Source of the DNA: Acidobacteriota bacterium
GTDB lineage: Bacteria; Acidobacteriota; UBA890; WLXD01
Assembly (NCBI GenBank): GCA_965205505.1
Contig: CBDBHB010000005.1
Location: 1-64,000 of the forward strand
DNA: 64,000 bases
Reading direction: 5' to 3'
In this document: piece after piece, positions 1-64,000 of the stretch
Layout of the letters: each line of letters opens with the position of its first letter
Position numbering within the stretch: the stretch's first letter is position 1
The notes under the pieces: generated by a model
The model's input: only the letters and a program-made list of their open reading frames with translations
Told to the model about the DNA's origin: nothing
Databases searched by the model: none
Made by a program: the position numbers and the translations under genes

Positions 1-53
1 TGGACCGCGAAACACGATCGAGTGAACCCACTCGATGCCAAGGAGAAACTTCG

Positions 54-544
54 ATGGTACGTCGCACGCGACTTGCAATGATGCTGGTATTTCTACTGGC
101 GCTACCGTTCGCTGCCGCGTGCGGCACGGCTGAGGAACCCGCCGAGGCCCCGGAGCCTCGGAGGCTCCTGTCGAGCAGGCGCCTGTCCCGGTCGAGGAGC
201 CGCCGGCAGAGCCCGAGCCGCAACAGCCGGCAGAGCCCGAGCTCGTCGGCAACATCGTTCTCTCCGGCGACAACTTCGAGTGGGGCGAATTCGGCGCTGG
301 CCAGCCCGCCCCGTATACGTGGACCGTACGGGTCAACAACGACACCACGGCGACGCTGTCTATCCGCGTCAGCTTCCAGTTCCTGGACGACGATGATCAG
401 GTCCTGAAGACCGAGAGGACAACGATCCGTTTGGATCCGGCAGCCGGCCGCACGATCAGTGAGAACGGCACCATGCCGTACGACGACGCGCTGAAAGTGA
501 TCGGTTTCGTTGCCGACTACACCTACGACATCGTCACGCCGTAG
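54..544 (+). CDS. Lipoprotein with Pro/Glu-rich linker and beta-rich C-terminal domain (apparent frameshift near 159)
   Basis: Lipobox AAAC after a hydrophobic leader. After a frame change near 159 it reads EAPVEQAPVPVEEPP...YTWTVRVNNDTT...FQFLDDDDQVL...YDIVTP to TAG at 542-544. Confidence 0.6.
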
Positions 545-1676
545 CTAGGCAGGTTCTTGCTGCCCACCTGCGCCTCGCACAACCTCATCGAACGCCGCCA
601 GCAATCGATCGGTCTCCTGGCGTTCGATCGACCGACCCATGTGGCCGATGCGGAAGATCTTGCCGGCTAGCTCGTCGATCCCGCCAGAGATATAGATGCG
701 GTGCCGTTCGAGCAGCGCCGCCATCAGCTTGCCCACCGGCAGATCATCGCGCGCCAGAACGGCAGTGGTTATTGGAGACGCGTACCCATCGGCGCACAGC
801 ATTGAGAACCCCATGCCACGTAGCCCCTGTCGCACCCGCTCGGCAGCCGTACGGGTGCGCGCGATGCGCGCCTCAAGCCCCTCCTCGAGGATCATCTCGA
901 GGCTGATATTGAGCGCCGCCAGCAAGCCGGTCGGCATGGTCGTGGGGAACGGATGCCAGTGTCCCCAATCGCGCTCGTGCCGGCGGTAGGTTCGCAGATC
1001 GAATAGCCATGCTCGCGGCTCTCCGCTGGCCTCAATCGCATCCCACGCTTGCTGGCTGACGGTCACGGCGGCCAGACGCAGGTGGCGCCGCCAGCCCCTT
1101 GTTGGAGACGCTCACGCACAGATCGACTCCCCAGTCATCGACCGCCAGCTCGGTGCCGCCGAGCGACGAGATCGCGTCGATGATCGAAACGACCCCGGCC
1201 TCGCGAGCCGCCATTGCGATGGGCTCGACGGGGTTGAGCACGCCGGTGGACGTCTCATGATGCACCCACACAACGGCCGTGGGTCGCGGCTCCTGCTCGA
1301 GCTGCTGCAGCACCGCATCGGCATCGATTGGTTGCCCCAGCGGGAAGTCGATGACCCGGACGTCGGCGCGATGGGCCGTGCAAATCTGCGCCAGTCGATC
1401 GCCGAACAAACCGTTCCGGGACACGAGCACCCGCGATCCCTCCACGAGCACCGAGGTGATCGCTGACTCGAGCGCGGCCGTGCCCGGCCCAGGCAGCAGG
1501 TAGAGATCATTGGAGGTACGAAAGATTCGCTTGAGCTGGCCTCGACAACGATCAAAATCGGCGACGAATTCGTCACCGTAGTGCGGCCGGATTGGCTCGG
1601 CCGCAGCGGCCATGACGTCGGGCTCGGCGGCCGCCGGGCCCGGAATGAACAGGTGGATGTCGTCGCGCTTTCCCAA
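545..1676 (-). CDS. Class V PLP aminotransferase (alanine-glyoxylate/serine-pyruvate type), apparent +1 frameshift near 1078
   Basis: LFIPGP, HHETSTGVLNP, DAISSLGG and PLP lysine SNKGL in ORF 1032-1697; FRIGHMG C-terminus in ORF 545-1066. Removing one base at cctgcgtctg restores APPGLAAVTVS. Confidence 0.85.
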
Positions 1677-1735
1677 GCCTCCCCCTGAGCCAAGCATAGC
1701 AGCAGCTCCTGGAGCACTTTCGGCCCCATGTCGAT

Positions 1736-1773
1736 TGTCCGATCATGGGACAAACCGTTCCCACAATCGGACA
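1736..1773. promoter_or_regulatory. Two tandem imperfect palindromes, candidate upstream activator sites for a sigma54 enhancer-binding protein
   Basis: TGTCCGATCATGGGACA (1736-1752) and GTTCCCACAATCGGACA (1757-1773), 21 bp apart, about 90-120 bp upstream of a -24/-12 element. Confidence 0.6.
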
Positions 1774-1807
1774 AGGGCGCCGCCTTGCGCACCGCCGATA
1801 CAGCTGG

Positions 1808-1820
1808 CAAATTATTGATA
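1808..1820 (-). promoter_or_regulatory. Candidate IHF site
   Basis: The minus strand reads TATCAATAATTTG, matching WATCAANNNNTTR, and lies between the activator sites and the sigma54 promoter. Confidence 0.5.
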
Positions 1821-1859
1821 ATACGTAAGTTACATGTCTCGGCCGATTGCCTGCGCGCT

Positions 1860-1875
1860 TGGCACGTAGCTTGCG
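1860..1875 (+). promoter_or_regulatory. Sigma54 (-24/-12) promoter
   Basis: TGGCACGTAGCTTGCG matches TGGCACG-N4-TTGC, about 40 bp upstream of ATG 1918. Confidence 0.75.
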
Positions 1876-1917
1876 AAATTGATCCGTAAGCTCATCGATT
1901 ACCCAAGCGAAAATCCT

Positions 1918-3168
1918 ATGGTCGATATCAAACGAGACCCTCCGAAAAAAACCAAGCAGTACGTCACGTGGACGCTCGGCGCGCTCCTGCTGGGCGGCGT
2001 CACTTGGTACGTGTCCAATCTCGAGGCAGCCTCTCCGAACGTCGAGTCGGCGACGATCTGGACCGGTGACGTCGAGCGCGGAGAACTGATTCGCCAGGTG
2101 CGTGGGCCCGGAACTTTGGTGCCCGAGGACGTGCTGTTCGTCAGCGCTCGGACGGCCGGGCGCATCGAGCAGATCCTGATCAAACCCGGCGCCGTGGTGA
2201 CCCCGGACACGGTGATCATGCTGCTGTCGAACCCCGACCTGCAGCTCACGGTGCAGAACGCGGAGTGGGAGTGGCGGCGCGCTGAGGCCAGCTTCACGAC
2301 GACACGCGTACAGCTCGAGCAACAGCGCCTACAGCAGGAATCGCTCGTCGCCCAAGTACAGGCGAGCTTCCACCAGGCGCGCCTGAACGCCGACCGTGAC
2401 CAACAGCTGTTCGATGAGCAGCTCGCCTCCGAGATCCAGATGATGCTGTCGCGCACCCAGGCTGAGGAGCTTGAGAATCGTCTGCGGATCGAAAAATTGA
2501 GACTCGATAACCTGCAGGAATCGAACGTGGCACAGCTGGCCTCGCAGCGCGTCCAGGTTGATCAGCGAAACGCCGAGTACCAACTCCGCCTTCGCGATCT
2601 CGACTCGCTGAAGGTTCGGCCGACGATCAGCGGCGTGTTGCAGGAGGTCCCGGTCGAAGAGGGGCAACAGGCGGCTCCAGGCGTTGTGCTGGCGCGTGTC
2701 GCCGACCCCAAGCACCTCAAGGCTGAGCTGCGCATCGCGCAGACGCAGGCGGGCGAGGTGGTGATCGGCCAAAGCGCCATCATCGATACGCGCAACGGTG
2801 TAGTCCCGGGCCGCGTGATCCGAATCGACCCGGCGGTCGTTCAGGGCACCGTGACCGTCGACGTAGAGCTCCTGGCAAGTGAGCTGCCGCCCGGAGCGCG
2901 CCCGGACCTGAGCGTTGACGGTCGCATCGAGATTCAGAGGCTCGACGACGTGTTGTACGTCGATCGACCGGCATTCGGCCAGGCCAACCAATCGGTAGGA
3001 CTTTTCAAGATCATCAATGATGGCAGCGAGGCGGTGCGCACCACCGTGCGCTTCGGTCCTAGCTCGGTCGACAAGATCGTGGTCCTCGAAGGCCTGAAGG
3101 TCGGCGAGGAGATCATCTTGTCGGACATGTCGCGCTACGACGCTGCCGACAAGGTAAACATTCGCTAG
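1918..3168 (+). CDS. Efflux periplasmic adaptor / membrane fusion protein (MacA/HlyD-like)
   Basis: N-terminal TM segment, lipoyl-like halves (AGRIEQILIKPG; ISGVLQEVPVEEG), long coiled coil, C-terminal GLKVGEEIILSD. Confidence 0.85.
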   Translation: MVDIKRDPPKKTKQYVTWTLGALLLGGVTWYVSNLEAASPNVESATIWTGDVERGELIRQVRGPGTLVPEDVLFVSARTAGRIEQILIKPGAVVTPDTVIMLLSNPDLQLTVQNAEWEWRRAEASFTTTRVQLEQQRLQQESLVAQVQASFHQARLNADRDQQLFDEQLASEIQMMLSRTQAEELENRLRIEKLRLDNLQESNVAQLASQRVQVDQRNAEYQLRLRDLDSLKVRPTISGVLQEVPVEEGQQAAPGVVLARVADPKHLKAELRIAQTQAGEVVIGQSAIIDTRNGVVPGRVIRIDPAVVQGTVTVDVELLASELPPGARPDLSVDGRIEIQRLDDVLYVDRPAFGQANQSVGLFKIINDGSEAVRTTVRFGPSSVDKIVVLEGLKVGEEIILSDMSRYDAADKVNIR

Positions 3169-3181
3169 CCAACACGAACCG

Positions 3182-3892
3182 GTGGATGAGCGTCCGATGT
3201 CTGGTGAGCCGCTGATCAAGATGGAGGAGATCACCAAGGTCTTCGTGACCGAGGAAGTCGAGACGCATGCGTTGTCGGAGGTCAAGTTCGACATCGCACC
3301 TGGTGAGTTCGTGTCGATCGCCGGTCCGTCCGGCTCTGGCAAGACGACGCTGCTTTCCATCCTCGGGTTGCTCGACACGCCCACTGGTGGCAACTACCTG
3401 CTCAACGCCAACGACGCCTCCAACCTCACCGCTTCCGAGCGCGCCCGAGTGCGCAACCGTGAGATCGGATTTATTTTCCAGAGCTTCAACCTCATCGGCG
3501 ACCTCAACGTGTACGAGAACGTCGAGCTACCGCTCACCTACCGTGGCATGGCCTCTTCGGAGCGTCGCGAACGCACCAACGCCTCGCTCGATCGGGTCGG
3601 CATGACGCATCGTGCCAAGCACATGCCCAGCCAGCTTTCCGGTGGTCAACAACAGCGCGTCGCCGTGGCTCGCGCCGTCGTTGGTGACCCTTCCATTCTG
3701 CTGGCCGATGAGCCCACCGGCAACCTCGACTCTGGCAATGCCGCCGCCGTCATGGATCTGATGGCCGAGCTCCATCAGGGTGGTGCCACGATCTGCATGG
3801 TCACCCACGACCCCAGGTGGTCCGAGCACGCCCAGCGCACCATCCACCTGTTCGACGGCATGGTCGTTGACGAGCAGGTCGCCGTCGTCTGA
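3182..3892 (+). CDS. ABC transporter ATP-binding protein (MacB/LolD-type)
   Basis: Walker A GPSGSGKT, IGFIFQSFNL, LSGGQQQRVA, ILLADEPTGNLD, MVTHD. Confidence 0.92.
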   Translation: MDERPMSGEPLIKMEEITKVFVTEEVETHALSEVKFDIAPGEFVSIAGPSGSGKTTLLSILGLLDTPTGGNYLLNANDASNLTASERARVRNREIGFIFQSFNLIGDLNVYENVELPLTYRGMASSERRERTNASLDRVGMTHRAKHMPSQLSGGQQQRVAVARAVVGDPSILLADEPTGNLDSGNAAAVMDLMAELHQGGATICMVTHDPRWSEHAQRTIHLFDGMVVDEQVAVV

Positions 3893-4011
3893 TCGCGGAC
3901 GAACATCCGTATCTCTTCCACCCTGGCGCCGATACCATGGCTAGCTGTGTGCCCAAGTCTCCTGGCGATATTCGATCGTCGATGTTGCCGGCCGGCCAAT
4001 TTGATAGCCTC

Positions 4012-5382
4012 ATGAGCAGCGATCAGACGCGTCCGCCACGGATTCTCGTGGCGGACGATCAGAAGGATGTGCTCGAAGCACTCCGATTGCTCCTGAAAGG
4101 CGAGGGCTTCGAAGTCGAGACCGTGAGCTCTCCGGCAAGATTGATGGCGGCCGTCGAGAGCCGGCAGTTTGACGCCGTGGTCATGGACTTGAACTACACG
4201 CGCGACACCACGTCGGGTCGCGAAGGGCTCGACCTCTTGCCGCGATTGAGGCAACTCGACGCCGGGTTGCCAGTGATCGTCATGACCGCATGGGGCACGG
4301 TAGAGGGCGCGGTGGAGGCGATGGCACAGGGAGCGCGCGACTACGTGGAGAAGCCCTGGGACAACGCGCGGCTGATCGCCACACTCAGGACACAAGTAGA
4401 GCTGGGCCAAGCCATTCGTCGCAGCCAGCGGCTCGAGCACGAGAACCGCCGACTCCGACGCGAGGGGTTGCCCGAGCTGATCGCAGAATCGCGCGCCATG
4501 CTGCCGATCCTCGAGCTCATGGGACGGGTAGCGCCATCCGACGCCAACGTTCTGGTCACCGGCGAGCACGGCACCGGCAAAGAAGTGGTCGCACGCTGGA
4601 TTCATGCCGCCTCGCATCGAGCCTCCAGCCCTCTGGTTACGGTTGATGTAGGCGCCATCTCGGATGGAGTCTTCGAGAGCGAGCTGTTCGGCCACGTCAA
4701 AGGCTCGTTCACCGATGCGCACGCCGACCGCGTCGGGTATTTCGAGCTCGCCGACCGTGGCACGTTGTTTCTCGATGAGATCGCCAACATTCCGACGAAG
4801 CAGCAGGCCAAGTTCCTGCGCGTGCTGGAGACCGGCGAGCTGCAACGCGTCGGTTCGTCGCGCACACGGCGGGTGGACGCCCGGGTGCTGTCGGCGACGA
4901 ACGTCGAGCTGGTGAGGGAAATCGACGCCGGCAGCTTTCGAGAAGACTTGCTGTACCGCCTCAATACCGTCGAGATCAACCTGCCTCCTCTTCGTGAGCG
5001 ACGTGAGGACATCCCGCTACTCGCGGCCCATTTTCTGGAGCGGCACGCTCGCAAGTATCGCCGCGAGATCGGCGGTTTCGAGCGTGACGGCATGCAGGCG
5101 CTGTTGACCCACCCGTGGCCGGGCAACGTACGCGAGCTCCAACACGTCATCGAGCGCGCGGTCTTGATGGCATCGAGCAACAGCATCCGACGCGAGGACC
5201 TCGGCTTGCGTGCCAAGCGCGACTCGGGCTCACGGCTCGAGGACCTGTCACTGGAGGAGGCCGAGCGGACCTTGATTCAGGTGGCTCTGTCGCGCAACGA
5301 TGGCAACGTCAGCCGCGCTGCCGAGAGCCTCGGGCTCAGTCGCAGCGCCCTCTATCGCCGACTCAACCGCTACGGCCTATGA
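4012..5382 (+). CDS. Sigma54-dependent NtrC-family response regulator
   Basis: Receiver domain (VADD, VMDLN, EKP), AAA+ GEHGTGKE, ESELFGHVKGSFTDA, LFLDEI, WPGNVREL, Fis-type HTH. Confidence 0.93.
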   Translation: MSSDQTRPPRILVADDQKDVLEALRLLLKGEGFEVETVSSPARLMAAVESRQFDAVVMDLNYTRDTTSGREGLDLLPRLRQLDAGLPVIVMTAWGTVEGAVEAMAQGARDYVEKPWDNARLIATLRTQVELGQAIRRSQRLEHENRRLRREGLPELIAESRAMLPILELMGRVAPSDANVLVTGEHGTGKEVVARWIHAASHRASSPLVTVDVGAISDGVFESELFGHVKGSFTDAHADRVGYFELADRGTLFLDEIANIPTKQQAKFLRVLETGELQRVGSSRTRRVDARVLSATNVELVREIDAGSFREDLLYRLNTVEINLPPLRERREDIPLLAAHFLERHARKYRREIGGFERDGMQALLTHPWPGNVRELQHVIERAVLMASSNSIRREDLGLRAKRDSGSRLEDLSLEEAERTLIQVALSRNDGNVSRAAESLGLSRSALYRRLNRYGL

Positions 5383-6737
5383 ACCCGGAGCGACCTCGGT
5401 CGCTCAGCTTCGACCACCGCGTCTTGGCGTTGGCCATCGGCGCCGGCTTTCCGGCCTCCGTGGTGGCGCTCTGGCTGCTGTGGACTGGCGAGCACACCGC
5501 AAGACTACAGTGGACACTGTCGATGGTTGTCGTCGGCACGTGGCTGGGCTTTGCGCTAGCCCTGCGTAGGCAGATCGTTCGACCGTTTCAAACCCTGTCC
5601 AATCTGCTCTCCGCCCTACGCGAAGGCGACTTCTCGATTCGCGCCCGCGAAGCCCGTATGGGCGAGGTCCTAGGCTTGGCGATGGGCGAGCTGAATCAGC
5701 TCGGTGAGATCCTGCGCCAACAGCGTCGCGGTGCTGTCGAAGCTACCGCGTTGCTCGGCAAGGTGATGGCGGAGATCGATGTCGCGGTGTTCGCGATCGA
5801 CGAGTCGGGCCACGTGCAGCTCGTCAACCGTGGCGGTGAGCGGCTCCTCGGCATCGCGGCGCAACAGGTGATCGGGCGCGAGGCCAGCGATCTCGGATTG
5901 GCAGATTGCGTCGGGGGTGCCGCCTCGCGCATCGTAGAGCTCTCCCTGCCTGGCGGCTCCGGGCACTGGGAGCTCCGTCGTGGCACGTTCCGCCAGGGCG
6001 GACGCCCCCATCAGCTGGTGGTGCTATCGGACCTCACGCGCACCCTGAGGGAACAGGAGCGCCAGGCGTGGCAACGACTCGTGCAAGTTCTCCGCCACGA
6101 GATCAACAACTCGCTGGCCCCCATCAAGTCGATCGCCGAAAGCCTGCGCCTGCAGATGCGGCGCGAGCCGCTACCGACCGACTGGCGTGATGATCTCAGC
6201 AACGGACTGCAAGTCATCGCCGACCGCTCTGGTGGGCTCGCACGTTTCATGTCGTCGTACGCCAGGCTTACACAGCTGCCGGCGCCTCGGCTGCTGCCCG
6301 TTGACGTACGTACCTGGGTAGATCGTACGGTGGCGCTCGAGAACCGTCTGCCGGTGACCATCGAGGGTGGCCCGGACCTGCAGCTCGGCGCCGACGGCGA
6401 CCAGCTGGATCAGCTCCTGATCAACCTGCTGGCCAATGCCGTCGAGGCGGCGCTCGATACCGGTGGCGGGGTGCGCCTGCGTTGGTCACGGGTAAACGGG
6501 CGCGGCGAGCAATTCGAGCTGCTAGTAGAGGACGATGGGCAGGGATTGCCGGAAACACAGCATCTCTTCGTGCCCTTCTTCACCACCAAACCTCACGGCT
6601 CCGGGATCGGTCTGGTGCTCAGCCGACAGATCGCCGAGAACCACGGCGGCAGCCTGACACTGGAGAACCGGGTTGCTGCGCCGGGGTGCTGGGCGCGCCT
6701 GCGATTGCCACTCAAGTCGCAGAGTGAGTCGTCATGA
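5379..6737 (+). CDS. Sensor histidine kinase (2 TM, HAMP/PAS)
   Basis: H-box RHEINN, N-box INLLANA, DDGQG, FFTTK, GSGIGL. ATGA overlap with the regulator. Confidence 0.9.
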   Translation: MNPERPRSLSFDHRVLALAIGAGFPASVVALWLLWTGEHTARLQWTLSMVVVGTWLGFALALRRQIVRPFQTLSNLLSALREGDFSIRAREARMGEVLGLAMGELNQLGEILRQQRRGAVEATALLGKVMAEIDVAVFAIDESGHVQLVNRGGERLLGIAAQQVIGREASDLGLADCVGGAASRIVELSLPGGSGHWELRRGTFRQGGRPHQLVVLSDLTRTLREQERQAWQRLVQVLRHEINNSLAPIKSIAESLRLQMRREPLPTDWRDDLSNGLQVIADRSGGLARFMSSYARLTQLPAPRLLPVDVRTWVDRTVALENRLPVTIEGGPDLQLGADGDQLDQLLINLLANAVEAALDTGGGVRLRWSRVNGRGEQFELLVEDDGQGLPETQHLFVPFFTTKPHGSGIGLVLSRQIAENHGGSLTLENRVAAPGCWARLRLPLKSQSESS

Positions 6738-7215
6738 CTCTCGGCATGTCGGCGGACCGGTTGCGGCGCCCCTTGGGCAGCACCGAGCGTATGGTGCCCG
6801 TGCGCCATTCGGCGCACCCGAGCGGCAGTCCCAGATAACGCGCAATGATAAAACCCCGGTTCGGAAGTCCGCACCGGGGATCATCTGCCGTCAGCTCAAT
6901 CGTCTCGCCGGCAAGGAAGAGCGCCGCCTCGGTGGCGTCGAGCTCCACCAAGTTACGCGTCGCACACAACCCGAAGTGCACCAACCCGACGCTGGTCGGT
7001 TTCCATGCCCGCCCGCCTACGCGTAGCAGAGGAAAGCCTACGCCGTCCACCGGATCGCTGGCGCCCGGGTTGACGTCGAGCGACGCCACCCACACCGAGG
7101 TCTTGCCCCGCTGCCACATCGAACAGCCGTCGAAGAGCCCTTCCGGCGTGCCGAAGCGATCCGTCCACCAGCTGACGTAGGGCGCGGGGTCCAGACGCCG
7201 AAACTGCCTCAACAC
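6712..7215 (-). CDS. Stand-alone RsmF/NOP2 C-terminal (PUA-associated)-like protein
   Basis: G-x-PLLR...WKPTS...ATRNLVELD..EAALFLAGE..GFII...LPLGCA pattern; overlaps the stop of the methyltransferase gene. Confidence 0.5.
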   Translation of the reverse strand: MLRQFRRLDPAPYVSWWTDRFGTPEGLFDGCSMWQRGKTSVWVASLDVNPGASDPVDGVGFPLLRVGGRAWKPTSVGLVHFGLCATRNLVELDATEAALFLAGETIELTADDPRCGLPNRGFIIARYLGLPLGCAEWRTGTIRSVLPKGRRNRSADMPRVMTTHSAT

Positions 7216-8168
7216 GGCGGCGCCTTTCTCACCTTGGCGATCGTGAAGCCACCCGTGTCGTTCAGGTGCGGCCAATAGCGTGTCAGGTTCCGACAGTCCT
7301 GGCGCAATCTCCCGCCGGCCCACTCGACCACGCCCGGGTCTCCGACCAGACCCGGGATCACGAACGGCTCGATCACCGCGTCGGCGCCCAGCACGTAGTC
7401 AAGCACGACCTCGTTTTCCTCTGGCGCAAAGGTGCAGGTGGAGTAAACGAGGGTTCCGCCATCGCGTAGTAGCTTCCAAGCACGACCCAACAACGTGGCC
7501 TGAAGCCCGGACCGTCCCTCGATCGAACCGCCGGTCCCCTTGCCAGCCGCAGTCGGCGTATCACGCAGGTTGCCCTCACACGAGCACGGCACATCCAGCA
7601 GGATGCGATCGAAGGGGCCCGCATCGAGCGGAAACCGGGTACCGTCGATAGGGGTCACGACAACGTTGGTCATGCCGAGCCGCTCGCAGTTGGAGCGCAG
7701 CGAACGCAGTCGGTGGGGCCGCACATCGTTAGCGATGAGCGTGCCGCGGTTGCCCATCGACAGAGCGATCCGGGCGGTCTTGCCACCTGGTGCGGCGCAC
7801 ATGTCGAGGACGCGCTCGCCCGGCCGCGCACCGAGCACCACCGGCGGCGCCAGCGAGATTTCCTCCTGAACGTGGATCAAGCCGATTTGGTTCTCGAGCG
7901 TGTACCCAGGGCGTTCTAGCCCCTCGATTCGCCACGCGTCAGCGATCCACCCCAAGGGCTCGGCCGAATATCCGCGCTCGCGGAGCAGGTCAGCGATGTC
8001 GGCGTCCGCGCCGTGGCCGAGCGCCGTTGCCAGCCGGCGCCGTTGCGCGAGGCGCACCGGGTTGGCCCACACCACCAGCGGTAGTGGCCGCTGGCACGCG
8101 TCAACGAGGAGTTTCCAGTCGTCGACTAGCGGCCGATAGCGTGACAATGCGTGCTCGATCATGCTCAT
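7209..8168 (-). CDS. RsmB/RsmF/NOP2-family RNA m5C methyltransferase
   Basis: QEEIS, VLDMCAAPGGKT, LLDVPCS, YSTCTF-x2-EENE, GGFTIA. Confidence 0.88.
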   Translation of the reverse strand: MSMIEHALSRYRPLVDDWKLLVDACQRPLPLVVWANPVRLAQRRRLATALGHGADADIADLLRERGYSAEPLGWIADAWRIEGLERPGYTLENQIGLIHVQEEISLAPPVVLGARPGERVLDMCAAPGGKTARIALSMGNRGTLIANDVRPHRLRSLRSNCERLGMTNVVVTPIDGTRFPLDAGPFDRILLDVPCSCEGNLRDTPTAAGKGTGGSIEGRSGLQATLLGRAWKLLRDGGTLVYSTCTFAPEENEVVLDYVLGADAVIEPFVIPGLVGDPGVVEWAGGRLRQDCRNLTRYWPHLNDTGGFTIAKVRKAPPC

Positions 8169-8247
8169 GCGAACGCCAGCCTACAGCGCGAGACAGGTGT
8201 TGGGGTGCAAAGTGTGGTTCCCTCGGGTTAGCCTGTTGAAGCTCGGA

Positions 8248-9402
8248 ATGGTCCCTCAACGCGAGATCGCGGTGCTCACAAGCCAACGGCGTCGGTACGC
8301 ACTGGTCACGATGATCGCGGTCCTGGTGACCTCTGCGTTGGGCGTTCCGGCAGCGGGCGCGGCGCGACCGAAGCGCCTGGACGACGATCAGCTGATCTTG
8401 CTGCGCGAGGCCATGCAGCTCGTGCGCGCGGTCGGCGACGATGTATGGGTCGGCTGGGCTGGGATTCCGAAGACGACGCTGATCATCGCTCCAGATCGCG
8501 AGTATCTCGTCAACCTTCCCCGTGAGTCCGAATCGCCGCCGAATTTTGTGCTGACCGATCAGAAGTTCATGGGAGAGCCTGTCTATTCGCGCCAGCGAAC
8601 GCTATCCAGCGCCCTTCGCGCCGCGTTCCCGATCGGCGGCGTCCCGGTTGCAGTGATTGGAGCTTGGCGTGCCGATGTGGAGTCGCCCAATGAGTGGGTA
8701 GTCGGATTGGTCGAGCAGTGGTTTCATCTGCTGCAGCTGTACAGGGGTGAGCAAGCGAAGGTTGCGGAGCTGGGCCTCGGCGCGAGCCACCAGCCCTCCT
8801 GGCAGATCAACTTCTCGTTTCCCTTCGACGATCCCGACGTCGGCAACGCGATGTTGCTGTTGGGTCAGTCGCTCTACGATTTCTGGACCACTGGCGCAAG
8901 CCTGCCGCGTGCTGCGCAGCGCGCGTTCCTCGCCGCCACTGCCTCCGCGGCGCTGCAGAACCTCCGTGTCGTCATCACGCTCAAGCACGGCAAGCAGGCG
9001 TACGAGTACTTCCGTCTCCAGACCTGGCGCACCGGCGTAGCTCGCTACAGCAGCATTCTGGCGGCGCGGGCAGTGGCACGGGCCGAGGTCCTCGATGAGT
9101 ACAAGTGCGCGGCCGGCTTCGACCGGCTCGAGCGCCACAAGTCGTATGCGGCTCTGTGGGAGGAGGACCTCTCCCGCCGGTTCTGGCTGATCCGCACCGC
9201 AGGCCTCGAGGGCGAGCGCGATCGCATGTCGTTCGACGCCCTCGGGCACGGCATCGCCGAGCTGCTCGACGTGCTTGGCTTCGATTGGAAAAAGAGTTAT
9301 TTCGATAGTGGTGTCTGGCTCGATGACCTGGTCGCCACCAGCATGGCGCAGGACATCAGCGACACTCCCAAACGCGCCAGCGCCCGTCGCCAGAACCACT
9401 AG
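8248..9402 (+). CDS. Secreted protein, zinc-peptidase-like with degenerate HExxH (start uncertain)
   Basis: Signal-like hydrophobic segment. EQWFHLLQ at the HExFHxxQ position and WRTGVARY at the WxEGxARY position. Confidence 0.55.
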   Translation: MVPQREIAVLTSQRRRYALVTMIAVLVTSALGVPAAGAARPKRLDDDQLILLREAMQLVRAVGDDVWVGWAGIPKTTLIIAPDREYLVNLPRESESPPNFVLTDQKFMGEPVYSRQRTLSSALRAAFPIGGVPVAVIGAWRADVESPNEWVVGLVEQWFHLLQLYRGEQAKVAELGLGASHQPSWQINFSFPFDDPDVGNAMLLLGQSLYDFWTTGASLPRAAQRAFLAATASAALQNLRVVITLKHGKQAYEYFRLQTWRTGVARYSSILAARAVARAEVLDEYKCAAGFDRLERHKSYAALWEEDLSRRFWLIRTAGLEGERDRMSFDALGHGIAELLDVLGFDWKKSYFDSGVWLDDLVATSMAQDISDTPKRASARRQNH

Positions 9403-9418
9403 TGCTGCGGCCTGCTAG
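9399..9418. repeat. MITE-end remnant between convergent stop codons
   Basis: CTAGTGCTGCGGCCTGCTAG: each CTAG supplies a TAG stop, and CGGCCTG-CTAG equals the MITE right end. Confidence 0.45.
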
Positions 9419-9948
9419 ATCACGTTGCGACCAGAACGGCTGGTCGCCCCCAGAAAGCGCTGGATCGACTCCGGCGAGCGACCCGCTTCGCGCAGGTGCC
9501 AGGCACGAGAGAGCCTCAGGGTATTCACGTTCACGGCGGTGCTGATACCGGCCCCCTTGACGCTGGCACCGAGGATCTGCCGCACTTCCTGCACTCGGAT
9601 TCGGCGTGGTCGATTCCCTAAGAACAGCGCTTGAGTTTGCTGCTCGTCCGATCCGTGTTGTGCCAAAATGAGGCGCCGTGCGGAATGTTTGTATGCGTCG
9701 ACGATCTGCCCTAACTCAGGCTCCAGATCGATGCGCCGCATGCCGTCGCCCCCCCTCAAGATGATCTGTTGACGTCGCAACTGCAGATCGCCGAGGTTCA
9801 GGTTGCTGATTTCGATGGCAGTGGCTGCAGCGTAGAACATGGTCGCCAGCACCGCGACGTCGCGAAGGCCGAAACGATCATCGCGGTCTCCGTGCGCAAG
9901 CAGGCACTCTACCTCTTCGGTAGACAAGACCTGTACGGGCACGTCCAT
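9415..9948 (-). CDS. XerD-like tyrosine recombinase catalytic domain, apparently inactive
   Basis: LSTEEVECLL, GLRD, ALFL, AGI, TLRxS-x3-HL and IQRFLG follow the XerD layout, but R/K/H/H/Y are replaced and there is no N-terminal core-binding domain. RBS GGAG before ATG 9948. Confidence 0.7.
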   Translation of the reverse strand: MDVPVQVLSTEEVECLLAHGDRDDRFGLRDVAVLATMFYAAATAIEISNLNLGDLQLRRQQIILRGGDGMRRIDLEPELGQIVDAYKHSARRLILAQHGSDEQQTQALFLGNRPRRIRVQEVRQILGASVKGAGISTAVNVNTLRLSRAWHLREAGRSPESIQRFLGATSRSGRNVI

Positions 9949-10113
9949 GACGTCGGCTCCGAGTGAGCAGTGTGGGGTGCGACAAACCGTTCCGGGGGCA
10001 AGTTGGATGGCACTACCTGTGGCGAACAACAAATTTTACCATGTGGTACATAGAGCATCGGTCGTAACGCATCGTGGGCGGTAACGGTGCCGCCCCTGGT
10101 AAGGAGAATGCGT

Positions 10114-10599
10114 ATGTCTGCCGAGCCGGCAGAGGTCGCCCCCGCGAACGCATTCGACCATCCGGACCTGAGCCGCCAGTGGGTCCTGCGACGACTGCAG
10201 CGCGCGCTCACGGCCGATCTTGCCGCTGCCGCGTTATTGAGCGGCCTCGCGGCTAGCGTCCAGACACGCCACCGGGCCCTTCTGACGGACCTTGCCAACG
10301 GCACCTCGGCACGTGCTGAGGAGCTCCGTCGCCTCATCGTCGAGCTCGGTAGTGCACCCTATTCATCGATTGGCTTGGGGCGAAAGCTCTCGACAACAGG
10401 CGGCTACGTGCTGGGTTGGGCCGGCACCGCGCTCTGGCGCCCTTGTATCCGGCGCCTCGCTACGCACATGCTCTCGGAATACGACCTGCTCATCAGCCTG
10501 GCCGAGGGAGCTGGCGGAGTGGATCCGCTGCTCGTGGAACGGCTACGCCCCCTGCTAGCGTCGGCCCGCTGCCAACACGACTCGCTGGAGCCACGATGA
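10114..10599 (+). CDS. Ferritin-like (Coq7/rubrerythrin-like) helical protein lacking di-iron ligands
   Basis: RBS AAGGAG; four-helix spacing with L..LI.ELG..P and GYVLG; no ExxH motifs; ATGA-coupled to queC. Confidence 0.5.
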   Translation: MSAEPAEVAPANAFDHPDLSRQWVLRRLQRALTADLAAAALLSGLAASVQTRHRALLTDLANGTSARAEELRRLIVELGSAPYSSIGLGRKLSTTGGYVLGWAGTALWRPCIRRLATHMLSEYDLLISLAEGAGGVDPLLVERLRPLLASARCQHDSLEPR

Positions 10600-11387
10600 A
10601 CGAAGCGCGTCGACGATCGGCCGGCCTTGCGCCAGGAGCAGGCGCCGAGACCACCCCCGAAGTTGAGACTGCCAGCAGCCCGAATCGATTGGGCCTCGAC
10701 CAACGCCGCGCCGCGGTGGTGTTGCTCTCCGGAGGGTTGGATTCGGCCACCGCTCTGGCCGTAGCAGTGTCGCAGGGCTATGACTGCAACGCGCTAACGA
10801 TCGACTACGGACAGCGGCATCGCGTTGAAATCGATCGAGCCCGCTCAATCGCCCTGTTCATGGCCGTTCCGCATCGCACGGTCCAAGTCGACCTGGCAGC
10901 CTTCGGTGGATCGGCGCTCACCGACGAGATCCCGGTGCCTCACCCGAAGTCGGAGGCGGAGATCGAGTCCCGCGTCCCCAGTACATACGTCCCGGCACGC
11001 AACACGGTCTTTCTGTCCCTAGCGCTCGCCTGGGCCGAGACCCTGGACGCCCGCGATCTGTTCATCGGCGCCAACGTGCTCGACTATTCGGGCTATCCGG
11101 ATTGTCGGCCCGAGTTCCTCGAGGCGTTCGAGATCGTCGCCAACCTCGGCACCTGCGCAGGCAGCGAGGCGGGGGCGCAGTTCAAGATCCACGCGCCGTT
11201 GCTGCAGTCGACCAAGGCAGAGATCATCGAACGAGGGGCCGAGCTAGGCGTACCATTCCAGCTGACACATTCCTGCTACGATCCGAGCTCGCAGGGCTTG
11301 GCCTGCGGCCTTTGCGACGCTTGTATTTTGCGACGTCGAGGTTTCCAGCGGGCCCGCGTCGAAGACCCCACCCCGTACGCCAGCTGA
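10596..11387 (+). CDS. queC: 7-cyano-7-deazaguanine synthase
   Basis: LLSGGLDS, YGQRH, TYVPARN, DYSGYPDCR, SCY...CGLCDAC. Confidence 0.95.
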   Translation: MNEARRRSAGLAPGAGAETTPEVETASSPNRLGLDQRRAAVVLLSGGLDSATALAVAVSQGYDCNALTIDYGQRHRVEIDRARSIALFMAVPHRTVQVDLAAFGGSALTDEIPVPHPKSEAEIESRVPSTYVPARNTVFLSLALAWAETLDARDLFIGANVLDYSGYPDCRPEFLEAFEIVANLGTCAGSEAGAQFKIHAPLLQSTKAEIIERGAELGVPFQLTHSCYDPSSQGLACGLCDACILRRRGFQRARVEDPTPYAS

Positions 11388-11397
11388 GCAAGCGCTC

Positions 11398-12072
11398 GTG
11401 CCATCGTCGAGATCCGCCGAACCGTCGACGCAGACGGTTACCATCAACGAGATCTTCGTCTCCATCCAGGGCGAGTCGACCTGGGCCGGGAAACCGTGCG
11501 TGTTCCTTCGCACCACCGGATGTCCTCTCCGCTGCCATTGGTGCGACACCGAGTACGCATTTCACGAGGGCACGTCCTGGAGCGTCGACGCGCTGGTCGA
11601 GGAGGCCTGCCGGCACGGTATTCCGTTGGTCGAGATTACCGGCGGCGAGCCACTCGTTCAGCCGGGGGTGCCAGCACTGGCGGCACGCCTGCTGGAACGC
11701 GGGAAAACAGTGCTGGTGGAAACCTCGGGAGCCTTCGACATCTCGGTTCTTCCCCCGGGAGTCAAGCGCATTGTCGATCTCAAGTGCCCTGGATCGGGCG
11801 AGTGTGATCGCAACGAGCTGCAGAACCTCGCACGCCTACGCGACGGCGATGAGATCAAATTTGTGATCGCCGATCGAGTCGACTACGAGTGGGCGGTGTC
11901 GATGCTCCGCCAACACGGGTTTGCAGACCGCTATCCGGTGCTTTTCGCGCCAGTATCGAACCAGTTGCAACCATCCACTTTGGCCGCCTGGATCATCGAG
12001 GACGAGCTACCGGTGACCCTCCAGCTACAGCTGCACAAGGTGATCTGGCCGGGCGTGGAGCGTGGCATCTGA
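11398..12072 (+). CDS. queE: 7-carboxy-7-deazaguanine synthase (radical SAM)
   Basis: EIFVSIQGE, CPLRCHWCDT, ITGGEP, ETSG, LQLHK. Confidence 0.93.
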   Translation: MPSSRSAEPSTQTVTINEIFVSIQGESTWAGKPCVFLRTTGCPLRCHWCDTEYAFHEGTSWSVDALVEEACRHGIPLVEITGGEPLVQPGVPALAARLLERGKTVLVETSGAFDISVLPPGVKRIVDLKCPGSGECDRNELQNLARLRDGDEIKFVIADRVDYEWAVSMLRQHGFADRYPVLFAPVSNQLQPSTLAAWIIEDELPVTLQLQLHKVIWPGVERGI

Positions 12073-12473
12073 TGGCCGAGCAACAGCCGCGCGTCGAGCT
12101 GAGCACAACCTTCCGCATCGAGGCCTCACACGTCTTGCCGAAGGCTCCGGCAACCAGCGTCTGTAGACGTTTGCACGGCCACTCGTGGCAGCTCGACATC
12201 GCTGTTGCCGGCGAGATCGACCCCACCGTTGGATGGCTTATCGACTATCACGACATCGAGGCAGCCTGGGAGCCGATTCACGAGGCTCTGGACCACCGCC
12301 ATCTCAATGACGTTGACGGTTTGGAAAACCCCACGAGCGAGTTGCTTGCGGTATGGATCTGGGACCGGCTGGCACCCCGACTGGCGGGGCTGTTCCGCGT
12401 AACCGTGCACGAGACGTGTACTGCCCGCTGTACTTATCTTGGTCCGGGCGGACGACAGGGGGTAGGTGTGTGA
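12072..12473 (+). CDS. queD: 6-carboxytetrahydropterin synthase
   Basis: EASH, CRRLHGHS, LDHRHLND, ENPTSE, VHET; TGATG coupling to queE. Confidence 0.93.
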   Translation: MAEQQPRVELSTTFRIEASHVLPKAPATSVCRRLHGHSWQLDIAVAGEIDPTVGWLIDYHDIEAAWEPIHEALDHRHLNDVDGLENPTSELLAVWIWDRLAPRLAGLFRVTVHETCTARCTYLGPGGRQGVGV

Positions 12474-12904
12474 GTGAGCAGTCGGAAGAGAGCTTCGCGG
12501 CCGACGAAGGCTATACCGACGAACACGCCACGGCTGGACTCGATGCGTCCATGCCCGATCTAGCGACGTTTCCCAACCAGTTCGCGGGCTACTCGATCCT
12601 CATCGAGCATCCGGAGTTCACCTCGATCTGCCCCAAGACAAGCCTGCCCGATTTCGGCACCGTCTGCATCGAGTACGAGCCGGATGCCGAATGCCTCGAG
12701 CTGAAGGCATTGAAGCTCTACCTGAACGGCTACCGCAACGTCGGCATCTTCCAGGAGAATGTCGTGAATCGCGTGTTGCGTGATGTAGTAGCTGCCTGCG
12801 CGCCGATCAGGTGTGAGGTCAGCGGCGAGTTCGCGCCGCGCGGAGGCCTCAGCACTACCGTGACCGCTCGCTACGAACGCGACGCGGAAAACGGGGCTCG
12901 GTAG
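12470..12904 (+). CDS. queF: NADPH-dependent preQ0 reductase (type I)
   Basis: PEFTSICPKT-x-LPDFG, ELKALKLYL, GIFQE, PRGG; GTGA coupling to queD. Confidence 0.93.
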   Translation: MSEQSEESFAADEGYTDEHATAGLDASMPDLATFPNQFAGYSILIEHPEFTSICPKTSLPDFGTVCIEYEPDAECLELKALKLYLNGYRNVGIFQENVVNRVLRDVVAACAPIRCEVSGEFAPRGGLSTTVTARYERDAENGAR

Positions 12905-12916
12905 TAGGAATCCGGG

Positions 12917-13861
12917 TTACGGACGCAGAACCGCTTCGATCTTCGGTAGCGCCGCCAAGACCACAGCACCGACAACCTGAAACGAGCTCGCATCTAGCTT
13001 GTCCAGGGTATCGAACGGCGAGTGCCAGTAGCGGTTGCCAGGCCCGTAGTTGAAATCGATCAGATCGATTGCGTCCACACCGGCTTCAAGAAACGGCAGG
13101 TGGTCGTCGAGAATCTGATGGTACGTGTTGGGGAAGCTCGCCTCGTGGCCAAGCTCGCGGGCACTACTCCAGACGATGTCGGTGAGCCAAGCTGTCGACG
13201 CCATTTCCCGAGATATGGCCAGATCTTTGTCGCCGATCATGTCGAAGAGGATCATCGCGCCGATGCGATCGAGAGTTCCGTCCCGAGAGAATCGCTCGAC
13301 GAGATGGCGGGAGCCGTAGGTACTATCGTCGGCGGTCCACTGCTCCACCGCTTCTTCTCCGTCGAAGAACACCAGCCACACCGGGAGGCCAAGCGGCTCG
13401 GCTAGCAACGCCGGAGCGAGCGCCAGCAGCATTGCGGCGCTGGATGCGCCGTCGTTTGCTCCGACGAACTCGACTCCATCGAACCGCTTGGTGTCGTAGT
13501 GTCCGGCAAGCAGAACGATGGGCCCGTCCGGGGACCCATCGGGGGTGCCGCCACGTGCCGGAATCTCGACGAGGATGTTGGCCATCGCCGATGGGCCAAG
13601 TGGGGTGTCGGCGGTGAACTCGTCGCGCCACGGTGTCAGGCCAAGAGCCTCGAGTTGCTCTTCTATGTAGACGCGGTTCGCCTCCAACGCCTCGCTGTTG
13701 AGCGGTCGCGGGCCGAGCGCCACCATCGCCGCCGCGTGCGCGAGCGCCCGTTCGCCATCGACTACCGCGGCTTGCGGCGCCGGCGAAAACGCCGCAGCCA
13801 TCAGCGCCGCCATGATCAGGTAAGACAATCCCGTACCACCCTGCCGACGCCCGAAGCTCAT
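12917..13861 (-). CDS. M28-family zinc enzyme, animal-type glutaminyl cyclase-like, secreted
   Basis: HYDTK, GANDGASS, FFDGEEA, YGSRH, FDMIG, DDHLPFL, YWHS-x2-DT, plus a signal peptide. Confidence 0.75.
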   Translation of the reverse strand: MSFGRRQGGTGLSYLIMAALMAAAFSPAPQAAVVDGERALAHAAAMVALGPRPLNSEALEANRVYIEEQLEALGLTPWRDEFTADTPLGPSAMANILVEIPARGGTPDGSPDGPIVLLAGHYDTKRFDGVEFVGANDGASSAAMLLALAPALLAEPLGLPVWLVFFDGEEAVEQWTADDSTYGSRHLVERFSRDGTLDRIGAMILFDMIGDKDLAISREMASTAWLTDIVWSSARELGHEASFPNTYHQILDDHLPFLEAGVDAIDLIDFNYGPGNRYWHSPFDTLDKLDASSFQVVGAVVLAALPKIEAVLRP

Positions 13862-13942
13862 CCGTTACCTCCGCTTACCCGTGCCCGTCCCTGACGGGCA
13901 CCGGCGATGTGATGAACGGTTACGGTATCCCTAGTGTCCTAG

Positions 13943-14212
13943 CAGGCCGAGGTGGAAGTGTGGTGGGTCTGGTTACGGCGAGTTGGGGCCAGATGCAAGG
14001 CGGCCTGACACTGGCGATGCCCTAGCCATCGTCGAGGAAGGCCAACGCCGCAGATGGCCCCAAATCGCCGTAACCCTCCGGGCGACAGGGGGTTGCGCGC
14101 GTATGCTGCGTCGTTCCTCGTCCACGATGGGGTTACCATCGCCTCCTCCTCTCTCCTTGCCTCCATTCGCAAGACCCTGTCGCCAGACCCACCGCACTTT
14201 CACCACGGCCTG
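13943..14212. mobile_element. MITE copy A (270 bp, 30-bp TIRs, CTAG flanks)
   Basis: TIRs match 27/30; CTAG at 13939-13942 and 14213-14216. Manual alignment to the reverse complement of 59131-59401 gives 12 substitutions and 1 indel. Confidence 0.85.
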
Positions 14213-14287
14213 CTAGCAGGCCGTGGTGGAATCCTAACCGCACAGCAGAACGAGCGCTCGCCCGGAGCGCGCTGCGAACGCTCATCA

Positions 14288-15292
14288 ATGTCGCTTGAAG
14301 GTCTCGAACGTACGTTCCAGCCCGCCTTCTTCGTACGTGGTGGGCATCGCCAGACCATGTGGGCAAACTATGCGCCGCGAGCCTCCAGCGCCGCAGCCCT
14401 GGCACGCGTCGCCGAACCGACGCAGCTGCCGACACCTGACGGCGACCGCTTGCGGGTGCATTGGAACCGCGTGAAACCCGCGGCGCCAGCCGTTCTCGTA
14501 GTGCTGCACGGGCTTACCGGGTGCGCGGCCTCGCCGCAGGTGGTCGGAATCGCGGCCAAGGGATTGGAGCGCGGCTTCGATGTGGTGCGCGTCGACCTGC
14601 GCAACGCCTCTGGAGACACCCCAAGCACCGAGATCGGCCATGCAGGTCGCTCCGAAGACGTCCGAGCCGTCCTTGACCACGTCATCGACCGGGCGCCTAG
14701 GGCTGCGATCTGCGTCATCGGCTACTCGCTTGGCGGCAACATCGCCCTCAAGGCTCTTGGCGAGCTGCATCGCAACGCCCCAGAGCAGCTGCGTGGTGTC
14801 GCGACAATCTCGGTGCCGATCGATCTCGACGCCGCCTGCCGGCGCATCGATGCCGCAACCAACTTCGTGTACCGCGCGTACTTCGTACGGCGTCTGCTTA
14901 GCGTGGTCGCCCAGCGCGCCAAGCGAGTGCCTGAGCGGTATGAGCAAATCAACCTGGACGGAGTCCACACGATCCGAGGCTTCGACGAGGCCGTTGTCGC
15001 CCCACTCGGGGGCTTCGGCAACGCCGCCGATTACTATCAGCGGTGCAGCGCCCTGCGGTTCATCGAGGCGATACGTGTCCCAACGCTGCTCATCCAGGCG
15101 CGAGACGATCCCTTCATCCCGTTCGATGCTTATCGCGACCCACGAATCGGGTCGAACGACGCGGTAACACTGCTAGCGACGGCTCTTGGCGGTCACGCCG
15201 GCTTCTACGGCTCGTCACGGCGTGATCGGGATGCCTTCTGGGCCGAGAATCGCGCCGTTGACTTCTGCGCCGCAGCGGCCGATCTTGCCTGA
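14288..15292 (+). CDS. YheT-family alpha/beta hydrolase
   Basis: GGHRQT, LHGLTG, GYSLGGN, ARDDPFI, GGHAGF. Confidence 0.85.
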   Translation: MSLEGLERTFQPAFFVRGGHRQTMWANYAPRASSAAALARVAEPTQLPTPDGDRLRVHWNRVKPAAPAVLVVLHGLTGCAASPQVVGIAAKGLERGFDVVRVDLRNASGDTPSTEIGHAGRSEDVRAVLDHVIDRAPRAAICVIGYSLGGNIALKALGELHRNAPEQLRGVATISVPIDLDAACRRIDAATNFVYRAYFVRRLLSVVAQRAKRVPERYEQINLDGVHTIRGFDEAVVAPLGGFGNAADYYQRCSALRFIEAIRVPTLLIQARDDPFIPFDAYRDPRIGSNDAVTLLATALGGHAGFYGSSRRDRDAFWAENRAVDFCAAAADLA

Positions 15293-15306
15293 CAACGATC
15301 CCTTGA

Positions 15307-15786
15307 TCACGCCTGCTGGGACCGTGCTCCACGCTCTGAGCTGGCGCCGCCGGCCGCGGCCAGAGCCACACCGTATCCACGCTCGCCGCCGTCGCCAGCT
15401 TCGATCGGCAGGCCGGCAGCCTCCCAGCCGGGCACCAGCAATCGCCCGGCCGGATCACGCTTGCCGTTGAACCCCGCGTCGACGTTGAGCACGTGCGTAA
15501 ACCCGACCCGGCTAAGCAGATTTCCGGCGTGTAGCGATCGCATCCCGGTTGCACAGCCGCACAGGACCGTGACGTCGCGCTCGAGCACGGCATCAACTAC
15601 ACGGACAAACTCCGGATTGGGCATCATCATGCCGGTCACCGGGCTTGGCAGCGCATACGGAACGTTCCAGGCGCCCAACGGGTGCCCACGCTCGAACTCT
15701 TCGACCGTGCGAACGTCGAGATATACGGCCTCGCCTTGCCGCTCAAGGGTATCGGCGGCCGCCTTTATGGAGATCTCTTCGATCAT
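15307..15786 (-). CDS. Rhodanese-like sulfurtransferase
   Basis: YLDVRTVEEF-x2-GHP-x-GA, active-site CATGMRS, GW-x2-AGLP. Confidence 0.85.
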   Translation of the reverse strand: MIEEISIKAAADTLERQGEAVYLDVRTVEEFERGHPLGAWNVPYALPSPVTGMMMPNPEFVRVVDAVLERDVTVLCGCATGMRSLHAGNLLSRVGFTHVLNVDAGFNGKRDPAGRLLVPGWEAAGLPIEAGDGGERGYGVALAAAGGASSERGARSQQA

Positions 15787-15888
15787 GGCCCCTCACTGCG
15801 AGCAGACACTACTTCCCGGCAGGACACTAGTATGATGGATCCTCGACGCTTTCGCCGGCCATCCTGAGGTCCGGCAGGAGTTGGCTCG

Positions 15889-16197
15889 ATGAGCGACATC
15901 CCAACGCCGGAAGACAAGACGCACGAGATCAGCTGCCCGTGCTGTGCTACCAAGCTCACCGTTGACGCGGCTTCCGGGGCGATCTTGTTCGAGGAACGGC
16001 CCAAGCGCCGTTCGGCGACATGGGACGATGCATTGGCTGCCGGGAAACGCCAGCAGGAAGCTGCCGTGCGACAGTTCGAGCAAGGCATCGAGCGTGAGCT
16101 GAACGCGGACCAGATACTCGAGAAAAAATTCCGCGAGGCTCTCAAACGAACCGACAAGAGCGGCTCCCCGCCTCCTCGTATTTTCGATCTCGATTGA
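15889..16197 (+). CDS. Small CPCC zinc-ribbon/coiled-coil hypothetical protein
   Basis: RBS AGGAG; CPCC motif; LEKKFREAL...PP-x-RIFDLD C-terminus; overlaps the dacB start. Confidence 0.65.
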   Translation: MSDIPTPEDKTHEISCPCCATKLTVDAASGAILFEERPKRRSATWDDALAAGKRQQEAAVRQFEQGIERELNADQILEKKFREALKRTDKSGSPPPRIFDLD

Positions 16198-17534
16198 GTC
16201 GCCACCGAGCAGTTACCGGCGCGCTTTTGGCAAGCCTCGCCGTCACAGGCGCGGCAGCGGCACAAACGGGATCGGGGAACAGCGCCACGCCTGCACCCTT
16301 CGTCGACATGCCCGCGAGCGTCGCACGGTTCCTGGAACATCCATCGTTGGCAGGCGCCCGCGTCGGTATTCAAGCGGCCGTTCTATCCACTGGCGAGCTT
16401 CTCCTGTCACATCGTGCCGACGAGCTCTTCGCTCCCGCCTCGGTGACCAAGCTGTTCACCACTGCCGCGGCACTGTCGCGACTTGGAGCACACTTCGTGT
16501 GGCGGACGCCGTTGGCGTATGCCGGCACCCGCCGCGGTGACAGCATCGACGGCGATCTATGGGTGCTCGGCCGAGGCGCTCCCGATCTGGTCGAAGAGCG
16601 ACTCTGGATCGCGGCGAATCGGCTTGCCGAGAATGGCCTCGTGGGCATCACCGGCGACATCGTTGTCGACGATCGCTACTTCGACGCGGAACGCTACGGC
16701 AATGGCTGGCCCGGCGGACGCCAAGTACGCGAAGCTTACCATGCCGCAATCAGCGCGTCGATGGCCAACTTCAGCGCCCGCCGTATCGACAACAACTGGG
16801 CTGCGGTCGACGATCCAGCGCTCTACCTCGGAGAACGCCTGGAGGACCTGCTGGGCAAAGCCGGCGTTGCGCTCGGTGGCACGGCTCGCCGACCCAACCC
16901 CGAGGAGCTGGTGCGGATTCCCGGACCGGTGTTCGACGGCACCGACCTGGGCCGACCGTCGGTACCGCCGTCATTGACGTGGCTTTACGACATCGAGTCC
17001 GAACCGCTCGGACGGCTCGTCATGGACGTGAACAAGTTCAGCAACAACATCATGGCCGAGTCGGTGCTGAAGACACTCGGTGCGGTGGAATATGCGGCGC
17101 CCGGCACGGCGACCAAGGGACTCGCGGTGGTGGCGCGATTCCTGCAGGACGAGCTCGATCTGCCTGTCAACTCCTACGTTCAAGCGGATGGGTCGGGACT
17201 CTCGAACCTGAATCGTTTCGCACCGTCGCAAGTGGTCGAGCTGCTGACTCGCGCTCAGCGCGACTTTCACATCGGTCCGGAGCTCCTCGCCTCACTGAAG
17301 CTGTCAGGACTCGATGGCTGGAACCCGGCGCCCTTCCGCCACGAACCTCTACGAGGTGAGCTGCGGGTCAAGTCCGGGCACATTCGCGGCGTCAATACGC
17401 TCAGCGGTTTGGTTCACACGGATAGCGGCAAGACGCTCGTCTTCTGCGCCATGGTCAACGACCATCATGCCCAGCAATGGGAAATCGACCAGCGTATGGC
17501 AGAGATCGCCGCCGTTCTGATGCGCATGTACTAG
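16194..17534 (+). CDS. dacB: D-Ala-D-Ala carboxypeptidase/endopeptidase PBP4 (S13)
   Basis: SxxK (PASVTK), SxN (KFSNN), DGSGLS, KSG, LSG. Confidence 0.88.
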   Translation: MSRHRAVTGALLASLAVTGAAAAQTGSGNSATPAPFVDMPASVARFLEHPSLAGARVGIQAAVLSTGELLLSHRADELFAPASVTKLFTTAAALSRLGAHFVWRTPLAYAGTRRGDSIDGDLWVLGRGAPDLVEERLWIAANRLAENGLVGITGDIVVDDRYFDAERYGNGWPGGRQVREAYHAAISASMANFSARRIDNNWAAVDDPALYLGERLEDLLGKAGVALGGTARRPNPEELVRIPGPVFDGTDLGRPSVPPSLTWLYDIESEPLGRLVMDVNKFSNNIMAESVLKTLGAVEYAAPGTATKGLAVVARFLQDELDLPVNSYVQADGSGLSNLNRFAPSQVVELLTRAQRDFHIGPELLASLKLSGLDGWNPAPFRHEPLRGELRVKSGHIRGVNTLSGLVHTDSGKTLVFCAMVNDHHAQQWEIDQRMAEIAAVLMRMY

Positions 17535-17577
17535 CAAGCCGTGGTGGAACCCGCCACGCCAAAGCGCCCCGAGGACG

Positions 17578-18189
17578 ATGCACGTCGAGGTTCCAGAGCA
17601 CACCGTCGCCGAGACAGTTTCTGTTAACCCGGCCCGCACCGCGTTAGTCATCGTCGACATGCAAAACGACTTCGTGCTCCCGGATGGCAAGCTGCCCGTT
17701 CCAGGCGCCGAGGAGACCATCCCCGCGGTACGAGAATTGTTGGATTTCGCCCACGAGCGCGGCCTCCATGTCATTTATACGCAGGACTCACACGAAGCCG
17801 AGGACCCCGAGTTCGAGATATGGGGCGAGCACGCTCTGGTGGGCTCGCGCGGCTGGGAGATCATCGATGAGCTCGAGCCCCAACCGGCCGCCGGTGACAA
17901 GGTGTTCCGCAAGGACCGCTATGACGGCTTTTTTCGAACAAAATTGGAGACCACACTCGAGCAGTTGGGCATCGACACGCTGATCATCTGCGGCACAGTG
18001 GCCAACATCTGCGTGTTGTCCACCGCCGCCAGCGCCGCCATCCGTTGGTACCGCGTGATCCTGCCGGTCGACGCAGTATCGGCAATCACCGAATTCGATA
18101 TGCAGCTCACGATCAGACAGGTCGCATTCCTGTTCCAGGGGACGATCACCACAGCCGACGCGCTGCAGACGGAGCTCGCTGTCAGATGA
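17578..18189 (+). CDS. Isochorismatase/nicotinamidase-family cysteine hydrolase
   Basis: VDMQNDF, TQDSH, KDRYDGF, GTVANICV. Confidence 0.88.
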   Translation: MHVEVPEHTVAETVSVNPARTALVIVDMQNDFVLPDGKLPVPGAEETIPAVRELLDFAHERGLHVIYTQDSHEAEDPEFEIWGEHALVGSRGWEIIDELEPQPAAGDKVFRKDRYDGFFRTKLETTLEQLGIDTLIICGTVANICVLSTAASAAIRWYRVILPVDAVSAITEFDMQLTIRQVAFLFQGTITTADALQTELAVR

Positions 18190-18985
18190 GCCGATCGGCA
18201 CGCGTGTAGGCAACCATACTCACCCCGCGGACGAAGCCGACTAACGTCATCGATTTATCCTTAGCCAGCTCGATCGCCAGGCTCGAGGCAGCGGAAACGC
18301 CGGCAACAACCGGTACCCGAGCAACAATGGCCTTTTGAACGATCTCGAACGACTGCCGACCCGACACAATAAGCATGTGGCCGGTCAGCGGAAGCAGATC
18401 GTGTGTGTAGGCGTAGCCGATCACCTTGTCGACGGCGTTGTGGCGTCCGACATCCTCGCGCACCACAATCAGCTCGCCGTCCCGTGAGAACAACCCTGCA
18501 GCATGCAACCCACCCGTTGCCGAGAACACCTCCTGCCGATCGCGGAGCGCCGGCACTGCCGCCGTAATGCGTTCGCGTCGGAAGGTCGTCGAATCGTCCA
18601 GGGCCGGCGCGATGACGTGGATCGCATCGATGCTCGCCTTGCCGCACACCCCGCACGACGACGAGGCGTAGAAGTTGCGGTTCCAGTCGCCGGCCGGCTC
18701 CACCCCCGTCACCAGACGCACTTCAACGATATTCTCGGGGTTCAACACGTCAGGGTCGGCGCAGGCGCTGATAGAGCCTATGTCCCCCACGTTTACGATT
18801 CCCTCGCTGTAGAGGAATCCCGCGGCGAGCTCGCGATCGTGACCCGGCGTCCGCATAACCACCGCCACCGGCTCACGGCCAAGCCTGATCTCGCAGGGCT
18901 CCTCCACGGCCACGTGATCGTCAACCTGCTCGACGACATCCCCGTCGCTACGCTGCACCGGTACGATGACACTGGACTCTTCCAC
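18182..18985 (-). CDS. fdhD: Formate dehydrogenase accessory sulfurtransferase
   Basis: VAVEEP, MRTPG, SSCGVCG, TGGLHAA, EDVGRHNAVDK. Confidence 0.92.
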   Translation of the reverse strand: MEESSVIVPVQRSDGDVVEQVDDHVAVEEPCEIRLGREPVAVVMRTPGHDRELAAGFLYSEGIVNVGDIGSISACADPDVLNPENIVEVRLVTGVEPAGDWNRNFYASSSCGVCGKASIDAIHVIAPALDDSTTFRRERITAAVPALRDRQEVFSATGGLHAAGLFSRDGELIVVREDVGRHNAVDKVIGYAYTHDLLPLTGHMLIVSGRQSFEIVQKAIVARVPVVAGVSAASSLAIELAKDKSMTLVGFVRGVSMVAYTRADRLI

Positions 18986-18991
18986 GACGCC

Positions 18992-19897
18992 TCAGAGACC
19001 CGAGACGGGTGGCGCGCGGACTGCCTCGTCGGCGGCCGCGCCGCTGTCCTGTTCGAGCACAGCAAGCAAGTCTTCCGGGCCCCATTCGTTGCCGACAAAT
19101 ACCCTCACCACCGCCCCTTCCGGATCGACCAGCACGGTGCGTAACGAGTGCAGCAGCTGACCGGCGTCAGGCATGAAGCGTAGTCCGGTGAACTCTCCGA
19201 GCTCCTTGAGCGCGGCTGGCGTCGAGCTAGCGAACTGCCAACGCTCGAACCCCGCCGGGGCGGCCGCCTCCAAGTAGCGCTCACCGTACAGCCGCAACAC
19301 CTCAGCGGTATCGAACTGTGGATCGATGCTCAGCGACAGTAGCTGGAGATCGAGGAAGCGCTCCGAATCGGCCTCCACGGTGGCGAACAGCGACCGGAAG
19401 TTCTCCGACATCTGCGGACAGAAATCCGGCAATGGGCAGCGCGTGTAGATGAACGTGAATGCGAAGTAGCGGCCTCGATATGTGTCGAGGCCGAACCGTT
19501 CGTCGTCCTGGTTGATCACCTCGATCACCGGAACCAGCTCGCCGCGCTTCGCGGTTCGAATCACGGCTTCCGACGCAGCGCCACGGGGCGCCGGAGTGGT
19601 AATGACGATGTTCTCGAGCCAGCTGTCGGCACCCCGGACGACCAGCGTTGCACGAACCGCTGCTCCCGGCTCGGCCGAGTCGAAGACCCACGCTTCGGGA
19701 ACGTTGAACGGCATGGTCATCGCCGTCATGTAGTCCGCAACCGTCTCGTGCTCGATCGTGAGGGTCTGGCCCCTCGCGTCCTCGCTGACCACGATTCCGA
19801 CGAGATCGAAGCGTCGCCCTACCTCCATCTCCGAGTCGGCCCCACAAGCGCATAGCAACAAGGCGGCAAGGCCGCAAAGACACGGTCGTCGGATCAT
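18992..19897 (-). CDS. SCO-family lipoprotein with N-terminal CusF-like copper-binding domain
   Basis: Lipobox CAC-G; H-x4-DYMTAMTMPF; FIYTRCPLPDFCP; SIDPQFDT; HSLRT. Confidence 0.85.
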   Translation of the reverse strand: MIRRPCLCGLAALLLCACGADSEMEVGRRFDLVGIVVSEDARGQTLTIEHETVADYMTAMTMPFNVPEAWVFDSAEPGAAVRATLVVRGADSWLENIVITTPAPRGAASEAVIRTAKRGELVPVIEVINQDDERFGLDTYRGRYFAFTFIYTRCPLPDFCPQMSENFRSLFATVEADSERFLDLQLLSLSIDPQFDTAEVLRLYGERYLEAAAPAGFERWQFASSTPAALKELGEFTGLRFMPDAGQLLHSLRTVLVDPEGAVVRVFVGNEWGPEDLLAVLEQDSGAAADEAVRAPPVSGL

Positions 19898-19916
19898 ACG
19901 TGAGGCTCCCGGAGCT

Positions 19917-22106
19917 TCATAGAGATTCGAGCTTGTGGGGCCAAGCCTCAGAATAGAATGGCTCGTCGCCATCGAGTACGCCAGTCGGTTCGAACCGCGC
20001 TCCGTGTCGGTTCGCCAGGTCCCGCATGCGCGACTGCGTCGCGGCGCGACCACGAGCATCGGCGTGGCGGAAGATCCCACCACGAAACGGCGCAAAGCCC
20101 GCACCGAACACCAACGCGAGATCGGCGGCCTGCGGCGAGGCCACAATCCCCTCTTCGAGCGCCCGCGCCGATTCAGCCAACATGGTAAGCATGCACCGAT
20201 CGACAATCGTCTCGGCTGTTTCGGTGTTGTCGTCCTGCCGAACGAGGCGCTCGATCTCGGGGTCCGGCTGCGGGTGTCCACCGGGGCCATATCGATAGAA
20301 ACCAGCCCCACCTTTCCGCCCGCGTCGTCCCGTCTCGTAGACACGTATCGCTGCATCCGACCGACGCCCCCTATCGCCGAGTACCGGCGCGAGCTGCGCG
20401 GCAACCTTGGCGGCCACATCGAGACCGATCTCGTCGAGCAGGCGCAGCGGCCCCATCGGCATCCCGAACTCCTCCAGGGCTTCGTCGATCTGGCCGATCG
20501 TCGCCCCTTCTTCGAGCAACAGCAGAGCTTCGTTCAGAAACGGCGTCAACACGCGGTTCACGAAGAACCCCGGTGAGTCCGCCACCACCAACGGCACCTT
20601 GCCCATCGCGACTGCGAACGCCACTGCCGTAGCGATCGCCGCGTCTGACGAGTCCGGCCCGCGGACCACCTCCACCAGCGGCATCCGGTGCACCGGGTTG
20701 AAGAAATGCAGCCCGACGAGACGTGACGGGTCGGTGAGCGCCGTAGCCATGGCCGCCACGGTGAGCGACGAGGTGTTGGTTGCCAGGACGGTGTGCGACG
20801 ACGATGCCTGCTCGGCCGCGGCCAGCACCTCATGCTTGACGTCGAGGTTCTCGACCACTGCTTCGATGATCAGGTCTGCGTGTCGGAACCCGTCATTGTG
20901 CAGCGTCGGTGAGATCAAGCCCATTCCACGGCGTACTTGCCGGCGGCTCATCTTGCGTCGGCGGCGCCGGTCCTCGAAGCGCTCGAACGCCACCCCCATC
21001 GCCAGCTTCAGGGAGTCCATCGAAATGTCCTTCATACGCACCGAAACCCCGCGGTACGCCGCCAGCTGGGCGATTCCGCCGCCCATCACGCCGGCGCCAA
21101 GCACTCCCAAGCGTTGTACTGATCTGGAAACCCCGGCCCCCGCATCGGATCGGTCGCGCCGCGCCGCCTGCCGGAGAAAGAAGATCCCCACCAGGTTACG
21201 GGTCGCCTCGTGCACTACCAGCTCTCCGATCGCCTCCGCCTCCAGCTTGAGGCCCTGCTCGAGGGAGCCACGGAGACCGCGCCGTACTGCCGCCACGGCC
21301 GCGGTCGGCGCCGGGTAATGGCCTTTGGCCCGCCGGGCAACGCTGGCTGCCGCCTGCCGGAACACCAGCGCCCGTCCGACCGGATTGCCCTCGACGACCC
21401 AGCGCCGCACGCGACGAACCAGCGGCTTGTCTTCCGGCGCTACTCGCCGCGGGCGCGTGTGCGGATGCTCTAAAGCCCATTGAATGGCCGTGGCGCGCAG
21501 CAGCGGCATCGGAACGACCTCGTCGATCAAACCGATGCGGCGGGCGCGCTTGGCGTTGGCGGAGCGCCCAGTGAGGATCATCGGCAGCGCTCGCTCCAGC
21601 GACAACAATCGCGGCAGCCGCTGCGTTCCGCCGAAGCCCGGAATGACGCCGAGGTTGACCTCTGGAAATCCGATCTCGACGGTCGGATCGTCGGCGGCGA
21701 TTCGATAGTGGCACGCCAACGCGAGTTCAGCGCCTCCACCCAGGCAGGTGCCGTTGATCGCCGCCACGGTGGTGAGCGGTAGCTCGGCGAGCGCCTGGAA
21801 AGCGAGCTGCCCCTGACGGGCACCCGCTGCGCCAGCGGCGGCACTGCGTACCCCGCCGATCACACCCACATCGAGACCGGCGATAAACGAGCCCCGCTTG
21901 CCGGAGGCGACTATCAGACATCGCAGTCGCCCCTGCTCGGCGAGGTCGCGCACCTCGGCCACCAGCAACACGAATCGCTCGATGAGCTCGGGCGTGAACC
22001 GGTTATGCTGGCTGTCGGGTTGATCGAACTCGAGTACGGCGATCCCGGCGGCATCAACGTCGAGGCTGAGTCCGGCCCCGGCCACAGCGTCGTGCTTGCC
22101 GCTCAC
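19917..22106 (-). CDS. fadJ: Fatty-acid oxidation multifunctional enzyme (enoyl-CoA hydratase/3-hydroxyacyl-CoA dehydrogenase, FadJ/FadB-like)
   Basis: CLGGGAELAL, PEVNLGVIPGFGGTQRL, GAGVMGGGI, ATNTSSL, LHFFNPV, PGFFVNR. Confidence 0.88.
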   Translation of the reverse strand: MSGKHDAVAGAGLSLDVDAAGIAVLEFDQPDSQHNRFTPELIERFVLLVAEVRDLAEQGRLRCLIVASGKRGSFIAGLDVGVIGGVRSAAAGAAGARQGQLAFQALAELPLTTVAAINGTCLGGGAELALACHYRIAADDPTVEIGFPEVNLGVIPGFGGTQRLPRLLSLERALPMILTGRSANAKRARRIGLIDEVVPMPLLRATAIQWALEHPHTRPRRVAPEDKPLVRRVRRWVVEGNPVGRALVFRQAAASVARRAKGHYPAPTAAVAAVRRGLRGSLEQGLKLEAEAIGELVVHEATRNLVGIFFLRQAARRDRSDAGAGVSRSVQRLGVLGAGVMGGGIAQLAAYRGVSVRMKDISMDSLKLAMGVAFERFEDRRRRRKMSRRQVRRGMGLISPTLHNDGFRHADLIIEAVVENLDVKHEVLAAAEQASSSHTVLATNTSSLTVAAMATALTDPSRLVGLHFFNPVHRMPLVEVVRGPDSSDAAIATAVAFAVAMGKVPLVVADSPGFFVNRVLTPFLNEALLLLEEGATIGQIDEALEEFGMPMGPLRLLDEIGLDVAAKVAAQLAPVLGDRGRRSDAAIRVYETGRRGRKGGAGFYRYGPGGHPQPDPEIERLVRQDDNTETAETIVDRCMLTMLAESARALEEGIVASPQAADLALVFGAGFAPFRGGIFRHADARGRAATQSRMRDLANRHGARFEPTGVLDGDEPFYSEAWPHKLESL

Positions 22107-22158
22107 CGCCAGTTTCCTCGGCTTCTATCTCGTTGCATCGCGCGGAGCCGGACACCGG

Positions 22159-22234
22159 CATCACCTCGTCGTCGCTTCTTGCCCGCGCCCGCAAGTCCCA
22201 CTTGCCAGACACTCCACATCTTCGCCACGGCCTG
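22159..22234. repeat. Degenerate partial MITE copy inside the fad operon
   Basis: catcacctcgtcgtcgcttcttgcc...ccagacactccacatcttcgccacggcctg parallels the 3' part of copy A and ends at TTAA, which contains the thiolase stop. Confidence 0.6.
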
Positions 22235-23521
22235 TTAACGCTCCAGGACGACGGCGCCACCCTGGCCGCCGCCGATACACATCGTGGCCAGCCCTCGGCC
22301 AACTCGGCGGCGCGCCATTTCAAGCAGCAGCGTAATCACCAATCGGGCACCTGTGGTTCCAACCGGGTGGCCAAGAGCAATCGCACCGCCGTTGACGTTC
22401 AACCGCTCCATGGGAATGTCTCCAATAGCCTTGTCGCGCCCCAACTCCTGGCGTGCGAACACACACGACCGGAAGCACAACAGGCAGGCAAGGACCTGCG
22501 CTGCAAAGGCCTCGTTGAGCTCGACGAGGTCGATCTGATCGAGGTTGACACCCGCGTCGTCGAGCGCCCGAGGCGTGGCGAAACACGGCCCGAGACCCAT
22601 GCGACGTGGCGAAAGGCCGCCCCAGCCGTATCCCGCAATCCTGCCCAGGGGCTCGTAGCCGAGGTCCGCGGCCAACCTGGCCTCCATGACCAGCGTCACC
22701 GCCGCCCCATCGGTAACCATGCAGGAGTTGCCCGGGGTTACCGTTCCGTGGCGTCGATCGAACGCCGGCCGTAGCTTCGCCAACGCTTCCATGCTCTGAT
22801 TCGCACGCGGCCCGACGTCGGTGTCGATCGTAGTGTCGTAGCGCGGCGGTTCGTAGACTGGGATGCGCTCTTGCTCGAAGCGCCCTTCGGCCTCGGCAGC
22901 CACCGCCAGCTGGTGGCTGCGCAGGGCAAACTCGTCCTGCTGCTCACGAGTGATACCGAACTCCTTGGCCAACACCTCCGCGGTCTCGCCCATGTTGAGG
23001 CCGCACACCGGGTCGGTCAGGCCAGTAGCCAATGCGATCTCGGGCCGGAAATGGCGCAACCGGAAGCCCGACAGCGCCGCCAGACGCGCCATCGTCGAGC
23101 GCGCCCGATAGACGTCCTCGAAAATGCGCGTGGCCGCACGCGAATACAGCAGCGGATAGCCGCTCATCGACTCCACACCACCAGCCACGATCACCTGTGC
23201 ACGACCGCTCCGAATGCGCTCGGCGGCGGTCGTAATCGCCTCCAGGCCAGAACCGCAATTGCGCTGCACGGTCACCGCTGGAATCTGCCTCGGAAGGTTG
23301 GCCCTCAGAGCGACCACGCGCGCGATGTTGGCAGCGTCGATCGGGTTGCCGGCGCAACCGAGGATCACCTCGTCGATACGGTCTGGCGCAATGTCGGCGC
23401 GCGCGACCAGCTCACCGACCGCCTGGCGGCCCAGCTCGACCGCGGGTATGCGGCGCAGCGCCGTGCCGGCCTTGGCAAACACCGTCCGCAGCCCGTGGGT
23501 GACGACCACCTCAGTGGACAT
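22235..23521 (-). CDS. Acetyl-CoA C-acyltransferase (thiolase, FadI-like)
   Basis: [41 protein letters not shown]. Confidence 0.93.
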
Positions 23522-25265
23522 ACATCTCCTCGATCAGGGCGGCGAAATCCTCCTCTACCTTGTGGCGCACAAGCTTCATGGTCGGGGTCAGGTGGCCATC
23601 CGCCAACGTGAACGGACGATCGACCAGGCGGAAAGCGCGGGCGCGCTCGTATCGCGCCAGGTTGACCTGCAACCGCTCGAGCTCGCCTGCAAACAGTTCG
23701 CGCACCTCGTCGATCCCGCAAAGAGCCGCCCGATCGCCGCCGAGGCCGCGCTCAGCGGCCCAGCGCTCGAGGCGCGAGAACGCTGGCACAATCAACGCCG
23801 CGACGAACCGGCGGTTGTTACCGACGGCGATCACCTGCTCGACCCATGGGCTCGCCGAGATCGCTGTCTCGACGATTTGGGGTGCCACATTCTTGCCGGT
23901 CGAGGTCACCAGAATGGCCTTTTTTCGATCGGTGATCCGCAAGTAACCGCCAGGCTCGATCGTGCCCACGTCGCCAGTAAACAACCAGCCGTCGCGGAGC
24001 GCCTCGGCGGTCGCCTCCGGGTCGTCGAGATACCCCTTCATCACGCTGGGGGCTCGCACCACGATCTCGTTGTCTGCGGCGAGCCGTACCTCTACGTTGT
24101 CTAGCGGCCTCCCCACCGTTCCAATGCGATTGTCGCCCGGGGAGTTGGTCGAGATGACCGGTGCACTCTCGGTGAGGCCATAGCCCTGAATCAACTCCCA
24201 GCCCATCGCCGCGTACCACCAGTTGAGCTCCGGATCGAGAGCAGCGCCGCCGGCAGACAGCACCCGCATCCGCCCACCGGTCGCTTCACGGATCTTGCTG
24301 AGGACGAGCTTGTCCACGACAGGATGGAGGAGTTGGTTCAGCAATCCTTCCGGCTCACCTGCGTACGACGATCGCGCCCTCCGCATTCCCACCTGCAGCG
24401 CCAACTCATAGATGCGCGACCCATGGACGCGATCCTCAATCGCTTGCCGCAGCTTCTCGTACAGTCGCGGCACTCCGGCCATCATCGTGGGACGTACGAG
24501 CCCCATGTCGGTGCTCAGCTCAGACGGGTCGCTGTAGGCAATACGCGCCCCGGCCGCGAGATAGCAGTAGTCGATCATACGCTCGTAGACGTGGCACAGG
24601 GGCAGCAGACAAAGCGCCACGTCGGTCGCCTCTACCGGCGAGCATTCGATCACCCCCTCGACGTTGGCGACGAGATTGCCGTGCGTCAACATCACACCCT
24701 TGGGTGGACCGCTTGTACCGGACGTGAAGATGATGGTCGCCACCGAGTCGGCACTTTCCGGTCCGTCGAAGTCGCCACCGCTTTCGTCGGGCAGGAAGTC
24801 GCCCCACTCCACCATCGGAACATCGATCTGTTGGTCGCCTGGGTCATCGAGCGCCACCAGCGTCGTGAGCTCTGGCAGACCACCCGCCGCCGCCGCGACC
24901 TTCGCTGCCTGCTCGGGCAAGTCCACCACCACGACGCGGCACTTGCTGCGGCGGAAACAGTCCGCCACCTGAGCTGCGGCAAGGGTGGGAAACAGCGGCA
25001 CCAGCACCGCGCCCAGCCGATGGCAGGCGAAATCGACCACGTGCCATTCTGGCCGATTGCCGCTGATCAGACCGACCCGACTCCCGCGACCGATGCCCAG
25101 ATCGCGCAACGCACTGGCGCACCGATCCACTTGCCCTAGCAGATCTGCCGCACTCCAGGGGTCGAAAGAGGCGGCGCCGGCCCGGCGCACGTACAGAAGC
25201 TCGCTGCGCCCGTCGGCCGCAACCCGATCGAGGATGTCACAGAGCGTCTTCATCGTCGGGCGCAC
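23511..25265 (-). CDS. Long-chain fatty acid-CoA ligase
   Basis: IFTSGTSGPPKGVMLTH, QGYGLTE, TGDVG, ITDRKK, GKNVAP, LTPTMK. Confidence 0.9.
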   Translation of the reverse strand: MRPTMKTLCDILDRVAADGRSELLYVRRAGAASFDPWSAADLLGQVDRCASALRDLGIGRGSRVGLISGNRPEWHVVDFACHRLGAVLVPLFPTLAAAQVADCFRRSKCRVVVVDLPEQAAKVAAAAGGLPELTTLVALDDPGDQQIDVPMVEWGDFLPDESGGDFDGPESADSVATIIFTSGTSGPPKGVMLTHGNLVANVEGVIECSPVEATDVALCLLPLCHVYERMIDYCYLAAGARIAYSDPSELSTDMGLVRPTMMAGVPRLYEKLRQAIEDRVHGSRIYELALQVGMRRARSSYAGEPEGLLNQLLHPVVDKLVLSKIREATGGRMRVLSAGGAALDPELNWWYAAMGWELIQGYGLTESAPVISTNSPGDNRIGTVGRPLDNVEVRLAADNEIVVRAPSVMKGYLDDPEATAEALRDGWLFTGDVGTIEPGGYLRITDRKKAILVTSTGKNVAPQIVETAISASPWVEQVIAVGNNRRFVAALIVPAFSRLERWAAERGLGGDRAALCGIDEVRELFAGELERLQVNLARYERARAFRLVDRPFTLADGHLTPTMKLVRHKVEEDFAALIEEMYVH

Positions 25266-25418
25266 GCAGCGCCGCTCCTGTTTTTCCCGTGCAAGACAGG
25301 AACCTTACCCCATCCTGATGCGAGTGGGTCGCGGGTGCGGAGCACGTATGCGATCGTGGAGTCATAGTCTCGATCCGACCGCCGCTCGCCGACCAGCAGC
25401 TCGCTCCAAGGCTCGCAG

Positions 25419-26594
25419 ATGTTCAGCCCTGACCAGCCCTTCTTCGCGCCCATCCTGCTGCCCTCGGACCGTGAAGCGCTCGCGGACTCGCCACCTCAGC
25501 ATGCCGCAGTGCTGTCGATCAGCTACGCCATGAACCCACGCAACGCCGCCTTGTTCGAATTGGCAAGGGGCCGGGCTGAGCAGCTCCTGGTAGACCCGCG
25601 GACGGCCTCGTTCCAGTTCGAGGGCTACCTGAGCATGGAAGACTATCGCAAGGTCCCGTACAGCCCGGGCAAGCTCACCCTCGGCTCTTTGTGGGAGCCG
25701 CGTGACTTCGCAACGCGCGAGCAACGAGCTCGCCTGATCGAGCCCGTGTGTACGGCGCAGGCCGCAGTGGGTGCCAGCATCCTGATCGCGCCATACGTGC
25801 TCGTGTCGGATGTGACGCACCCCTGGCTACCGATCGCCGTCGACCTGGCTGGCGAGGCCCTGGCGTGCAACCGCCGCCACCCGATGGCGGTAGCGGTCTG
25901 CGTGGATATCGACGCGGTGCTCACGGCGGCGCAGCGAGCCGTCCTGTGCGACGGCTTTGGTCAGCTCGAACCCGAATTGCTCCTGCTGACAGTAGTCAAC
26001 TTCGACGAGGTCGAGGCGAGCCCCGAGGAGGCTCTGGCGGTCATCGACCTCATCAAGCGCCTTGGCTCCGGCGGCGTCCCGGTGGTGCTGATGTACGCTG
26101 GCCGGGCTGGTCTCTCGACGATCGCCGCCGGTGCGGCCGGGTATGCGGGCGGTGGATTGGAGCTGGAATCACACCCGAAGCGCTACTTCCGCGAGGGACT
26201 CGTGAACCTGCACGCCAACAGCTACTACCTGCCGGGTTGCATGCTGCGGCTACCGGTGCGACTCGCAGACGCCATCGCGCGACGCGTACCGGAGGCGCTC
26301 GGGACCGACGAGGGTCTCCCCGCGGCCAAGGTGTATCGCCAGCGGTTGACCGCCGCGCTGACGGCGAAGCACGCCGAGGTGCGGGCGCTTGCTGAGCTCG
26401 AGGATACGGCGCGAATCAGCTGGCTGCGGGCCCGGTTGGACACCGCGCTCGAAGTTTGCGAACGTGCCCGTACAGCGCTCGACGATGGCTCTGGCAAGTT
26501 ACAGCTGTCGGGTGGAGCTTTTCACTATCTCGAGGTGCTCCGAGAGGTCGCCGGCGGCCCGGCGGCTCAACGCCCCGAGCATCCCGACTTTTGA
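25419..26594 (+). CDS. Hypothetical beta/alpha-barrel protein, tentatively TGT-like
   Basis: Intact 391-aa ORF with alternating beta/alpha pattern: LLVDP-x-T, Q-x3-GA-x2-LIAPY, GL-x3-AAGA-x-G. The fold call is from recollection only. Confidence 0.5.
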   Translation: MFSPDQPFFAPILLPSDREALADSPPQHAAVLSISYAMNPRNAALFELARGRAEQLLVDPRTASFQFEGYLSMEDYRKVPYSPGKLTLGSLWEPRDFATREQRARLIEPVCTAQAAVGASILIAPYVLVSDVTHPWLPIAVDLAGEALACNRRHPMAVAVCVDIDAVLTAAQRAVLCDGFGQLEPELLLLTVVNFDEVEASPEEALAVIDLIKRLGSGGVPVVLMYAGRAGLSTIAAGAAGYAGGGLELESHPKRYFREGLVNLHANSYYLPGCMLRLPVRLADAIARRVPEALGTDEGLPAAKVYRQRLTAALTAKHAEVRALAELEDTARISWLRARLDTALEVCERARTALDDGSGKLQLSGGAFHYLEVLREVAGGPAAQRPEHPDF

Positions 26595-26595
26595 C

Positions 26596-26826
26596 TCAGA
26601 CTGCTTCGAGGTCGGCGAGCGGACCGACAGAATCGAACCGCAAGTCGCACGCTTGGCGTCTCCCTGTATCGGGGCAGTACACGCCGCAGCTATCAAAGGG
26701 ACGCGAGTACACGTGCAGGCTCACGGCAGGTTCCTGCCACTCGGCCAGGTTGCCGATGCGGTGCACGCAAGCACAGCGGTCCAGGTAGAGGTCATCACCG
26801 TCGCCCCCGACGATCGCGTCATGCAA
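26596..26826 (-). pseudogene. C-terminal fragment of a cysteine dioxygenase-like cupin
   Basis: VHRIGN...PAVSLHVYSRPFDSC motif present. The N-terminal HxH half is missing, and the upstream frame reaches a stop within about 40 codons. Confidence 0.6.
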
Positions 26827-26933
26827 CAGCCGAGGTGGCCTGGCGCAGCCATCGCTCGCTGCGCTGAGCGGCCGCCCGGCGACCGCCTGTGCGATGATCT
26901 GCCGGGTCGTGCAAGCGCAAGAAGGAGGTTGTG

Positions 26934-27457
26934 GTGGCGTTTATCAGTGTCATCGGTGAGGAGGAAGCCACCGGTCTGTTGCGGCGCGAGTACGACGCCG
27001 CACTAGAGCGTGCGGGGAAGGTCTTCAACGTTGTCAAGATCCAGAGCGTGCGACCGCGCGTGCTCCGTTCCGGTATCGCCCTGTACTCGCAGATCATGCA
27101 CGGTGAATCTGAGCTGACGCGCGCCGAGCGTGAGATGATCGCTGTGGTTGTCTCACAGGTGAACGACTGCCACTACTGAGTGCGCTCTCACGCTGACGAC
27201 CTCCGTGCCGAGGTCGACGATCCAGGGCTCGTCGAGGCAATCGAGCGCGATTGGCAGAGCGCGCCGCCACCCTGTGCGCACATGCCGTCAAGCTCACCCA
27301 AGACCCGGCGAGCATCGGCGAGCCGGACATGGGCCGCCTGCGGGAGGCCGGCTGTACCGACGGCGCGATCCACGACCTGACCCAGGTAGCGGGGTTCTTT
27401 GCCTACTACAACCGTCTCGCCGACGGCTTGGGTATCGATCCCGAGCCCGACTGGTGA
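26934..27457 (+). CDS. AhpD/carboxymuconolactone decarboxylase-like peroxidase, predicted selenoprotein (CxxU); later frameshift near 27265
   Basis: RBS AGGAGG. EREMIAVVVSQVNDCHY-TGA(27177-27179)-VRSH continues in frame; C-terminal AVKLT...YYNRLADGLG lies in another frame. Confidence 0.75.
27197..27216 (+). promoter_or_regulatory. Candidate bacterial SECIS hairpin
   Basis: Stem CGACCTC/GAGGTCG with loop CGTGCC (GU at loop positions 2-3); 24 nt separate the UGA from the loop. Confidence 0.6.
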
Positions 27458-27473
27458 TCAACTCCGTCGACGT

Positions 27474-29561
27474 CTACCGGACGTTGACCGACACCTCGAA
27501 TAGGATGCGGCGACCGATGATGTCGCCATAGACGTGCTGCAGCATTTCGACGCCGGTAAGATTCGTGGCCCTGACCGACGCATCGGCAGTGCCGTCGAGG
27601 AACATGTACCCGAGCGATGCATCGAGCGTCGTGTAGGCATCGGTAAAGCCGAAGAACCGCGAGTCCAGCACGTCGGTCCAGTAGGCCTCGCCGACGTGAT
27701 TGACGGAGGCACCGTAGTACGTGTTGCCGGCCCAACCGCTCCACGCGACGTTGAAGCGATGCTCGGGCGGGATCCCGATATCCTCCGCCGGGACGCCTGT
27801 AACCTCAGGCTCAGCCTGATACGAGTAGTTGACGATCAAGGTGTTTCGCGACACCGGCAGAATCCTGAGACCCACCTCGAAGCCCTTGTTCACGGTCTCG
27901 GCGATGTTGCGGTACGTGAACCGTGCCGGCAGCGCTACGGGCCCGAAAGGCGGCAACAGGAACGTTGGCAGCGACCAGCCCGGGGGCGGGTTGAACGCCG
28001 TATATACCTCGCTGGTGTAGAAGTCGATGTTGTTGATGGTCTGGGTGCGGTAGGCGGCGATGTTCCAGGAGAACTTGCCGTCCGCTATCGAGCCACGGTA
28101 GCCGATCTCGAACTGATCCAGGCGCTCCTCCACCAGGTCGGGGTTGCCGACAACAATCGACGGGAAGACGATCTGCCCGATCGGCGGGCCCACGTCGACG
28201 GCGTTGAAGATCTCGACCTCGAGGTAGTTGTTGACGAGCGAGGGAGCACGGAACCCACGCCCGAACCCGACGCGGATCACGTGGTTCGATGATCGGGTGG
28301 GGTGCAACAACACTGCTCCACGCGGCGACGTCACCGCGCCGTCGATCACGTCGAAGTAGTCGACGCGGACCCCAGCGTGGATCGTCACGTACTCGTTGAC
28401 GTCGACGTTGAAGTTGGTAAATCCGCCCCCCTCTGTGCGACTGTCCTCGTTGGGTGCAATCGACAGATCGAAGCTCTGCTTGCGGAAGTTGCCGCCGTAG
28501 GTGACGGAGTGCTCCCCCAGACTGGACGTGTTGGTGGCAGAGAAGTCGTAGGTCTGGCTCTTGAAGGTAAACGGCAGACCATTCAGCAGGTTGATCGCAT
28601 CGCCGTTGATGATGTTGGCGTAGACACGGAAATTCCAAGCGCGCCAGTTGTAATCGGCTCGCCCATACGAGAACGTTGTGCCGTCGAAGATCGAGAAGGG
28701 GCCGATGCCGGTGTGGATCGTGCCGCCAGTGCCGGCAATACCGGCGGAGAACGACAAGTACGACTCGGCTCCGGTGTCGACGTCGACGCGGGCGTCGAAC
28801 TTCGGCTGCCGGGAGCCCTGGTTCGGGAAGTTGTCGCGCGCAATGCCGTCGGGCAACGGACCCGGCCGATCCCACGGATCCTGGGTAGCATAGGCTCCAG
28901 TAAGCTTGAACGACGTGTTGCCACGAATACCCGAGTAGGTGATCGAGGCGAAGCTGGTGGCGCGCTCGCCGCCGCCCATGCGCACCCGGAAGGCATTACC
29001 GTACTGCCTTGGCGTTTTGGTGATGATGTTCACCACGCCGCTCATCGCGTTGGCACCCCACACCGCCGAGCCGGGCCCACGGACCACTTCGATCTGCTCG
29101 ATCTCGGAGAAATCGAGCGGCAGCATATCCCAGGCCACGAAGCCTAAAAAATCCAGATACACGGTTCGGCCGTCGATCAGCACTAGCTGTGACGCATCGA
29201 GCGTATTGGTGGACGAGCGCGACGACATGCTGACGTCGCGCGCGCTGGTTTGGATCACGTTGAGGCCGGGCACGCCGCGCACCAGATCGGCGTAATTCTG
29301 CGCCGGGCTCAGCGCGATGGCGTCGGCGCCGATGACGGTTATGGCCGTGGGCGCTTCGAGCAGTAGCTCCTCGGTGCCTGACGCCGTGACGACAACGACC
29401 TCGTCGATGCGCGGCGGTTGTCGCTCCTGCTCCTGCTGCTCCTGCTGCTCGGCCGGATCCTGCTTCGGCGCCGCAAGCGCCGTCTCCGTGGCCACCGGCA
29501 TCAGCACTAACGCAAGCAACAACAACGTTACCAGCGGACGCAGCGTCGGCAAGGTCGTCAA
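27474..29561 (-). CDS. TonB-dependent receptor
   Basis: RBS GAGGAGG before TTG 29561; TonB box EVVVVTAS; plug LVLIDGR and IEQIEVVRGPGSAVWGANA; barrel GFRAPS, NPDL-x2-E. Confidence 0.88.
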   Translation of the reverse strand: MTTLPTLRPLVTLLLLALVLMPVATETALAAPKQDPAEQQEQQEQERQPPRIDEVVVVTASGTEELLLEAPTAITVIGADAIALSPAQNYADLVRGVPGLNVIQTSARDVSMSSRSSTNTLDASQLVLIDGRTVYLDFLGFVAWDMLPLDFSEIEQIEVVRGPGSAVWGANAMSGVVNIITKTPRQYGNAFRVRMGGGERATSFASITYSGIRGNTSFKLTGAYATQDPWDRPGPLPDGIARDNFPNQGSRQPKFDARVDVDTGAESYLSFSAGIAGTGGTIHTGIGPFSIFDGTTFSYGRADYNWRAWNFRVYANIINGDAINLLNGLPFTFKSQTYDFSATNTSSLGEHSVTYGGNFRKQSFDLSIAPNEDSRTEGGGFTNFNVDVNEYVTIHAGVRVDYFDVIDGAVTSPRGAVLLHPTRSSNHVIRVGFGRGFRAPSLVNNYLEVEIFNAVDVGPPIGQIVFPSIVVGNPDLVEERLDQFEIGYRGSIADGKFSWNIAAYRTQTINNIDFYTSEVYTAFNPPPGWSLPTFLLPPFGPVALPARFTYRNIAETVNKGFEVGLRILPVSRNTLIVNYSYQAEPEVTGVPAEDIGIPPEHRFNVAWSGWAGNTYYGASVNHVGEAYWTDVLDSRFFGFTDAYTTLDASLGYMFLDGTADASVRATNLTGVEMLQHVYGDIIGRRILFEVSVNVR

Positions 29562-29658
29562 TTGAAGCCTCCTCACAGGAGCGGGGATACAGCGCGCAAA
29601 ACCACGGACCACACGACCACGTTCAACGTTACCCAGCGACCGGTTGACAAGGAAGTTG

Positions 29659-30189
29659 TCAGCTGGACTCGAGCACATCGATCACCGCTCGCAGCAAGCT
29701 GCCAAAGGTGTCGATATCCTCCTGCGAGACTTCCTCGGCACGGGTAAAGACTCCGCCGACATCCTTGTAGACCATGTCGTTCACCTCGGTGCCGGAATCG
29801 GTGACAAAGGCATTGCCCAGGCCGTTCCAACCGTAGTCGGTCACGCGTAACGTCATGATCGCGTTGGTGTTGAATGCTCGCTCTGCTGCGGCCATGTCCC
29901 CGGAGTTGAGCTGCTCGTAGAACTCATCGATCGCGTTGCCGCGAATCGAGCCGCGTGACAAGAACAGATACAGCGACACGGAAGTATCGACGACAATGAT
30001 CGTGCTTCGCGATCCTGGGGCTGGCATGACGAAGACTGTTCCGCCCGTGGCTCCGACCAATTCTCGAACGCGTTCGACCAGCACCTGCTGATCTTCCTGG
30101 GCATCCGCGGTTGCGCCGGGGCCAAGCCCCACGGCGGCCAACCCGGCGACGGCGACAACGGTGCGCCACAAGCGTGATTCAAACCTCAA
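29659..30189 (-). CDS. Secreted hypothetical protein
   Basis: Signal peptide ending ADA-Q; coding-like codon usage; start inferred at TTG 30189. Confidence 0.55.
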   Translation of the reverse strand: MRFESRLWRTVVAVAGLAAVGLGPGATADAQEDQQVLVERVRELVGATGGTVFVMPAPGSRSTIIVVDTSVSLYLFLSRGSIRGNAIDEFYEQLNSGDMAAAERAFNTNAIMTLRVTDYGWNGLGNAFVTDSGTEVNDMVYKDVGGVFTRAEEVSQEDIDTFGSLLRAVIDVLESS

Positions 30190-30220
30190 GGTACCTGCTC
30201 TCCCGGGGGGTCCCCCATAG

Positions 30221-30260
30221 CAGGCCGTGATGGAAATGTGGCGGACCTGGTTACGGCCTG
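30221..30260. mobile_element. 40-bp minimal derivative of the MITE
   Basis: CAGGCCGT...ACGGCCTG flanked by ATAG and CTAG; the interior resembles the first 36 bp of copy A. Confidence 0.6.
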
Positions 30261-30522
30261 CTAGGTCGATACACGGTAGCAAAGCCGAGTAGGCTGCTCA
30301 ATAGAGTCGCCGTTAGTACCGTCCATGGTCGCCGGTGCGGGATCGGTCCGAGCGATTCCGACTAGTGGTCTGTAACAGATGATCGTTGCATATTGCTGGG
30401 CCGAGATTGCCCCCGTATCGGCCCAGCCTTCCGGGTGGCGGCGGGGCCGGCCGCCTCCGGCGCCACTATTTGTGGGGCGCAGCACTAGAATAAGCATACC
30501 TGCCGCTAACGACAGAGCCGAC

Positions 30523-31911
30523 ATGACCGAACCAAACGACATCCCTGAGTTCGTCGCAGCGCGGCGCGAGGAGTGGCTCGCGGAGCTCAGCGAATTTCTG
30601 CGTATCCCGAGCGTGTCCACGGACCGCGAGCACGATGGCGACGTTCGTGCCGCCGCCGACTGGCTCGCGGTGCGCCTTACCAATGCCGGAGCAACTGAGG
30701 TAGAAGTCTGGGACACCGCCGGCCACCCGGTAGTGTACGGAGCTTGGCGCGGCGCCGTAGGAGCTCCCACTGTACTGGTATACGGCCACTACGACGTACA
30801 GCCGGCCGACCCCGCCGAGGAGTGGACTAGCCCACCGTTCGAGCCCATCGTACGCGGCAACAAGATCGTCGGCCGCGGCACCGCCGACGACAAGGGCCAG
30901 CTCTATGTCCACATCAAGTCGCTGCAGGCCTGGCTCGAGACCCGCGGAACCTGCCCGGTGAACATCGTCTATTTGATCGAGGGTGAAGAGGAGGTCGGAT
31001 CACCGAACGTCGACACGGTGGTGCGAGAACGCCTCGAGCAGCTCCGCTGCGACGCCGTCATGGTCTCGGATACGACGATGTTCGCCCCCGGCCTCCCCAC
31101 CCTCTGCAATGGACTGCGCGGGGTCGCCTATCTACAAATCGACCTCCGCGGCCCGAATCGTGATCTGCACTCGGGCATGTTCGGCGGAGCGGTCATCAAT
31201 CCCGCCGAGACTCTGGCGCAGATGCTAGCCGCCTGCCGCGACGAGCGCGGTCGCGTGACCATACCCGGCTTCTATGACGATGTCGCCGAGGTGCCGGCCG
31301 ACGAGCGCAAAGATTGGGCAAAACTACCCTTCGACAACGACGCCTACGTCTCCGAGTTGGAAGTCGACGCGTTGCTCGACACCGGTGGGTTCAGCATCCT
31401 GGAGTCGTTGTGGGCGCGGCCGACCTTCGACGTCAATGGCCTGCTATCGGGGTTCACCGGTGAAGGCAGCAAGACGGTACTCCCAGCGACCGCCATGGCC
31501 AAGGTGTCGATGCGGCTGGTCGCCGACCAGGATCCCGACAAGATCGCCGATGCGTTCGAGGCGTACATGCGCGAGATCGTCCCTCCGGGCGTGACGATAC
31601 GGATCACGCGCATGCACGGTGGTAAGCCCTGGTCGGCGCCGCGCGAGCATCCGATCCTGCAAGCCGCAGCACGGGCGCTTCAGCGCGGGTTCGGAGCCGA
31701 GACCGTGTTCGTGCGGGAGGGCGGGTCGATTCCCCTGATCTCGACACTCGAGGAGCTCTTTCAGGTGCCCACCGTCATGATGGGACTCGGGCTGCCGGAC
31801 GAGAACGCACATGGTCCCGATGAGAACCTCGATTTGGACAATTTCTTCTCCGGGATCATCAGCTCGGCGTTTTTTTTCGAGGAGCTCGCCAGGTGTGAGC
31901 TTGACGGGTAG
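30523..31911 (+). CDS. M20 family dipeptidase
   Basis: YGHYDVQP, GRGTADDKGQ, EGEEEVGS, DLHSG, GGSIP, NAHGPDEN. Confidence 0.9.
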   Translation: MTEPNDIPEFVAARREEWLAELSEFLRIPSVSTDREHDGDVRAAADWLAVRLTNAGATEVEVWDTAGHPVVYGAWRGAVGAPTVLVYGHYDVQPADPAEEWTSPPFEPIVRGNKIVGRGTADDKGQLYVHIKSLQAWLETRGTCPVNIVYLIEGEEEVGSPNVDTVVRERLEQLRCDAVMVSDTTMFAPGLPTLCNGLRGVAYLQIDLRGPNRDLHSGMFGGAVINPAETLAQMLAACRDERGRVTIPGFYDDVAEVPADERKDWAKLPFDNDAYVSELEVDALLDTGGFSILESLWARPTFDVNGLLSGFTGEGSKTVLPATAMAKVSMRLVADQDPDKIADAFEAYMREIVPPGVTIRITRMHGGKPWSAPREHPILQAAARALQRGFGAETVFVREGGSIPLISTLEELFQVPTVMMGLGLPDENAHGPDENLDLDNFFSGIISSAFFFEELARCELDG

Positions 31912-31920
31912 GCGGCTCAG

Positions 31921-32280
31921 ATGAAACGCAAGGACTTCCTGCAGCGCATGCGCAACCGTCGTCGACGTGACGAGCTCGAGCTGCGAGAGCCCGTGCGGCG
32001 ACGGGCGATCGACTGGCGGACGCTCCGCGTCGAGCTGCCGGACGACGACGATTCCGGCGATCAACAAGCCCTGTCAATCGGCACCCTCGAGCTGCTCCCG
32101 GCTGGCATCCGGCTACGTCCGACCGAGGCGTGCTGGGTTCGCGGCTACCGCGTGTGGCGTGACGACGAGGGCCAGGGACGGGCCGAATTCCAGTACCGCC
32201 CGGTGGCCGCCGACAGTGAGCCACCGCCCGGCGCCAAGGCGTTGGGCGCCGACGAGGAGTGGGCGCCCGAGCCGCGCTAG
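31921..32280 (+). CDS. Hypothetical protein
   Basis: ATG 10 bp after the M20 stop, coding-like codon bias; no motif recognised. Confidence 0.5.
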   Translation: MKRKDFLQRMRNRRRRDELELREPVRRRAIDWRTLRVELPDDDDSGDQQALSIGTLELLPAGIRLRPTEACWVRGYRVWRDDEGQGRAEFQYRPVAADSEPPPGAKALGADEEWAPEPR

Positions 32281-32326
32281 CCAGTCGCGAGGGCTTCCAG
32301 GCGGGCACGTCGGCACGAGATAGGCT

Positions 32327-33040
32327 CTACGGCTTGCGATACAACCGCATGTGGAAGCGACGTGTCCACCGCTCCTGCGCGGCTGCGTCGACGAAGTCGA
32401 AACGGCTCGCCGCCGCCAGGCCCAGGCCTGTACCAAAGACCGCGTCGAGCTCCCTCCCCCGGAACAACTGGTTGCGAATGCCGGTGTTAGGATCCTCGAC
32501 TACACCCGTCCGCGGCCACGGTGAGGCGTCGAGAAACCGCCGATAGTAGCCATCATCGAGATCAAAGGTCACCACCGCGAACAGCCCGCCTGGCCGGAGC
32601 ACGCGTGCGACCTCGGCGCCGTAGCTGCGCTGTGCCTCCGGTTGCACGAGGTTGTCGATGGCGGTGATATCGAGCACCGTACCCACCGACTCGTCGGCCA
32701 GCGGCAAGGGCTCTCGCAGGTCGTGGCGTATCGAGACAATGCGATCGGCTACGGCCTCGGCGCGGGCGCGGGCGCGGAACTGCGACAGCGCCGCCACGGC
32801 ATGATCGAGACCGATGACGCGATATCCGGCCCGTGCTAGCGGGATCGCGTTGCGACCTCTTCCGCAGGCACACTCGAGCACCGGCCCCGAGACCCCCCCG
32901 CTGGCCGCGGCGAATCCGAGCAGGAACTCGACCCCCCGGTCGAGCTCGTCCCGATACGAGGTGGTATAGGCGCGAACTTCGACGTACTCGCGCTCCCAGG
33001 CCGAGCGCGCGTCACCCGGCTCAGGCGTTGAGGAAGACAC
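32327..33040 (-). CDS. Class I SAM-dependent methyltransferase
   Basis: VLECACGRGRN, VIGLD, LPLADESV, RVLRPGG. Confidence 0.8.
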   Translation of the reverse strand: MSSSTPEPGDARSAWEREYVEVRAYTTSYRDELDRGVEFLLGFAAASGGVSGPVLECACGRGRNAIPLARAGYRVIGLDHAVAALSQFRARARAEAVADRIVSIRHDLREPLPLADESVGTVLDITAIDNLVQPEAQRSYGAEVARVLRPGGLFAVVTFDLDDGYYRRFLDASPWPRTGVVEDPNTGIRNQLFRGRELDAVFGTGLGLAAASRFDFVDAAAQERWTRRFHMRLYRKP

Positions 33041-34040
33041 CGCTGGGATCCTGATCCGGTGCCAGGTTCCCTGCGGGTCGGCTGTAGTGAAACGTCGCCG
33101 CAAGAGCATCGCGGTCGCTCGGAGCGGCACGACCGGCGGGATTCAGGATCGATTCCGTCGAGGGCGAGACGACATAGCCGCCGAGCGAGTGCGCGAACAT
33201 CCGGTTGAAGAACTCGATTGTGGAGCCCACGCCGCAGGCGACGATCACCTTGCTGATATCGGAACCGTTGCTCACCGAGCCAATGTGCTCACTGCTGAAA
33301 CGCATGTCCGCCCGCTGGACGATCACGAGCCGGCCGCGCGGTACCCGCGACAGGCTCGTCGGGGCCGAGCCCGAGCGTACTTCGATTTGCGGCAGCCCCA
33401 GTCGATTGCCGGTCAGCGTACCGAACAGCGCCAGGATCGAGCCTCGCATGGCATCGATGCGAGCCTCGGTGACGATCTCCTTGTCGGAGCCGACAAGCCC
33501 GCGATAGATCTGCACCACCGGGGTCGTGGTCCAGCGGTTGGTCGCCCCGGGCGTGCGCGGCGCGACGCCCTCCTTGTCCGGACCGGCGCCGCGCGCGTAC
33601 TGGTTGATGAAGTTCATTGGTAACCCGGCACCTTCCTCCAGCAAGGTCGGGTTAACGGCGACGTTCCCCCGCACGCGCAGACGCCCTACGCGCTTGTGGT
33701 GCCCCGTGCCCTTGAGCTCGACATCGTAGTCGCCAGTCTCCTCCACACGGATCTCGAAGTTACCTCGAGCATCGGCCTGGATGGGCTTGAATCCGGCGAG
33801 CTTGACAACGCCGTCGACAACCACGTCACCGTTCAGTAGGCCGGTCAGCTGCCCGCTAATGGTGCCACCCTGCTGCAGTATCTGTGGGCTGGTGCTCAGG
33901 TCGACCAGGTCGTCCGCAGGCCGCTGCTTGCAGCCCACCAGGCCGAGCCCGACGGCCCCGGCCCCCATCATCCCTGCGCGCCGCATCAAGTCACGGCGGG
34001 TCATTGCCTCCTGCCTACGCCGGAGGTCATCGTTCGTCAT
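33021..34040 (-). CDS. Tat lipoprotein with carboxypeptidase-regulatory-like domain and degenerate metzincin-like domain
   Basis: TRRDLM twin-Arg, LVGC lipobox, DARGNFEI; RMFAHSLG at the HExxHxxG position. Confidence 0.6.
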   Translation of the reverse strand: MTNDDLRRRQEAMTRRDLMRRAGMMGAGAVGLGLVGCKQRPADDLVDLSTSPQILQQGGTISGQLTGLLNGDVVVDGVVKLAGFKPIQADARGNFEIRVEETGDYDVELKGTGHHKRVGRLRVRGNVAVNPTLLEEGAGLPMNFINQYARGAGPDKEGVAPRTPGATNRWTTTPVVQIYRGLVGSDKEIVTEARIDAMRGSILALFGTLTGNRLGLPQIEVRSGSAPTSLSRVPRGRLVIVQRADMRFSSEHIGSVSNGSDISKVIVACGVGSTIEFFNRMFAHSLGGYVVSPSTESILNPAGRAAPSDRDALAATFHYSRPAGNLAPDQDPSGVFLNA

Positions 34041-34426
34041 TCGATCGGTGGGGGGTTGGACATTGCCTTACGGATCCGATGACCCCTCTTGGGGAGTCTG
34101 AGCTCGGAATTACGAACACGGCCGAACCCCTCGTTGTACAGGGGCTTGTAGCGACGAATCTCGTCCTCGGCCGCCGCTTCTGCGGCGGCTGCACCGTCGG
34201 CCAGCGAGTACTCGAGCCGCGAGATTCCGGCAACGGGGGCAGCCCCGCAAACCTCGCGCACGGCCTCACGCAACCCCTGTTCTCCCGCGTGTCCGACATA
34301 CATCACTCGCTGTCCGGAGGAGCGCAGACGGAAGACTGCCGCCGTCTCCGGGAGACCATCGATAACGCCCGGAGTGAGCTCGAGTAGGCCAGAGTCGAGG
34401 GGAGATTCACTGGAAGGATAGCTCAC
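34037..34426 (-). CDS. Stand-alone GIY-YIG (UvrC N-terminal-like) domain, apparently inactive
   Basis: LPETAAVF...VMYVGHA..LREAV...I-x4-PLYN follows UvrC spacing. Confidence 0.6.
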   Translation of the reverse strand: MSYPSSESPLDSGLLELTPGVIDGLPETAAVFRLRSSGQRVMYVGHAGEQGLREAVREVCGAAPVAGISRLEYSLADGAAAAEAAAEDEIRRYKPLYNEGFGRVRNSELRLPKRGHRIRKAMSNPPPIE

Positions 34427-34719
34427 GGACCAGGACTCCTCACACTCGGGGAAACGCGGGGAACGTATGCAGCTTGGTTGGAACCGAGCCGCTGCACAAG
34501 TGTTTTACCTCGACGGCCAGGAGCGGGCAAGAAGCCGGCCCCGCGCGTCGGTGGCTTCGAGCCGATGCACAGGACACAGGCGAATCCAGTTGCCGTGGTT
34601 TCCCTACAGATGCGACCATTAACGATGGTTCCAGGCTGTGGCCTGGTGTGCTCGCCCCAATCAGGATACTCTCGGTGCCGCTCTCGCGCTCCTCCAACCG
34701 CCAAGTACGTCGCCTACCC

Positions 34720-35640
34720 ATGCTGGTGGCGATAGCCTTGCTACCGGCTTCTCTCGCGCTGGCCGTGCTCGAGGCCGACAACGAGCCCCGGAGCCTGGTA
34801 CGCGGAGGCGGCTTCGAACGCGAGTCGGTGAGCCTACGGCTACCGTCCGTGAGCCCGTTCCCATTGGTTGCGGGAGGCTGGGGCTCCCGCGCCGTAGAGG
34901 CACGTCACGTTCTGTCGACAACGCGCGACACCTATCGCGGCAACCGGGCGCTGCAGATCATCAGCCCGGCCGCAACGCCCGCGTATGTGATCCAAGACGT
35001 GCCGGTGGCGAGCCGCGGCTTCGTGTTCGAGATCGCGGTACGGCTCATGCGCGGTCAGCAATCCATCGCTTTTCTCAGCGCGTGGGACCGCATGGACCCA
35101 GCAGCGGCCGCCGCGTTGCGCATCGACTTGCAGGCCGACGGTCTGCGTATCCGCAGCGACAAGGGCGACTGGCACGTTGACGCCTTGATCTCGACAGACC
35201 GGTGGCACCACCTATTTTTCATCTCCGATCCGCGCAGCGATCAGCTCACGATTACCGTCGACGGCACCCTGCTGGCTTCGCTGCCCGCGGTACCGACGTC
35301 CGCCCCGCAGACGCTGGTCATTGGCGGCAACCCGACGCGCGGCGTTAGCCGGGTACGGTACGACGAGGTGCGATTGCTGCGGCTGGCCGAGGTCGAGCTT
35401 GCGGAGCTGCGGAGATCCGCTCTCCGGAGCGTGCCCGAAACGCAAGTAGGCTACGTGATGAAACGTCTGGACGATGCGGCCTGGGCACTGTCGTCGGGAG
35501 CCGACGGCTTCGCCGCACCAGAGTTACGTGCGGCGGCCCGGATGCTGACTCGGCTGGGATCAGACGACGACCCCGGCCTTCGATCGGTCCGCGCGGCGAC
35601 CGAGGCGCTCATCGATCTCGTCTCGGGTAGTGGCCTCTAG
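34720..35640 (+). CDS. Secreted hypothetical protein, LamG/ConA-like beta domain plus helical tail (start uncertain)
   Basis: Hydrophobic leader; DRWHHL...ITVDG...LVIGG...YDEVRL pattern. Confidence 0.5.
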   Translation: MLVAIALLPASLALAVLEADNEPRSLVRGGGFERESVSLRLPSVSPFPLVAGGWGSRAVEARHVLSTTRDTYRGNRALQIISPAATPAYVIQDVPVASRGFVFEIAVRLMRGQQSIAFLSAWDRMDPAAAAALRIDLQADGLRIRSDKGDWHVDALISTDRWHHLFFISDPRSDQLTITVDGTLLASLPAVPTSAPQTLVIGGNPTRGVSRVRYDEVRLLRLAEVELAELRRSALRSVPETQVGYVMKRLDDAAWALSSGADGFAAPELRAAARMLTRLGSDDDPGLRSVRAATEALIDLVSGSGL

Positions 35641-36851
35641 TTAATCGACACTTCGCGACCACCCTTCAACTCCATCACCGCATCGAGCACATTCTGCGCC
35701 ACGGCTCGGAAGATCTTGGTCACTTCGCCGTCGGGATGCTCGACAACGTAGGGTATGCCTGCATCGCCCGCAATGGCGATCTGCGGATCGAGCGGCAGCG
35801 CGCCCAGGAACGGCACTCCGAGCTCGTCTGCCGTTCGCCGCCCGCCATCGGTGCTGAAAACGTGCGTGCGATGCCCGCACTCCGGACACGTGAAGACCGA
35901 CATGTTTTCCACCAGGCCGAGCAACGGCACATCGACTTCCTGGAACATGCGGAGCCCTTTACGGGCGTCGATCAACGCTACATCCTGCGGCGTGGTAACG
36001 ATCACCGCGCCATCGAGCGGCGCCGATTGAGTCAACGTGAGTTGCGCATCGCCGGTGCCTGGAGGTAGGTCGATCACCAGCACCTCAACGCCGCGCCAGT
36101 CGACGTCGCGGAGGAACTGACGTACCGCCTTCATCACCATCGGCCCGCGCCAGATCACCGGATCGTCTTCGGGCTGCAGGAAACCGAGCGACATGAGCTT
36201 CATCCCGAACTTGTCGAGCGGCACCAGCACCCGCTTGCCGTCGAGATCGATGATCTTCGGCTGCTCGTGGGTACCGAGCATGGTGGGTACCGACGGACCG
36301 TAAATATCTGCATCCATCAGACCGACGTGCTGGCCGAGCTGCGCCAGGGCGGCCGCGAGATTCACCGCCACGGTTGACTTTCCCACGCCTCCCTTTCCCG
36401 AGGCCACCGCCACCACGTGCTTCACCCCACCGATCGGGGTGCGGTCGTACAGCGCCGCCGGTCGGCCAGGGGCTGGGGGCCCGGTACCAGGCGCCGGCGG
36501 TCTGCCGGTCGCAGGACCTGCCGGTGCGCCGGCCGCACCGCCGAGGCCGGGGCTGGCTGCACCGCCAGGTGACCGGCCAGGCTGCGGCGCCGAAACGCCC
36601 TTCGACTCGGGAGCCGCGATCTCGAGGCTGACGCTGTCGACCCCGTCGAGCGCCATCACCGCGTCGTGCGATGCGCGTGCGATCTGCTGCTGATGTTCCG
36701 GCGAGCCGATTGGGATATTGAGACGGACAGTCACCCCGCCACCGTCGATTCGCACTGCCTCGACAAAGCCGAACGACACGATGTCGCGCGACAGGCCCGG
36801 GAACTGCACGGTGGTCAGAGCTTCTCGAATACGTTCTTCGCTGAGAGCCAA
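35637..36851 (-). CDS. mrp: Mrp/NBP35 (ApbC) Fe-S carrier ATPase with N-terminal DUF59-like domain and Pro/Gly linker
   Basis: SGKGGVGKST, DADIYGPS, VIWRGPM, DLPPGTGD, VTTPQ, ENMS-x3-CPEC. Confidence 0.92.
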   Translation of the reverse strand: MALSEERIREALTTVQFPGLSRDIVSFGFVEAVRIDGGGVTVRLNIPIGSPEHQQQIARASHDAVMALDGVDSVSLEIAAPESKGVSAPQPGRSPGGAASPGLGGAAGAPAGPATGRPPAPGTGPPAPGRPAALYDRTPIGGVKHVVAVASGKGGVGKSTVAVNLAAALAQLGQHVGLMDADIYGPSVPTMLGTHEQPKIIDLDGKRVLVPLDKFGMKLMSLGFLQPEDDPVIWRGPMVMKAVRQFLRDVDWRGVEVLVIDLPPGTGDAQLTLTQSAPLDGAVIVTTPQDVALIDARKGLRMFQEVDVPLLGLVENMSVFTCPECGHRTHVFSTDGGRRTADELGVPFLGALPLDPQIAIAGDAGIPYVVEHPDGEVTKIFRAVAQNVLDAVMELKGGREVSIN

Positions 36852-37174
36852 TTTGCGAGACTCCTCGTCCATCCGTTTCAATGTCAACCTGTCCTGCGTC
36901 CCACAGATCGACGCTCTTTCGACGAGCGCGCGGAACGTTCTAACGAAGATAGCGCGATTGCCCGGTTCCGGCACCCCACCGGCCTCGACGATTCAAGGCA
37001 AGAAAAGTAGCCGACGACCCATTGTTCCCCCCCTCGAGAGCGTTTATCCTCCCCCGACTCTACGCACTGTGAAGCGTTAAGAAGCACCTTTCTTCCAAGC
37101 TGGGGTGGCTCTTGGACCACGATCTTCAGGGCCTGGCGCGCTCCGCGCGGCCGGAAACTCCGGGAGGCTTGTAG

Positions 37175-37513
37175 ATGTCCCTTGACCTGCTAGCGATGCG
37201 CTCTGCCGGCATTGTGCCCGACCCGTCTAAAGAAGCCTGGACGGATCACGAGGCTTATCGACAGCTCTACGTCTCGATCATCACGCTTGCTATCAAGGAC
37301 TATGAGTTCCTGCGCCGCATCAACGGTCGTGTGAGCCTGTCGCCCTCTGAGCGCAAGAAACTCCGCGGCCTGACAGAAGACTCGGACCCGGTGGAGTTCT
37401 TCAACTCCCGCTGGTTCGAAGATATCTGCGGCATGATCGGCGTACATCCGCAGGCCATCCGCGAGCGCCTGGAGATCGAAAGCAACATGGATCTCCTCGT
37501 CGCGCTGCCGTAG
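37175..37513 (+). CDS. Small helical hypothetical protein resembling phage-associated proteins
   Basis: RBS GGAGG; L-x3-II-x2-AIKDY...FFNSRWFEDIC...IRERL. Confidence 0.6.
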   Translation: MSLDLLAMRSAGIVPDPSKEAWTDHEAYRQLYVSIITLAIKDYEFLRRINGRVSLSPSERKKLRGLTEDSDPVEFFNSRWFEDICGMIGVHPQAIRERLEIESNMDLLVALP

Positions 37514-37615
37514 TCGCTGCTACCATACGTAACCTTGGGAACCGTTGACAATCCTCTCAACGAACCCCCATCCTGCGGCAGTGTGATTCTCCTGCAACGC
37601 GCGGAGGTACGTAGC

Positions 37616-38198
37616 ATGCTCGAACGTTTCCGTCCCCTGCTGGTGGTCGTGCTCGCAACCGGGTTCTTGTTGGCGCCCGCCACGACGGCCTCACCGCAGG
37701 AGCAGTACGGGTTTACCGGCGAATGGGGGCAAATCGCCATAAGCGCAAGCGAGCTGCGGGGCATGGGGATCGAATGGCCGACGATAAGATCGCGATCGTC
37801 TGCTGCGGGGCCGGTCGCCGCGCTCATCATCGGGGCTAGGAGGTTTTCCGAGCCTGACGCTGGATCAAATCCCGGATTCCAGTCCTTTGAGCCCTTCGAA
37901 AATCTTTTCTTCTTTGGGCCAGACGAAGTCTTCGTTATCTTGGTCGTCGCGAACCTAGGAACCTCAACAGTAACCGGAGAGGTAACGATCAAGGTTAAAG
38001 GGCCGGTGAAGGACAAAGGCTCCCTAGACTGTCACGTTGCCGGGTGAATCCGGGTTGATGACCTTCTTGAGGCTGAACGCTCCCGACGAGGATGGCCTGT
38101 ACAAGCTCACCGGAAAGTTGATCGTTAAAAGCGTTGGCGGCTCCAAGACGGCGAAGGGCGCCTTCGGGATCACGGCAAGTGCCATCACTCGCCAATAA
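37616..38198 (+). CDS. Secreted Ig-like hypothetical protein (apparent frameshift near 38025)
   Basis: RBS GGAGG and signal peptide; after KDKGS a second frame continues TVTLPGESG...GLYKLTGKL...AITRQ to TAA 38196-38198. Confidence 0.55.
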
Positions 38199-38249
38199 CA
38201 GATTGGGAACCTCTGCTAGCGAGACCGCGGTTCAGCTAGCAGAGAGGGA

Positions 38250-38271
38250 TTGACAGAGGAGACATTTGTCT
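38250..38271 (+). promoter_or_regulatory. lexA promoter -35 (TTGACA) with candidate LexA operator AGACATTTGTCT
   Basis: TTGACA at 38250-38255; palindrome at 38260-38271; RBS AAGGAG at 38299-38304. Confidence 0.7.
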
Positions 38272-38310
38272 GGTTTAGTGTAGTGCTCGCCCACCAACAA
38301 GGAGCCCTAC

Positions 38311-39012
38311 ATGACGCCCAAGACCCCTCCGGGGCAGACACGAGAGCGCGTTTACCGCTTCGTTCGTGACCGGTTGCTGGCCGGCAACCCACCGACGATC
38401 CGCGAAGTTCAAGCGGCCTTCGGCTTCAAGGCGGTGGAGTCGGCTCGTGCCCATCTCAATACCCTGGTGCAGATGGGGCAGCTGATTAAGGCGAGGGGTA
38501 AGGCGCGCGGCTATCGCCTTCCCGACTCGCCGGCTCACGACGAACCCCCGGTGCAGGTGCCGCTGCTGGGGCGCGTTCCCGCCGGCCCGCTGAGCGAGGC
38601 GATCGAAGACATCGAGTCGTATCTGCCGGTGCGCCCGAAGTTTCGCGGCGTCGAGCTGTTCGCATTGCGTGTCGAGGGCGACTCGATGCGTGACGCCGGC
38701 ATCCTCGACGGCGACGTAGTGATCGTGCAGCGCCAGCCGACCGCCGACCCGGGCGACATCGTGGTGGCGATGGTCGGCGACGAAGCCACCGTCAAGACTC
38801 TCTATGTCGAGGGTCGGCGCGTCGAACTGCGACCGCAGAACCCGGAGTATGCGCCGATCGTTCCCGACCCGGCAGAGCTCCGTGTGCTGGGCAAGGTGCT
38901 CGAGGTGCGGCGCCACTTCGACGAGAACCCCTTCCGGGCCGCGCTGGCGCGGCGTCACGCCCAGGCTTCTACTAGCGAAAATGCTTCTAGTGGACACGGC
39001 GCGCGTGCATGA
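38311..39012 (+). CDS. lexA: LexA repressor
   Basis: PPTIREV-x4-GF HTH, cleavage site VPAG, catalytic GDSM and ATVK. Confidence 0.93.
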   Translation: MTPKTPPGQTRERVYRFVRDRLLAGNPPTIREVQAAFGFKAVESARAHLNTLVQMGQLIKARGKARGYRLPDSPAHDEPPVQVPLLGRVPAGPLSEAIEDIESYLPVRPKFRGVELFALRVEGDSMRDAGILDGDVVIVQRQPTADPGDIVVAMVGDEATVKTLYVEGRRVELRPQNPEYAPIVPDPAELRVLGKVLEVRRHFDENPFRAALARRHAQASTSENASSGHGARA

Positions 39013-39692
39013 CATCGATGTCCGCGCAGATTTTGCCTGTCCCGCCCGGTGTTGTACGTGCCGTTCGGCTCGGCGCCGGCGCCTCCATTGCGCCGGCTCC
39101 GGCAAGCTGGAGCTTGCAGGAGCTGCGCGGGCGCCTGGTGGAGATCTCCGGCGTAGGCAATAGCGCCTGCCTCACTCTCGCCTTCTCCGTCGTGCTCGAT
39201 GCCCAGCATCAGCACGAGACGGTCGCCTGGGTAACCCGTACCGAGAGCTGCTTTTTCCCCCTCGACGCCTGGGCCAGCGGCGCCGATTTGCAGGCCTTGG
39301 CGGTAATCCGTCTTCCCGGCGATCGGGCGATCATACGCGCTACTGATCGACTGGCACGCTCCGGCGGATTCGGTTTGATCGTCTTCGATCTCGGCTCCGG
39401 CAGCGACAAAGCCACCGCTCTGGGCCGAGCCCCCTTACCCCGAATATCGTCTGCCATGCTGGCACGCCTGCGCAGCCTCGCCCACCGACACGACATGGCA
39501 GTGTTGTGCCTGACGCGCAAAAAGACCCATGCCTCATCGCTCGGCTCCATGGTTTCACTGCGCGCCGAGGCCCGTCGCGACCGCCTCGAGGCCGACCGCT
39601 TCACCTGTACGGTGAACGTCCTCAAGGACAAGCAACGCGGCGCCGTCTGGAGACATGACGAAGTGCTGCGCGGTCCCGACGGCCTGCAATGA
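39009..39692 (+). CDS. imuA: ImuA / RecA-like mutagenesis protein
   Basis: GRLVEISG with degenerate Walker A, SGGFGLIVFDL, SLGSMVSLR; lies between lexA and imuB. Confidence 0.75.
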   Translation: MTSMSAQILPVPPGVVRAVRLGAGASIAPAPASWSLQELRGRLVEISGVGNSACLTLAFSVVLDAQHQHETVAWVTRTESCFFPLDAWASGADLQALAVIRLPGDRAIIRATDRLARSGGFGLIVFDLGSGSDKATALGRAPLPRISSAMLARLRSLAHRHDMAVLCLTRKKTHASSLGSMVSLRAEARRDRLEADRFTCTVNVLKDKQRGAVWRHDEVLRGPDGLQ

Positions 39693-39695
39693 GCA

Positions 39696-41534
39696 ATGAC
39701 TCGATCGCACCGCGAAGCACCGTTGTCGCCGCGTGCCGAGCGCTTTTACCAAGCGCTAACCGGAGCCCCGCCGCGACTGGTCTCACTACAAAGCGACTCA
39801 CTACGAACCGACTGGAACGCACACAGCAAGGCTGAAAAAACGGGCCCCAGGGAGGGAGGCACCCCCCACGAGGAGAGGGCACTCGACGCCCTCTCCTCTC
39901 GCAGTGGGAGTGGTTCAGATGCAAAGCGGCACGATAAAGCCGACGCCCTCCCCTCTCGCGGCGGGAGCGCGTCAGATACAAAGCAGCGTGATGAAGGCGA
40001 CCATTGGGGGTCGTCGAAGAACGCTAACGCAGTAGATGATGTGCTCCCGCCGCGAGAGTGGGGGTGTGTGGATGTGCCGGCGCTGCCCCTTCAGCTCTTG
40101 GCTCAACGACATCCGGAATGGGTTGATCGACCCATGGCCGTGGTGGCCGAGGATCGTCCACAGGGGCTGATCCTGTGGGTCAACGAGCGTGCCTATCGAG
40201 CTCGTGTATTATCAGGGTTGCGCTACGCGGCGGGGCTGTCGATTTGCCGTGAGCTGTGCGCCGGAGAGGTGCCGCAGGAAGAAGTCGACACCGGTGTAGA
40301 GCGCTTGATCAAGCTGCTGCGCACGTTCAGCCCAGGAGTTGAACCGAGCGAAGACGAGCCGGGCGTCTTCTGGATCGATGCCTCAGGGTTACTCGGGCTG
40401 GAACGCTCGCTCGAGAACTGGGCCGAACGGATCCGCGAGACACTGTGGAAGCACCACTTCGTAGCTCACGTCGCGGTGGGGTTCTCACGCTTCGGCGTTT
40501 ACACGTTGGCGCGCTGTGCTCGCGGCAGCGTGGTTTTCGAAACTCCTGAACACGAGCACCGTGCAATGCGAAATGTGCGACTCGATCGCCTGCACCTGGA
40601 CGCCAAGCTCCGGGACAAACTCGCCAAGCTCAGCGTACATACCGTGGGCAGTTTTCTCGGCCTCCCCGTCGATGGCCTAGCGCGCCGCTTCGGGCCCGAC
40701 GCGTTGCACCTGCATCGACTCGCCTCCGGCTCCCTTGCCACACCGCTGGATCCGGTGCCATACGACAAGCCGATCGATGCATGGATCGAGCTCGAGCATC
40801 CCGAGACCGATGCCCTGCGGCTGACCTTTATCATCAAACGCGTGCTGCCCGCGCTGCTTCACCGCGCTGCCGCATATGGACATGGGTTGTCGGCGCTGAA
40901 CATCGATTTGCTTCTCGACAACACCCGCCACGACGAAGTCGCCGTGCGCACCGCGGAGCCGACTCTCGACGCCGCGCAAATCCTCGACCTGGTGCGTCTC
41001 AAGCTCGACACACTGGAGCTTTCAGCTGGCGCGGTGGAGATCCGTCTCAACGTCGACTCGACACCCACCGGCAAAGAGCAGCTCGGGTTGTTCTCGGAAA
41101 AGCCGCAACGCGATCTTGCCGCTGCCAACCGCGCGTTTGCTCGGCTACGCGCCGAGTTCGGGCGCCTTTCAGTGGTATGGCCGCGGCTGCATCGTGCCCA
41201 CCTGCCAGAGGCGACCTTTAGCTGGGAACCGCTCGAGGGCGCCCGAATTCCAGCACCTCGCAACGCACGACAGCGGCCGCTCATGCGACGCATCTTCGAC
41301 CGTGCCGTTCCCTTACCCCACAGAGGCAACCACGAGCCCGACGGGTGGCTGGTACGTGGGCCCGAACAGGGTCCGATGCGGAAGATCTTCGGCCCCTACA
41401 CCGTCTCCGGTGGCTGGTGGGTTCGCGAGGTACGCCGCGACTATCACTTCGTGGAAACCCAGAAGGGCGACGTGATGTGGGTGTTTTACGACCGCCACCG
41501 CCGACGATGGTTCTTGCAGGGCCAGGTGGAGTAA
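39696..41534 (+). CDS. imuB: ImuB inactive Y-family polymerase-like protein (low-complexity N-terminal extension; start uncertain)
   Basis: CVDVPALPLQ, FSPGVE...FWIDASGL, QLGLF clamp motif, GPY-x2-SGGWW, RDYHF, WFLQG. Confidence 0.85.
   Translation: MTRSHREAPLSPRAERFYQALTGAPPRLVSLQSDSLRTDWNAHSKAEKTGPREGGTPHEERALDALSSRSGSGSDAKRHDKADALPSRGGSASDTKQRDEGDHWGSSKNANAVDDVLPPREWGCVDVPALPLQLLAQRHPEWVDRPMAVVAEDRPQGLILWVNERAYRARVLSGLRYAAGLSICRELCAGEVPQEEVDTGVERLIKLLRTFSPGVEPSEDEPGVFWIDASGLLGLERSLENWAERIRETLWKHHFVAHVAVGFSRFGVYTLARCARGSVVFETPEHEHRAMRNVRLDRLHLDAKLRDKLAKLSVHTVGSFLGLPVDGLARRFGPDALHLHRLASGSLATPLDPVPYDKPIDAWIELEHPETDALRLTFIIKRVLPALLHRAAAYGHGLSALNIDLLLDNTRHDEVAVRTAEPTLDAAQILDLVRLKLDTLELSAGAVEIRLNVDSTPTGKEQLGLFSEKPQRDLAAANRAFARLRAEFGRLSVVWPRLHRAHLPEATFSWEPLEGARIPAPRNARQRPLMRRIFDRAVPLPHRGNHEPDGWLVRGPEQGPMRKIFGPYTVSGGWWVREVRRDYHFVETQKGDVMWVFYDRHRRRWFLQGQVE
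39885..40001 (+). repeat. 57-bp imperfect tandem repeat (2 units)
   Basis: Encodes DALSSRSGSGSDAKRHDKA / DALPSRGGSASDTKQRDEG; units start at 39885 and 39942. Confidence 0.75.
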
Positions 41535-41647
41535 TGAAGTTGGTCTCTGGAGCTACTCAGCCGCCGGGCCTCGTGGCGCCAGGTGGAAGCGAAACCGGAG
41601 AGCGGCGAGGGACCATCGTGTCTGGACGGTGCCAGGCACCCAGTTGA

Positions 41648-44547
41648 CTAGCTCCCCTGCCGGCGGACCTTCTGTGCTTCGATCTCGCGCTCGCGCTCCA
41701 GCAGCGGCTTGCCGCTTGTGATCCAGTCCGGGGCATCCTCGCCCTGCAGAAAGTGTCCGAACCAGGCGAGCACGCGGTGGTGGTAGTCGATCTGGTTGTT
41801 TTTCTGTCGCGCGCTGTGGTCCTCGCCGGGATAGACCAGCATCACCAGGAACTTTCCGGCGCGACGGGCATAGTTATACATCTCCACACCCTGATGCCAA
41901 TCGACCACGCCATCCTCGTCGCCGAAGAAGATCATCATCGGCGTTTCGAGGTCGGTGATATGCATGATCGGCGATTCGCGTACGTAGGCCTCCAGGTCGT
42001 CCCAGTAGGGCACCTCCATACGCGCCTGGCCCGTCTCGAAGTGATCAGTCTCCGGCAATCCCGGATTCCAGTGCACGGTGCCGAACATCGAGAAGAAGTT
42101 GGTCAGCGGCGCACCGGCAATCGATGTCGCGAACAAGTCGGTCTGCGTGGGCACGAAGCTCGCTTCGTACCCTCCCCAGGAGTGCCCCACTAACCCGACG
42201 TGCTCGGCATCGATCATCCCGGTGGCAATCGCTGCCTGCACCGCGGGCACGATGCACTCCACCGCCGATGTCCCCGGGCGCCGGTTTCGATACACGATGT
42301 CGGGCTGCAGCACGAAGTAGCCCTCGGCGGTGAACACCGTGGGGTTGTACGGGCTGCGCTCGGAGGGCACCGAGTAGTTGTGCACCGTCTGCGACAGCCG
42401 CTCGTATACGTACACGATCATCGGGTAGGTCTTGCTCGGGTCATAGTCGGCCGGATAGAGGAGCACGCCCTGCAGCTCACGCCCCCAGGCGCTTTGGTAC
42501 TCGACGAGCGCAGACCGACCCCAGGCGTAGTCGCTCTGGAAGGCGTTGGTGGCAGTCAGCTGGCGCGCCGCGCCCAGGTCGAAATCGCCGACGAACACGT
42601 CCGGCGAGTCGTCGAACCCCTGTACGACGTACGAGTAGGTGTCTGCCTCCGGCGCCTTGGCCAACCGAACCGACGTTCTTGTCGAGCCACACGAGACGGT
42701 CAGTGCCGGCGCCCGACGCGCCCTCGTCACCGCGCCCCAAGCTGGCCACCGCAAGCCCGTACTTCTTGCTGCGCTCTCCGTACAGCTGCAGCCAGATGCG
42801 CTCGGAGCTCAGCCCGCGCTCCTGAGCATCGACAATGCCGTCGGCATCGGAGTCGACGTCGCCGCCGACGTCGATAGCTCGATGCCGCACGAGCTCCCCG
42901 GCACCCTCGGTGATCTTCTCCGCATCGCCGCCATCAGGCGCTACCGCCCAGACGTCGTATTCGTCGTACAGCAGCACCGCACGGTCGCCGGCCAACCACC
43001 CGCCGTTGCCCCACGGGGGCTGCTGGGCGCGCACTGGGGTGTCGTAGTCATGGTTGACGAACGAAACCGGCAGCGCAGCTGTCAGGTTGCGTTGCGCGTC
43101 GGTCTCGATGTCGTAGGACCAGAAGTGGTCGTCCTTGTAGTAGAGCAGGTATCGACCAGTGGCGCTGTCGCCATAGAAGTACCCCACGTCCTCGACCACC
43201 TTGCGGCGATCGCCGCTGGCGATCTCGATCAGCCAGATGTCGTTCCAGTCGCGATCGAACATGTTGCGAAACCGGTAGGCCTGTCGATCGGTTTGGGTGG
43301 CGAAGCGCTGCCCCTCGAGCACCGTAACGGTCTCGTTCACGTCGGTGCCGAGGCGCACGAACCTGTCTTCGTCGAGACGCCACGCCGCTAGGTAGCCCGC
43401 CTGCGCGTTGCGCTCCTTGCGCAACCCGTTGCATGGGAATGACCTGTTCGTCGTCGGAGTGCCAGACCTCGACCGCCGACGGCTCGACCGGCTCGGAGTC
43501 TTCGTCGCTGTCAGCCTCATCGCTGGTGCCGGGATCCTCGTGCCACTCCTGGATGGCAACGAAGAGCATCGTTCCGTCTTCAGACCAGCTCGGCGCCTCG
43601 TGCGATGAGACGCGCATGCCGGCGATGAAGTCGGTAGCGGTGGTCGGGTCGTACAGCAGCATGGTGTCGTCGCCGTCGAGGTCACGCCAGCCAACGATCG
43701 CGTGCGTGGGTCCGTCGAAGTCCTCGTCGTCGATCGAGCGCAGGAAAGCAAGGTCCGCGGCCGTATCGCGCCATGCAAGACCCCGGAACGTCGCGCCTGC
43801 CTCCGGTGCGGAATCGAGCACGCGCAGACTGCCCGTGGCTGCGTCGTAAAGCTGTACGCCGTTGCCCAAGCCGTCATCCGTCTCGATCGCCACCGCCAAT
43901 TGGCTGCCGTCGGTCTGCCAGGCATACTCGGCGACATTACCGATGGTGAGCTCGGCGCCGCCAGCCAGCCCACGAACCACGAGGTCGGCACCGCGGCGAT
44001 CGGTGTCGGACTCATCTTCGGACGAAGGCGGGTAGCGGTGCATGGCGACATACGCGCCGCCGGCGCCGAAGCCGAAGCTCGCCACTCGATCGACGATCTC
44101 CGCCTCTGCGCTGCTCAGACGCAGCAACCCAAGACTGTCTTCAATCGGCTCATCTTGTTCTTGGAGCTGCTCACGAGCAGATTCCGAGTGCCCGACGCGG
44201 TACGCCAGCCAGACAGAATCCTCGGAGAACACCGGATCGCGACCTTCCTCGGCAACCACCAGGCTGCCAGCGTCGCTAACCGAGTAGGTACGTAGCTCGC
44301 TGGTTCCATCGACGCGCGTGATCGGCACCGCCAGCCACCCGCCATCCGGAGACAGTGGCGTGCGGGACCCGAGGCGCTCGAACCTACCATAGTCGCCTGG
44401 GCGCACCGGTTGCTTGGCTGCCGGTTGCGCACTGTCCTCCTGCGCCTGCAGGATCGCGGCACCCGGCACCAACGTCAGCGCCAGCGCGACCACGATCGGC
44501 CGGGATGATCGGGGAAGCTGCCAATGCCGCCAAGAAGTTCGTCGCAT
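41648..44547 (-). CDS. S9 prolyl oligopeptidase/dipeptidyl-peptidase-like (apparent +1 frameshifts near 43422 and 42668)
   Basis: Signal peptide, beta-propeller repeats, GHSWGG nucleophile, DGVV, EDH; three consecutive frames join. Confidence 0.85.
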
Positions 44548-44560
44548 GGGTTACTCCCGT

Positions 44561-45352
44561 CTACTCGAGTAGATCGTACGATTCGAGTTGCCAGCCGCTC
44601 CCCAGGGCGCGGCCGCGGTCATAGCTGAGCATGCGGATCTTGTAGGGGGGCTCGGCGCTGAGCCAGTAGTCACGCATGCGGCCATCGTGGAACCGTATCC
44701 GCACCACGGTGGTATCGAACTCGCCCGCGGCGAGCTCCAGTCGCGTCGCACCGAGCACACGAAACTGTGCCCAGAGCTCCTCGGGCACGACCATGTTGTT
44801 CCACGCCAGCCGGCCGATCGATCCTGGGCCCAGCCGTAGCGCCGCCAGCGGCAGCTCCAGCACCGAGGCCTCGAACGGCCGCAGCTGGTACTCGAAGTCG
44901 TGCCGGGTCGACGCACCAGCGGCATTGCGTACCGTCGCCTGGATGCGGTTGCCGACGAAGATGAAACTCTGCCCGCCGCCCCGCGGAATCGAGAACGAGC
45001 GCCGCACCGGAGCCAGAGTGGTCGCTTCGAGGATTACGCGATCGTCGACGCCCGTACTCGAGATCGACAAGGTGATCTGTATGCGTTTCAGCCCATCCTC
45101 GGTCGACTTCACCGTCATCGTTGCCTCGCCGTCTGCCAGCGGTACGCCCACGATCGAGTTCCAGCGTTCATAGGTGGCCCGATACGGGCGCACGAACATC
45201 GACGCCACACGGTCGTCGCCGGCGCCGATCACCACGGCGTCTTCGGGCACCGGCACGAATGAAGGCAAGCCGCTGAGGGCGACGAACAGGATGCCTACGC
45301 CGAGCGCGATCAGCGCCAGCAGCACGAGGAGGCGGATCAAGATGCGCTTCAT
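44561..45352 (-). CDS. Membrane-anchored beta-rich hypothetical protein (DUF3108-like)
   Basis: MKRILIRLLVLL leader; AGEFDT...YWLSAEPPY. Confidence 0.55.
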   Translation of the reverse strand: MKRILIRLLVLLALIALGVGILFVALSGLPSFVPVPEDAVVIGAGDDRVASMFVRPYRATYERWNSIVGVPLADGEATMTVKSTEDGLKRIQITLSISSTGVDDRVILEATTLAPVRRSFSIPRGGGQSFIFVGNRIQATVRNAAGASTRHDFEYQLRPFEASVLELPLAALRLGPGSIGRLAWNNMVVPEELWAQFRVLGATRLELAAGEFDTTVVRIRFHDGRMRDYWLSAEPPYKIRMLSYDRGRALGSGWQLESYDLLE

Positions 45353-45525
45353 CCGAAGATCTCGGGTGAGGTGAAGGGGTGCGGTAGAGGCACATCTTGC
45401 TACGCGATCACCGGCGACGGTAGCTGGGTGGCGTTGCACTCGCCCGTGCACGCAATGCGTAGCCAAACGGGCCTCCACAGCACACCTCGGGCCACCGAGG
45501 CAATTCAACTTCGTAGATCTAGATT

Positions 45526-45543
45526 AACAGACATTTGTCTGTT
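45526..45543. promoter_or_regulatory. Candidate LexA operator upstream of dnaE2
   Basis: AACAGACA-TT-TGTCTGTT has perfect 8-bp arms, and its core is identical to 38260-38271. Confidence 0.72.
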
Positions 45544-45630
45544 TAAATAGGCGACTTCCTCGAGAGCCCGAAATACCAGGCTGAAGTCCTGACTTTGGCC
45601 CGGCTCACCCGAACCTCACGGCCCGCTTCC

Positions 45631-49077
<3,447 letters not shown>

Positions 49078-49094
49078 CTCACCATCCCGCTACG

Positions 49095-49114
49095 CTAGTG
49101 TCCTGTAACAGAGG
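49095..49114 (+). repeat. Second family of solo IS/MITE-like ends
   Basis: CTAGTGTCCTGTAACAGAGG; related copies at 63674, 30362, 13931 and 15821-15830 (minus). Confidence 0.55.
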
Positions 49115-49208
49115 TGCCTCGAGGCCCGTCGAGCGCGTCGATCGGATGCCCTACTGTGGGTCACCACACTCCGCGCGCCGCAGAATCACGACACGTTAGG
49201 TAAGAGTC

Positions 49209-49604
49209 ATGTCCCACCTGCAACTCGTAGCGCTCGTCGTCAAGGAATACCAGCCCGCTATCGACTTCTTCATCAACGTCCTGCAGTTCGATCTGGTCGA
49301 GGACGTCCCGTCTTTGACGAACGATGGTCGCCCCAAGCGTTGGGTGGTAGTGCGTCCAATGGGTGGTGAGACCGGTATCCTGCTGGCGCGAGCCGATGGC
49401 GATGACCAAGCCGAGGTCATCGGCAATCAGTTCGCTGGGCGCGTCGGTTTCTTCCTGAGAGTTGACGACTTCGACAAGGTCTACGATCGCATGGTGGGCG
49501 CTGGCGTAGAGTTCGTGTCGCCTCCCCGTATCGAACCCTACGGCCGGCTTGCCGTTTTTCGGGACATCGAGGGAAACCGTTGCGATCTCCTCGGCGACGC
49601 GTAG
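49209..49604 (+). CDS. VOC/glyoxalase family protein
   Basis: VALVV-x4-PAIDFF, KRWVVVRP, GNQFAGRVGFFL, EPYG...VFRDIEGN. Confidence 0.85.
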   Translation: MSHLQLVALVVKEYQPAIDFFINVLQFDLVEDVPSLTNDGRPKRWVVVRPMGGETGILLARADGDDQAEVIGNQFAGRVGFFLRVDDFDKVYDRMVGAGVEFVSPPRIEPYGRLAVFRDIEGNRCDLLGDA

Positions 49605-49838
49605 TCGAAGATGAATTCTCTACATCAATGCTGTCGTTCAGGGCGTTCCGAGAGGTTCCTCGCCTTCGACTCGCTAGGCGACGACCAGGACTACTGGTAA
49701 CGGGCCGCGGAAGCCGGCTGTGCCCGAATCGACGAACTGACCGCGGCGCGGCGCGAGATCATCGTCGCGCCCGTCGCGGAGCTGTCGGTTCGATGAGACG
49801 ATGCCTAGCAGGCCGTGGGGAAAGGCCACGAGGTGACA

Positions 49839-50304
49839 ATGGCGAGTGTTGACGTCTCTACGGAAGTCGTGATTGATCGCCCTCGCGACCAGGTGGCTAG
49901 GTACGCCGCCGATCCGGACAACGTAGCGGAGTGGTACGCCAACATCAGATCTGTCGTATGGAAGACGGATCGACCCGCCGTGCTCGGGTCGCAAGTTGCG
50001 TTCGTGGCTCACTTCCTCGGACGCCGTCTCGAATATACGTACGAAATCGTCGAGCGGATCCCTGGAGAAAAGCTCGTGATGCGAACGGCGCTGGGGCCGT
50101 TCCCGATGGAGACGACGTACACGTGGGAAGCCATCACCGAATCGTCAACGCTCATGACGCTGCGAAACCGTGGACGTCCGGCCGGATTCTCGGCGCTGAT
50201 GGCACCTCTACTGGCCTTCATGGTGCGACGGGCTACCCGCAAAGACCTGGCACTTTTTGAAACGATTACTCGAAGATGAGCCCGCTGAGCCGGATCCTTC
50301 GTGA
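49839..50304 (+). CDS. SRPBCC family protein (extra T in the T5 run near 50256)
   Basis: YAADPDN-x2-EWY, FLGRRLEYTYE, GPFPMETTY. Removing one T gives KDLALLKRLLE...PS-TGA. Confidence 0.8.
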
Positions 50305-50332
50305 GCAGAACAAATACATACAGGAGAACGGC

Positions 50333-50392
50333 ATGAGCGCCTTCGACAGCGCCAGGAGAATCTTCGAGGCGTGTGAAAACCCAGCAAGATGA
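50333..50392 (+). pseudogene. 5' fragment of a gene (SnoaL/ester-cyclase-like start)
   Basis: RBS AGGAG, MSAFDSARRIFEACENP, then a stop shortly before a MITE-end sequence. Confidence 0.35.
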
Positions 50393-50412
50393 GTAGCGAG
50401 GCTTCCTCGCCA

Positions 50413-50907
50413 ATGCACTTCCACCACGGCCTGTATGAGGTCCACCTCGCCGTCACCGACGTGGGTCGCTCCATCGACTTCTACGTGCAGAAGCTGGGGT
50501 TCGAATTGGGCTTCGGCGGGAGAGGCGGACCAGGCACCCTACTCCGTTTCATCGATGGCGACACGCGCTGGATGCTCGGGCTCTTCCAGGTGGATTCCGT
50601 AGTGCGACGCCACGCCGCCGACTGCCATATCTCGTTCCGTATCGCTGAGGAGAACATCGACGGGATGATTCCCTATCTACGGGAGCGTGGAATCGAGGCG
50701 ATTCATCCTCCCACTGCGCCTCAACAAGGGCCGATGCACGAGCCCATCGTGCATGGCTGGATGCCGGCGGCGGCTGTTTTCTTCCTAGACCCGGACGGTC
50801 ACCTGCTCGAGTTGATCGCTGACCTGACCAATGAGCCGCGACCGGAGGTACTCTACCAACCGCTTAGCCAATGGTGGACCCTCGTCGAGAGCGAACGACC
50901 AGCGTGA
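50413..50907 (+). CDS. VOC/glyoxalase family protein
   Basis: GLYEVHLAV-x-D-x2-RSIDFY, MLGLF, HISF, EPIVHGWMPAAAVFFLDPDGHLLE. Confidence 0.85.
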   Translation: MHFHHGLYEVHLAVTDVGRSIDFYVQKLGFELGFGGRGGPGTLLRFIDGDTRWMLGLFQVDSVVRRHAADCHISFRIAEENIDGMIPYLRERGIEAIHPPTAPQQGPMHEPIVHGWMPAAAVFFLDPDGHLLELIADLTNEPRPEVLYQPLSQWWTLVESERPA

Positions 50908-51046
50908 TCCCGTTGCCCATTCAATCGCTTCTCCTGTTCGTGACGCTCATGTTCGGGCCAGCAGGATTCTTGACGTACTGGCTCATCCGGATTGCACGGA
51001 GCCGAGGCAGCGACCTTGGCGCGACGCTGCGAGGCTGTTGCGGTGA
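50904..51046 (+). pseudogene. C-terminal fragment of an ABA4-like/DUF4281 membrane protein
   Basis: IP-x2-IQSLLLFVTLMFGPAGFLTYWLIR; the N-terminal part is absent. Confidence 0.45.
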
Positions 51047-51900
51047 GCAGACCGAATGCTGTTTGGAGCACCTTGCTAGCCCAACTCGGGAAGGAGCCCC
51101 GAGTAGCCTGGGTCGGCCTGTTCGGGGTCACGCTCGGAGCAGTCTGCGCGCTCTTCGGGCTGGCGCGCGGTTTCGCCGTGCCCCCCGAGGGGAATCTCTG
51201 GGAGACCGCCATCTTCAACGGATCTGTAGGCGTCTTCCTCTTGACTCAGGCGTTGCTCGCCCCGGAAGCCGGGTTCACAGAGAGAGGCCAACGACGGTGG
51301 GGGACAGCGTTGGTAATCGCCACGCTGTACGCGTACGGCATCGAGACAGTCCAGGCGTTCCGTGGCCTGGATCCGCGGCTTTCAGCGGTGGCTGGAGTAC
51401 CCGATCAGATCCTGGGCGGCGTGTTCTTCCTCGACGCCGTCGGCATCATGGCGCTCTTTCTCGTGCTCGCCTGGAGGTTCTTCAGAGTCGAGATCACTGC
51501 CTTCCGTCTTGCCGTTCGGTACGCCGCTGTCGCTTGTTTGATGTCGTTTGGAATAGGAATCTGGATGAGCATCTTCGAGGGCCGAATGGTCGGCGTCGAA
51601 GGCAACTTGCTTCCAATCCATGCAGCCGGCTTTCACGGGCTCCAGGCGATCCCGTTGGTAGCACTTCTGCTGGTGTGGGGCGGAGCACCGGACAACATCA
51701 CGAAGCGCTGGGTCCACGTCGCCGGAATCGCCTGGTGGGGTTTCTGTGGCGCCATACTCTGGCAGGCAGCTGTCGGTTGGGGGCCGTCGGAGGGTTCGCC
51801 AGCCATGATGGCCACCTGGGTCTTCTTCAGCGGGTGGGCTTTGGCGGCCCTCGTAGCACTCCGGGCGTGGTCTCAACCAGCAACAGCCTGTAGGGGATAG
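51043..51900 (+). CDS. Multi-pass membrane hypothetical protein
   Basis: About 7 hydrophobic segments; ETVQAFRGLDPR and HAAGFHGLQAIP. Confidence 0.7.
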   Translation: MSRPNAVWSTLLAQLGKEPRVAWVGLFGVTLGAVCALFGLARGFAVPPEGNLWETAIFNGSVGVFLLTQALLAPEAGFTERGQRRWGTALVIATLYAYGIETVQAFRGLDPRLSAVAGVPDQILGGVFFLDAVGIMALFLVLAWRFFRVEITAFRLAVRYAAVACLMSFGIGIWMSIFEGRMVGVEGNLLPIHAAGFHGLQAIPLVALLLVWGGAPDNITKRWVHVAGIAWWGFCGAILWQAAVGWGPSEGSPAMMATWVFFSGWALAALVALRAWSQPATACRG

Positions 51901-52087
51901 GAAACTCCACCTCGAGCAACATCTGGACACTGCGCCCATCGAGGGATGGGGAATGCCCGAGGAATGGCAGGCATCTCTTCGTCAGCTCTGGCATCGCTAC
52001 TAGCATCATTCCCGTGAGGTTTCTGGTACCGCCCGAGATCTCCGTGATCAGCCTCCGATCCGGCGGCGCGTAGAGCTTCGCTAGCTA

Positions 52088-53008
52088 ATGAAGACCATTC
52101 CACTTCGAGCAGCAGCGATCGCGTCTTTGGTCCTCGTCAGCTGGATGGGCCAAGGAGCTCTCGGGGTAGGTGCTCAATACGAGGCGACCGTCGGCGTTGT
52201 CGTATCGAAAGATGGGGCTTATTACCTGGCGCTCGACGCGTCGGAAGCGCCTCCGGGTGCTGAGATCACTTTCGTTCGTACCGCGACGCCTCAGTGGACG
52301 AGCGAATTCCGTCTGCTCGGGCGGGCTGCCAACGCGCCGGGCGATGAGCTTCCCTTGGTGATGATCGGGAATCGCAGCCTGTCGCTATTCGAGCTCGAGC
52401 CGCTTTCAGATTTGCCGGCCGGCCCACTGCTCGGAATTGGCGTGCTCGGGCTCGCCGAGCGTTTCAGCGTAGCGGGCGCCGTCGTGGTCGCAGAGTTGGA
52501 TGAGGATGGTCGGCCGGAGTATTTCCACGAATGCACCAGCGGGGAGGGGGTTCACCTTATTCTGAGATCTGGCGACAGGCTAACCGGTCAAAGGCGTTGG
52601 CAGGCCTACTACTACCTTGGTTACAACGTGGAGCCCACGTGCACGGCAAGAGAGCTCTTGGCGGCCCGACCACCTGACATCGGTGCTGGGGTGCGATTCC
52701 AAGCCGAGGAGCTCGGCCCAGGTTGGCACCGTGGTTTCTTCAACCAGACCCGTACGGTTCCCCCCTGCTACATACTAATGACCTTCGAACCGCGCTCGTC
52801 GGCAGACGAGCCACTTCGCGTGAAACAAACCCTCCCAATCACGCGGGTCGAACGCCTCCAGGTGACCGATGCTCCTGGCACATCCATGCAAGAGTGGGAC
52901 GCCCTCGTCACGCCCGAAGTACCAGAGAACTCATGGCACGACATCCAGCTGGCTCCACTTCGCCCGGTCAAAGGCCAGTGCCAGTTCGATGAGAAGCTCG
53001 GCCGGTAG
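52088..53008 (+). CDS. Secreted hypothetical protein
   Basis: Signal peptide; LDEDGRPEYFHECTSGEGVH...YYYLGYNVEPTC. Confidence 0.6.
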   Translation: MKTIPLRAAAIASLVLVSWMGQGALGVGAQYEATVGVVVSKDGAYYLALDASEAPPGAEITFVRTATPQWTSEFRLLGRAANAPGDELPLVMIGNRSLSLFELEPLSDLPAGPLLGIGVLGLAERFSVAGAVVVAELDEDGRPEYFHECTSGEGVHLILRSGDRLTGQRRWQAYYYLGYNVEPTCTARELLAARPPDIGAGVRFQAEELGPGWHRGFFNQTRTVPPCYILMTFEPRSSADEPLRVKQTLPITRVERLQVTDAPGTSMQEWDALVTPEVPENSWHDIQLAPLRPVKGQCQFDEKLGR

Positions 53009-53071
53009 CGCGATCGAGAGCGCCACCTTCTCCTCGGACGGATTGTCCCTCACGCAACGTACAGAACCGGC

Positions 53072-53527
53072 ATGAAGCGACTCGTCACGATACTCGCAGG
53101 CCTTCTTACGCTTGGCGGTGCATCGGGGAGCGAGCGCTTGCTCCATGAGCTCCAGCCGATCGAGTGGCAGTCCATCGTTTGTGGATGTAGCTTCAACGAG
53201 TCGATTGCAGATGCGACAGAGGGCTCCTACGGCTCCGGCCCCGAGATCCTTGTCTTGGATCCGAACGGCGATCCACCCAACGCCCGCGTGAACCTCGGCG
53301 CGGGTAACGTGCGTTTGCGACCGAAGACGCCCTTGGAGCCTCCTCTCTATAGTTGCCAGGCTGGAAACATCTGGTCGTCCAGCTGGCAATCCGAGCAGGT
53401 CACGCTGCAAGTGGAGCTCGTGGCTACCAGTCCCGGTGCGGAGGCCTGTTGGTTCAGCGGAACGGTCGCGGCCACTGCAGGCGCCTCCGAGTCACCTGTA
53501 GCCATCAGGGGAGGCTGCGGTTGCTAG
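53072..53527 (+). CDS. Small secreted Cys-rich hypothetical protein
   Basis: MKRLV signal peptide; CGC, EACW, C-terminal GGCGC. Confidence 0.6.
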   Translation: MKRLVTILAGLLTLGGASGSERLLHELQPIEWQSIVCGCSFNESIADATEGSYGSGPEILVLDPNGDPPNARVNLGAGNVRLRPKTPLEPPLYSCQAGNIWSSSWQSEQVTLQVELVATSPGAEACWFSGTVAATAGASESPVAIRGGCGC

Positions 53528-53645
53528 CGAGCAGGCCGCCTCGCCATTGGTGCGGCTGGGGGATAGCCGTCCCGAGCCGAGCCCACGTCGATGGACCCTG
53601 GCGACCACGGTCGGAGCGACGTTACCGTGGGCCCGATCCGGCGAA

Positions 53646-54107
53646 ATGCATCGAGTGAGACCCTACGCGCTTGTCCTCGGCATCCTCGCTCTCGCATTCC
53701 TCGGCCGGGTGCTCGGGCAGGCTCTCGTGGGGCTTTGGAGCCCGGCGTTCCTTCCCCCCATGGAGGAGTGGTACTCGGGCCTCCTACCCTATCCGATTCT
53801 GCTGCCCGCGCAGATCGTGATTCTCGCGGCTCAGCTAGAGGTATCTCGCCAGCTGTGGGCAGGCTCGGGGCCTCTCGTGCGCCAGCACACGCGACTCGGC
53901 TCGAGCTTGAAGTGGTTTGCCCTGGTCTACTTCGTCGCCATGGTCGCCCGTTATGTGATCGTCATGGCCGTGTTTCCGGAACGCCGCTGGTTCGGAGGCA
54001 CAATCCCCATCTTTTTCCACTGGGTGCTAGCCGCCTACGTCTACGTTCTATCCCGCTTTCATCGAGGCCTTCCTCTGGGCCGACGCGTTGGCAGCTCGAG
54101 CGCATGA
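53646..54107 (+). CDS. Membrane hypothetical protein
   Basis: FLGRVLGQ, LPPMEEWYSGLLPYP, GTIPIFFHWVLA; about 4 TM segments. Confidence 0.65.
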   Translation: MHRVRPYALVLGILALAFLGRVLGQALVGLWSPAFLPPMEEWYSGLLPYPILLPAQIVILAAQLEVSRQLWAGSGPLVRQHTRLGSSLKWFALVYFVAMVARYVIVMAVFPERRWFGGTIPIFFHWVLAAYVYVLSRFHRGLPLGRRVGSSSA

Positions 54108-54129
54108 CGGGTGGCCGACGCTCTCAGCC

Positions 54130-54666
54130 ATGATGTCTCACGACCGCCGGAGGATCGTGTTCAAGCGACTCGGCGAAGTAGCGCCGGAAGCCATCATCGA
54201 ATTGATGAACAACCCCATTGTACGGCGCCACCTGCCGCTGGCACGGGGTCACTTCGGCCCAGCCGAGTGTGAGAAGTTCGTCGCGGCCAAAGAGCGCATG
54301 TGGGACAAGAACGGATATGGCCCCTGGGGATTCTTCGTCGATGACGAATTCGCCGGGTGGGGTAGGCTACAGCCGGAAGGTGGCGAGGCAGACGTCGGCC
54401 TGGTATTGCACCCGAACCACTGGGGAACGGGGCCGGACCTCTACGAGCGGATCATTCGCTACGCCTTCGACGAGCTCCGGCTCGGTTCCGTCACCGCTCT
54501 CCTGCCTCCGAGCAGGAAGCACGTGGCCGGGATACAGCGTCTGGGCTTCCGCCGGGACGGTGAGATCGTTCTCGAAGGCGAGCGTTTCATCCGCTACCGC
54601 CTTTCCGCCCACATGGCCGCAGGGAGAGCCGATCGGGGCCAGCAGGGTGCCGAAGAACTCCGCTAA
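54130..54666 (+). CDS. GNAT (RimJ/RimL-like) N-acetyltransferase
   Basis: GYGPW, FAGWG, VGLVLHP-x2-WG-x-G, LGF. Confidence 0.75.
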   Translation: MMSHDRRRIVFKRLGEVAPEAIIELMNNPIVRRHLPLARGHFGPAECEKFVAAKERMWDKNGYGPWGFFVDDEFAGWGRLQPEGGEADVGLVLHPNHWGTGPDLYERIIRYAFDELRLGSVTALLPPSRKHVAGIQRLGFRRDGEIVLEGERFIRYRLSAHMAAGRADRGQQGAEELR

Positions 54667-54680
54667 AGCTCTCCCCCGAG

Positions 54681-55229
54681 CTACTTGCTAATCTGCAGGT
54701 CCCAGCCGTCGGGATCCAGCACGTGATAGCTATCGTAGCCGGGGTCGGGCCCACCTTGGTCCCGCCGCGGATTCAGATCGCGCGCCTCTAGCTCTTCCCT
54801 CACTGCGTCGGTATCGAAGTCATCGATCCGCCAGGCGATGTGGTTGATGACGCCGGTTACCGGTTGACGGCCTGGCTCATTCGAAGGCTGGTTCATTGGC
54901 CGACGGTTGTTGCGAACGATGATCTCGCCCACGCCGCCAATGCGCAGCGTGGCCTGACTCTCGCCGTTGTCGCTCTGCACCTCCCAGCCCATCAGGTCGG
55001 CGTAGAAGTCGCGGCTCCTCCCATAGTCGGCAACGGCGTACGAGATATGGTCCAGGCTGACCGTGTGAAAAGGTGCAGCCTGGGTCGCCGGCATCGCTGC
55101 CTGAGCAGGGCTGACAGAGCGGAGAGCATGCGCCCCGGTCGCAGCGATCGCCAGACTGCGGATAAGTTGACGCCGGCTCATTCTCCCCTGCTCGAATTCC
55201 TGTAGTAGCTTGGCAATGGTGCTTTCCAT
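54681..55229 (-). CDS. VOC family protein with Tat-like leader
   Basis: SRRQLI, LDHISY, INHIAW, DPDGWDLQIS; RBS GGAGG. Confidence 0.8.
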   Translation of the reverse strand: MESTIAKLLQEFEQGRMSRRQLIRSLAIAATGAHALRSVSPAQAAMPATQAAPFHTVSLDHISYAVADYGRSRDFYADLMGWEVQSDNGESQATLRIGGVGEIIVRNNRRPMNQPSNEPGRQPVTGVINHIAWRIDDFDTDAVREELEARDLNPRRDQGGPDPGYDSYHVLDPDGWDLQISK

Positions 55230-55314
55230 GTTGAGTCTTCCCTCCCGGCATGTTGGTTCATGGCTGACTGGCCGTGATCTGGCCCAGACAAACTACCGCG
55301 GACTCGGTGATCCC

Positions 55315-55665
55315 ATGCCAATCTCGCTGAAACGAGCCTACGAGGCACCGTCAAGCTCGGATGGGTGCCGCATTCTCGTCGAGCGCCTGTGGCCCCGCGG
55401 CCTATCGAAGCAGGACGCGAAGATCGATCTGTGGACCAAGGACGCTGCTCCCTCCGCCGACCTACGCGGCTGGTTCAACCACGATCCGGACAAGTGGGCA
55501 GAGTTCAAGCAGCGCTACTTCAAGGAGCTGGAAGCTCGGGAGGCGCCGCTTGACGCCATCCTCGAGCGTTTGCACGCGGGCTCGGTCACGTTCGTCTTCG
55601 CCTCGCGGGAATCGCGATTCAACAACGCAGTTGCTCTCAAAGAATACGTGGAGCGTAGTCTCTGA
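55315..55665 (+). CDS. DUF488 (YeaO-like) protein
   Basis: KRAYE, DGCRILVERLWPRG, APSADLRGWF-x-H, NNAVALK. Confidence 0.85.
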   Translation: MPISLKRAYEAPSSSDGCRILVERLWPRGLSKQDAKIDLWTKDAAPSADLRGWFNHDPDKWAEFKQRYFKELEAREAPLDAILERLHAGSVTFVFASRESRFNNAVALKEYVERSL

Positions 55666-55829
55666 GACTCTCGCACCGGCGGCTGGATCAGGGTATCGGC
55701 TGCATGTTGCAAGCCCCTTGCGGGGGGAGCTGTGAAAGGCGACGATCCAGCCTGCTGCGTCGCGTCAACACCACGCTGATCACGAGCTCCACACCGATCA
55801 CTCGAACCTGAACAATCCGGAGAAGCATC

Positions 55830-57086
55830 ATGCGAGCGAAGCTATCCGTCCTGGCAACCGGTCTCTTGTTGGTAGCGGGTGCGAGCGTCGCCAGCCCGGT
55901 GCAGGACCAGAGCCCCGAGGCAGATAGCGACCCGATCCGGATCCTCGTTGGCCGGCTCGACCTGGCACAGTACAAGGCCACCCTCCAAGGTCTGACGAAG
56001 TTCGGCGATAGGCGCCAGGGTACGCAGCGCAACCGCAGCGCGGTCGATTGGATCGAAGCGCAGCTACGCTCGTACGGGTGCACGAACACCGAGCGCATCG
56101 CGTACATGTTTCCGCCGGAGAGCGCACCAGAGCGACGCCGCGGACGCCGACCGCGACGCGACGAGGAAGCCAGCCTCGAGACGTCGACAGGTGGTCTGGT
56201 GGGGCGGAACGGGTCCGGCCCCGGCGGCAGCTCGATCTTCGGTTACCGCGGCAGGACCGGCGTGACTAACGACCCGACAGCACAGCCCGACGAGGCGCTG
56301 CGGGAGCTCAACAGCGAGCCGGCCACCGATGGCGAGCGTCAGGAGGTCTACTGCACGAAGATCGGCGCTTCGCACCCGGAGGAGATGTACATCATCGGGG
56401 CGCATATGGACGGGCACGGCTGGGGCGAGGCCGCCAACGACGACGGCTCTGGGACCGCCATCGTCATGGAGCTGGCCCGCATCTTCAACGCGCCCGACGT
56501 GCAGACCGAGCGCTCGATCCGTTTCGCTCTGTGGAACAACGAGGAGACCGGCCTCAACGGTAGCCGTGCCTACGTGGAGCAACGCCAGTCGCTGCAGGGA
56601 CAGGAGGATCCACCCGCCTCCGGCCGCTACCCGGAGCCGCGATGGCTGGGGATGATCCAGCACGACATGATGCTGTTTGATCACGGTGCACCACGCGCCG
56701 ACGGCACGGTGAGTCGCGATCAGCGCCCCGAGGCCGACGTCAACATCGAGTTCCAGTCGGAATCCGTCATGGTGGCGGGGTCGCGCGAATTGGCCTGGCT
56801 GCTCAAGGCGGCCAACGACGCGTATGCGACCGACTACCCGGCGAGTGTCGGCCCACACATGACGAACACCGACTCCACCCCGTTCATGGAAGTCGTGCCC
56901 GCCGTCAGCCTGCGAGAGAACGAGCGCGGTGCGCAGATCGGGGCGGGCTGGGACCCGAACTGGCATCAGCCGACCGATCGCTTCTCGACATTCAGCGACA
57001 ACGACTTCCGCCTCGGCCTGAACGCCGCGCAGACGACGCTGGCGGGCGTTGCACAGCTCACGGGGGCGAAGATCGTCCAGCCGTAG
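55830..57086 (+). CDS. M28 family metallopeptidase, secreted
   Basis: IGAHMD, ANDDGSG, WNNEETGL, QHDMM, TDSTPF, WHQPTD. Confidence 0.85.
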   Translation: MRAKLSVLATGLLLVAGASVASPVQDQSPEADSDPIRILVGRLDLAQYKATLQGLTKFGDRRQGTQRNRSAVDWIEAQLRSYGCTNTERIAYMFPPESAPERRRGRRPRRDEEASLETSTGGLVGRNGSGPGGSSIFGYRGRTGVTNDPTAQPDEALRELNSEPATDGERQEVYCTKIGASHPEEMYIIGAHMDGHGWGEAANDDGSGTAIVMELARIFNAPDVQTERSIRFALWNNEETGLNGSRAYVEQRQSLQGQEDPPASGRYPEPRWLGMIQHDMMLFDHGAPRADGTVSRDQRPEADVNIEFQSESVMVAGSRELAWLLKAANDAYATDYPASVGPHMTNTDSTPFMEVVPAVSLRENERGAQIGAGWDPNWHQPTDRFSTFSDNDFRLGLNAAQTTLAGVAQLTGAKIVQP

Positions 57087-57176
57087 CTCCATGGCTGGGC
57101 CAACCGAGCACAGTCACTGCTCGCGTGATCGCTCGCCCATCAGGCACGCGTGCCGTCGGGATCCTTGGACAGCGCT

Positions 57177-58935
57177 CTACCGCTTGATCGCCTTGTAAAC
57201 CAACGAAAGCGTGTCGTTCACCTTCACGACCAGGTAGTCGTCGACCTCGCGTTGCACGAACGCCAGGCTGATCTCGCCTTCGTCCTTGATGCCCCAGGTG
57301 AGCGAGCCCATGAAGATCTTCTGCAGCTGGCCGGCCCAGGAGTCCTCGCCGAGACCCTCACCACCGGTGGCGCGGGCCACCCAGCGGGCAATCGGCATCA
57401 TCAATGCCGCTGCTGCCGGAGCACCACCGCCGGCCAGAAGCAATGCCAGGGTCTTGTTGGTGGCGACGTTGGGCACGCAGCGGAACTTGTGCGGCGTGTT
57501 GATGGTTATGGGATCGTCGGTGGCCTTGAACTTGTAGACCAGCCGCTGGTCCCGCTTCTCGGTGTCCTCGAGCCACTCGTCGCTGTCGACCTCCTCGATC
57601 TCGAGGATCTGCTTGCCGAGGAACCAGCAGCTCTCCTCGACGAATGTCTCCATCGTGCCACCGGCTTTGAACGCCGCCCGCGTCGATTCCGGTCCCTGCT
57701 CCAGCGCATCTTGGTAGTACTGGGACGTGAAGTTGGGCCAGAAATGCGTCGTCTTCTGCACCACGCGCACGCGACCGTCGTCGAGCGGGTAGGCGCGCAG
57801 CAGCATCTTGCCGAAGACGTTGAAGCGCTGCTGGGTGCCCTCGGTGCCTTCGTTTACGCGTATCTGACCCAGCTCCCAAGCGTCGGGCAGGCCAATCGAG
57901 ACACCGAACTCGCTGACCTCCGGCGAGTACATATCCGCTCTGGAGATATTCGACCAGCGTGATCTGCTCCATGCTGAGCTCGCCGGAGCCCGGGTGTCCG
58001 AAGTGCAGGTGGTTGGGCGGAAACGACTTGTCGCACTGGTAGGGAGGCGATTCCATCGCGTATCGCGCGTCGCCCCAGACCTCGAGGGAATACTGCGGCC
58101 ACTGCTCATCGAGCTTGTAGTCGTAAATCAGGCGCGCCCTGGGTATGGCGCCGATGAACTCCCGGATCATCGCGTTGACGTCGGTGCCGTTGTTCGAAAG
58201 CCATTTCAAGAACGGGTAGGCATCGTAGGCCCGCGCGTCGTCCCACAGCCCGACCTCCGTCGCCTTGCCAAAGTCCTTGTACAGCCCCTCGAAGCACTCG
58301 CCGTTTTGCTCCTCTGGATAGACGACGTTGGCGAGGTACTCGGCGCCGCCCTCGTCGAGCCACTTGGGCGAATGCGGGTAGTCGAGGTAGCCGTTGTAGA
58401 TCCTGCTCATCGCGTGCGCCACTTCGTGCGCCACGGTAGAGCGAATGCACGGCGCCCCCGTGAGCGTCTCCGTCGGCAGATACAACATCTCGGCCGCGAG
58501 GTCGAAGACACCGCCGACGATCGTTCTCTCGTCCTCGGCATCCTCGGAGAACATCTCCCTGACCATCCCCACCCAAAGCGGTCTCTCCGGTGTGGGGCCA
58601 ATACCATCGAAAACCGGCCGTAGCGCTGCTATGGACTCGAGCACATAACCCGGAACGTCCTCCCTGAGAGTCTCGTCCCAGGTCTCCCCTGCGCCGGGCC
58701 AGTAGAAGTACACGCTCGCCTCGCCGGACGAATCGGTGTACCCCTCTGGGCTGGCGTAGTCATTGAAGGCCGTTCGATGGTCGCGTCCGGATCGATCGGG
58801 GCGAATGAAATCGTGATCGCTCGGCGGCGGTGGGATGTCCTGCGCCAGTGCTGGTGCGGCCAGCAACACGGCGGCCGCCGCCGCCAGCGCCCACGACAAC
58901 GACTTCAGACGAGCAACGTCTCCAGACTGGATCAC
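57177..58935 (-). CDS. Secreted gluzincin-like metallopeptidase domain protein (frameshift near 57938, or two genes)
   Basis: Signal ALA-Q, AHEVAH, WLDEGGAEY; coding-like sequence continues in the ORF 57177-58109 frame. Confidence 0.6.
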
Positions 58936-59130
58936 AGCACCCCCTTACACAGCAAAGCCCCCCAGAGCCGGTATCCAGTGTGCCAGGTCGGAGGCCGTAA
59001 GGGTTGTCCAAAGGGCCGCCCGGCGACAGATCGTTTCTCCGTGGCCCAGATGCAACGTCGGATCGAGGGGCCAGGTTTGACACTCCTGGCCCCCATCTGT
59101 TGATCTATCAGAAATCCGTTGCCAAGCTAG

Positions 59131-59401
59131 CAGGCCGTGGTGAAAGTGTGGTGGGTCTGGCGACAGGGTGTTGCGAAGTGGAGGCAAGGAGAGAGGAGGA
59201 GGCGATGGTTACCCCATCGTTGACGAGGAACGACGCAGCATACGCGCGCAACCCCCTGTTGCCCGAAGGGTTACGGCGATTTGGGGCCATTTGCGGCGTT
59301 CGCCTTCCTCGACGATGGCTAGGGCATCGCCTGTGTCAGGCTGCCTTGCATCTGGCCCCAACTCGCCGTAACCAGACCCACCACACTTTCACCACGGCCT
59401 G
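59131..59401. mobile_element. MITE copy B (271 bp, perfect 30-bp TIRs), inverted relative to copy A
   Basis: CAGGCCGTGGTGAAAGTGTGGTGGGTCTGG ... exact reverse complement; flanks CTAG and CTAA. Confidence 0.88.
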
Positions 59402-59408
59402 CTAACAA

Positions 59409-60932
59409 ATGATCTCGAGACGCTCTTTCCTGCGAACCGGCGGCGCCCTGGTCGCCCTCGGTTCGCCCGCCGCGTGCGGGCCATCGGAACCGACCCCCGA
59501 GGACTCGGTCGCATCGGTTGCGGGCGGCTCTGAGGGGGTGATGGTCAACGACATCCACTCCCAGCTCAACGCGACGACCGTGCGGCGCATCGCCGAGCCC
59601 GACTCGGTGGGCGCGCTGCAAGCGGCGGTGCGCGAGGCTCGATCCGAAGGGGCGGCGGTGAGCATCGCCGGTGGGCGGCACGCGATGGGCGGGCAGCAGT
59701 TCGGCACCGATACGGTGCTCCTCGATACCACCGGGCTGAATCACGTACTGGATTTCGACGTCGACAGCGGCATCGTCGAGGTCGAGGCTGGGATCCAGTG
59801 GCCACAGCTGATCGCGTACCTCTCCGGGGCGCAAGCTGAGTCACCGCGACTGTGGGCCATCGTCCAGAAGCAGACCGGCGCCGACCGTCTCAGCATCGGC
59901 GGCGCACTGGCCGCCAACGTGCACGGGCGCGGGCTGGTGCACCGTCCGATCGTCCAGGACGTTGAGTCGTTCGTGCTAATCGACGCCGATGGCGAGACGC
60001 AACTTTGTTCGAGGGACGAGAACACCGAGCTGTTTCGCCTGGCAATCGGTGGCTACGGCTGCTTCGGCGCCATCGCATCGGTGCGGTTGCGGCTCGGCGT
60101 CCGGAGAAAGCTCGAGCGCATCGTCGAGATTGTCGAAGTCGCCGACGTGATGCTGTTGTTCGAGGAGCGTATTGGCGATGGGTTCCTCTACGGCGACTTC
60201 CAGTTCGGCATCGCCAACAACTCCGACGATTTCCTCTCACGCGGCGTGTTCGCCTGCTACCGACCGGTCGCCGACGACGCGATGATGCCCGGCGAGCTGT
60301 CCGAGCTCTCCGGCAACGAATGGATGCGCCTGGCAGCGCTGTCACACGTCGACAAGCAGCTGGCCTTCAACTCCTACGCGCAGTACTACCTGTCCACCAC
60401 CGGCCAGCGTTACTGGTCCGATGCCCACCAGCTCAGCAACTACTACGACGACTACCACCAGGTGCTCAGCGAGCAGTTCGGCGAGACCGACAAGGCGACC
60501 GACCCGATCACCGAGATCTACGTGCCACGCGAGCGACTCACTGATTTCATGGGCGCGGCGCGCGAGGATTTCCGGCTCAACGACGTCAGCGTGATCTACG
60601 GCACGGTCCGCCTGATCGAACAGGACGACGAGAGCTTCCTGGCGTGGGCGAGGCAACCGTGGGCCTGCATCATCTTCAACATCCACACGGTGCACACCCC
60701 GGCTGGCATCGAGCACTCCAGCGCGACCTTCCGGCGCCTGATCGACCTGGCACTTGCCCGCGGCGGCAGCTACTACCTGACCTACCACCGGTACGCGTCG
60801 CGGCAACAAGTGGAGGCGGGTTATCCGCGATTCCCCGAGTTCCTGCGCCTGAAGCGACGCTACGATCCGGAAGAGCGGTTCCAGAGCGACTGGTACCGGC
60901 ACTACCGCGAGATGTTCGCCGAAGTTCTATAG
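59409..60932 (+). CDS. Tat-exported FAD-binding oxidoreductase (ALO/DprE1-like)
   Basis: SRRSFL, GGRHAMGGQQ, SIGGALAANVHGRG, AIGGYG, GGSYYLTY, YDP-x3-FQS. Confidence 0.85.
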   Translation: MISRRSFLRTGGALVALGSPAACGPSEPTPEDSVASVAGGSEGVMVNDIHSQLNATTVRRIAEPDSVGALQAAVREARSEGAAVSIAGGRHAMGGQQFGTDTVLLDTTGLNHVLDFDVDSGIVEVEAGIQWPQLIAYLSGAQAESPRLWAIVQKQTGADRLSIGGALAANVHGRGLVHRPIVQDVESFVLIDADGETQLCSRDENTELFRLAIGGYGCFGAIASVRLRLGVRRKLERIVEIVEVADVMLLFEERIGDGFLYGDFQFGIANNSDDFLSRGVFACYRPVADDAMMPGELSELSGNEWMRLAALSHVDKQLAFNSYAQYYLSTTGQRYWSDAHQLSNYYDDYHQVLSEQFGETDKATDPITEIYVPRERLTDFMGAAREDFRLNDVSVIYGTVRLIEQDDESFLAWARQPWACIIFNIHTVHTPAGIEHSSATFRRLIDLALARGGSYYLTYHRYASRQQVEAGYPRFPEFLRLKRRYDPEERFQSDWYRHYREMFAEVL

Positions 60933-61532
60933 GCGTCGCTGAAACCTCGCGGCTTCGAACGCGCGCGCTCTCTCCGGGTTGATCACCCGCCTCAACATCG
61001 GCTCGAAGAAGCTCAACGGCAGCGACTCGTAGTCGGGGTTAAACGCGGTCTGGTCGTACTTGGCGCAGAAGCGCACCGTCTGCTTGTATGCCGGATGGTC
61101 GCGGTACTGGTCGCGGACGTTGCCGTCCTGGTGCGTTCCCTTGCGGATGTGGAACAGCTGAAAGATACCGTGGTGCTTGAGCATCCAGTAGTGGTTGTCG
61201 GAGATGTAGGGACGCAGGATCTCGGCACCGACGTCGTCGTGGTTGTAGGGCGACAGCTGGTCGGCGATATCGTGCAAGAGTGCGACGACGACCGTCTCTT
61301 CGTCCTCGCCATCGTGGTGCGCGCGCGTCGCTGCCTGCAGGCTGTGCTCGTACACCGTTACCATGTCGAGTTCGGTGTACTCAGCGGTCCCTACGCTTTC
61401 CATCTGCCTGAGCAGATCGAGCAGGACCTCTGCCGGCGGCGGCCGCATCTGCTCGGAAAGCTCGTCCATCCGCCGAGCATCTGCCTCGGTCAGGTCATCG
61501 AGCTTCCTGATTCTGCGTACCGCCTCTGCCAT
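60927..61532 (-). CDS. HD-domain protein (PhnZ-like)
   Basis: EHSLQAA, ALLHDI, NHD, KHHGIFQ, YDQ-x-AF. Confidence 0.8.
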   Translation of the reverse strand: MAEAVRRIRKLDDLTEADARRMDELSEQMRPPPAEVLLDLLRQMESVGTAEYTELDMVTVYEHSLQAATRAHHDGEDEETVVVALLHDIADQLSPYNHDDVGAEILRPYISDNHYWMLKHHGIFQLFHIRKGTHQDGNVRDQYRDHPAYKQTVRFCAKYDQTAFNPDYESLPLSFFEPMLRRVINPERARAFEAARFQRRL

Positions 61533-61673
61533 GCGCTTCCCTCTCTCGATGCTGGACTGTGCGTCTGCGGAACGTCCTGGGTGGACGCCTTCTTGCCGTT
61601 CGTCTTGGCCTCGCCGTTGGACGGTAGCATGCCGTCGATCCCCACGATGGGAACCTCCCGCCATCGGCTCGGA

Positions 61674-63584
61674 TCAATAAGCGACAGCGGCGGTTTCCCG
61701 TCGGACGTCGCCGGCGGCGATCAGAACCCCGCTCTGAGGCTCACCGTAAGTCACCGTCGGAGCACCGGCCCGCCAGTTCCACAGCCCCCACGACTCGACG
61801 TCGTGCCCCAAGCCTCGCAACGTCTCGGCGGTCGCGAGGGGGATCCTGTCTTCGAGCTTCAGCTTGGCCGGGTTGTGGTTGATCTCGGAGCCGGTCGCCG
61901 GGAAGTTGTAGCTGCCAAACCTCGGCTGGTCGAGGGCGCTCTCGGGTGACATCTCCCACACGACGACGTTGAGTATGACCTGCAACAACGCCTGCATCTG
62001 CTGGTCACCACCCGGGGTCGAGAGGCCCATGAAGGGCGCCCCGTCTCGCATCAGCAAGACCGGGCTGTTGGTGTTTCTCGGCCGCTTCTTCGGCGCCATG
62101 ACGTTGGCTAGACTCGGGTCGAGGTTGAACTGCCCCATGCGGTTGCCGAGGCCGAAGCCCCAGCCCGGGATCATGGGTGAGTCGACATGGCCGTCGCTCT
62201 CGGTCATCGAGAACAGGTTGCCGGCAGCGTCGATGACATTCAACGAGGTGGTGTCGAGCGCCGGCCGGTTGTCTGGTGGCAACGTCTCCACCGCCGACGA
62301 TCGATCCGCAAGAAAGCGGCTGGGAGAGTCGCCAGCGACCGCGACCATCCTGGCCGGATCACCCCACGGAGGCATGTCGTCGAACGCCTTCTGCATGTCG
62401 ATGAGCTCGGCGCGTCGACGAGCGTAGTCCTTCGAGTACAGGTTCTTTGGTGTATCGACCAGCGTCGGATCGCCGACGTACTTGTGCGAGTCCGACATCG
62501 CCAGGTTGATCGCCTGCGAGATCAGGTGAATGTACGCGGGCGTGTTGTAGCCCAGGGCGCGCAGGTCGAAGTTCTCGAGAATATTGAGAAACAGGATCAA
62601 CCGCGGTCCCTGCGACCAGCCGTCACAGACATACACGTCGTGCTCCATGAACGTGGTGTGGATTGGCTCCATCCATCCACCCTCGTAGCTCGCCAGGTCC
62701 TCGTACCGAACCAGACCGTTTTCCTGACGGAAATAATGGTCCACCGCCCGGGCGGGATCGCCCTTGTAGAAGGCATCCCGGGCGGCCCGGATCCCGGCCG
62801 CTCGAGTTGCGCCGCCGGCCAGAGCTTTCTCCTCGGCAGCGATCATGTAGCGGATCAGCTTGCCGAGGTCGCTGTTGACCATGAGGTCACCGAGCCTTTG
62901 GTCGCCTATACCGTGCTGGAACCAGAAGTCGACGTTGTACGGAAACAGCAGGATGTCGTCGGTGTACTCCTCGATCAGCCACTTCTGCATCTTGTACAGG
63001 TGGTATCCGTTCTCGGCGATCTCGAGCGCCGGTCGCGCCGATGTCGCAAAGCTGATGGTCCCGTAGCGTTCGAGCGCCGCCAGCCAGACATCGACGTCGG
63101 CTGGCACCAGCGCGGTGTTGATGGCCGTCTTGCCGTGCTGCAGAAAATGGTCGAGCGTTGCCAGCGCCGGGCTGCGACCGGCTCCGACACGGGTGACGAC
63201 CTGGTCTTCGTCGGCATTGTAGAGAATCAGCGGTGCAACCCCCGTCCAACCGGCGTACGCCATCTTGGTCACCTTCAGCGCCATCGCGGCGGTGACCCCC
63301 GCATCGAAAGCGTTGCCGCCGGCCTTGAGCATCTCGAGACCGGCAGTGGTAGCCAGGTAGTGTCCGGTGGAGACGGCGCCGTGGGTTCCCATGATCCGCG
63401 GCCGCATGGCCTCGAGGCTGTTCTCGTCGTAAACGTGCCCGTAGCTGTTGAACGGAGCGATCGTTCCCATCACTCCTTCCTGGTCGCCGGGTGTCTGGCC
63501 GTTGGCCTTCGGAAAGGCAAAGGCCGCCATGCAAATCAACGTGCCGACGGCGACTCCCAGGACCGTTCTCGATTCATGACGCAT
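61674..63584 (-). CDS. Gamma-glutamyltransferase family protein
   Basis: GGNAFDAGV, AARDAFYKG, WSQGP, nucleophile DTTS, TPGGDQQ, DVRR. Confidence 0.9.
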   Translation of the reverse strand: MRHESRTVLGVAVGTLICMAAFAFPKANGQTPGDQEGVMGTIAPFNSYGHVYDENSLEAMRPRIMGTHGAVSTGHYLATTAGLEMLKAGGNAFDAGVTAAMALKVTKMAYAGWTGVAPLILYNADEDQVVTRVGAGRSPALATLDHFLQHGKTAINTALVPADVDVWLAALERYGTISFATSARPALEIAENGYHLYKMQKWLIEEYTDDILLFPYNVDFWFQHGIGDQRLGDLMVNSDLGKLIRYMIAAEEKALAGGATRAAGIRAARDAFYKGDPARAVDHYFRQENGLVRYEDLASYEGGWMEPIHTTFMEHDVYVCDGWSQGPRLILFLNILENFDLRALGYNTPAYIHLISQAINLAMSDSHKYVGDPTLVDTPKNLYSKDYARRRAELIDMQKAFDDMPPWGDPARMVAVAGDSPSRFLADRSSAVETLPPDNRPALDTTSLNVIDAAGNLFSMTESDGHVDSPMIPGWGFGLGNRMGQFNLDPSLANVMAPKKRPRNTNSPVLLMRDGAPFMGLSTPGGDQQMQALLQVILNVVVWEMSPESALDQPRFGSYNFPATGSEINHNPAKLKLEDRIPLATAETLRGLGHDVESWGLWNWRAGAPTVTYGEPQSGVLIAAGDVRRETAAVAY

Positions 63585-63673
63585 CGCGTACCACCTCCAG
63601 GTTGGACGATGTTCGGTACGAAGAGTTGCAGCCGTACCTGGTTGCCGTCAAAGTCGTGCCACGATAGTGGCCT

Positions 63674-63695
63674 CTAGTGTCTTGTAACAGAGGTT
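63674..63695 (+). repeat. Solo end, second family
   Basis: CTAGTGTCTTGTAACAGAGGTT, matching 49095-49114 at 19 of 20 positions. Confidence 0.55.
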
Positions 63696-63785
63696 CGTTA
63701 CTGGACGCTCGTCCAGCTCGAACTTACCTGAATCCTGTCACGGCTGCGAACGCCCCTTCCCGAAAACACCAACGGAGCTCCTCGC

Positions 63786-64000
63786 GTGATCTCACCCCGC
63801 ACCTCCCGGCAAGAAATCCTCGACAAGCTTCAAAAGAAGCTCGACGCACACACTCCGATCATGATCTCGAGCGCCGGCAGCGGTCTGGTGGCCAAGCTAC
63901 TCGAGCAGGCCGGCGTCGACTGCATCAACACGTTCTGCGGCGCTCGACTGCGCGCTAACGGCTGGGGAACGATGTCGATGATGTGGCCGAACATCGACTC
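63786..64000 (+). CDS. Phosphoenolpyruvate hydrolase-like TIM-barrel protein, 5' part (runs off the window)
   Basis: Manually translated from GTG 63786: SRQEILDKL...PIMISSAGSGLVAKLLEQAGVDCINTF-x-GARLRANG. Confidence 0.65.
   Translation, partial: MISPRTSRQEILDKLQKKLDAHTPIMISSAGSGLVAKLLEQAGVDCINTFCGARLRANGWGTMSMMWPNID

Follow-up and report, generated by a model that had tools for sequence, protein, structure and literature searches.

Six open reading frames (ORF1 to ORF6) from an uncultured soil-type bacterium are probably best explained as unrelated, vertically inherited, order-specific genes that share a syntenic stretch, divergent offshoots of known superfamilies that do not work together. 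All six are real genes, and four of them (ORF1, ORF2, ORF5 and ORF6) are, as judged from sequence, candidates for pseudoenzymes in the strict sense, combining homology to an enzyme with replacement of its canonical catalytic or metal-binding residues. They were singled out in a sequence-only reading of the window, the whole 64,000-nucleotide stretch of DNA that was analyzed, and each was found where that reading had placed it:

ORF1, 8248..9402, plus strand: 384 aa from the 8248 start; zincin fold with EQWFH replacing HExxH
ORF2, 9415..9948, minus strand: 177 aa; lone catalytic domain of the tyrosine-recombinase type, missing both the N-terminal domain and the catalytic Tyr
ORF3, 10114..10599, plus strand: 161 aa; fold unassigned, ferritin-like by weak leads only
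queC, queE, queD and queF, 10674..12904, plus strand: preQ1 synthesis genes (NCBIfam TIGR00364, TIGR04349, TIGR03367, TIGR03139)
ORF4, 25419..26594, plus strand: 391 aa; TGT-superfamily TIM barrel without CxCxxC, unseen by PF01702
ORF5, 33021..34040, minus strand: 339 aa; lipoprotein with a Tat signal, comprising a CarboxypepD_reg-like beta-sandwich and a matrixin-like domain in which the zinc motif is degenerate
ORF6, 34037..34426, minus strand: 129 aa; GIY-YIG-like domain in which Ala replaces the metal-binding Glu, followed by a conserved basic tail

The surroundings are indeed those of housekeeping genes, with an RsmB-like methyltransferase, queC/E/D/F, M28 and M20 peptidases, beta-oxidation genes, a TonB receptor and a PBP4-like protein, in a window of about 56 ORFs. 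Pfam and NCBIfam gave no match to the six except for ORF2 and the N-terminal CarboxypepD_reg-like domain of ORF5; because each protein diverges strongly from its known superfamily, standard profiles leave the six as hypothetical proteins, and the motif reading thus exceeded standard annotation. Existing records carry gene calls of 177 (ORF2), 161 (ORF3), 391 (ORF4) and 129 aa (ORF6). The fold calls made from the letters held for ORF1, ORF2, ORF4, ORF5 and ORF6, whereas ORF3 offered weak leads only, and in at least four of the genes catalytic or metal-binding residues are specifically replaced, with the replacements fixed across orthologues.

Distribution was assessed in two families of the window's own Acidobacteriota order, f1 (10 genomes) and f2 (15 genomes), and in 15 other families. 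Among the families sampled, orthologues were confined to f1 and f2, the 15 others yielding none with the sole exception of a weak ORF6 match (E 8.4e-4). For f1 and f2, respectively, the genomes with orthologues were 8/10 and 14/15 for ORF1, 8/10 and 12/15 for ORF2 (at E 1e-48 or better), 9/10 and 12/15 for ORF3, 10/10 and 13/15 for ORF4, 9/10 and 5/15 for ORF5, and 10/10 and 13/15 for ORF6.

Four homologues of enzymes with replaced active-site residues

The zincin fold of ORF1 and the change of its HExxH motif to EQWFH were both upheld, by fold search and motif counts. Its AF2 model has a pLDDT of 89.9, and of the 50 matches listed in a wide VIA search, 39 bear zinc metallopeptidase titles, the best with a moderate Z of 9.7; Foldseek returned no match at E up to 0.001, and ORF1 has no Pfam family. 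The comparison is with the catalytic domains of M1-type and other gluzincins, including the non-catalytic M1-like fold in TFIID (6hqa, 5fur): as in gluzincins, the motif helix comes after a beta-sheet subdomain and before a helical one, and orthologues of the sister clade carry HExxH on that same helix. Unlike M1 gluzincins, ORF1 has EQWFH, lacks the other M1 domains and is predicted to be exported or N-terminally anchored (its start may be 8161, 8200 or 8248), with Z scores of 9.7 or less. HExxH is present in 35 of 76 aligned homologues and absent in 41. In a quick tree the 39 rows of (E/Q)QxxX type form one clade (SH-aLRT 99), to which 34 HExxH rows and a single REWFH row are sister, and the outlier P0179 likewise retains HEIFH. 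The residues lost from ORF1's own clade, where the motif reads EQWFH, are kept as HEWFH by orthologues in the sister family. The ancestor of ORF1 probably bore HExxH; its first His and catalytic Glu were apparently lost in a single event on the stem leading to the f1-type clade.

ORF2 is, as proposed, a Xer-like domain that has lost catalytic residues, five of the six; the profile match and the aligned columns agree. PF00589 matches all 19 orthologues, and the family profile finds XerD (1a0p) at E 4.2e-13. Equivalents of XerD R148, K172, H244, H270 and Y279 occur in 0/19 orthologues, and R247, found in 19/19, is the sole catalytic residue of the six to be retained; the chain stops where the Tyr would be, with Ile or Val in its place. 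Matches weaker than E 1e-48 all lie in frames of at least normal Xer length, mostly 300-410 aa. ORF2 would be unable to form the phosphotyrosine link, and we infer a role as a DNA binder. [quoted passage not shown] Unlike TnsF, ORF2 is a 177-aa stand-alone domain without an N-terminal domain, and it resides on the chromosome, is inherited vertically and has no transposon genes close by.

For ORF5, profile, hhalign and motif counts corroborate a metzincin homologue that has lost His1, Glu and His3, its RMFAHSLGGYV standing against the HExxHxxGxxH of relatives. A profile of the C-terminal domain collected 259 representatives at E up to 0.001; HExxHxxGxxH occurs in 80/149 aligned stretches and in 0/7 of the closest relatives. 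Ten remote homologues were tested, and Peptidase_M10 matched all ten (four above the curated cut-off), as did the CarboxypepD_reg-like domain; hhalign of ORF5 against the M10 alignment gave P 7.9e-5, versus P 0.099 or more for 12 controls. ORF5 thus shares with matrixin-like (Peptidase_M10, PF00413) bacterial lipoproteins both the two-domain architecture and the C-terminal motif Y-x-R-P-x-G-N-x-x-P-D-x-D-P, and departs from them in its zinc motif and in the Met-turn, where Met is replaced by Leu in this genus. Its start is either 34040 or a Met 12 codons further in. The matrixin-like domain would be unable to hold a catalytic zinc and may have a binding role in the envelope.

The GIY-YIG assignment of ORF6, with its metal-binding Glu replaced, likewise stands on a profile match (UvrC 1yd6, E 1.2e-7) and column counts. 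Equivalents of the active-site Arg39 and Asn88 are invariant (22/22 orthologues) and the second Tyr is mostly kept, as in the UvrC GIY-YIG domain (1yd6, 1ycz), whereas the Glu76 equivalent is replaced in 22/22, by Ala in 19/22 and by an acidic residue in none. Unlike UvrC, the protein has only 129 aa, carries a basic tail and is without the other UvrC domains; a further resemblance, beyond the plain UvrC comparison, is to Pfam DUF7508, which matches 21/22 members at E up to 1. Lacking the metal-binding Glu and bearing a basic tail, ORF6 may bind nucleic acid without cutting it.

ORF4 and a possible altered chemistry

That ORF4 is a TGT-like barrel without zinc cysteines was confirmed by VIA scores and CxCxxC counts. 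The AF2 model (pLDDT 94.3) scores Z 20.6 against archaeal ArcTGT, 19.5 against bacterial TGT, 16.7 against QTRT2, 15.8 against DpdA and 15.6 against Cap10, with other barrels at 13.2 or less. A PF01702 search did not match ORF4 and found only the canonical tgt, on contig C8. CxCxxC is absent from all 28 f1-type sequences and present in the f2-type, so that orthologues of the sister family keep the zinc cysteines. The TGT-type barrel is shared with QTRT2 (6fv5), the non-catalytic subunit of the eukaryotic tRNA-guanine transglycosylase, and with the remodelled members DpdA (7ui4) and Cap10 (9ntn), and like these three ORF4 departs from the tRNA enzyme. It is set apart from its TGT-family relatives by its invisibility to PF01702 and the missing CxCxxC of its own clade, and unlike the DpdA and Cap10 systems it has no dpd or CBASS genes beside it. 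PMC10164549 reports that TGT and DpdA keep three invariant Asp residues, none of which was located in ORF4. Within the tRNA-guanine transglycosylase superfamily ORF4 would represent a new branch in which one clade lost the zinc cluster and the polar pocket stayed invariant; an enzyme put to a new use, or a protein that binds a ligand, is more probable than a dead scaffold.

Such a protein raises the question of whether any of the six still act as enzymes, their chemistry altered or their catalytic residues relocated. ORF4 would then be a new enzyme resembling transglycosylases, and ORF1 would be a peptidase or amidase relying on Glu-x-x-x-His. We consider this unlikely, though not far-fetched. 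D59, Q66, D165, E197, R258, E259 and H369 of ORF4 are invariant, and D17, E68, R229, E250 and H252 are among the residues at least 90% conserved in 78 homologues. Active sites of TIM barrels usually sit just after the barrel strands, and the conserved polar residues lie mostly just after the eight predicted strands of ORF4. In a local hhalign alignment D59 falls opposite the Asp of TDSGG, a TGT motif, though the match is weak (P 0.07). Against this, ORF4 has no zinc cluster, and TGT carries Asp156 and Asp280 where strands 4 and 8 end, positions at which strand order in the model suggests that ORF4 has no Asp. As for ORF1, the second His survives in 33 of its 39 (E/Q)Q-type rows, GHG and other motifs are invariant among its homologues, and the Glu of EQWFH could still bind metal; yet the second His is gone in the other 6/39, and the catalytic Glu of ORF1 has become Gln, a classic inactivating change in zincins. 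ORF2 lacks the tyrosine needed for a covalent intermediate.

The six genes probably do not form a linked set

The sequence-only reading had gone further, proposing that this lineage systematically domesticated dead enzymes, with the six as connected binders, sensors, scaffolds or decoys. This is very improbable, even though a span of 26 kb contains four or five homologues with substituted active sites and all six genes are kept across the order under purifying selection. Gene order does lend some support: genomes that have both ORF5 and ORF6 carry them side by side on the same strand, and rsmB-ORF1-ORF2-ORF3-queC is conserved across f1 and f2. Co-occurrence, however, is as vertical inheritance within a syntenic core region would produce it, and the related genomes are non-independent samples. 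Single genes have been lost separately: ORF1 is gone from between rsmB and ORF2 in G007 and is only a remnant in G008, ORF2 is absent from G005 (from between ORF1 and ORF3) and G015, and eight f2 genomes have ORF6 without ORF5, giving 5/15 against 13/15 in that family. The six also differ in transcription unit; ORF1 and ORF2 are convergent and ORF2 and ORF3 divergent, and the three are therefore not one operon. Two of the proteins (ORF1 and ORF5) are predicted to be exported and the other four cytoplasmic. Moreover, since HExxH of ORF1 and CxCxxC of ORF4 are kept in the sister family, an outcome that the sequence-only reading had itself named as refuting, inactivation does not characterize the lineage in its entirety, and its apparent recurrence probably arises because the hypothetical proteins of one region were read. 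Neither a linked set nor a special habit of the lineage is thus supported, although the conserved rsmB-to-queC order would be compatible with some functional connection at this locus, such as control of the divergent ORF3-que genes by ORF2.

A common cause such as zinc sparing could be reflected in the loss of the ORF1 and ORF4 zinc sites in the same clade: f2-type sequences keep the metal motif where f1-type sequences have it in 0/39 (ORF1) and 0/28 (ORF4), and with ORF5 zinc sites make up three of the six cases. This too has little chance of being right. The two events fall on one long branch, the ORF5 loss is common to f1 and f2 and therefore older, and the genome retains many zinc enzymes (M28 and M20 peptidases, the canonical TGT).

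Selection on the six genes

The prediction of dN/dS below 1 was borne out for every gene, as expected of intact genes under purifying selection, with values of 0.08-0.38 over the six; within the genus, NG86 estimates were 0.16-0.17 (ORF1), 0.08-0.10 (ORF2), 0.19-0.22 (ORF3), 0.16-0.20 (ORF4), 0.13-0.19 (ORF5) and 0.09-0.12 (ORF6). Decaying pseudogenes or spurious frames, which a window of 61-68% G+C with many overlapping spurious ORFs might invite, are refuted by the conservation data, that is, full-length orthologues free of internal stops in up to 23/25 related genomes, together with the dN/dS values, the confident models of ORF1 and ORF4, and a gene-typical GC3 (0.74-0.81 in ORFs that passed the gene filter, which did not list ORF2 and ORF6).

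ORF3, the que genes and the intergenic block

Given only weak leads to a ferritin-like fold, ORF3 cannot be called a pseudoenzyme, contrary to the original proposal. It lies directly upstream of queC-queE-queD-queF on the same strand, a region in which Pfam also recognizes Radical_SAM and QueF, and this position, conserved at the start of queCEDF, gives the sole hint to its function. The region between ORF2 and ORF3 contains one further feature:

17-base block, 10031..10047, plus strand: from alignment, invariant in the genus' four genomes

No conservation of the block was seen outside the genus. It includes a short inverted repeat, ACCA-TG-TGGT, and occurs once in the window and once in the genome.

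Six order-restricted genes

A sequence-only reading of the window had singled out six ORFs that keep the motifs of known enzyme folds while lacking catalytic or metal ligands, and had proposed that they are domesticated dead enzymes, perhaps functionally linked. All six are present in the window, and the observation itself is largely right. What they amount to is two pseudo-peptidases (ORF1 and ORF5), one dead recombinase domain (ORF2), one dead GIY-YIG domain (ORF6) and one remodelled TGT (ORF4), to which ORF3 adds a possible ferritin-like protein. This defines five protein families that had not been described, each confined to the order and clear in its ancestry.

The six ORFs of the window and the numbers of genomes with an orthologue in f1 and f2, the two families of the window's own Acidobacteriota order
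8248-9402, + strand: ORF1, zinc peptidase-like protein (alternative starts 8161 and 8200); f1 8/10, f2 14/15
9415-9948, - strand: ORF2, lone recombinase catalytic domain (orthologues at E 1e-48 or better); f1 8/10, f2 12/15
10114-10599, + strand: ORF3, possible ferritin-like protein; f1 9/10, f2 12/15
25419-26594, + strand: ORF4, TGT-like barrel; f1 10/10, f2 13/15
33021-34040, - strand: ORF5, matrixin-like predicted lipoprotein of 339 aa (alternative start 12 codons inward); f1 9/10, f2 5/15
34037-34426, - strand: ORF6, GIY-YIG domain; f1 10/10, f2 13/15

Identical public gene calls are on record for ORF2 (177 aa), ORF3 (161 aa), ORF4 (391 aa) and ORF6 (129 aa), while the start codons of ORF1 and ORF5 are uncertain. 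Close homologues of the window proteins are named in the sources only as Acidobacteriota hypothetical proteins. Pfam and NCBIfam recognise ORF2 alone, apart from a sub-threshold CarboxypepD_reg match in ORF5; for ORF1, ORF3 and ORF4, Pfam holds nothing relevant at E ≤1 across all orthologues, and homologue searches return only members of the same clade that likewise carry no Pfam domains. Motif reading of the raw sequence found remote homologies that Pfam and NCBIfam missed, and is a good example of remote-homology reading.

Each protein was searched against its own genome (G000; 6.0 Mb in 9 contigs, with a window G+C of 61-68%) and 40 related genomes. Orthologues are confined to f1 and f2, and none was found in 15 other sampled families of the phylum except for two kinds of match, namely ordinary full-length Xer paralogues of ORF2 and one ORF6 match at E 8.4e-4. 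A dN/dS below 1 is seen for all six ORFs within the genus (0.08-0.22 by the Nei-Gojobori method); pairs taken from across the family reach 0.38, but at saturated dS values above 1. The six ORFs are genes. Three further plus-strand ORFs, at 26389-27006, 31921-32280 and 34474-35640, have no NCBIfam match and are candidate genes at the level of open reading frames, the last with a borderline Laminin_G_3 match.

A recombinase domain and a GIY-YIG domain with catalytic residues replaced

The assignment of ORF2 as XerD-like with its catalytic residues replaced is borne out in every orthologue. PF00589 matches 19 of 19 (best E 5.9e-20), and the window protein itself matches Phage_integrase at E 1.4e-10, while the NCBIfam XerD model, whose cut-off is 329.6, gives 78 bits. 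The orthologue profile aligns with E. coli XerD (1a0p, E 4.2e-13), beginning near residue 111 of XerD, and no N-terminal core-binding domain is present in the 177 residues of ORF2. Catalytic positions were taken from this alignment, with residue numbers equal to chain index plus 2. Five of the six residues of the R-K-H-R-H/W-Y set occur in none of the 19 orthologues: the equivalent of Arg148 is Thr (16) or Asn (3), that of Lys172 is never Lys, that of His244 is Asn (15), Val (3) or Ser (1), that of His270 is Ala (17) or Thr (2), and the Tyr279 position, which is the last residue of ORF2, is Ile (10) or Val (9). The sole catalytic residue retained is the second Arg (Arg247 equivalent), in 19/19. 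Elsewhere the genome encodes two Xer-like genes in normal-length open frames. A precedent for such a domain is TnsF, in which, according to PMC10293859, a dead recombinase domain is retained as a DNA recogniser. Positions 10-90 of the ORF2 profile, its first half, are also matched, at E 1.4e-7, by the 401-residue PDB chain 9i5v_14, deposited as RaiA (ribosome-associated translation inhibitor); this chain may be a further case of a recombinase-like domain in a protein where none was expected.

ORF6 was likewise correctly read as a GIY-YIG domain without its metal ligand. Single-sequence comparisons with Pfam GIY-YIG profiles gave no significance, and homology emerges from a profile of the 22 orthologues, which matches the UvrC GIY-YIG domain (1yd6, E 1.2e-7; 1ycz, E 0.0032); Pfam DUF7508 is found in 21 of the 22 at E ≤1 (best 2.6e-6). 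The first Tyr of the motif is only partly kept (Phe 12, Tyr 9, Leu 1) and the second is Tyr in 16 members (Phe 3, Leu 2, Ser 1), with the active-site Arg and Asn each present in 22/22. The metal-binding Glu is Glu76 in T. maritima UvrC by the numbering of the alignment, and the equivalent column in ORF6 holds Ala in 19 members and Asn, Thr and Lys in one each, so that Glu occurs in 0/22. A conserved basic tail follows the domain.

Two probable pseudo-peptidases

The AF2 model of ORF1 (pLDDT 89.9, from a 76-row alignment) starts with a hydrophobic helix, continues with a sheet of six strands and a motif helix at residues 147-165, and ends in a helical domain. Foldseek returned no match to this model at E ≤0.001, and a PDB profile search gave only myroilysin, at E 0.46. 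In a wide VIA search, 39 of the 50 matches listed bear zinc metallopeptidase titles, among them aminopeptidase N, leukotriene A4 hydrolase, M32 carboxypeptidases, thermolysin, collagenases, ACE and neprilysin; TFIID accounts for two further rows, and the best match has Z 9.7 and an rmsd of 3.9 over 185 residues. The score is moderate but the picture consistent: ORF1 has a zincin fold, in keeping with its initial description as zinc peptidase-like.

HExxH is absent from ORF1: the window protein reads EQWFH on the motif helix. Among the 76 homologues the motif is kept in 35 (HEWFH 34, HEIFH 1) and gone in 41 (EQWFH 31, EQWFR 4, QQWFH 2, EQWFQ 1, EQWFK 1, REWFH 2). A quick IQ-TREE tree places the 39 rows of (E/Q)Q type in one clade (SH-aLRT 99), whose sister comprises 34 HExxH rows and one REWFH row, and the distant homologue P0179 also retains HEIFH. 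HExxH was therefore lost once. After the loss the clade diversified under purifying selection, with the second His later lost in some members. E168, E280 and H334 are conserved and are candidates, on sequence grounds, for the third zinc ligand.

ORF5 opens with a twin-arginine motif and lipobox (TRRDLMRRAG...LVGC), followed by a CarboxypepD_reg-like domain found in 14 of 15 orthologues. A PDB profile search found only this N-terminal beta-sandwich. When the C-terminal 208 positions were made into a profile and compared with 1.84 billion representatives, 259 matched at E ≤0.001, seven of them at E ≤1e-30. HExxHxxGxxH is present in 80 of the 149 aligned stretches obtained from 150 listed of these 259 matches, and in none of the seven closest relatives, which read KM/RM/KFxxHxxGxx(G/V/D) or RVxxQ; the window motif is RMFAHSLGGYV. 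All 10 remote homologues examined match Peptidase_M10 (PF00413) at E 0.0027 or better, four of them above the 24-bit cut-off, and all 10 share the CarboxypepD_reg-like domain. An hhalign comparison of ORF5 with 15 acidobacterial M10 domains gave P 7.9e-5 from the motif to the Met-turn, against P ≥0.099 in 12 control comparisons, and an Atlas lead agrees with this homology. The metzincin-like reading of ORF5, with a catalytic domain that lacks the zinc motif, is thus upheld. The Met-turn position is Leu in the window protein; across 15 orthologues it is Met in six, Leu in seven and Val in two. Arg stands in for the first zinc His, with the other two His kept, in 28 of the 149 aligned stretches of the broader matrixin-like family (from proteins P0187-P0329), which looks, from the alignment, like a recurrent motif variant.

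A remodelled TGT

The AF2 model of ORF4 (pLDDT 94.3, pTM 0.93, from a 78-row alignment) is a TGT-type (beta/alpha)8 barrel with a C-terminal extension, as its motifs had suggested. TGT entries are the top Foldseek rows (7nq4, E 7.2e-7), and re-alignment with Z. mobilis TGT gave Z 20.8 and an rmsd of 3.5 over 294 residues. In a wide structure search of 48,161 representatives, ranks 1-5 are all five TGT-family representatives (ArcTGT 1iq8, Z 20.6; TGT 3unt, 19.5; QTRT2, 16.7; DpdA, 15.8; Cap10, 15.6), with generic TIM barrels at Z ≤13.2 from rank 6 onward. Profile methods do not reach this homology: PF01702 matches none of 22 ORF4 orthologues at E ≤1, a PDB profile search gave no matches, and hhalign against 21 aligned TGT sequences fell short of significance (P 0.07). 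PF01702 does find one canonical tgt per genome, which in G000 is C8:226347-227387 only.

The CxCxxC of the zinc site (CxCxxC...H) is absent from the window protein; it follows the barrel in 47 of 50 f2-type homologues and in 0 of 28 f1-type ones. By strand order, in what we take to be the TGT strand topology, Pro-Tyr and Gly would lie at the ends of ORF4 strands 4 and 8 of the model. Three invariant active-site Asp are common to TGT and DpdA (PMC10164549). The non-significant hhalign alignment covers only the first of them, pairing D59 with the Asp of TDSGG. D59, Q66, D165, E197, R258, E259 and H369 are invariant among ORF4 homologues, and D17, E68, R229, E250 and H252 are conserved in at least 90% of rows. 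This conservation suggests a functional pocket and counts against the description of ORF4 as dead. ORF4 is a remodelled TGT.

Because the sister clade of each retains the metal site, ORF1 (HEWFH versus EQWFH) and ORF4 (CxCxxC versus none) are clean natural experiments, and these pairs should be useful for studying the transition from enzyme to non-enzyme.

ORF3 and the adjacent preQ1 synthesis genes

Evidence for a ferritin-like ORF3 stays at the level of leads: Atlas feature scores of 0.89-0.92 to the COQ7, DUF2383, DUF892 and Ferritin_2 clusters, hhalign P values of 0.0083 and 0.0074 against DUF2383 (controls ≥0.054), and a weak match to a Dps-like chain (E 0.055). Pfam has no match in 19 members, and homologues come from the same clade only. 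Many ferritin-like families are non-enzymes, and the term pseudoenzyme is therefore not warranted for ORF3.

Two features flank ORF3:
10031-10047, ORF2-ORF3 spacer: 17-base block, without variation among the four genomes of the genus
10674-12904, + strand: queC-queE-queD-queF, a complete cluster for preQ1 synthesis that follows ORF3 immediately and in the same orientation

queC starts 75 bases past the end of ORF3, and no folE was seen beside the cluster. Rfam gave no matches at gathering threshold within the window, and no preQ1 riboswitch was called. The spacer block is invariant although dS in the coding sequence there is 0.7-1.0; it is unique in the genome and holds a short inverted repeat (ACCA-TG-TGGT). 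An inverted-repeat search of the spacer with seed 6 gave no pairs. In other genera the conserved blocks at this site differ, an example being TTCCGA...TCGGAA in f2.

These elements could be combined into one reading, in which ORF4 would be a sixth functional transglycosylase branch, zinc-free in this clade, handling a 7-deazaguanine-type base on some substrate that is not position 34 of tRNA, and a single 7-deazaguanine regulon would take in ORF3 and the divergent dead recombinase ORF2 as well. We regard this as very improbable; were it true, part of the apparent pseudoenzyme cluster would be an undescribed deazapurine pathway. The occurrence of a stand-alone dead recombinase domain and a TGT-like barrel near que genes merits bench testing.

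No evidence of a link between the six genes

The data do not support the proposed domestication as a recurrent process that may link the genes, as neither gene orientation, nor the pattern of losses, nor co-occurrence points to linkage. ORF2 is convergent with ORF1 and divergent from ORF3. In related genomes, ORF1 is cleanly missing between rsmB and ORF2 (G007) or reduced to a 46-aa remnant (G008), ORF2 is missing between ORF1 and ORF3 in G005 and is likewise lacking in G015, and ORF6 occurs without ORF5 in eight f2 genomes. A predicted complex of ORF5 (residues 45-339) with ORF6 scored 0.02, which is uninformative either way. Co-occurrence within the order carries little weight because related genomes are not independent. 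Pseudoenzymes are documented in many enzyme families (PMC10211241), and nothing in the window points to a system of a new kind.

An apparent joint loss of ORF1, ORF2 and ORF3 in G004, the closest sequenced relative, was rejected, as queC was also not found and synteny begins only at about 17.3 kb (locus L166, G004:C3:158000-177999, compared with window 1-17280). Because the whole block of at least 17 kb is missing together with queC, this is no specific co-loss of the triad; the block was either lost or left unassembled. G004 has no detectable queC and retains a canonical tgt.

The order rsmB-ORF1-ORF2-ORF3-queC is kept in f1, and at least five f2 genomes share it. At the f2 loci L071-L078, about 1.1 kb separates ORF1 from ORF2, which leaves room for an extra gene that the window does not possess.
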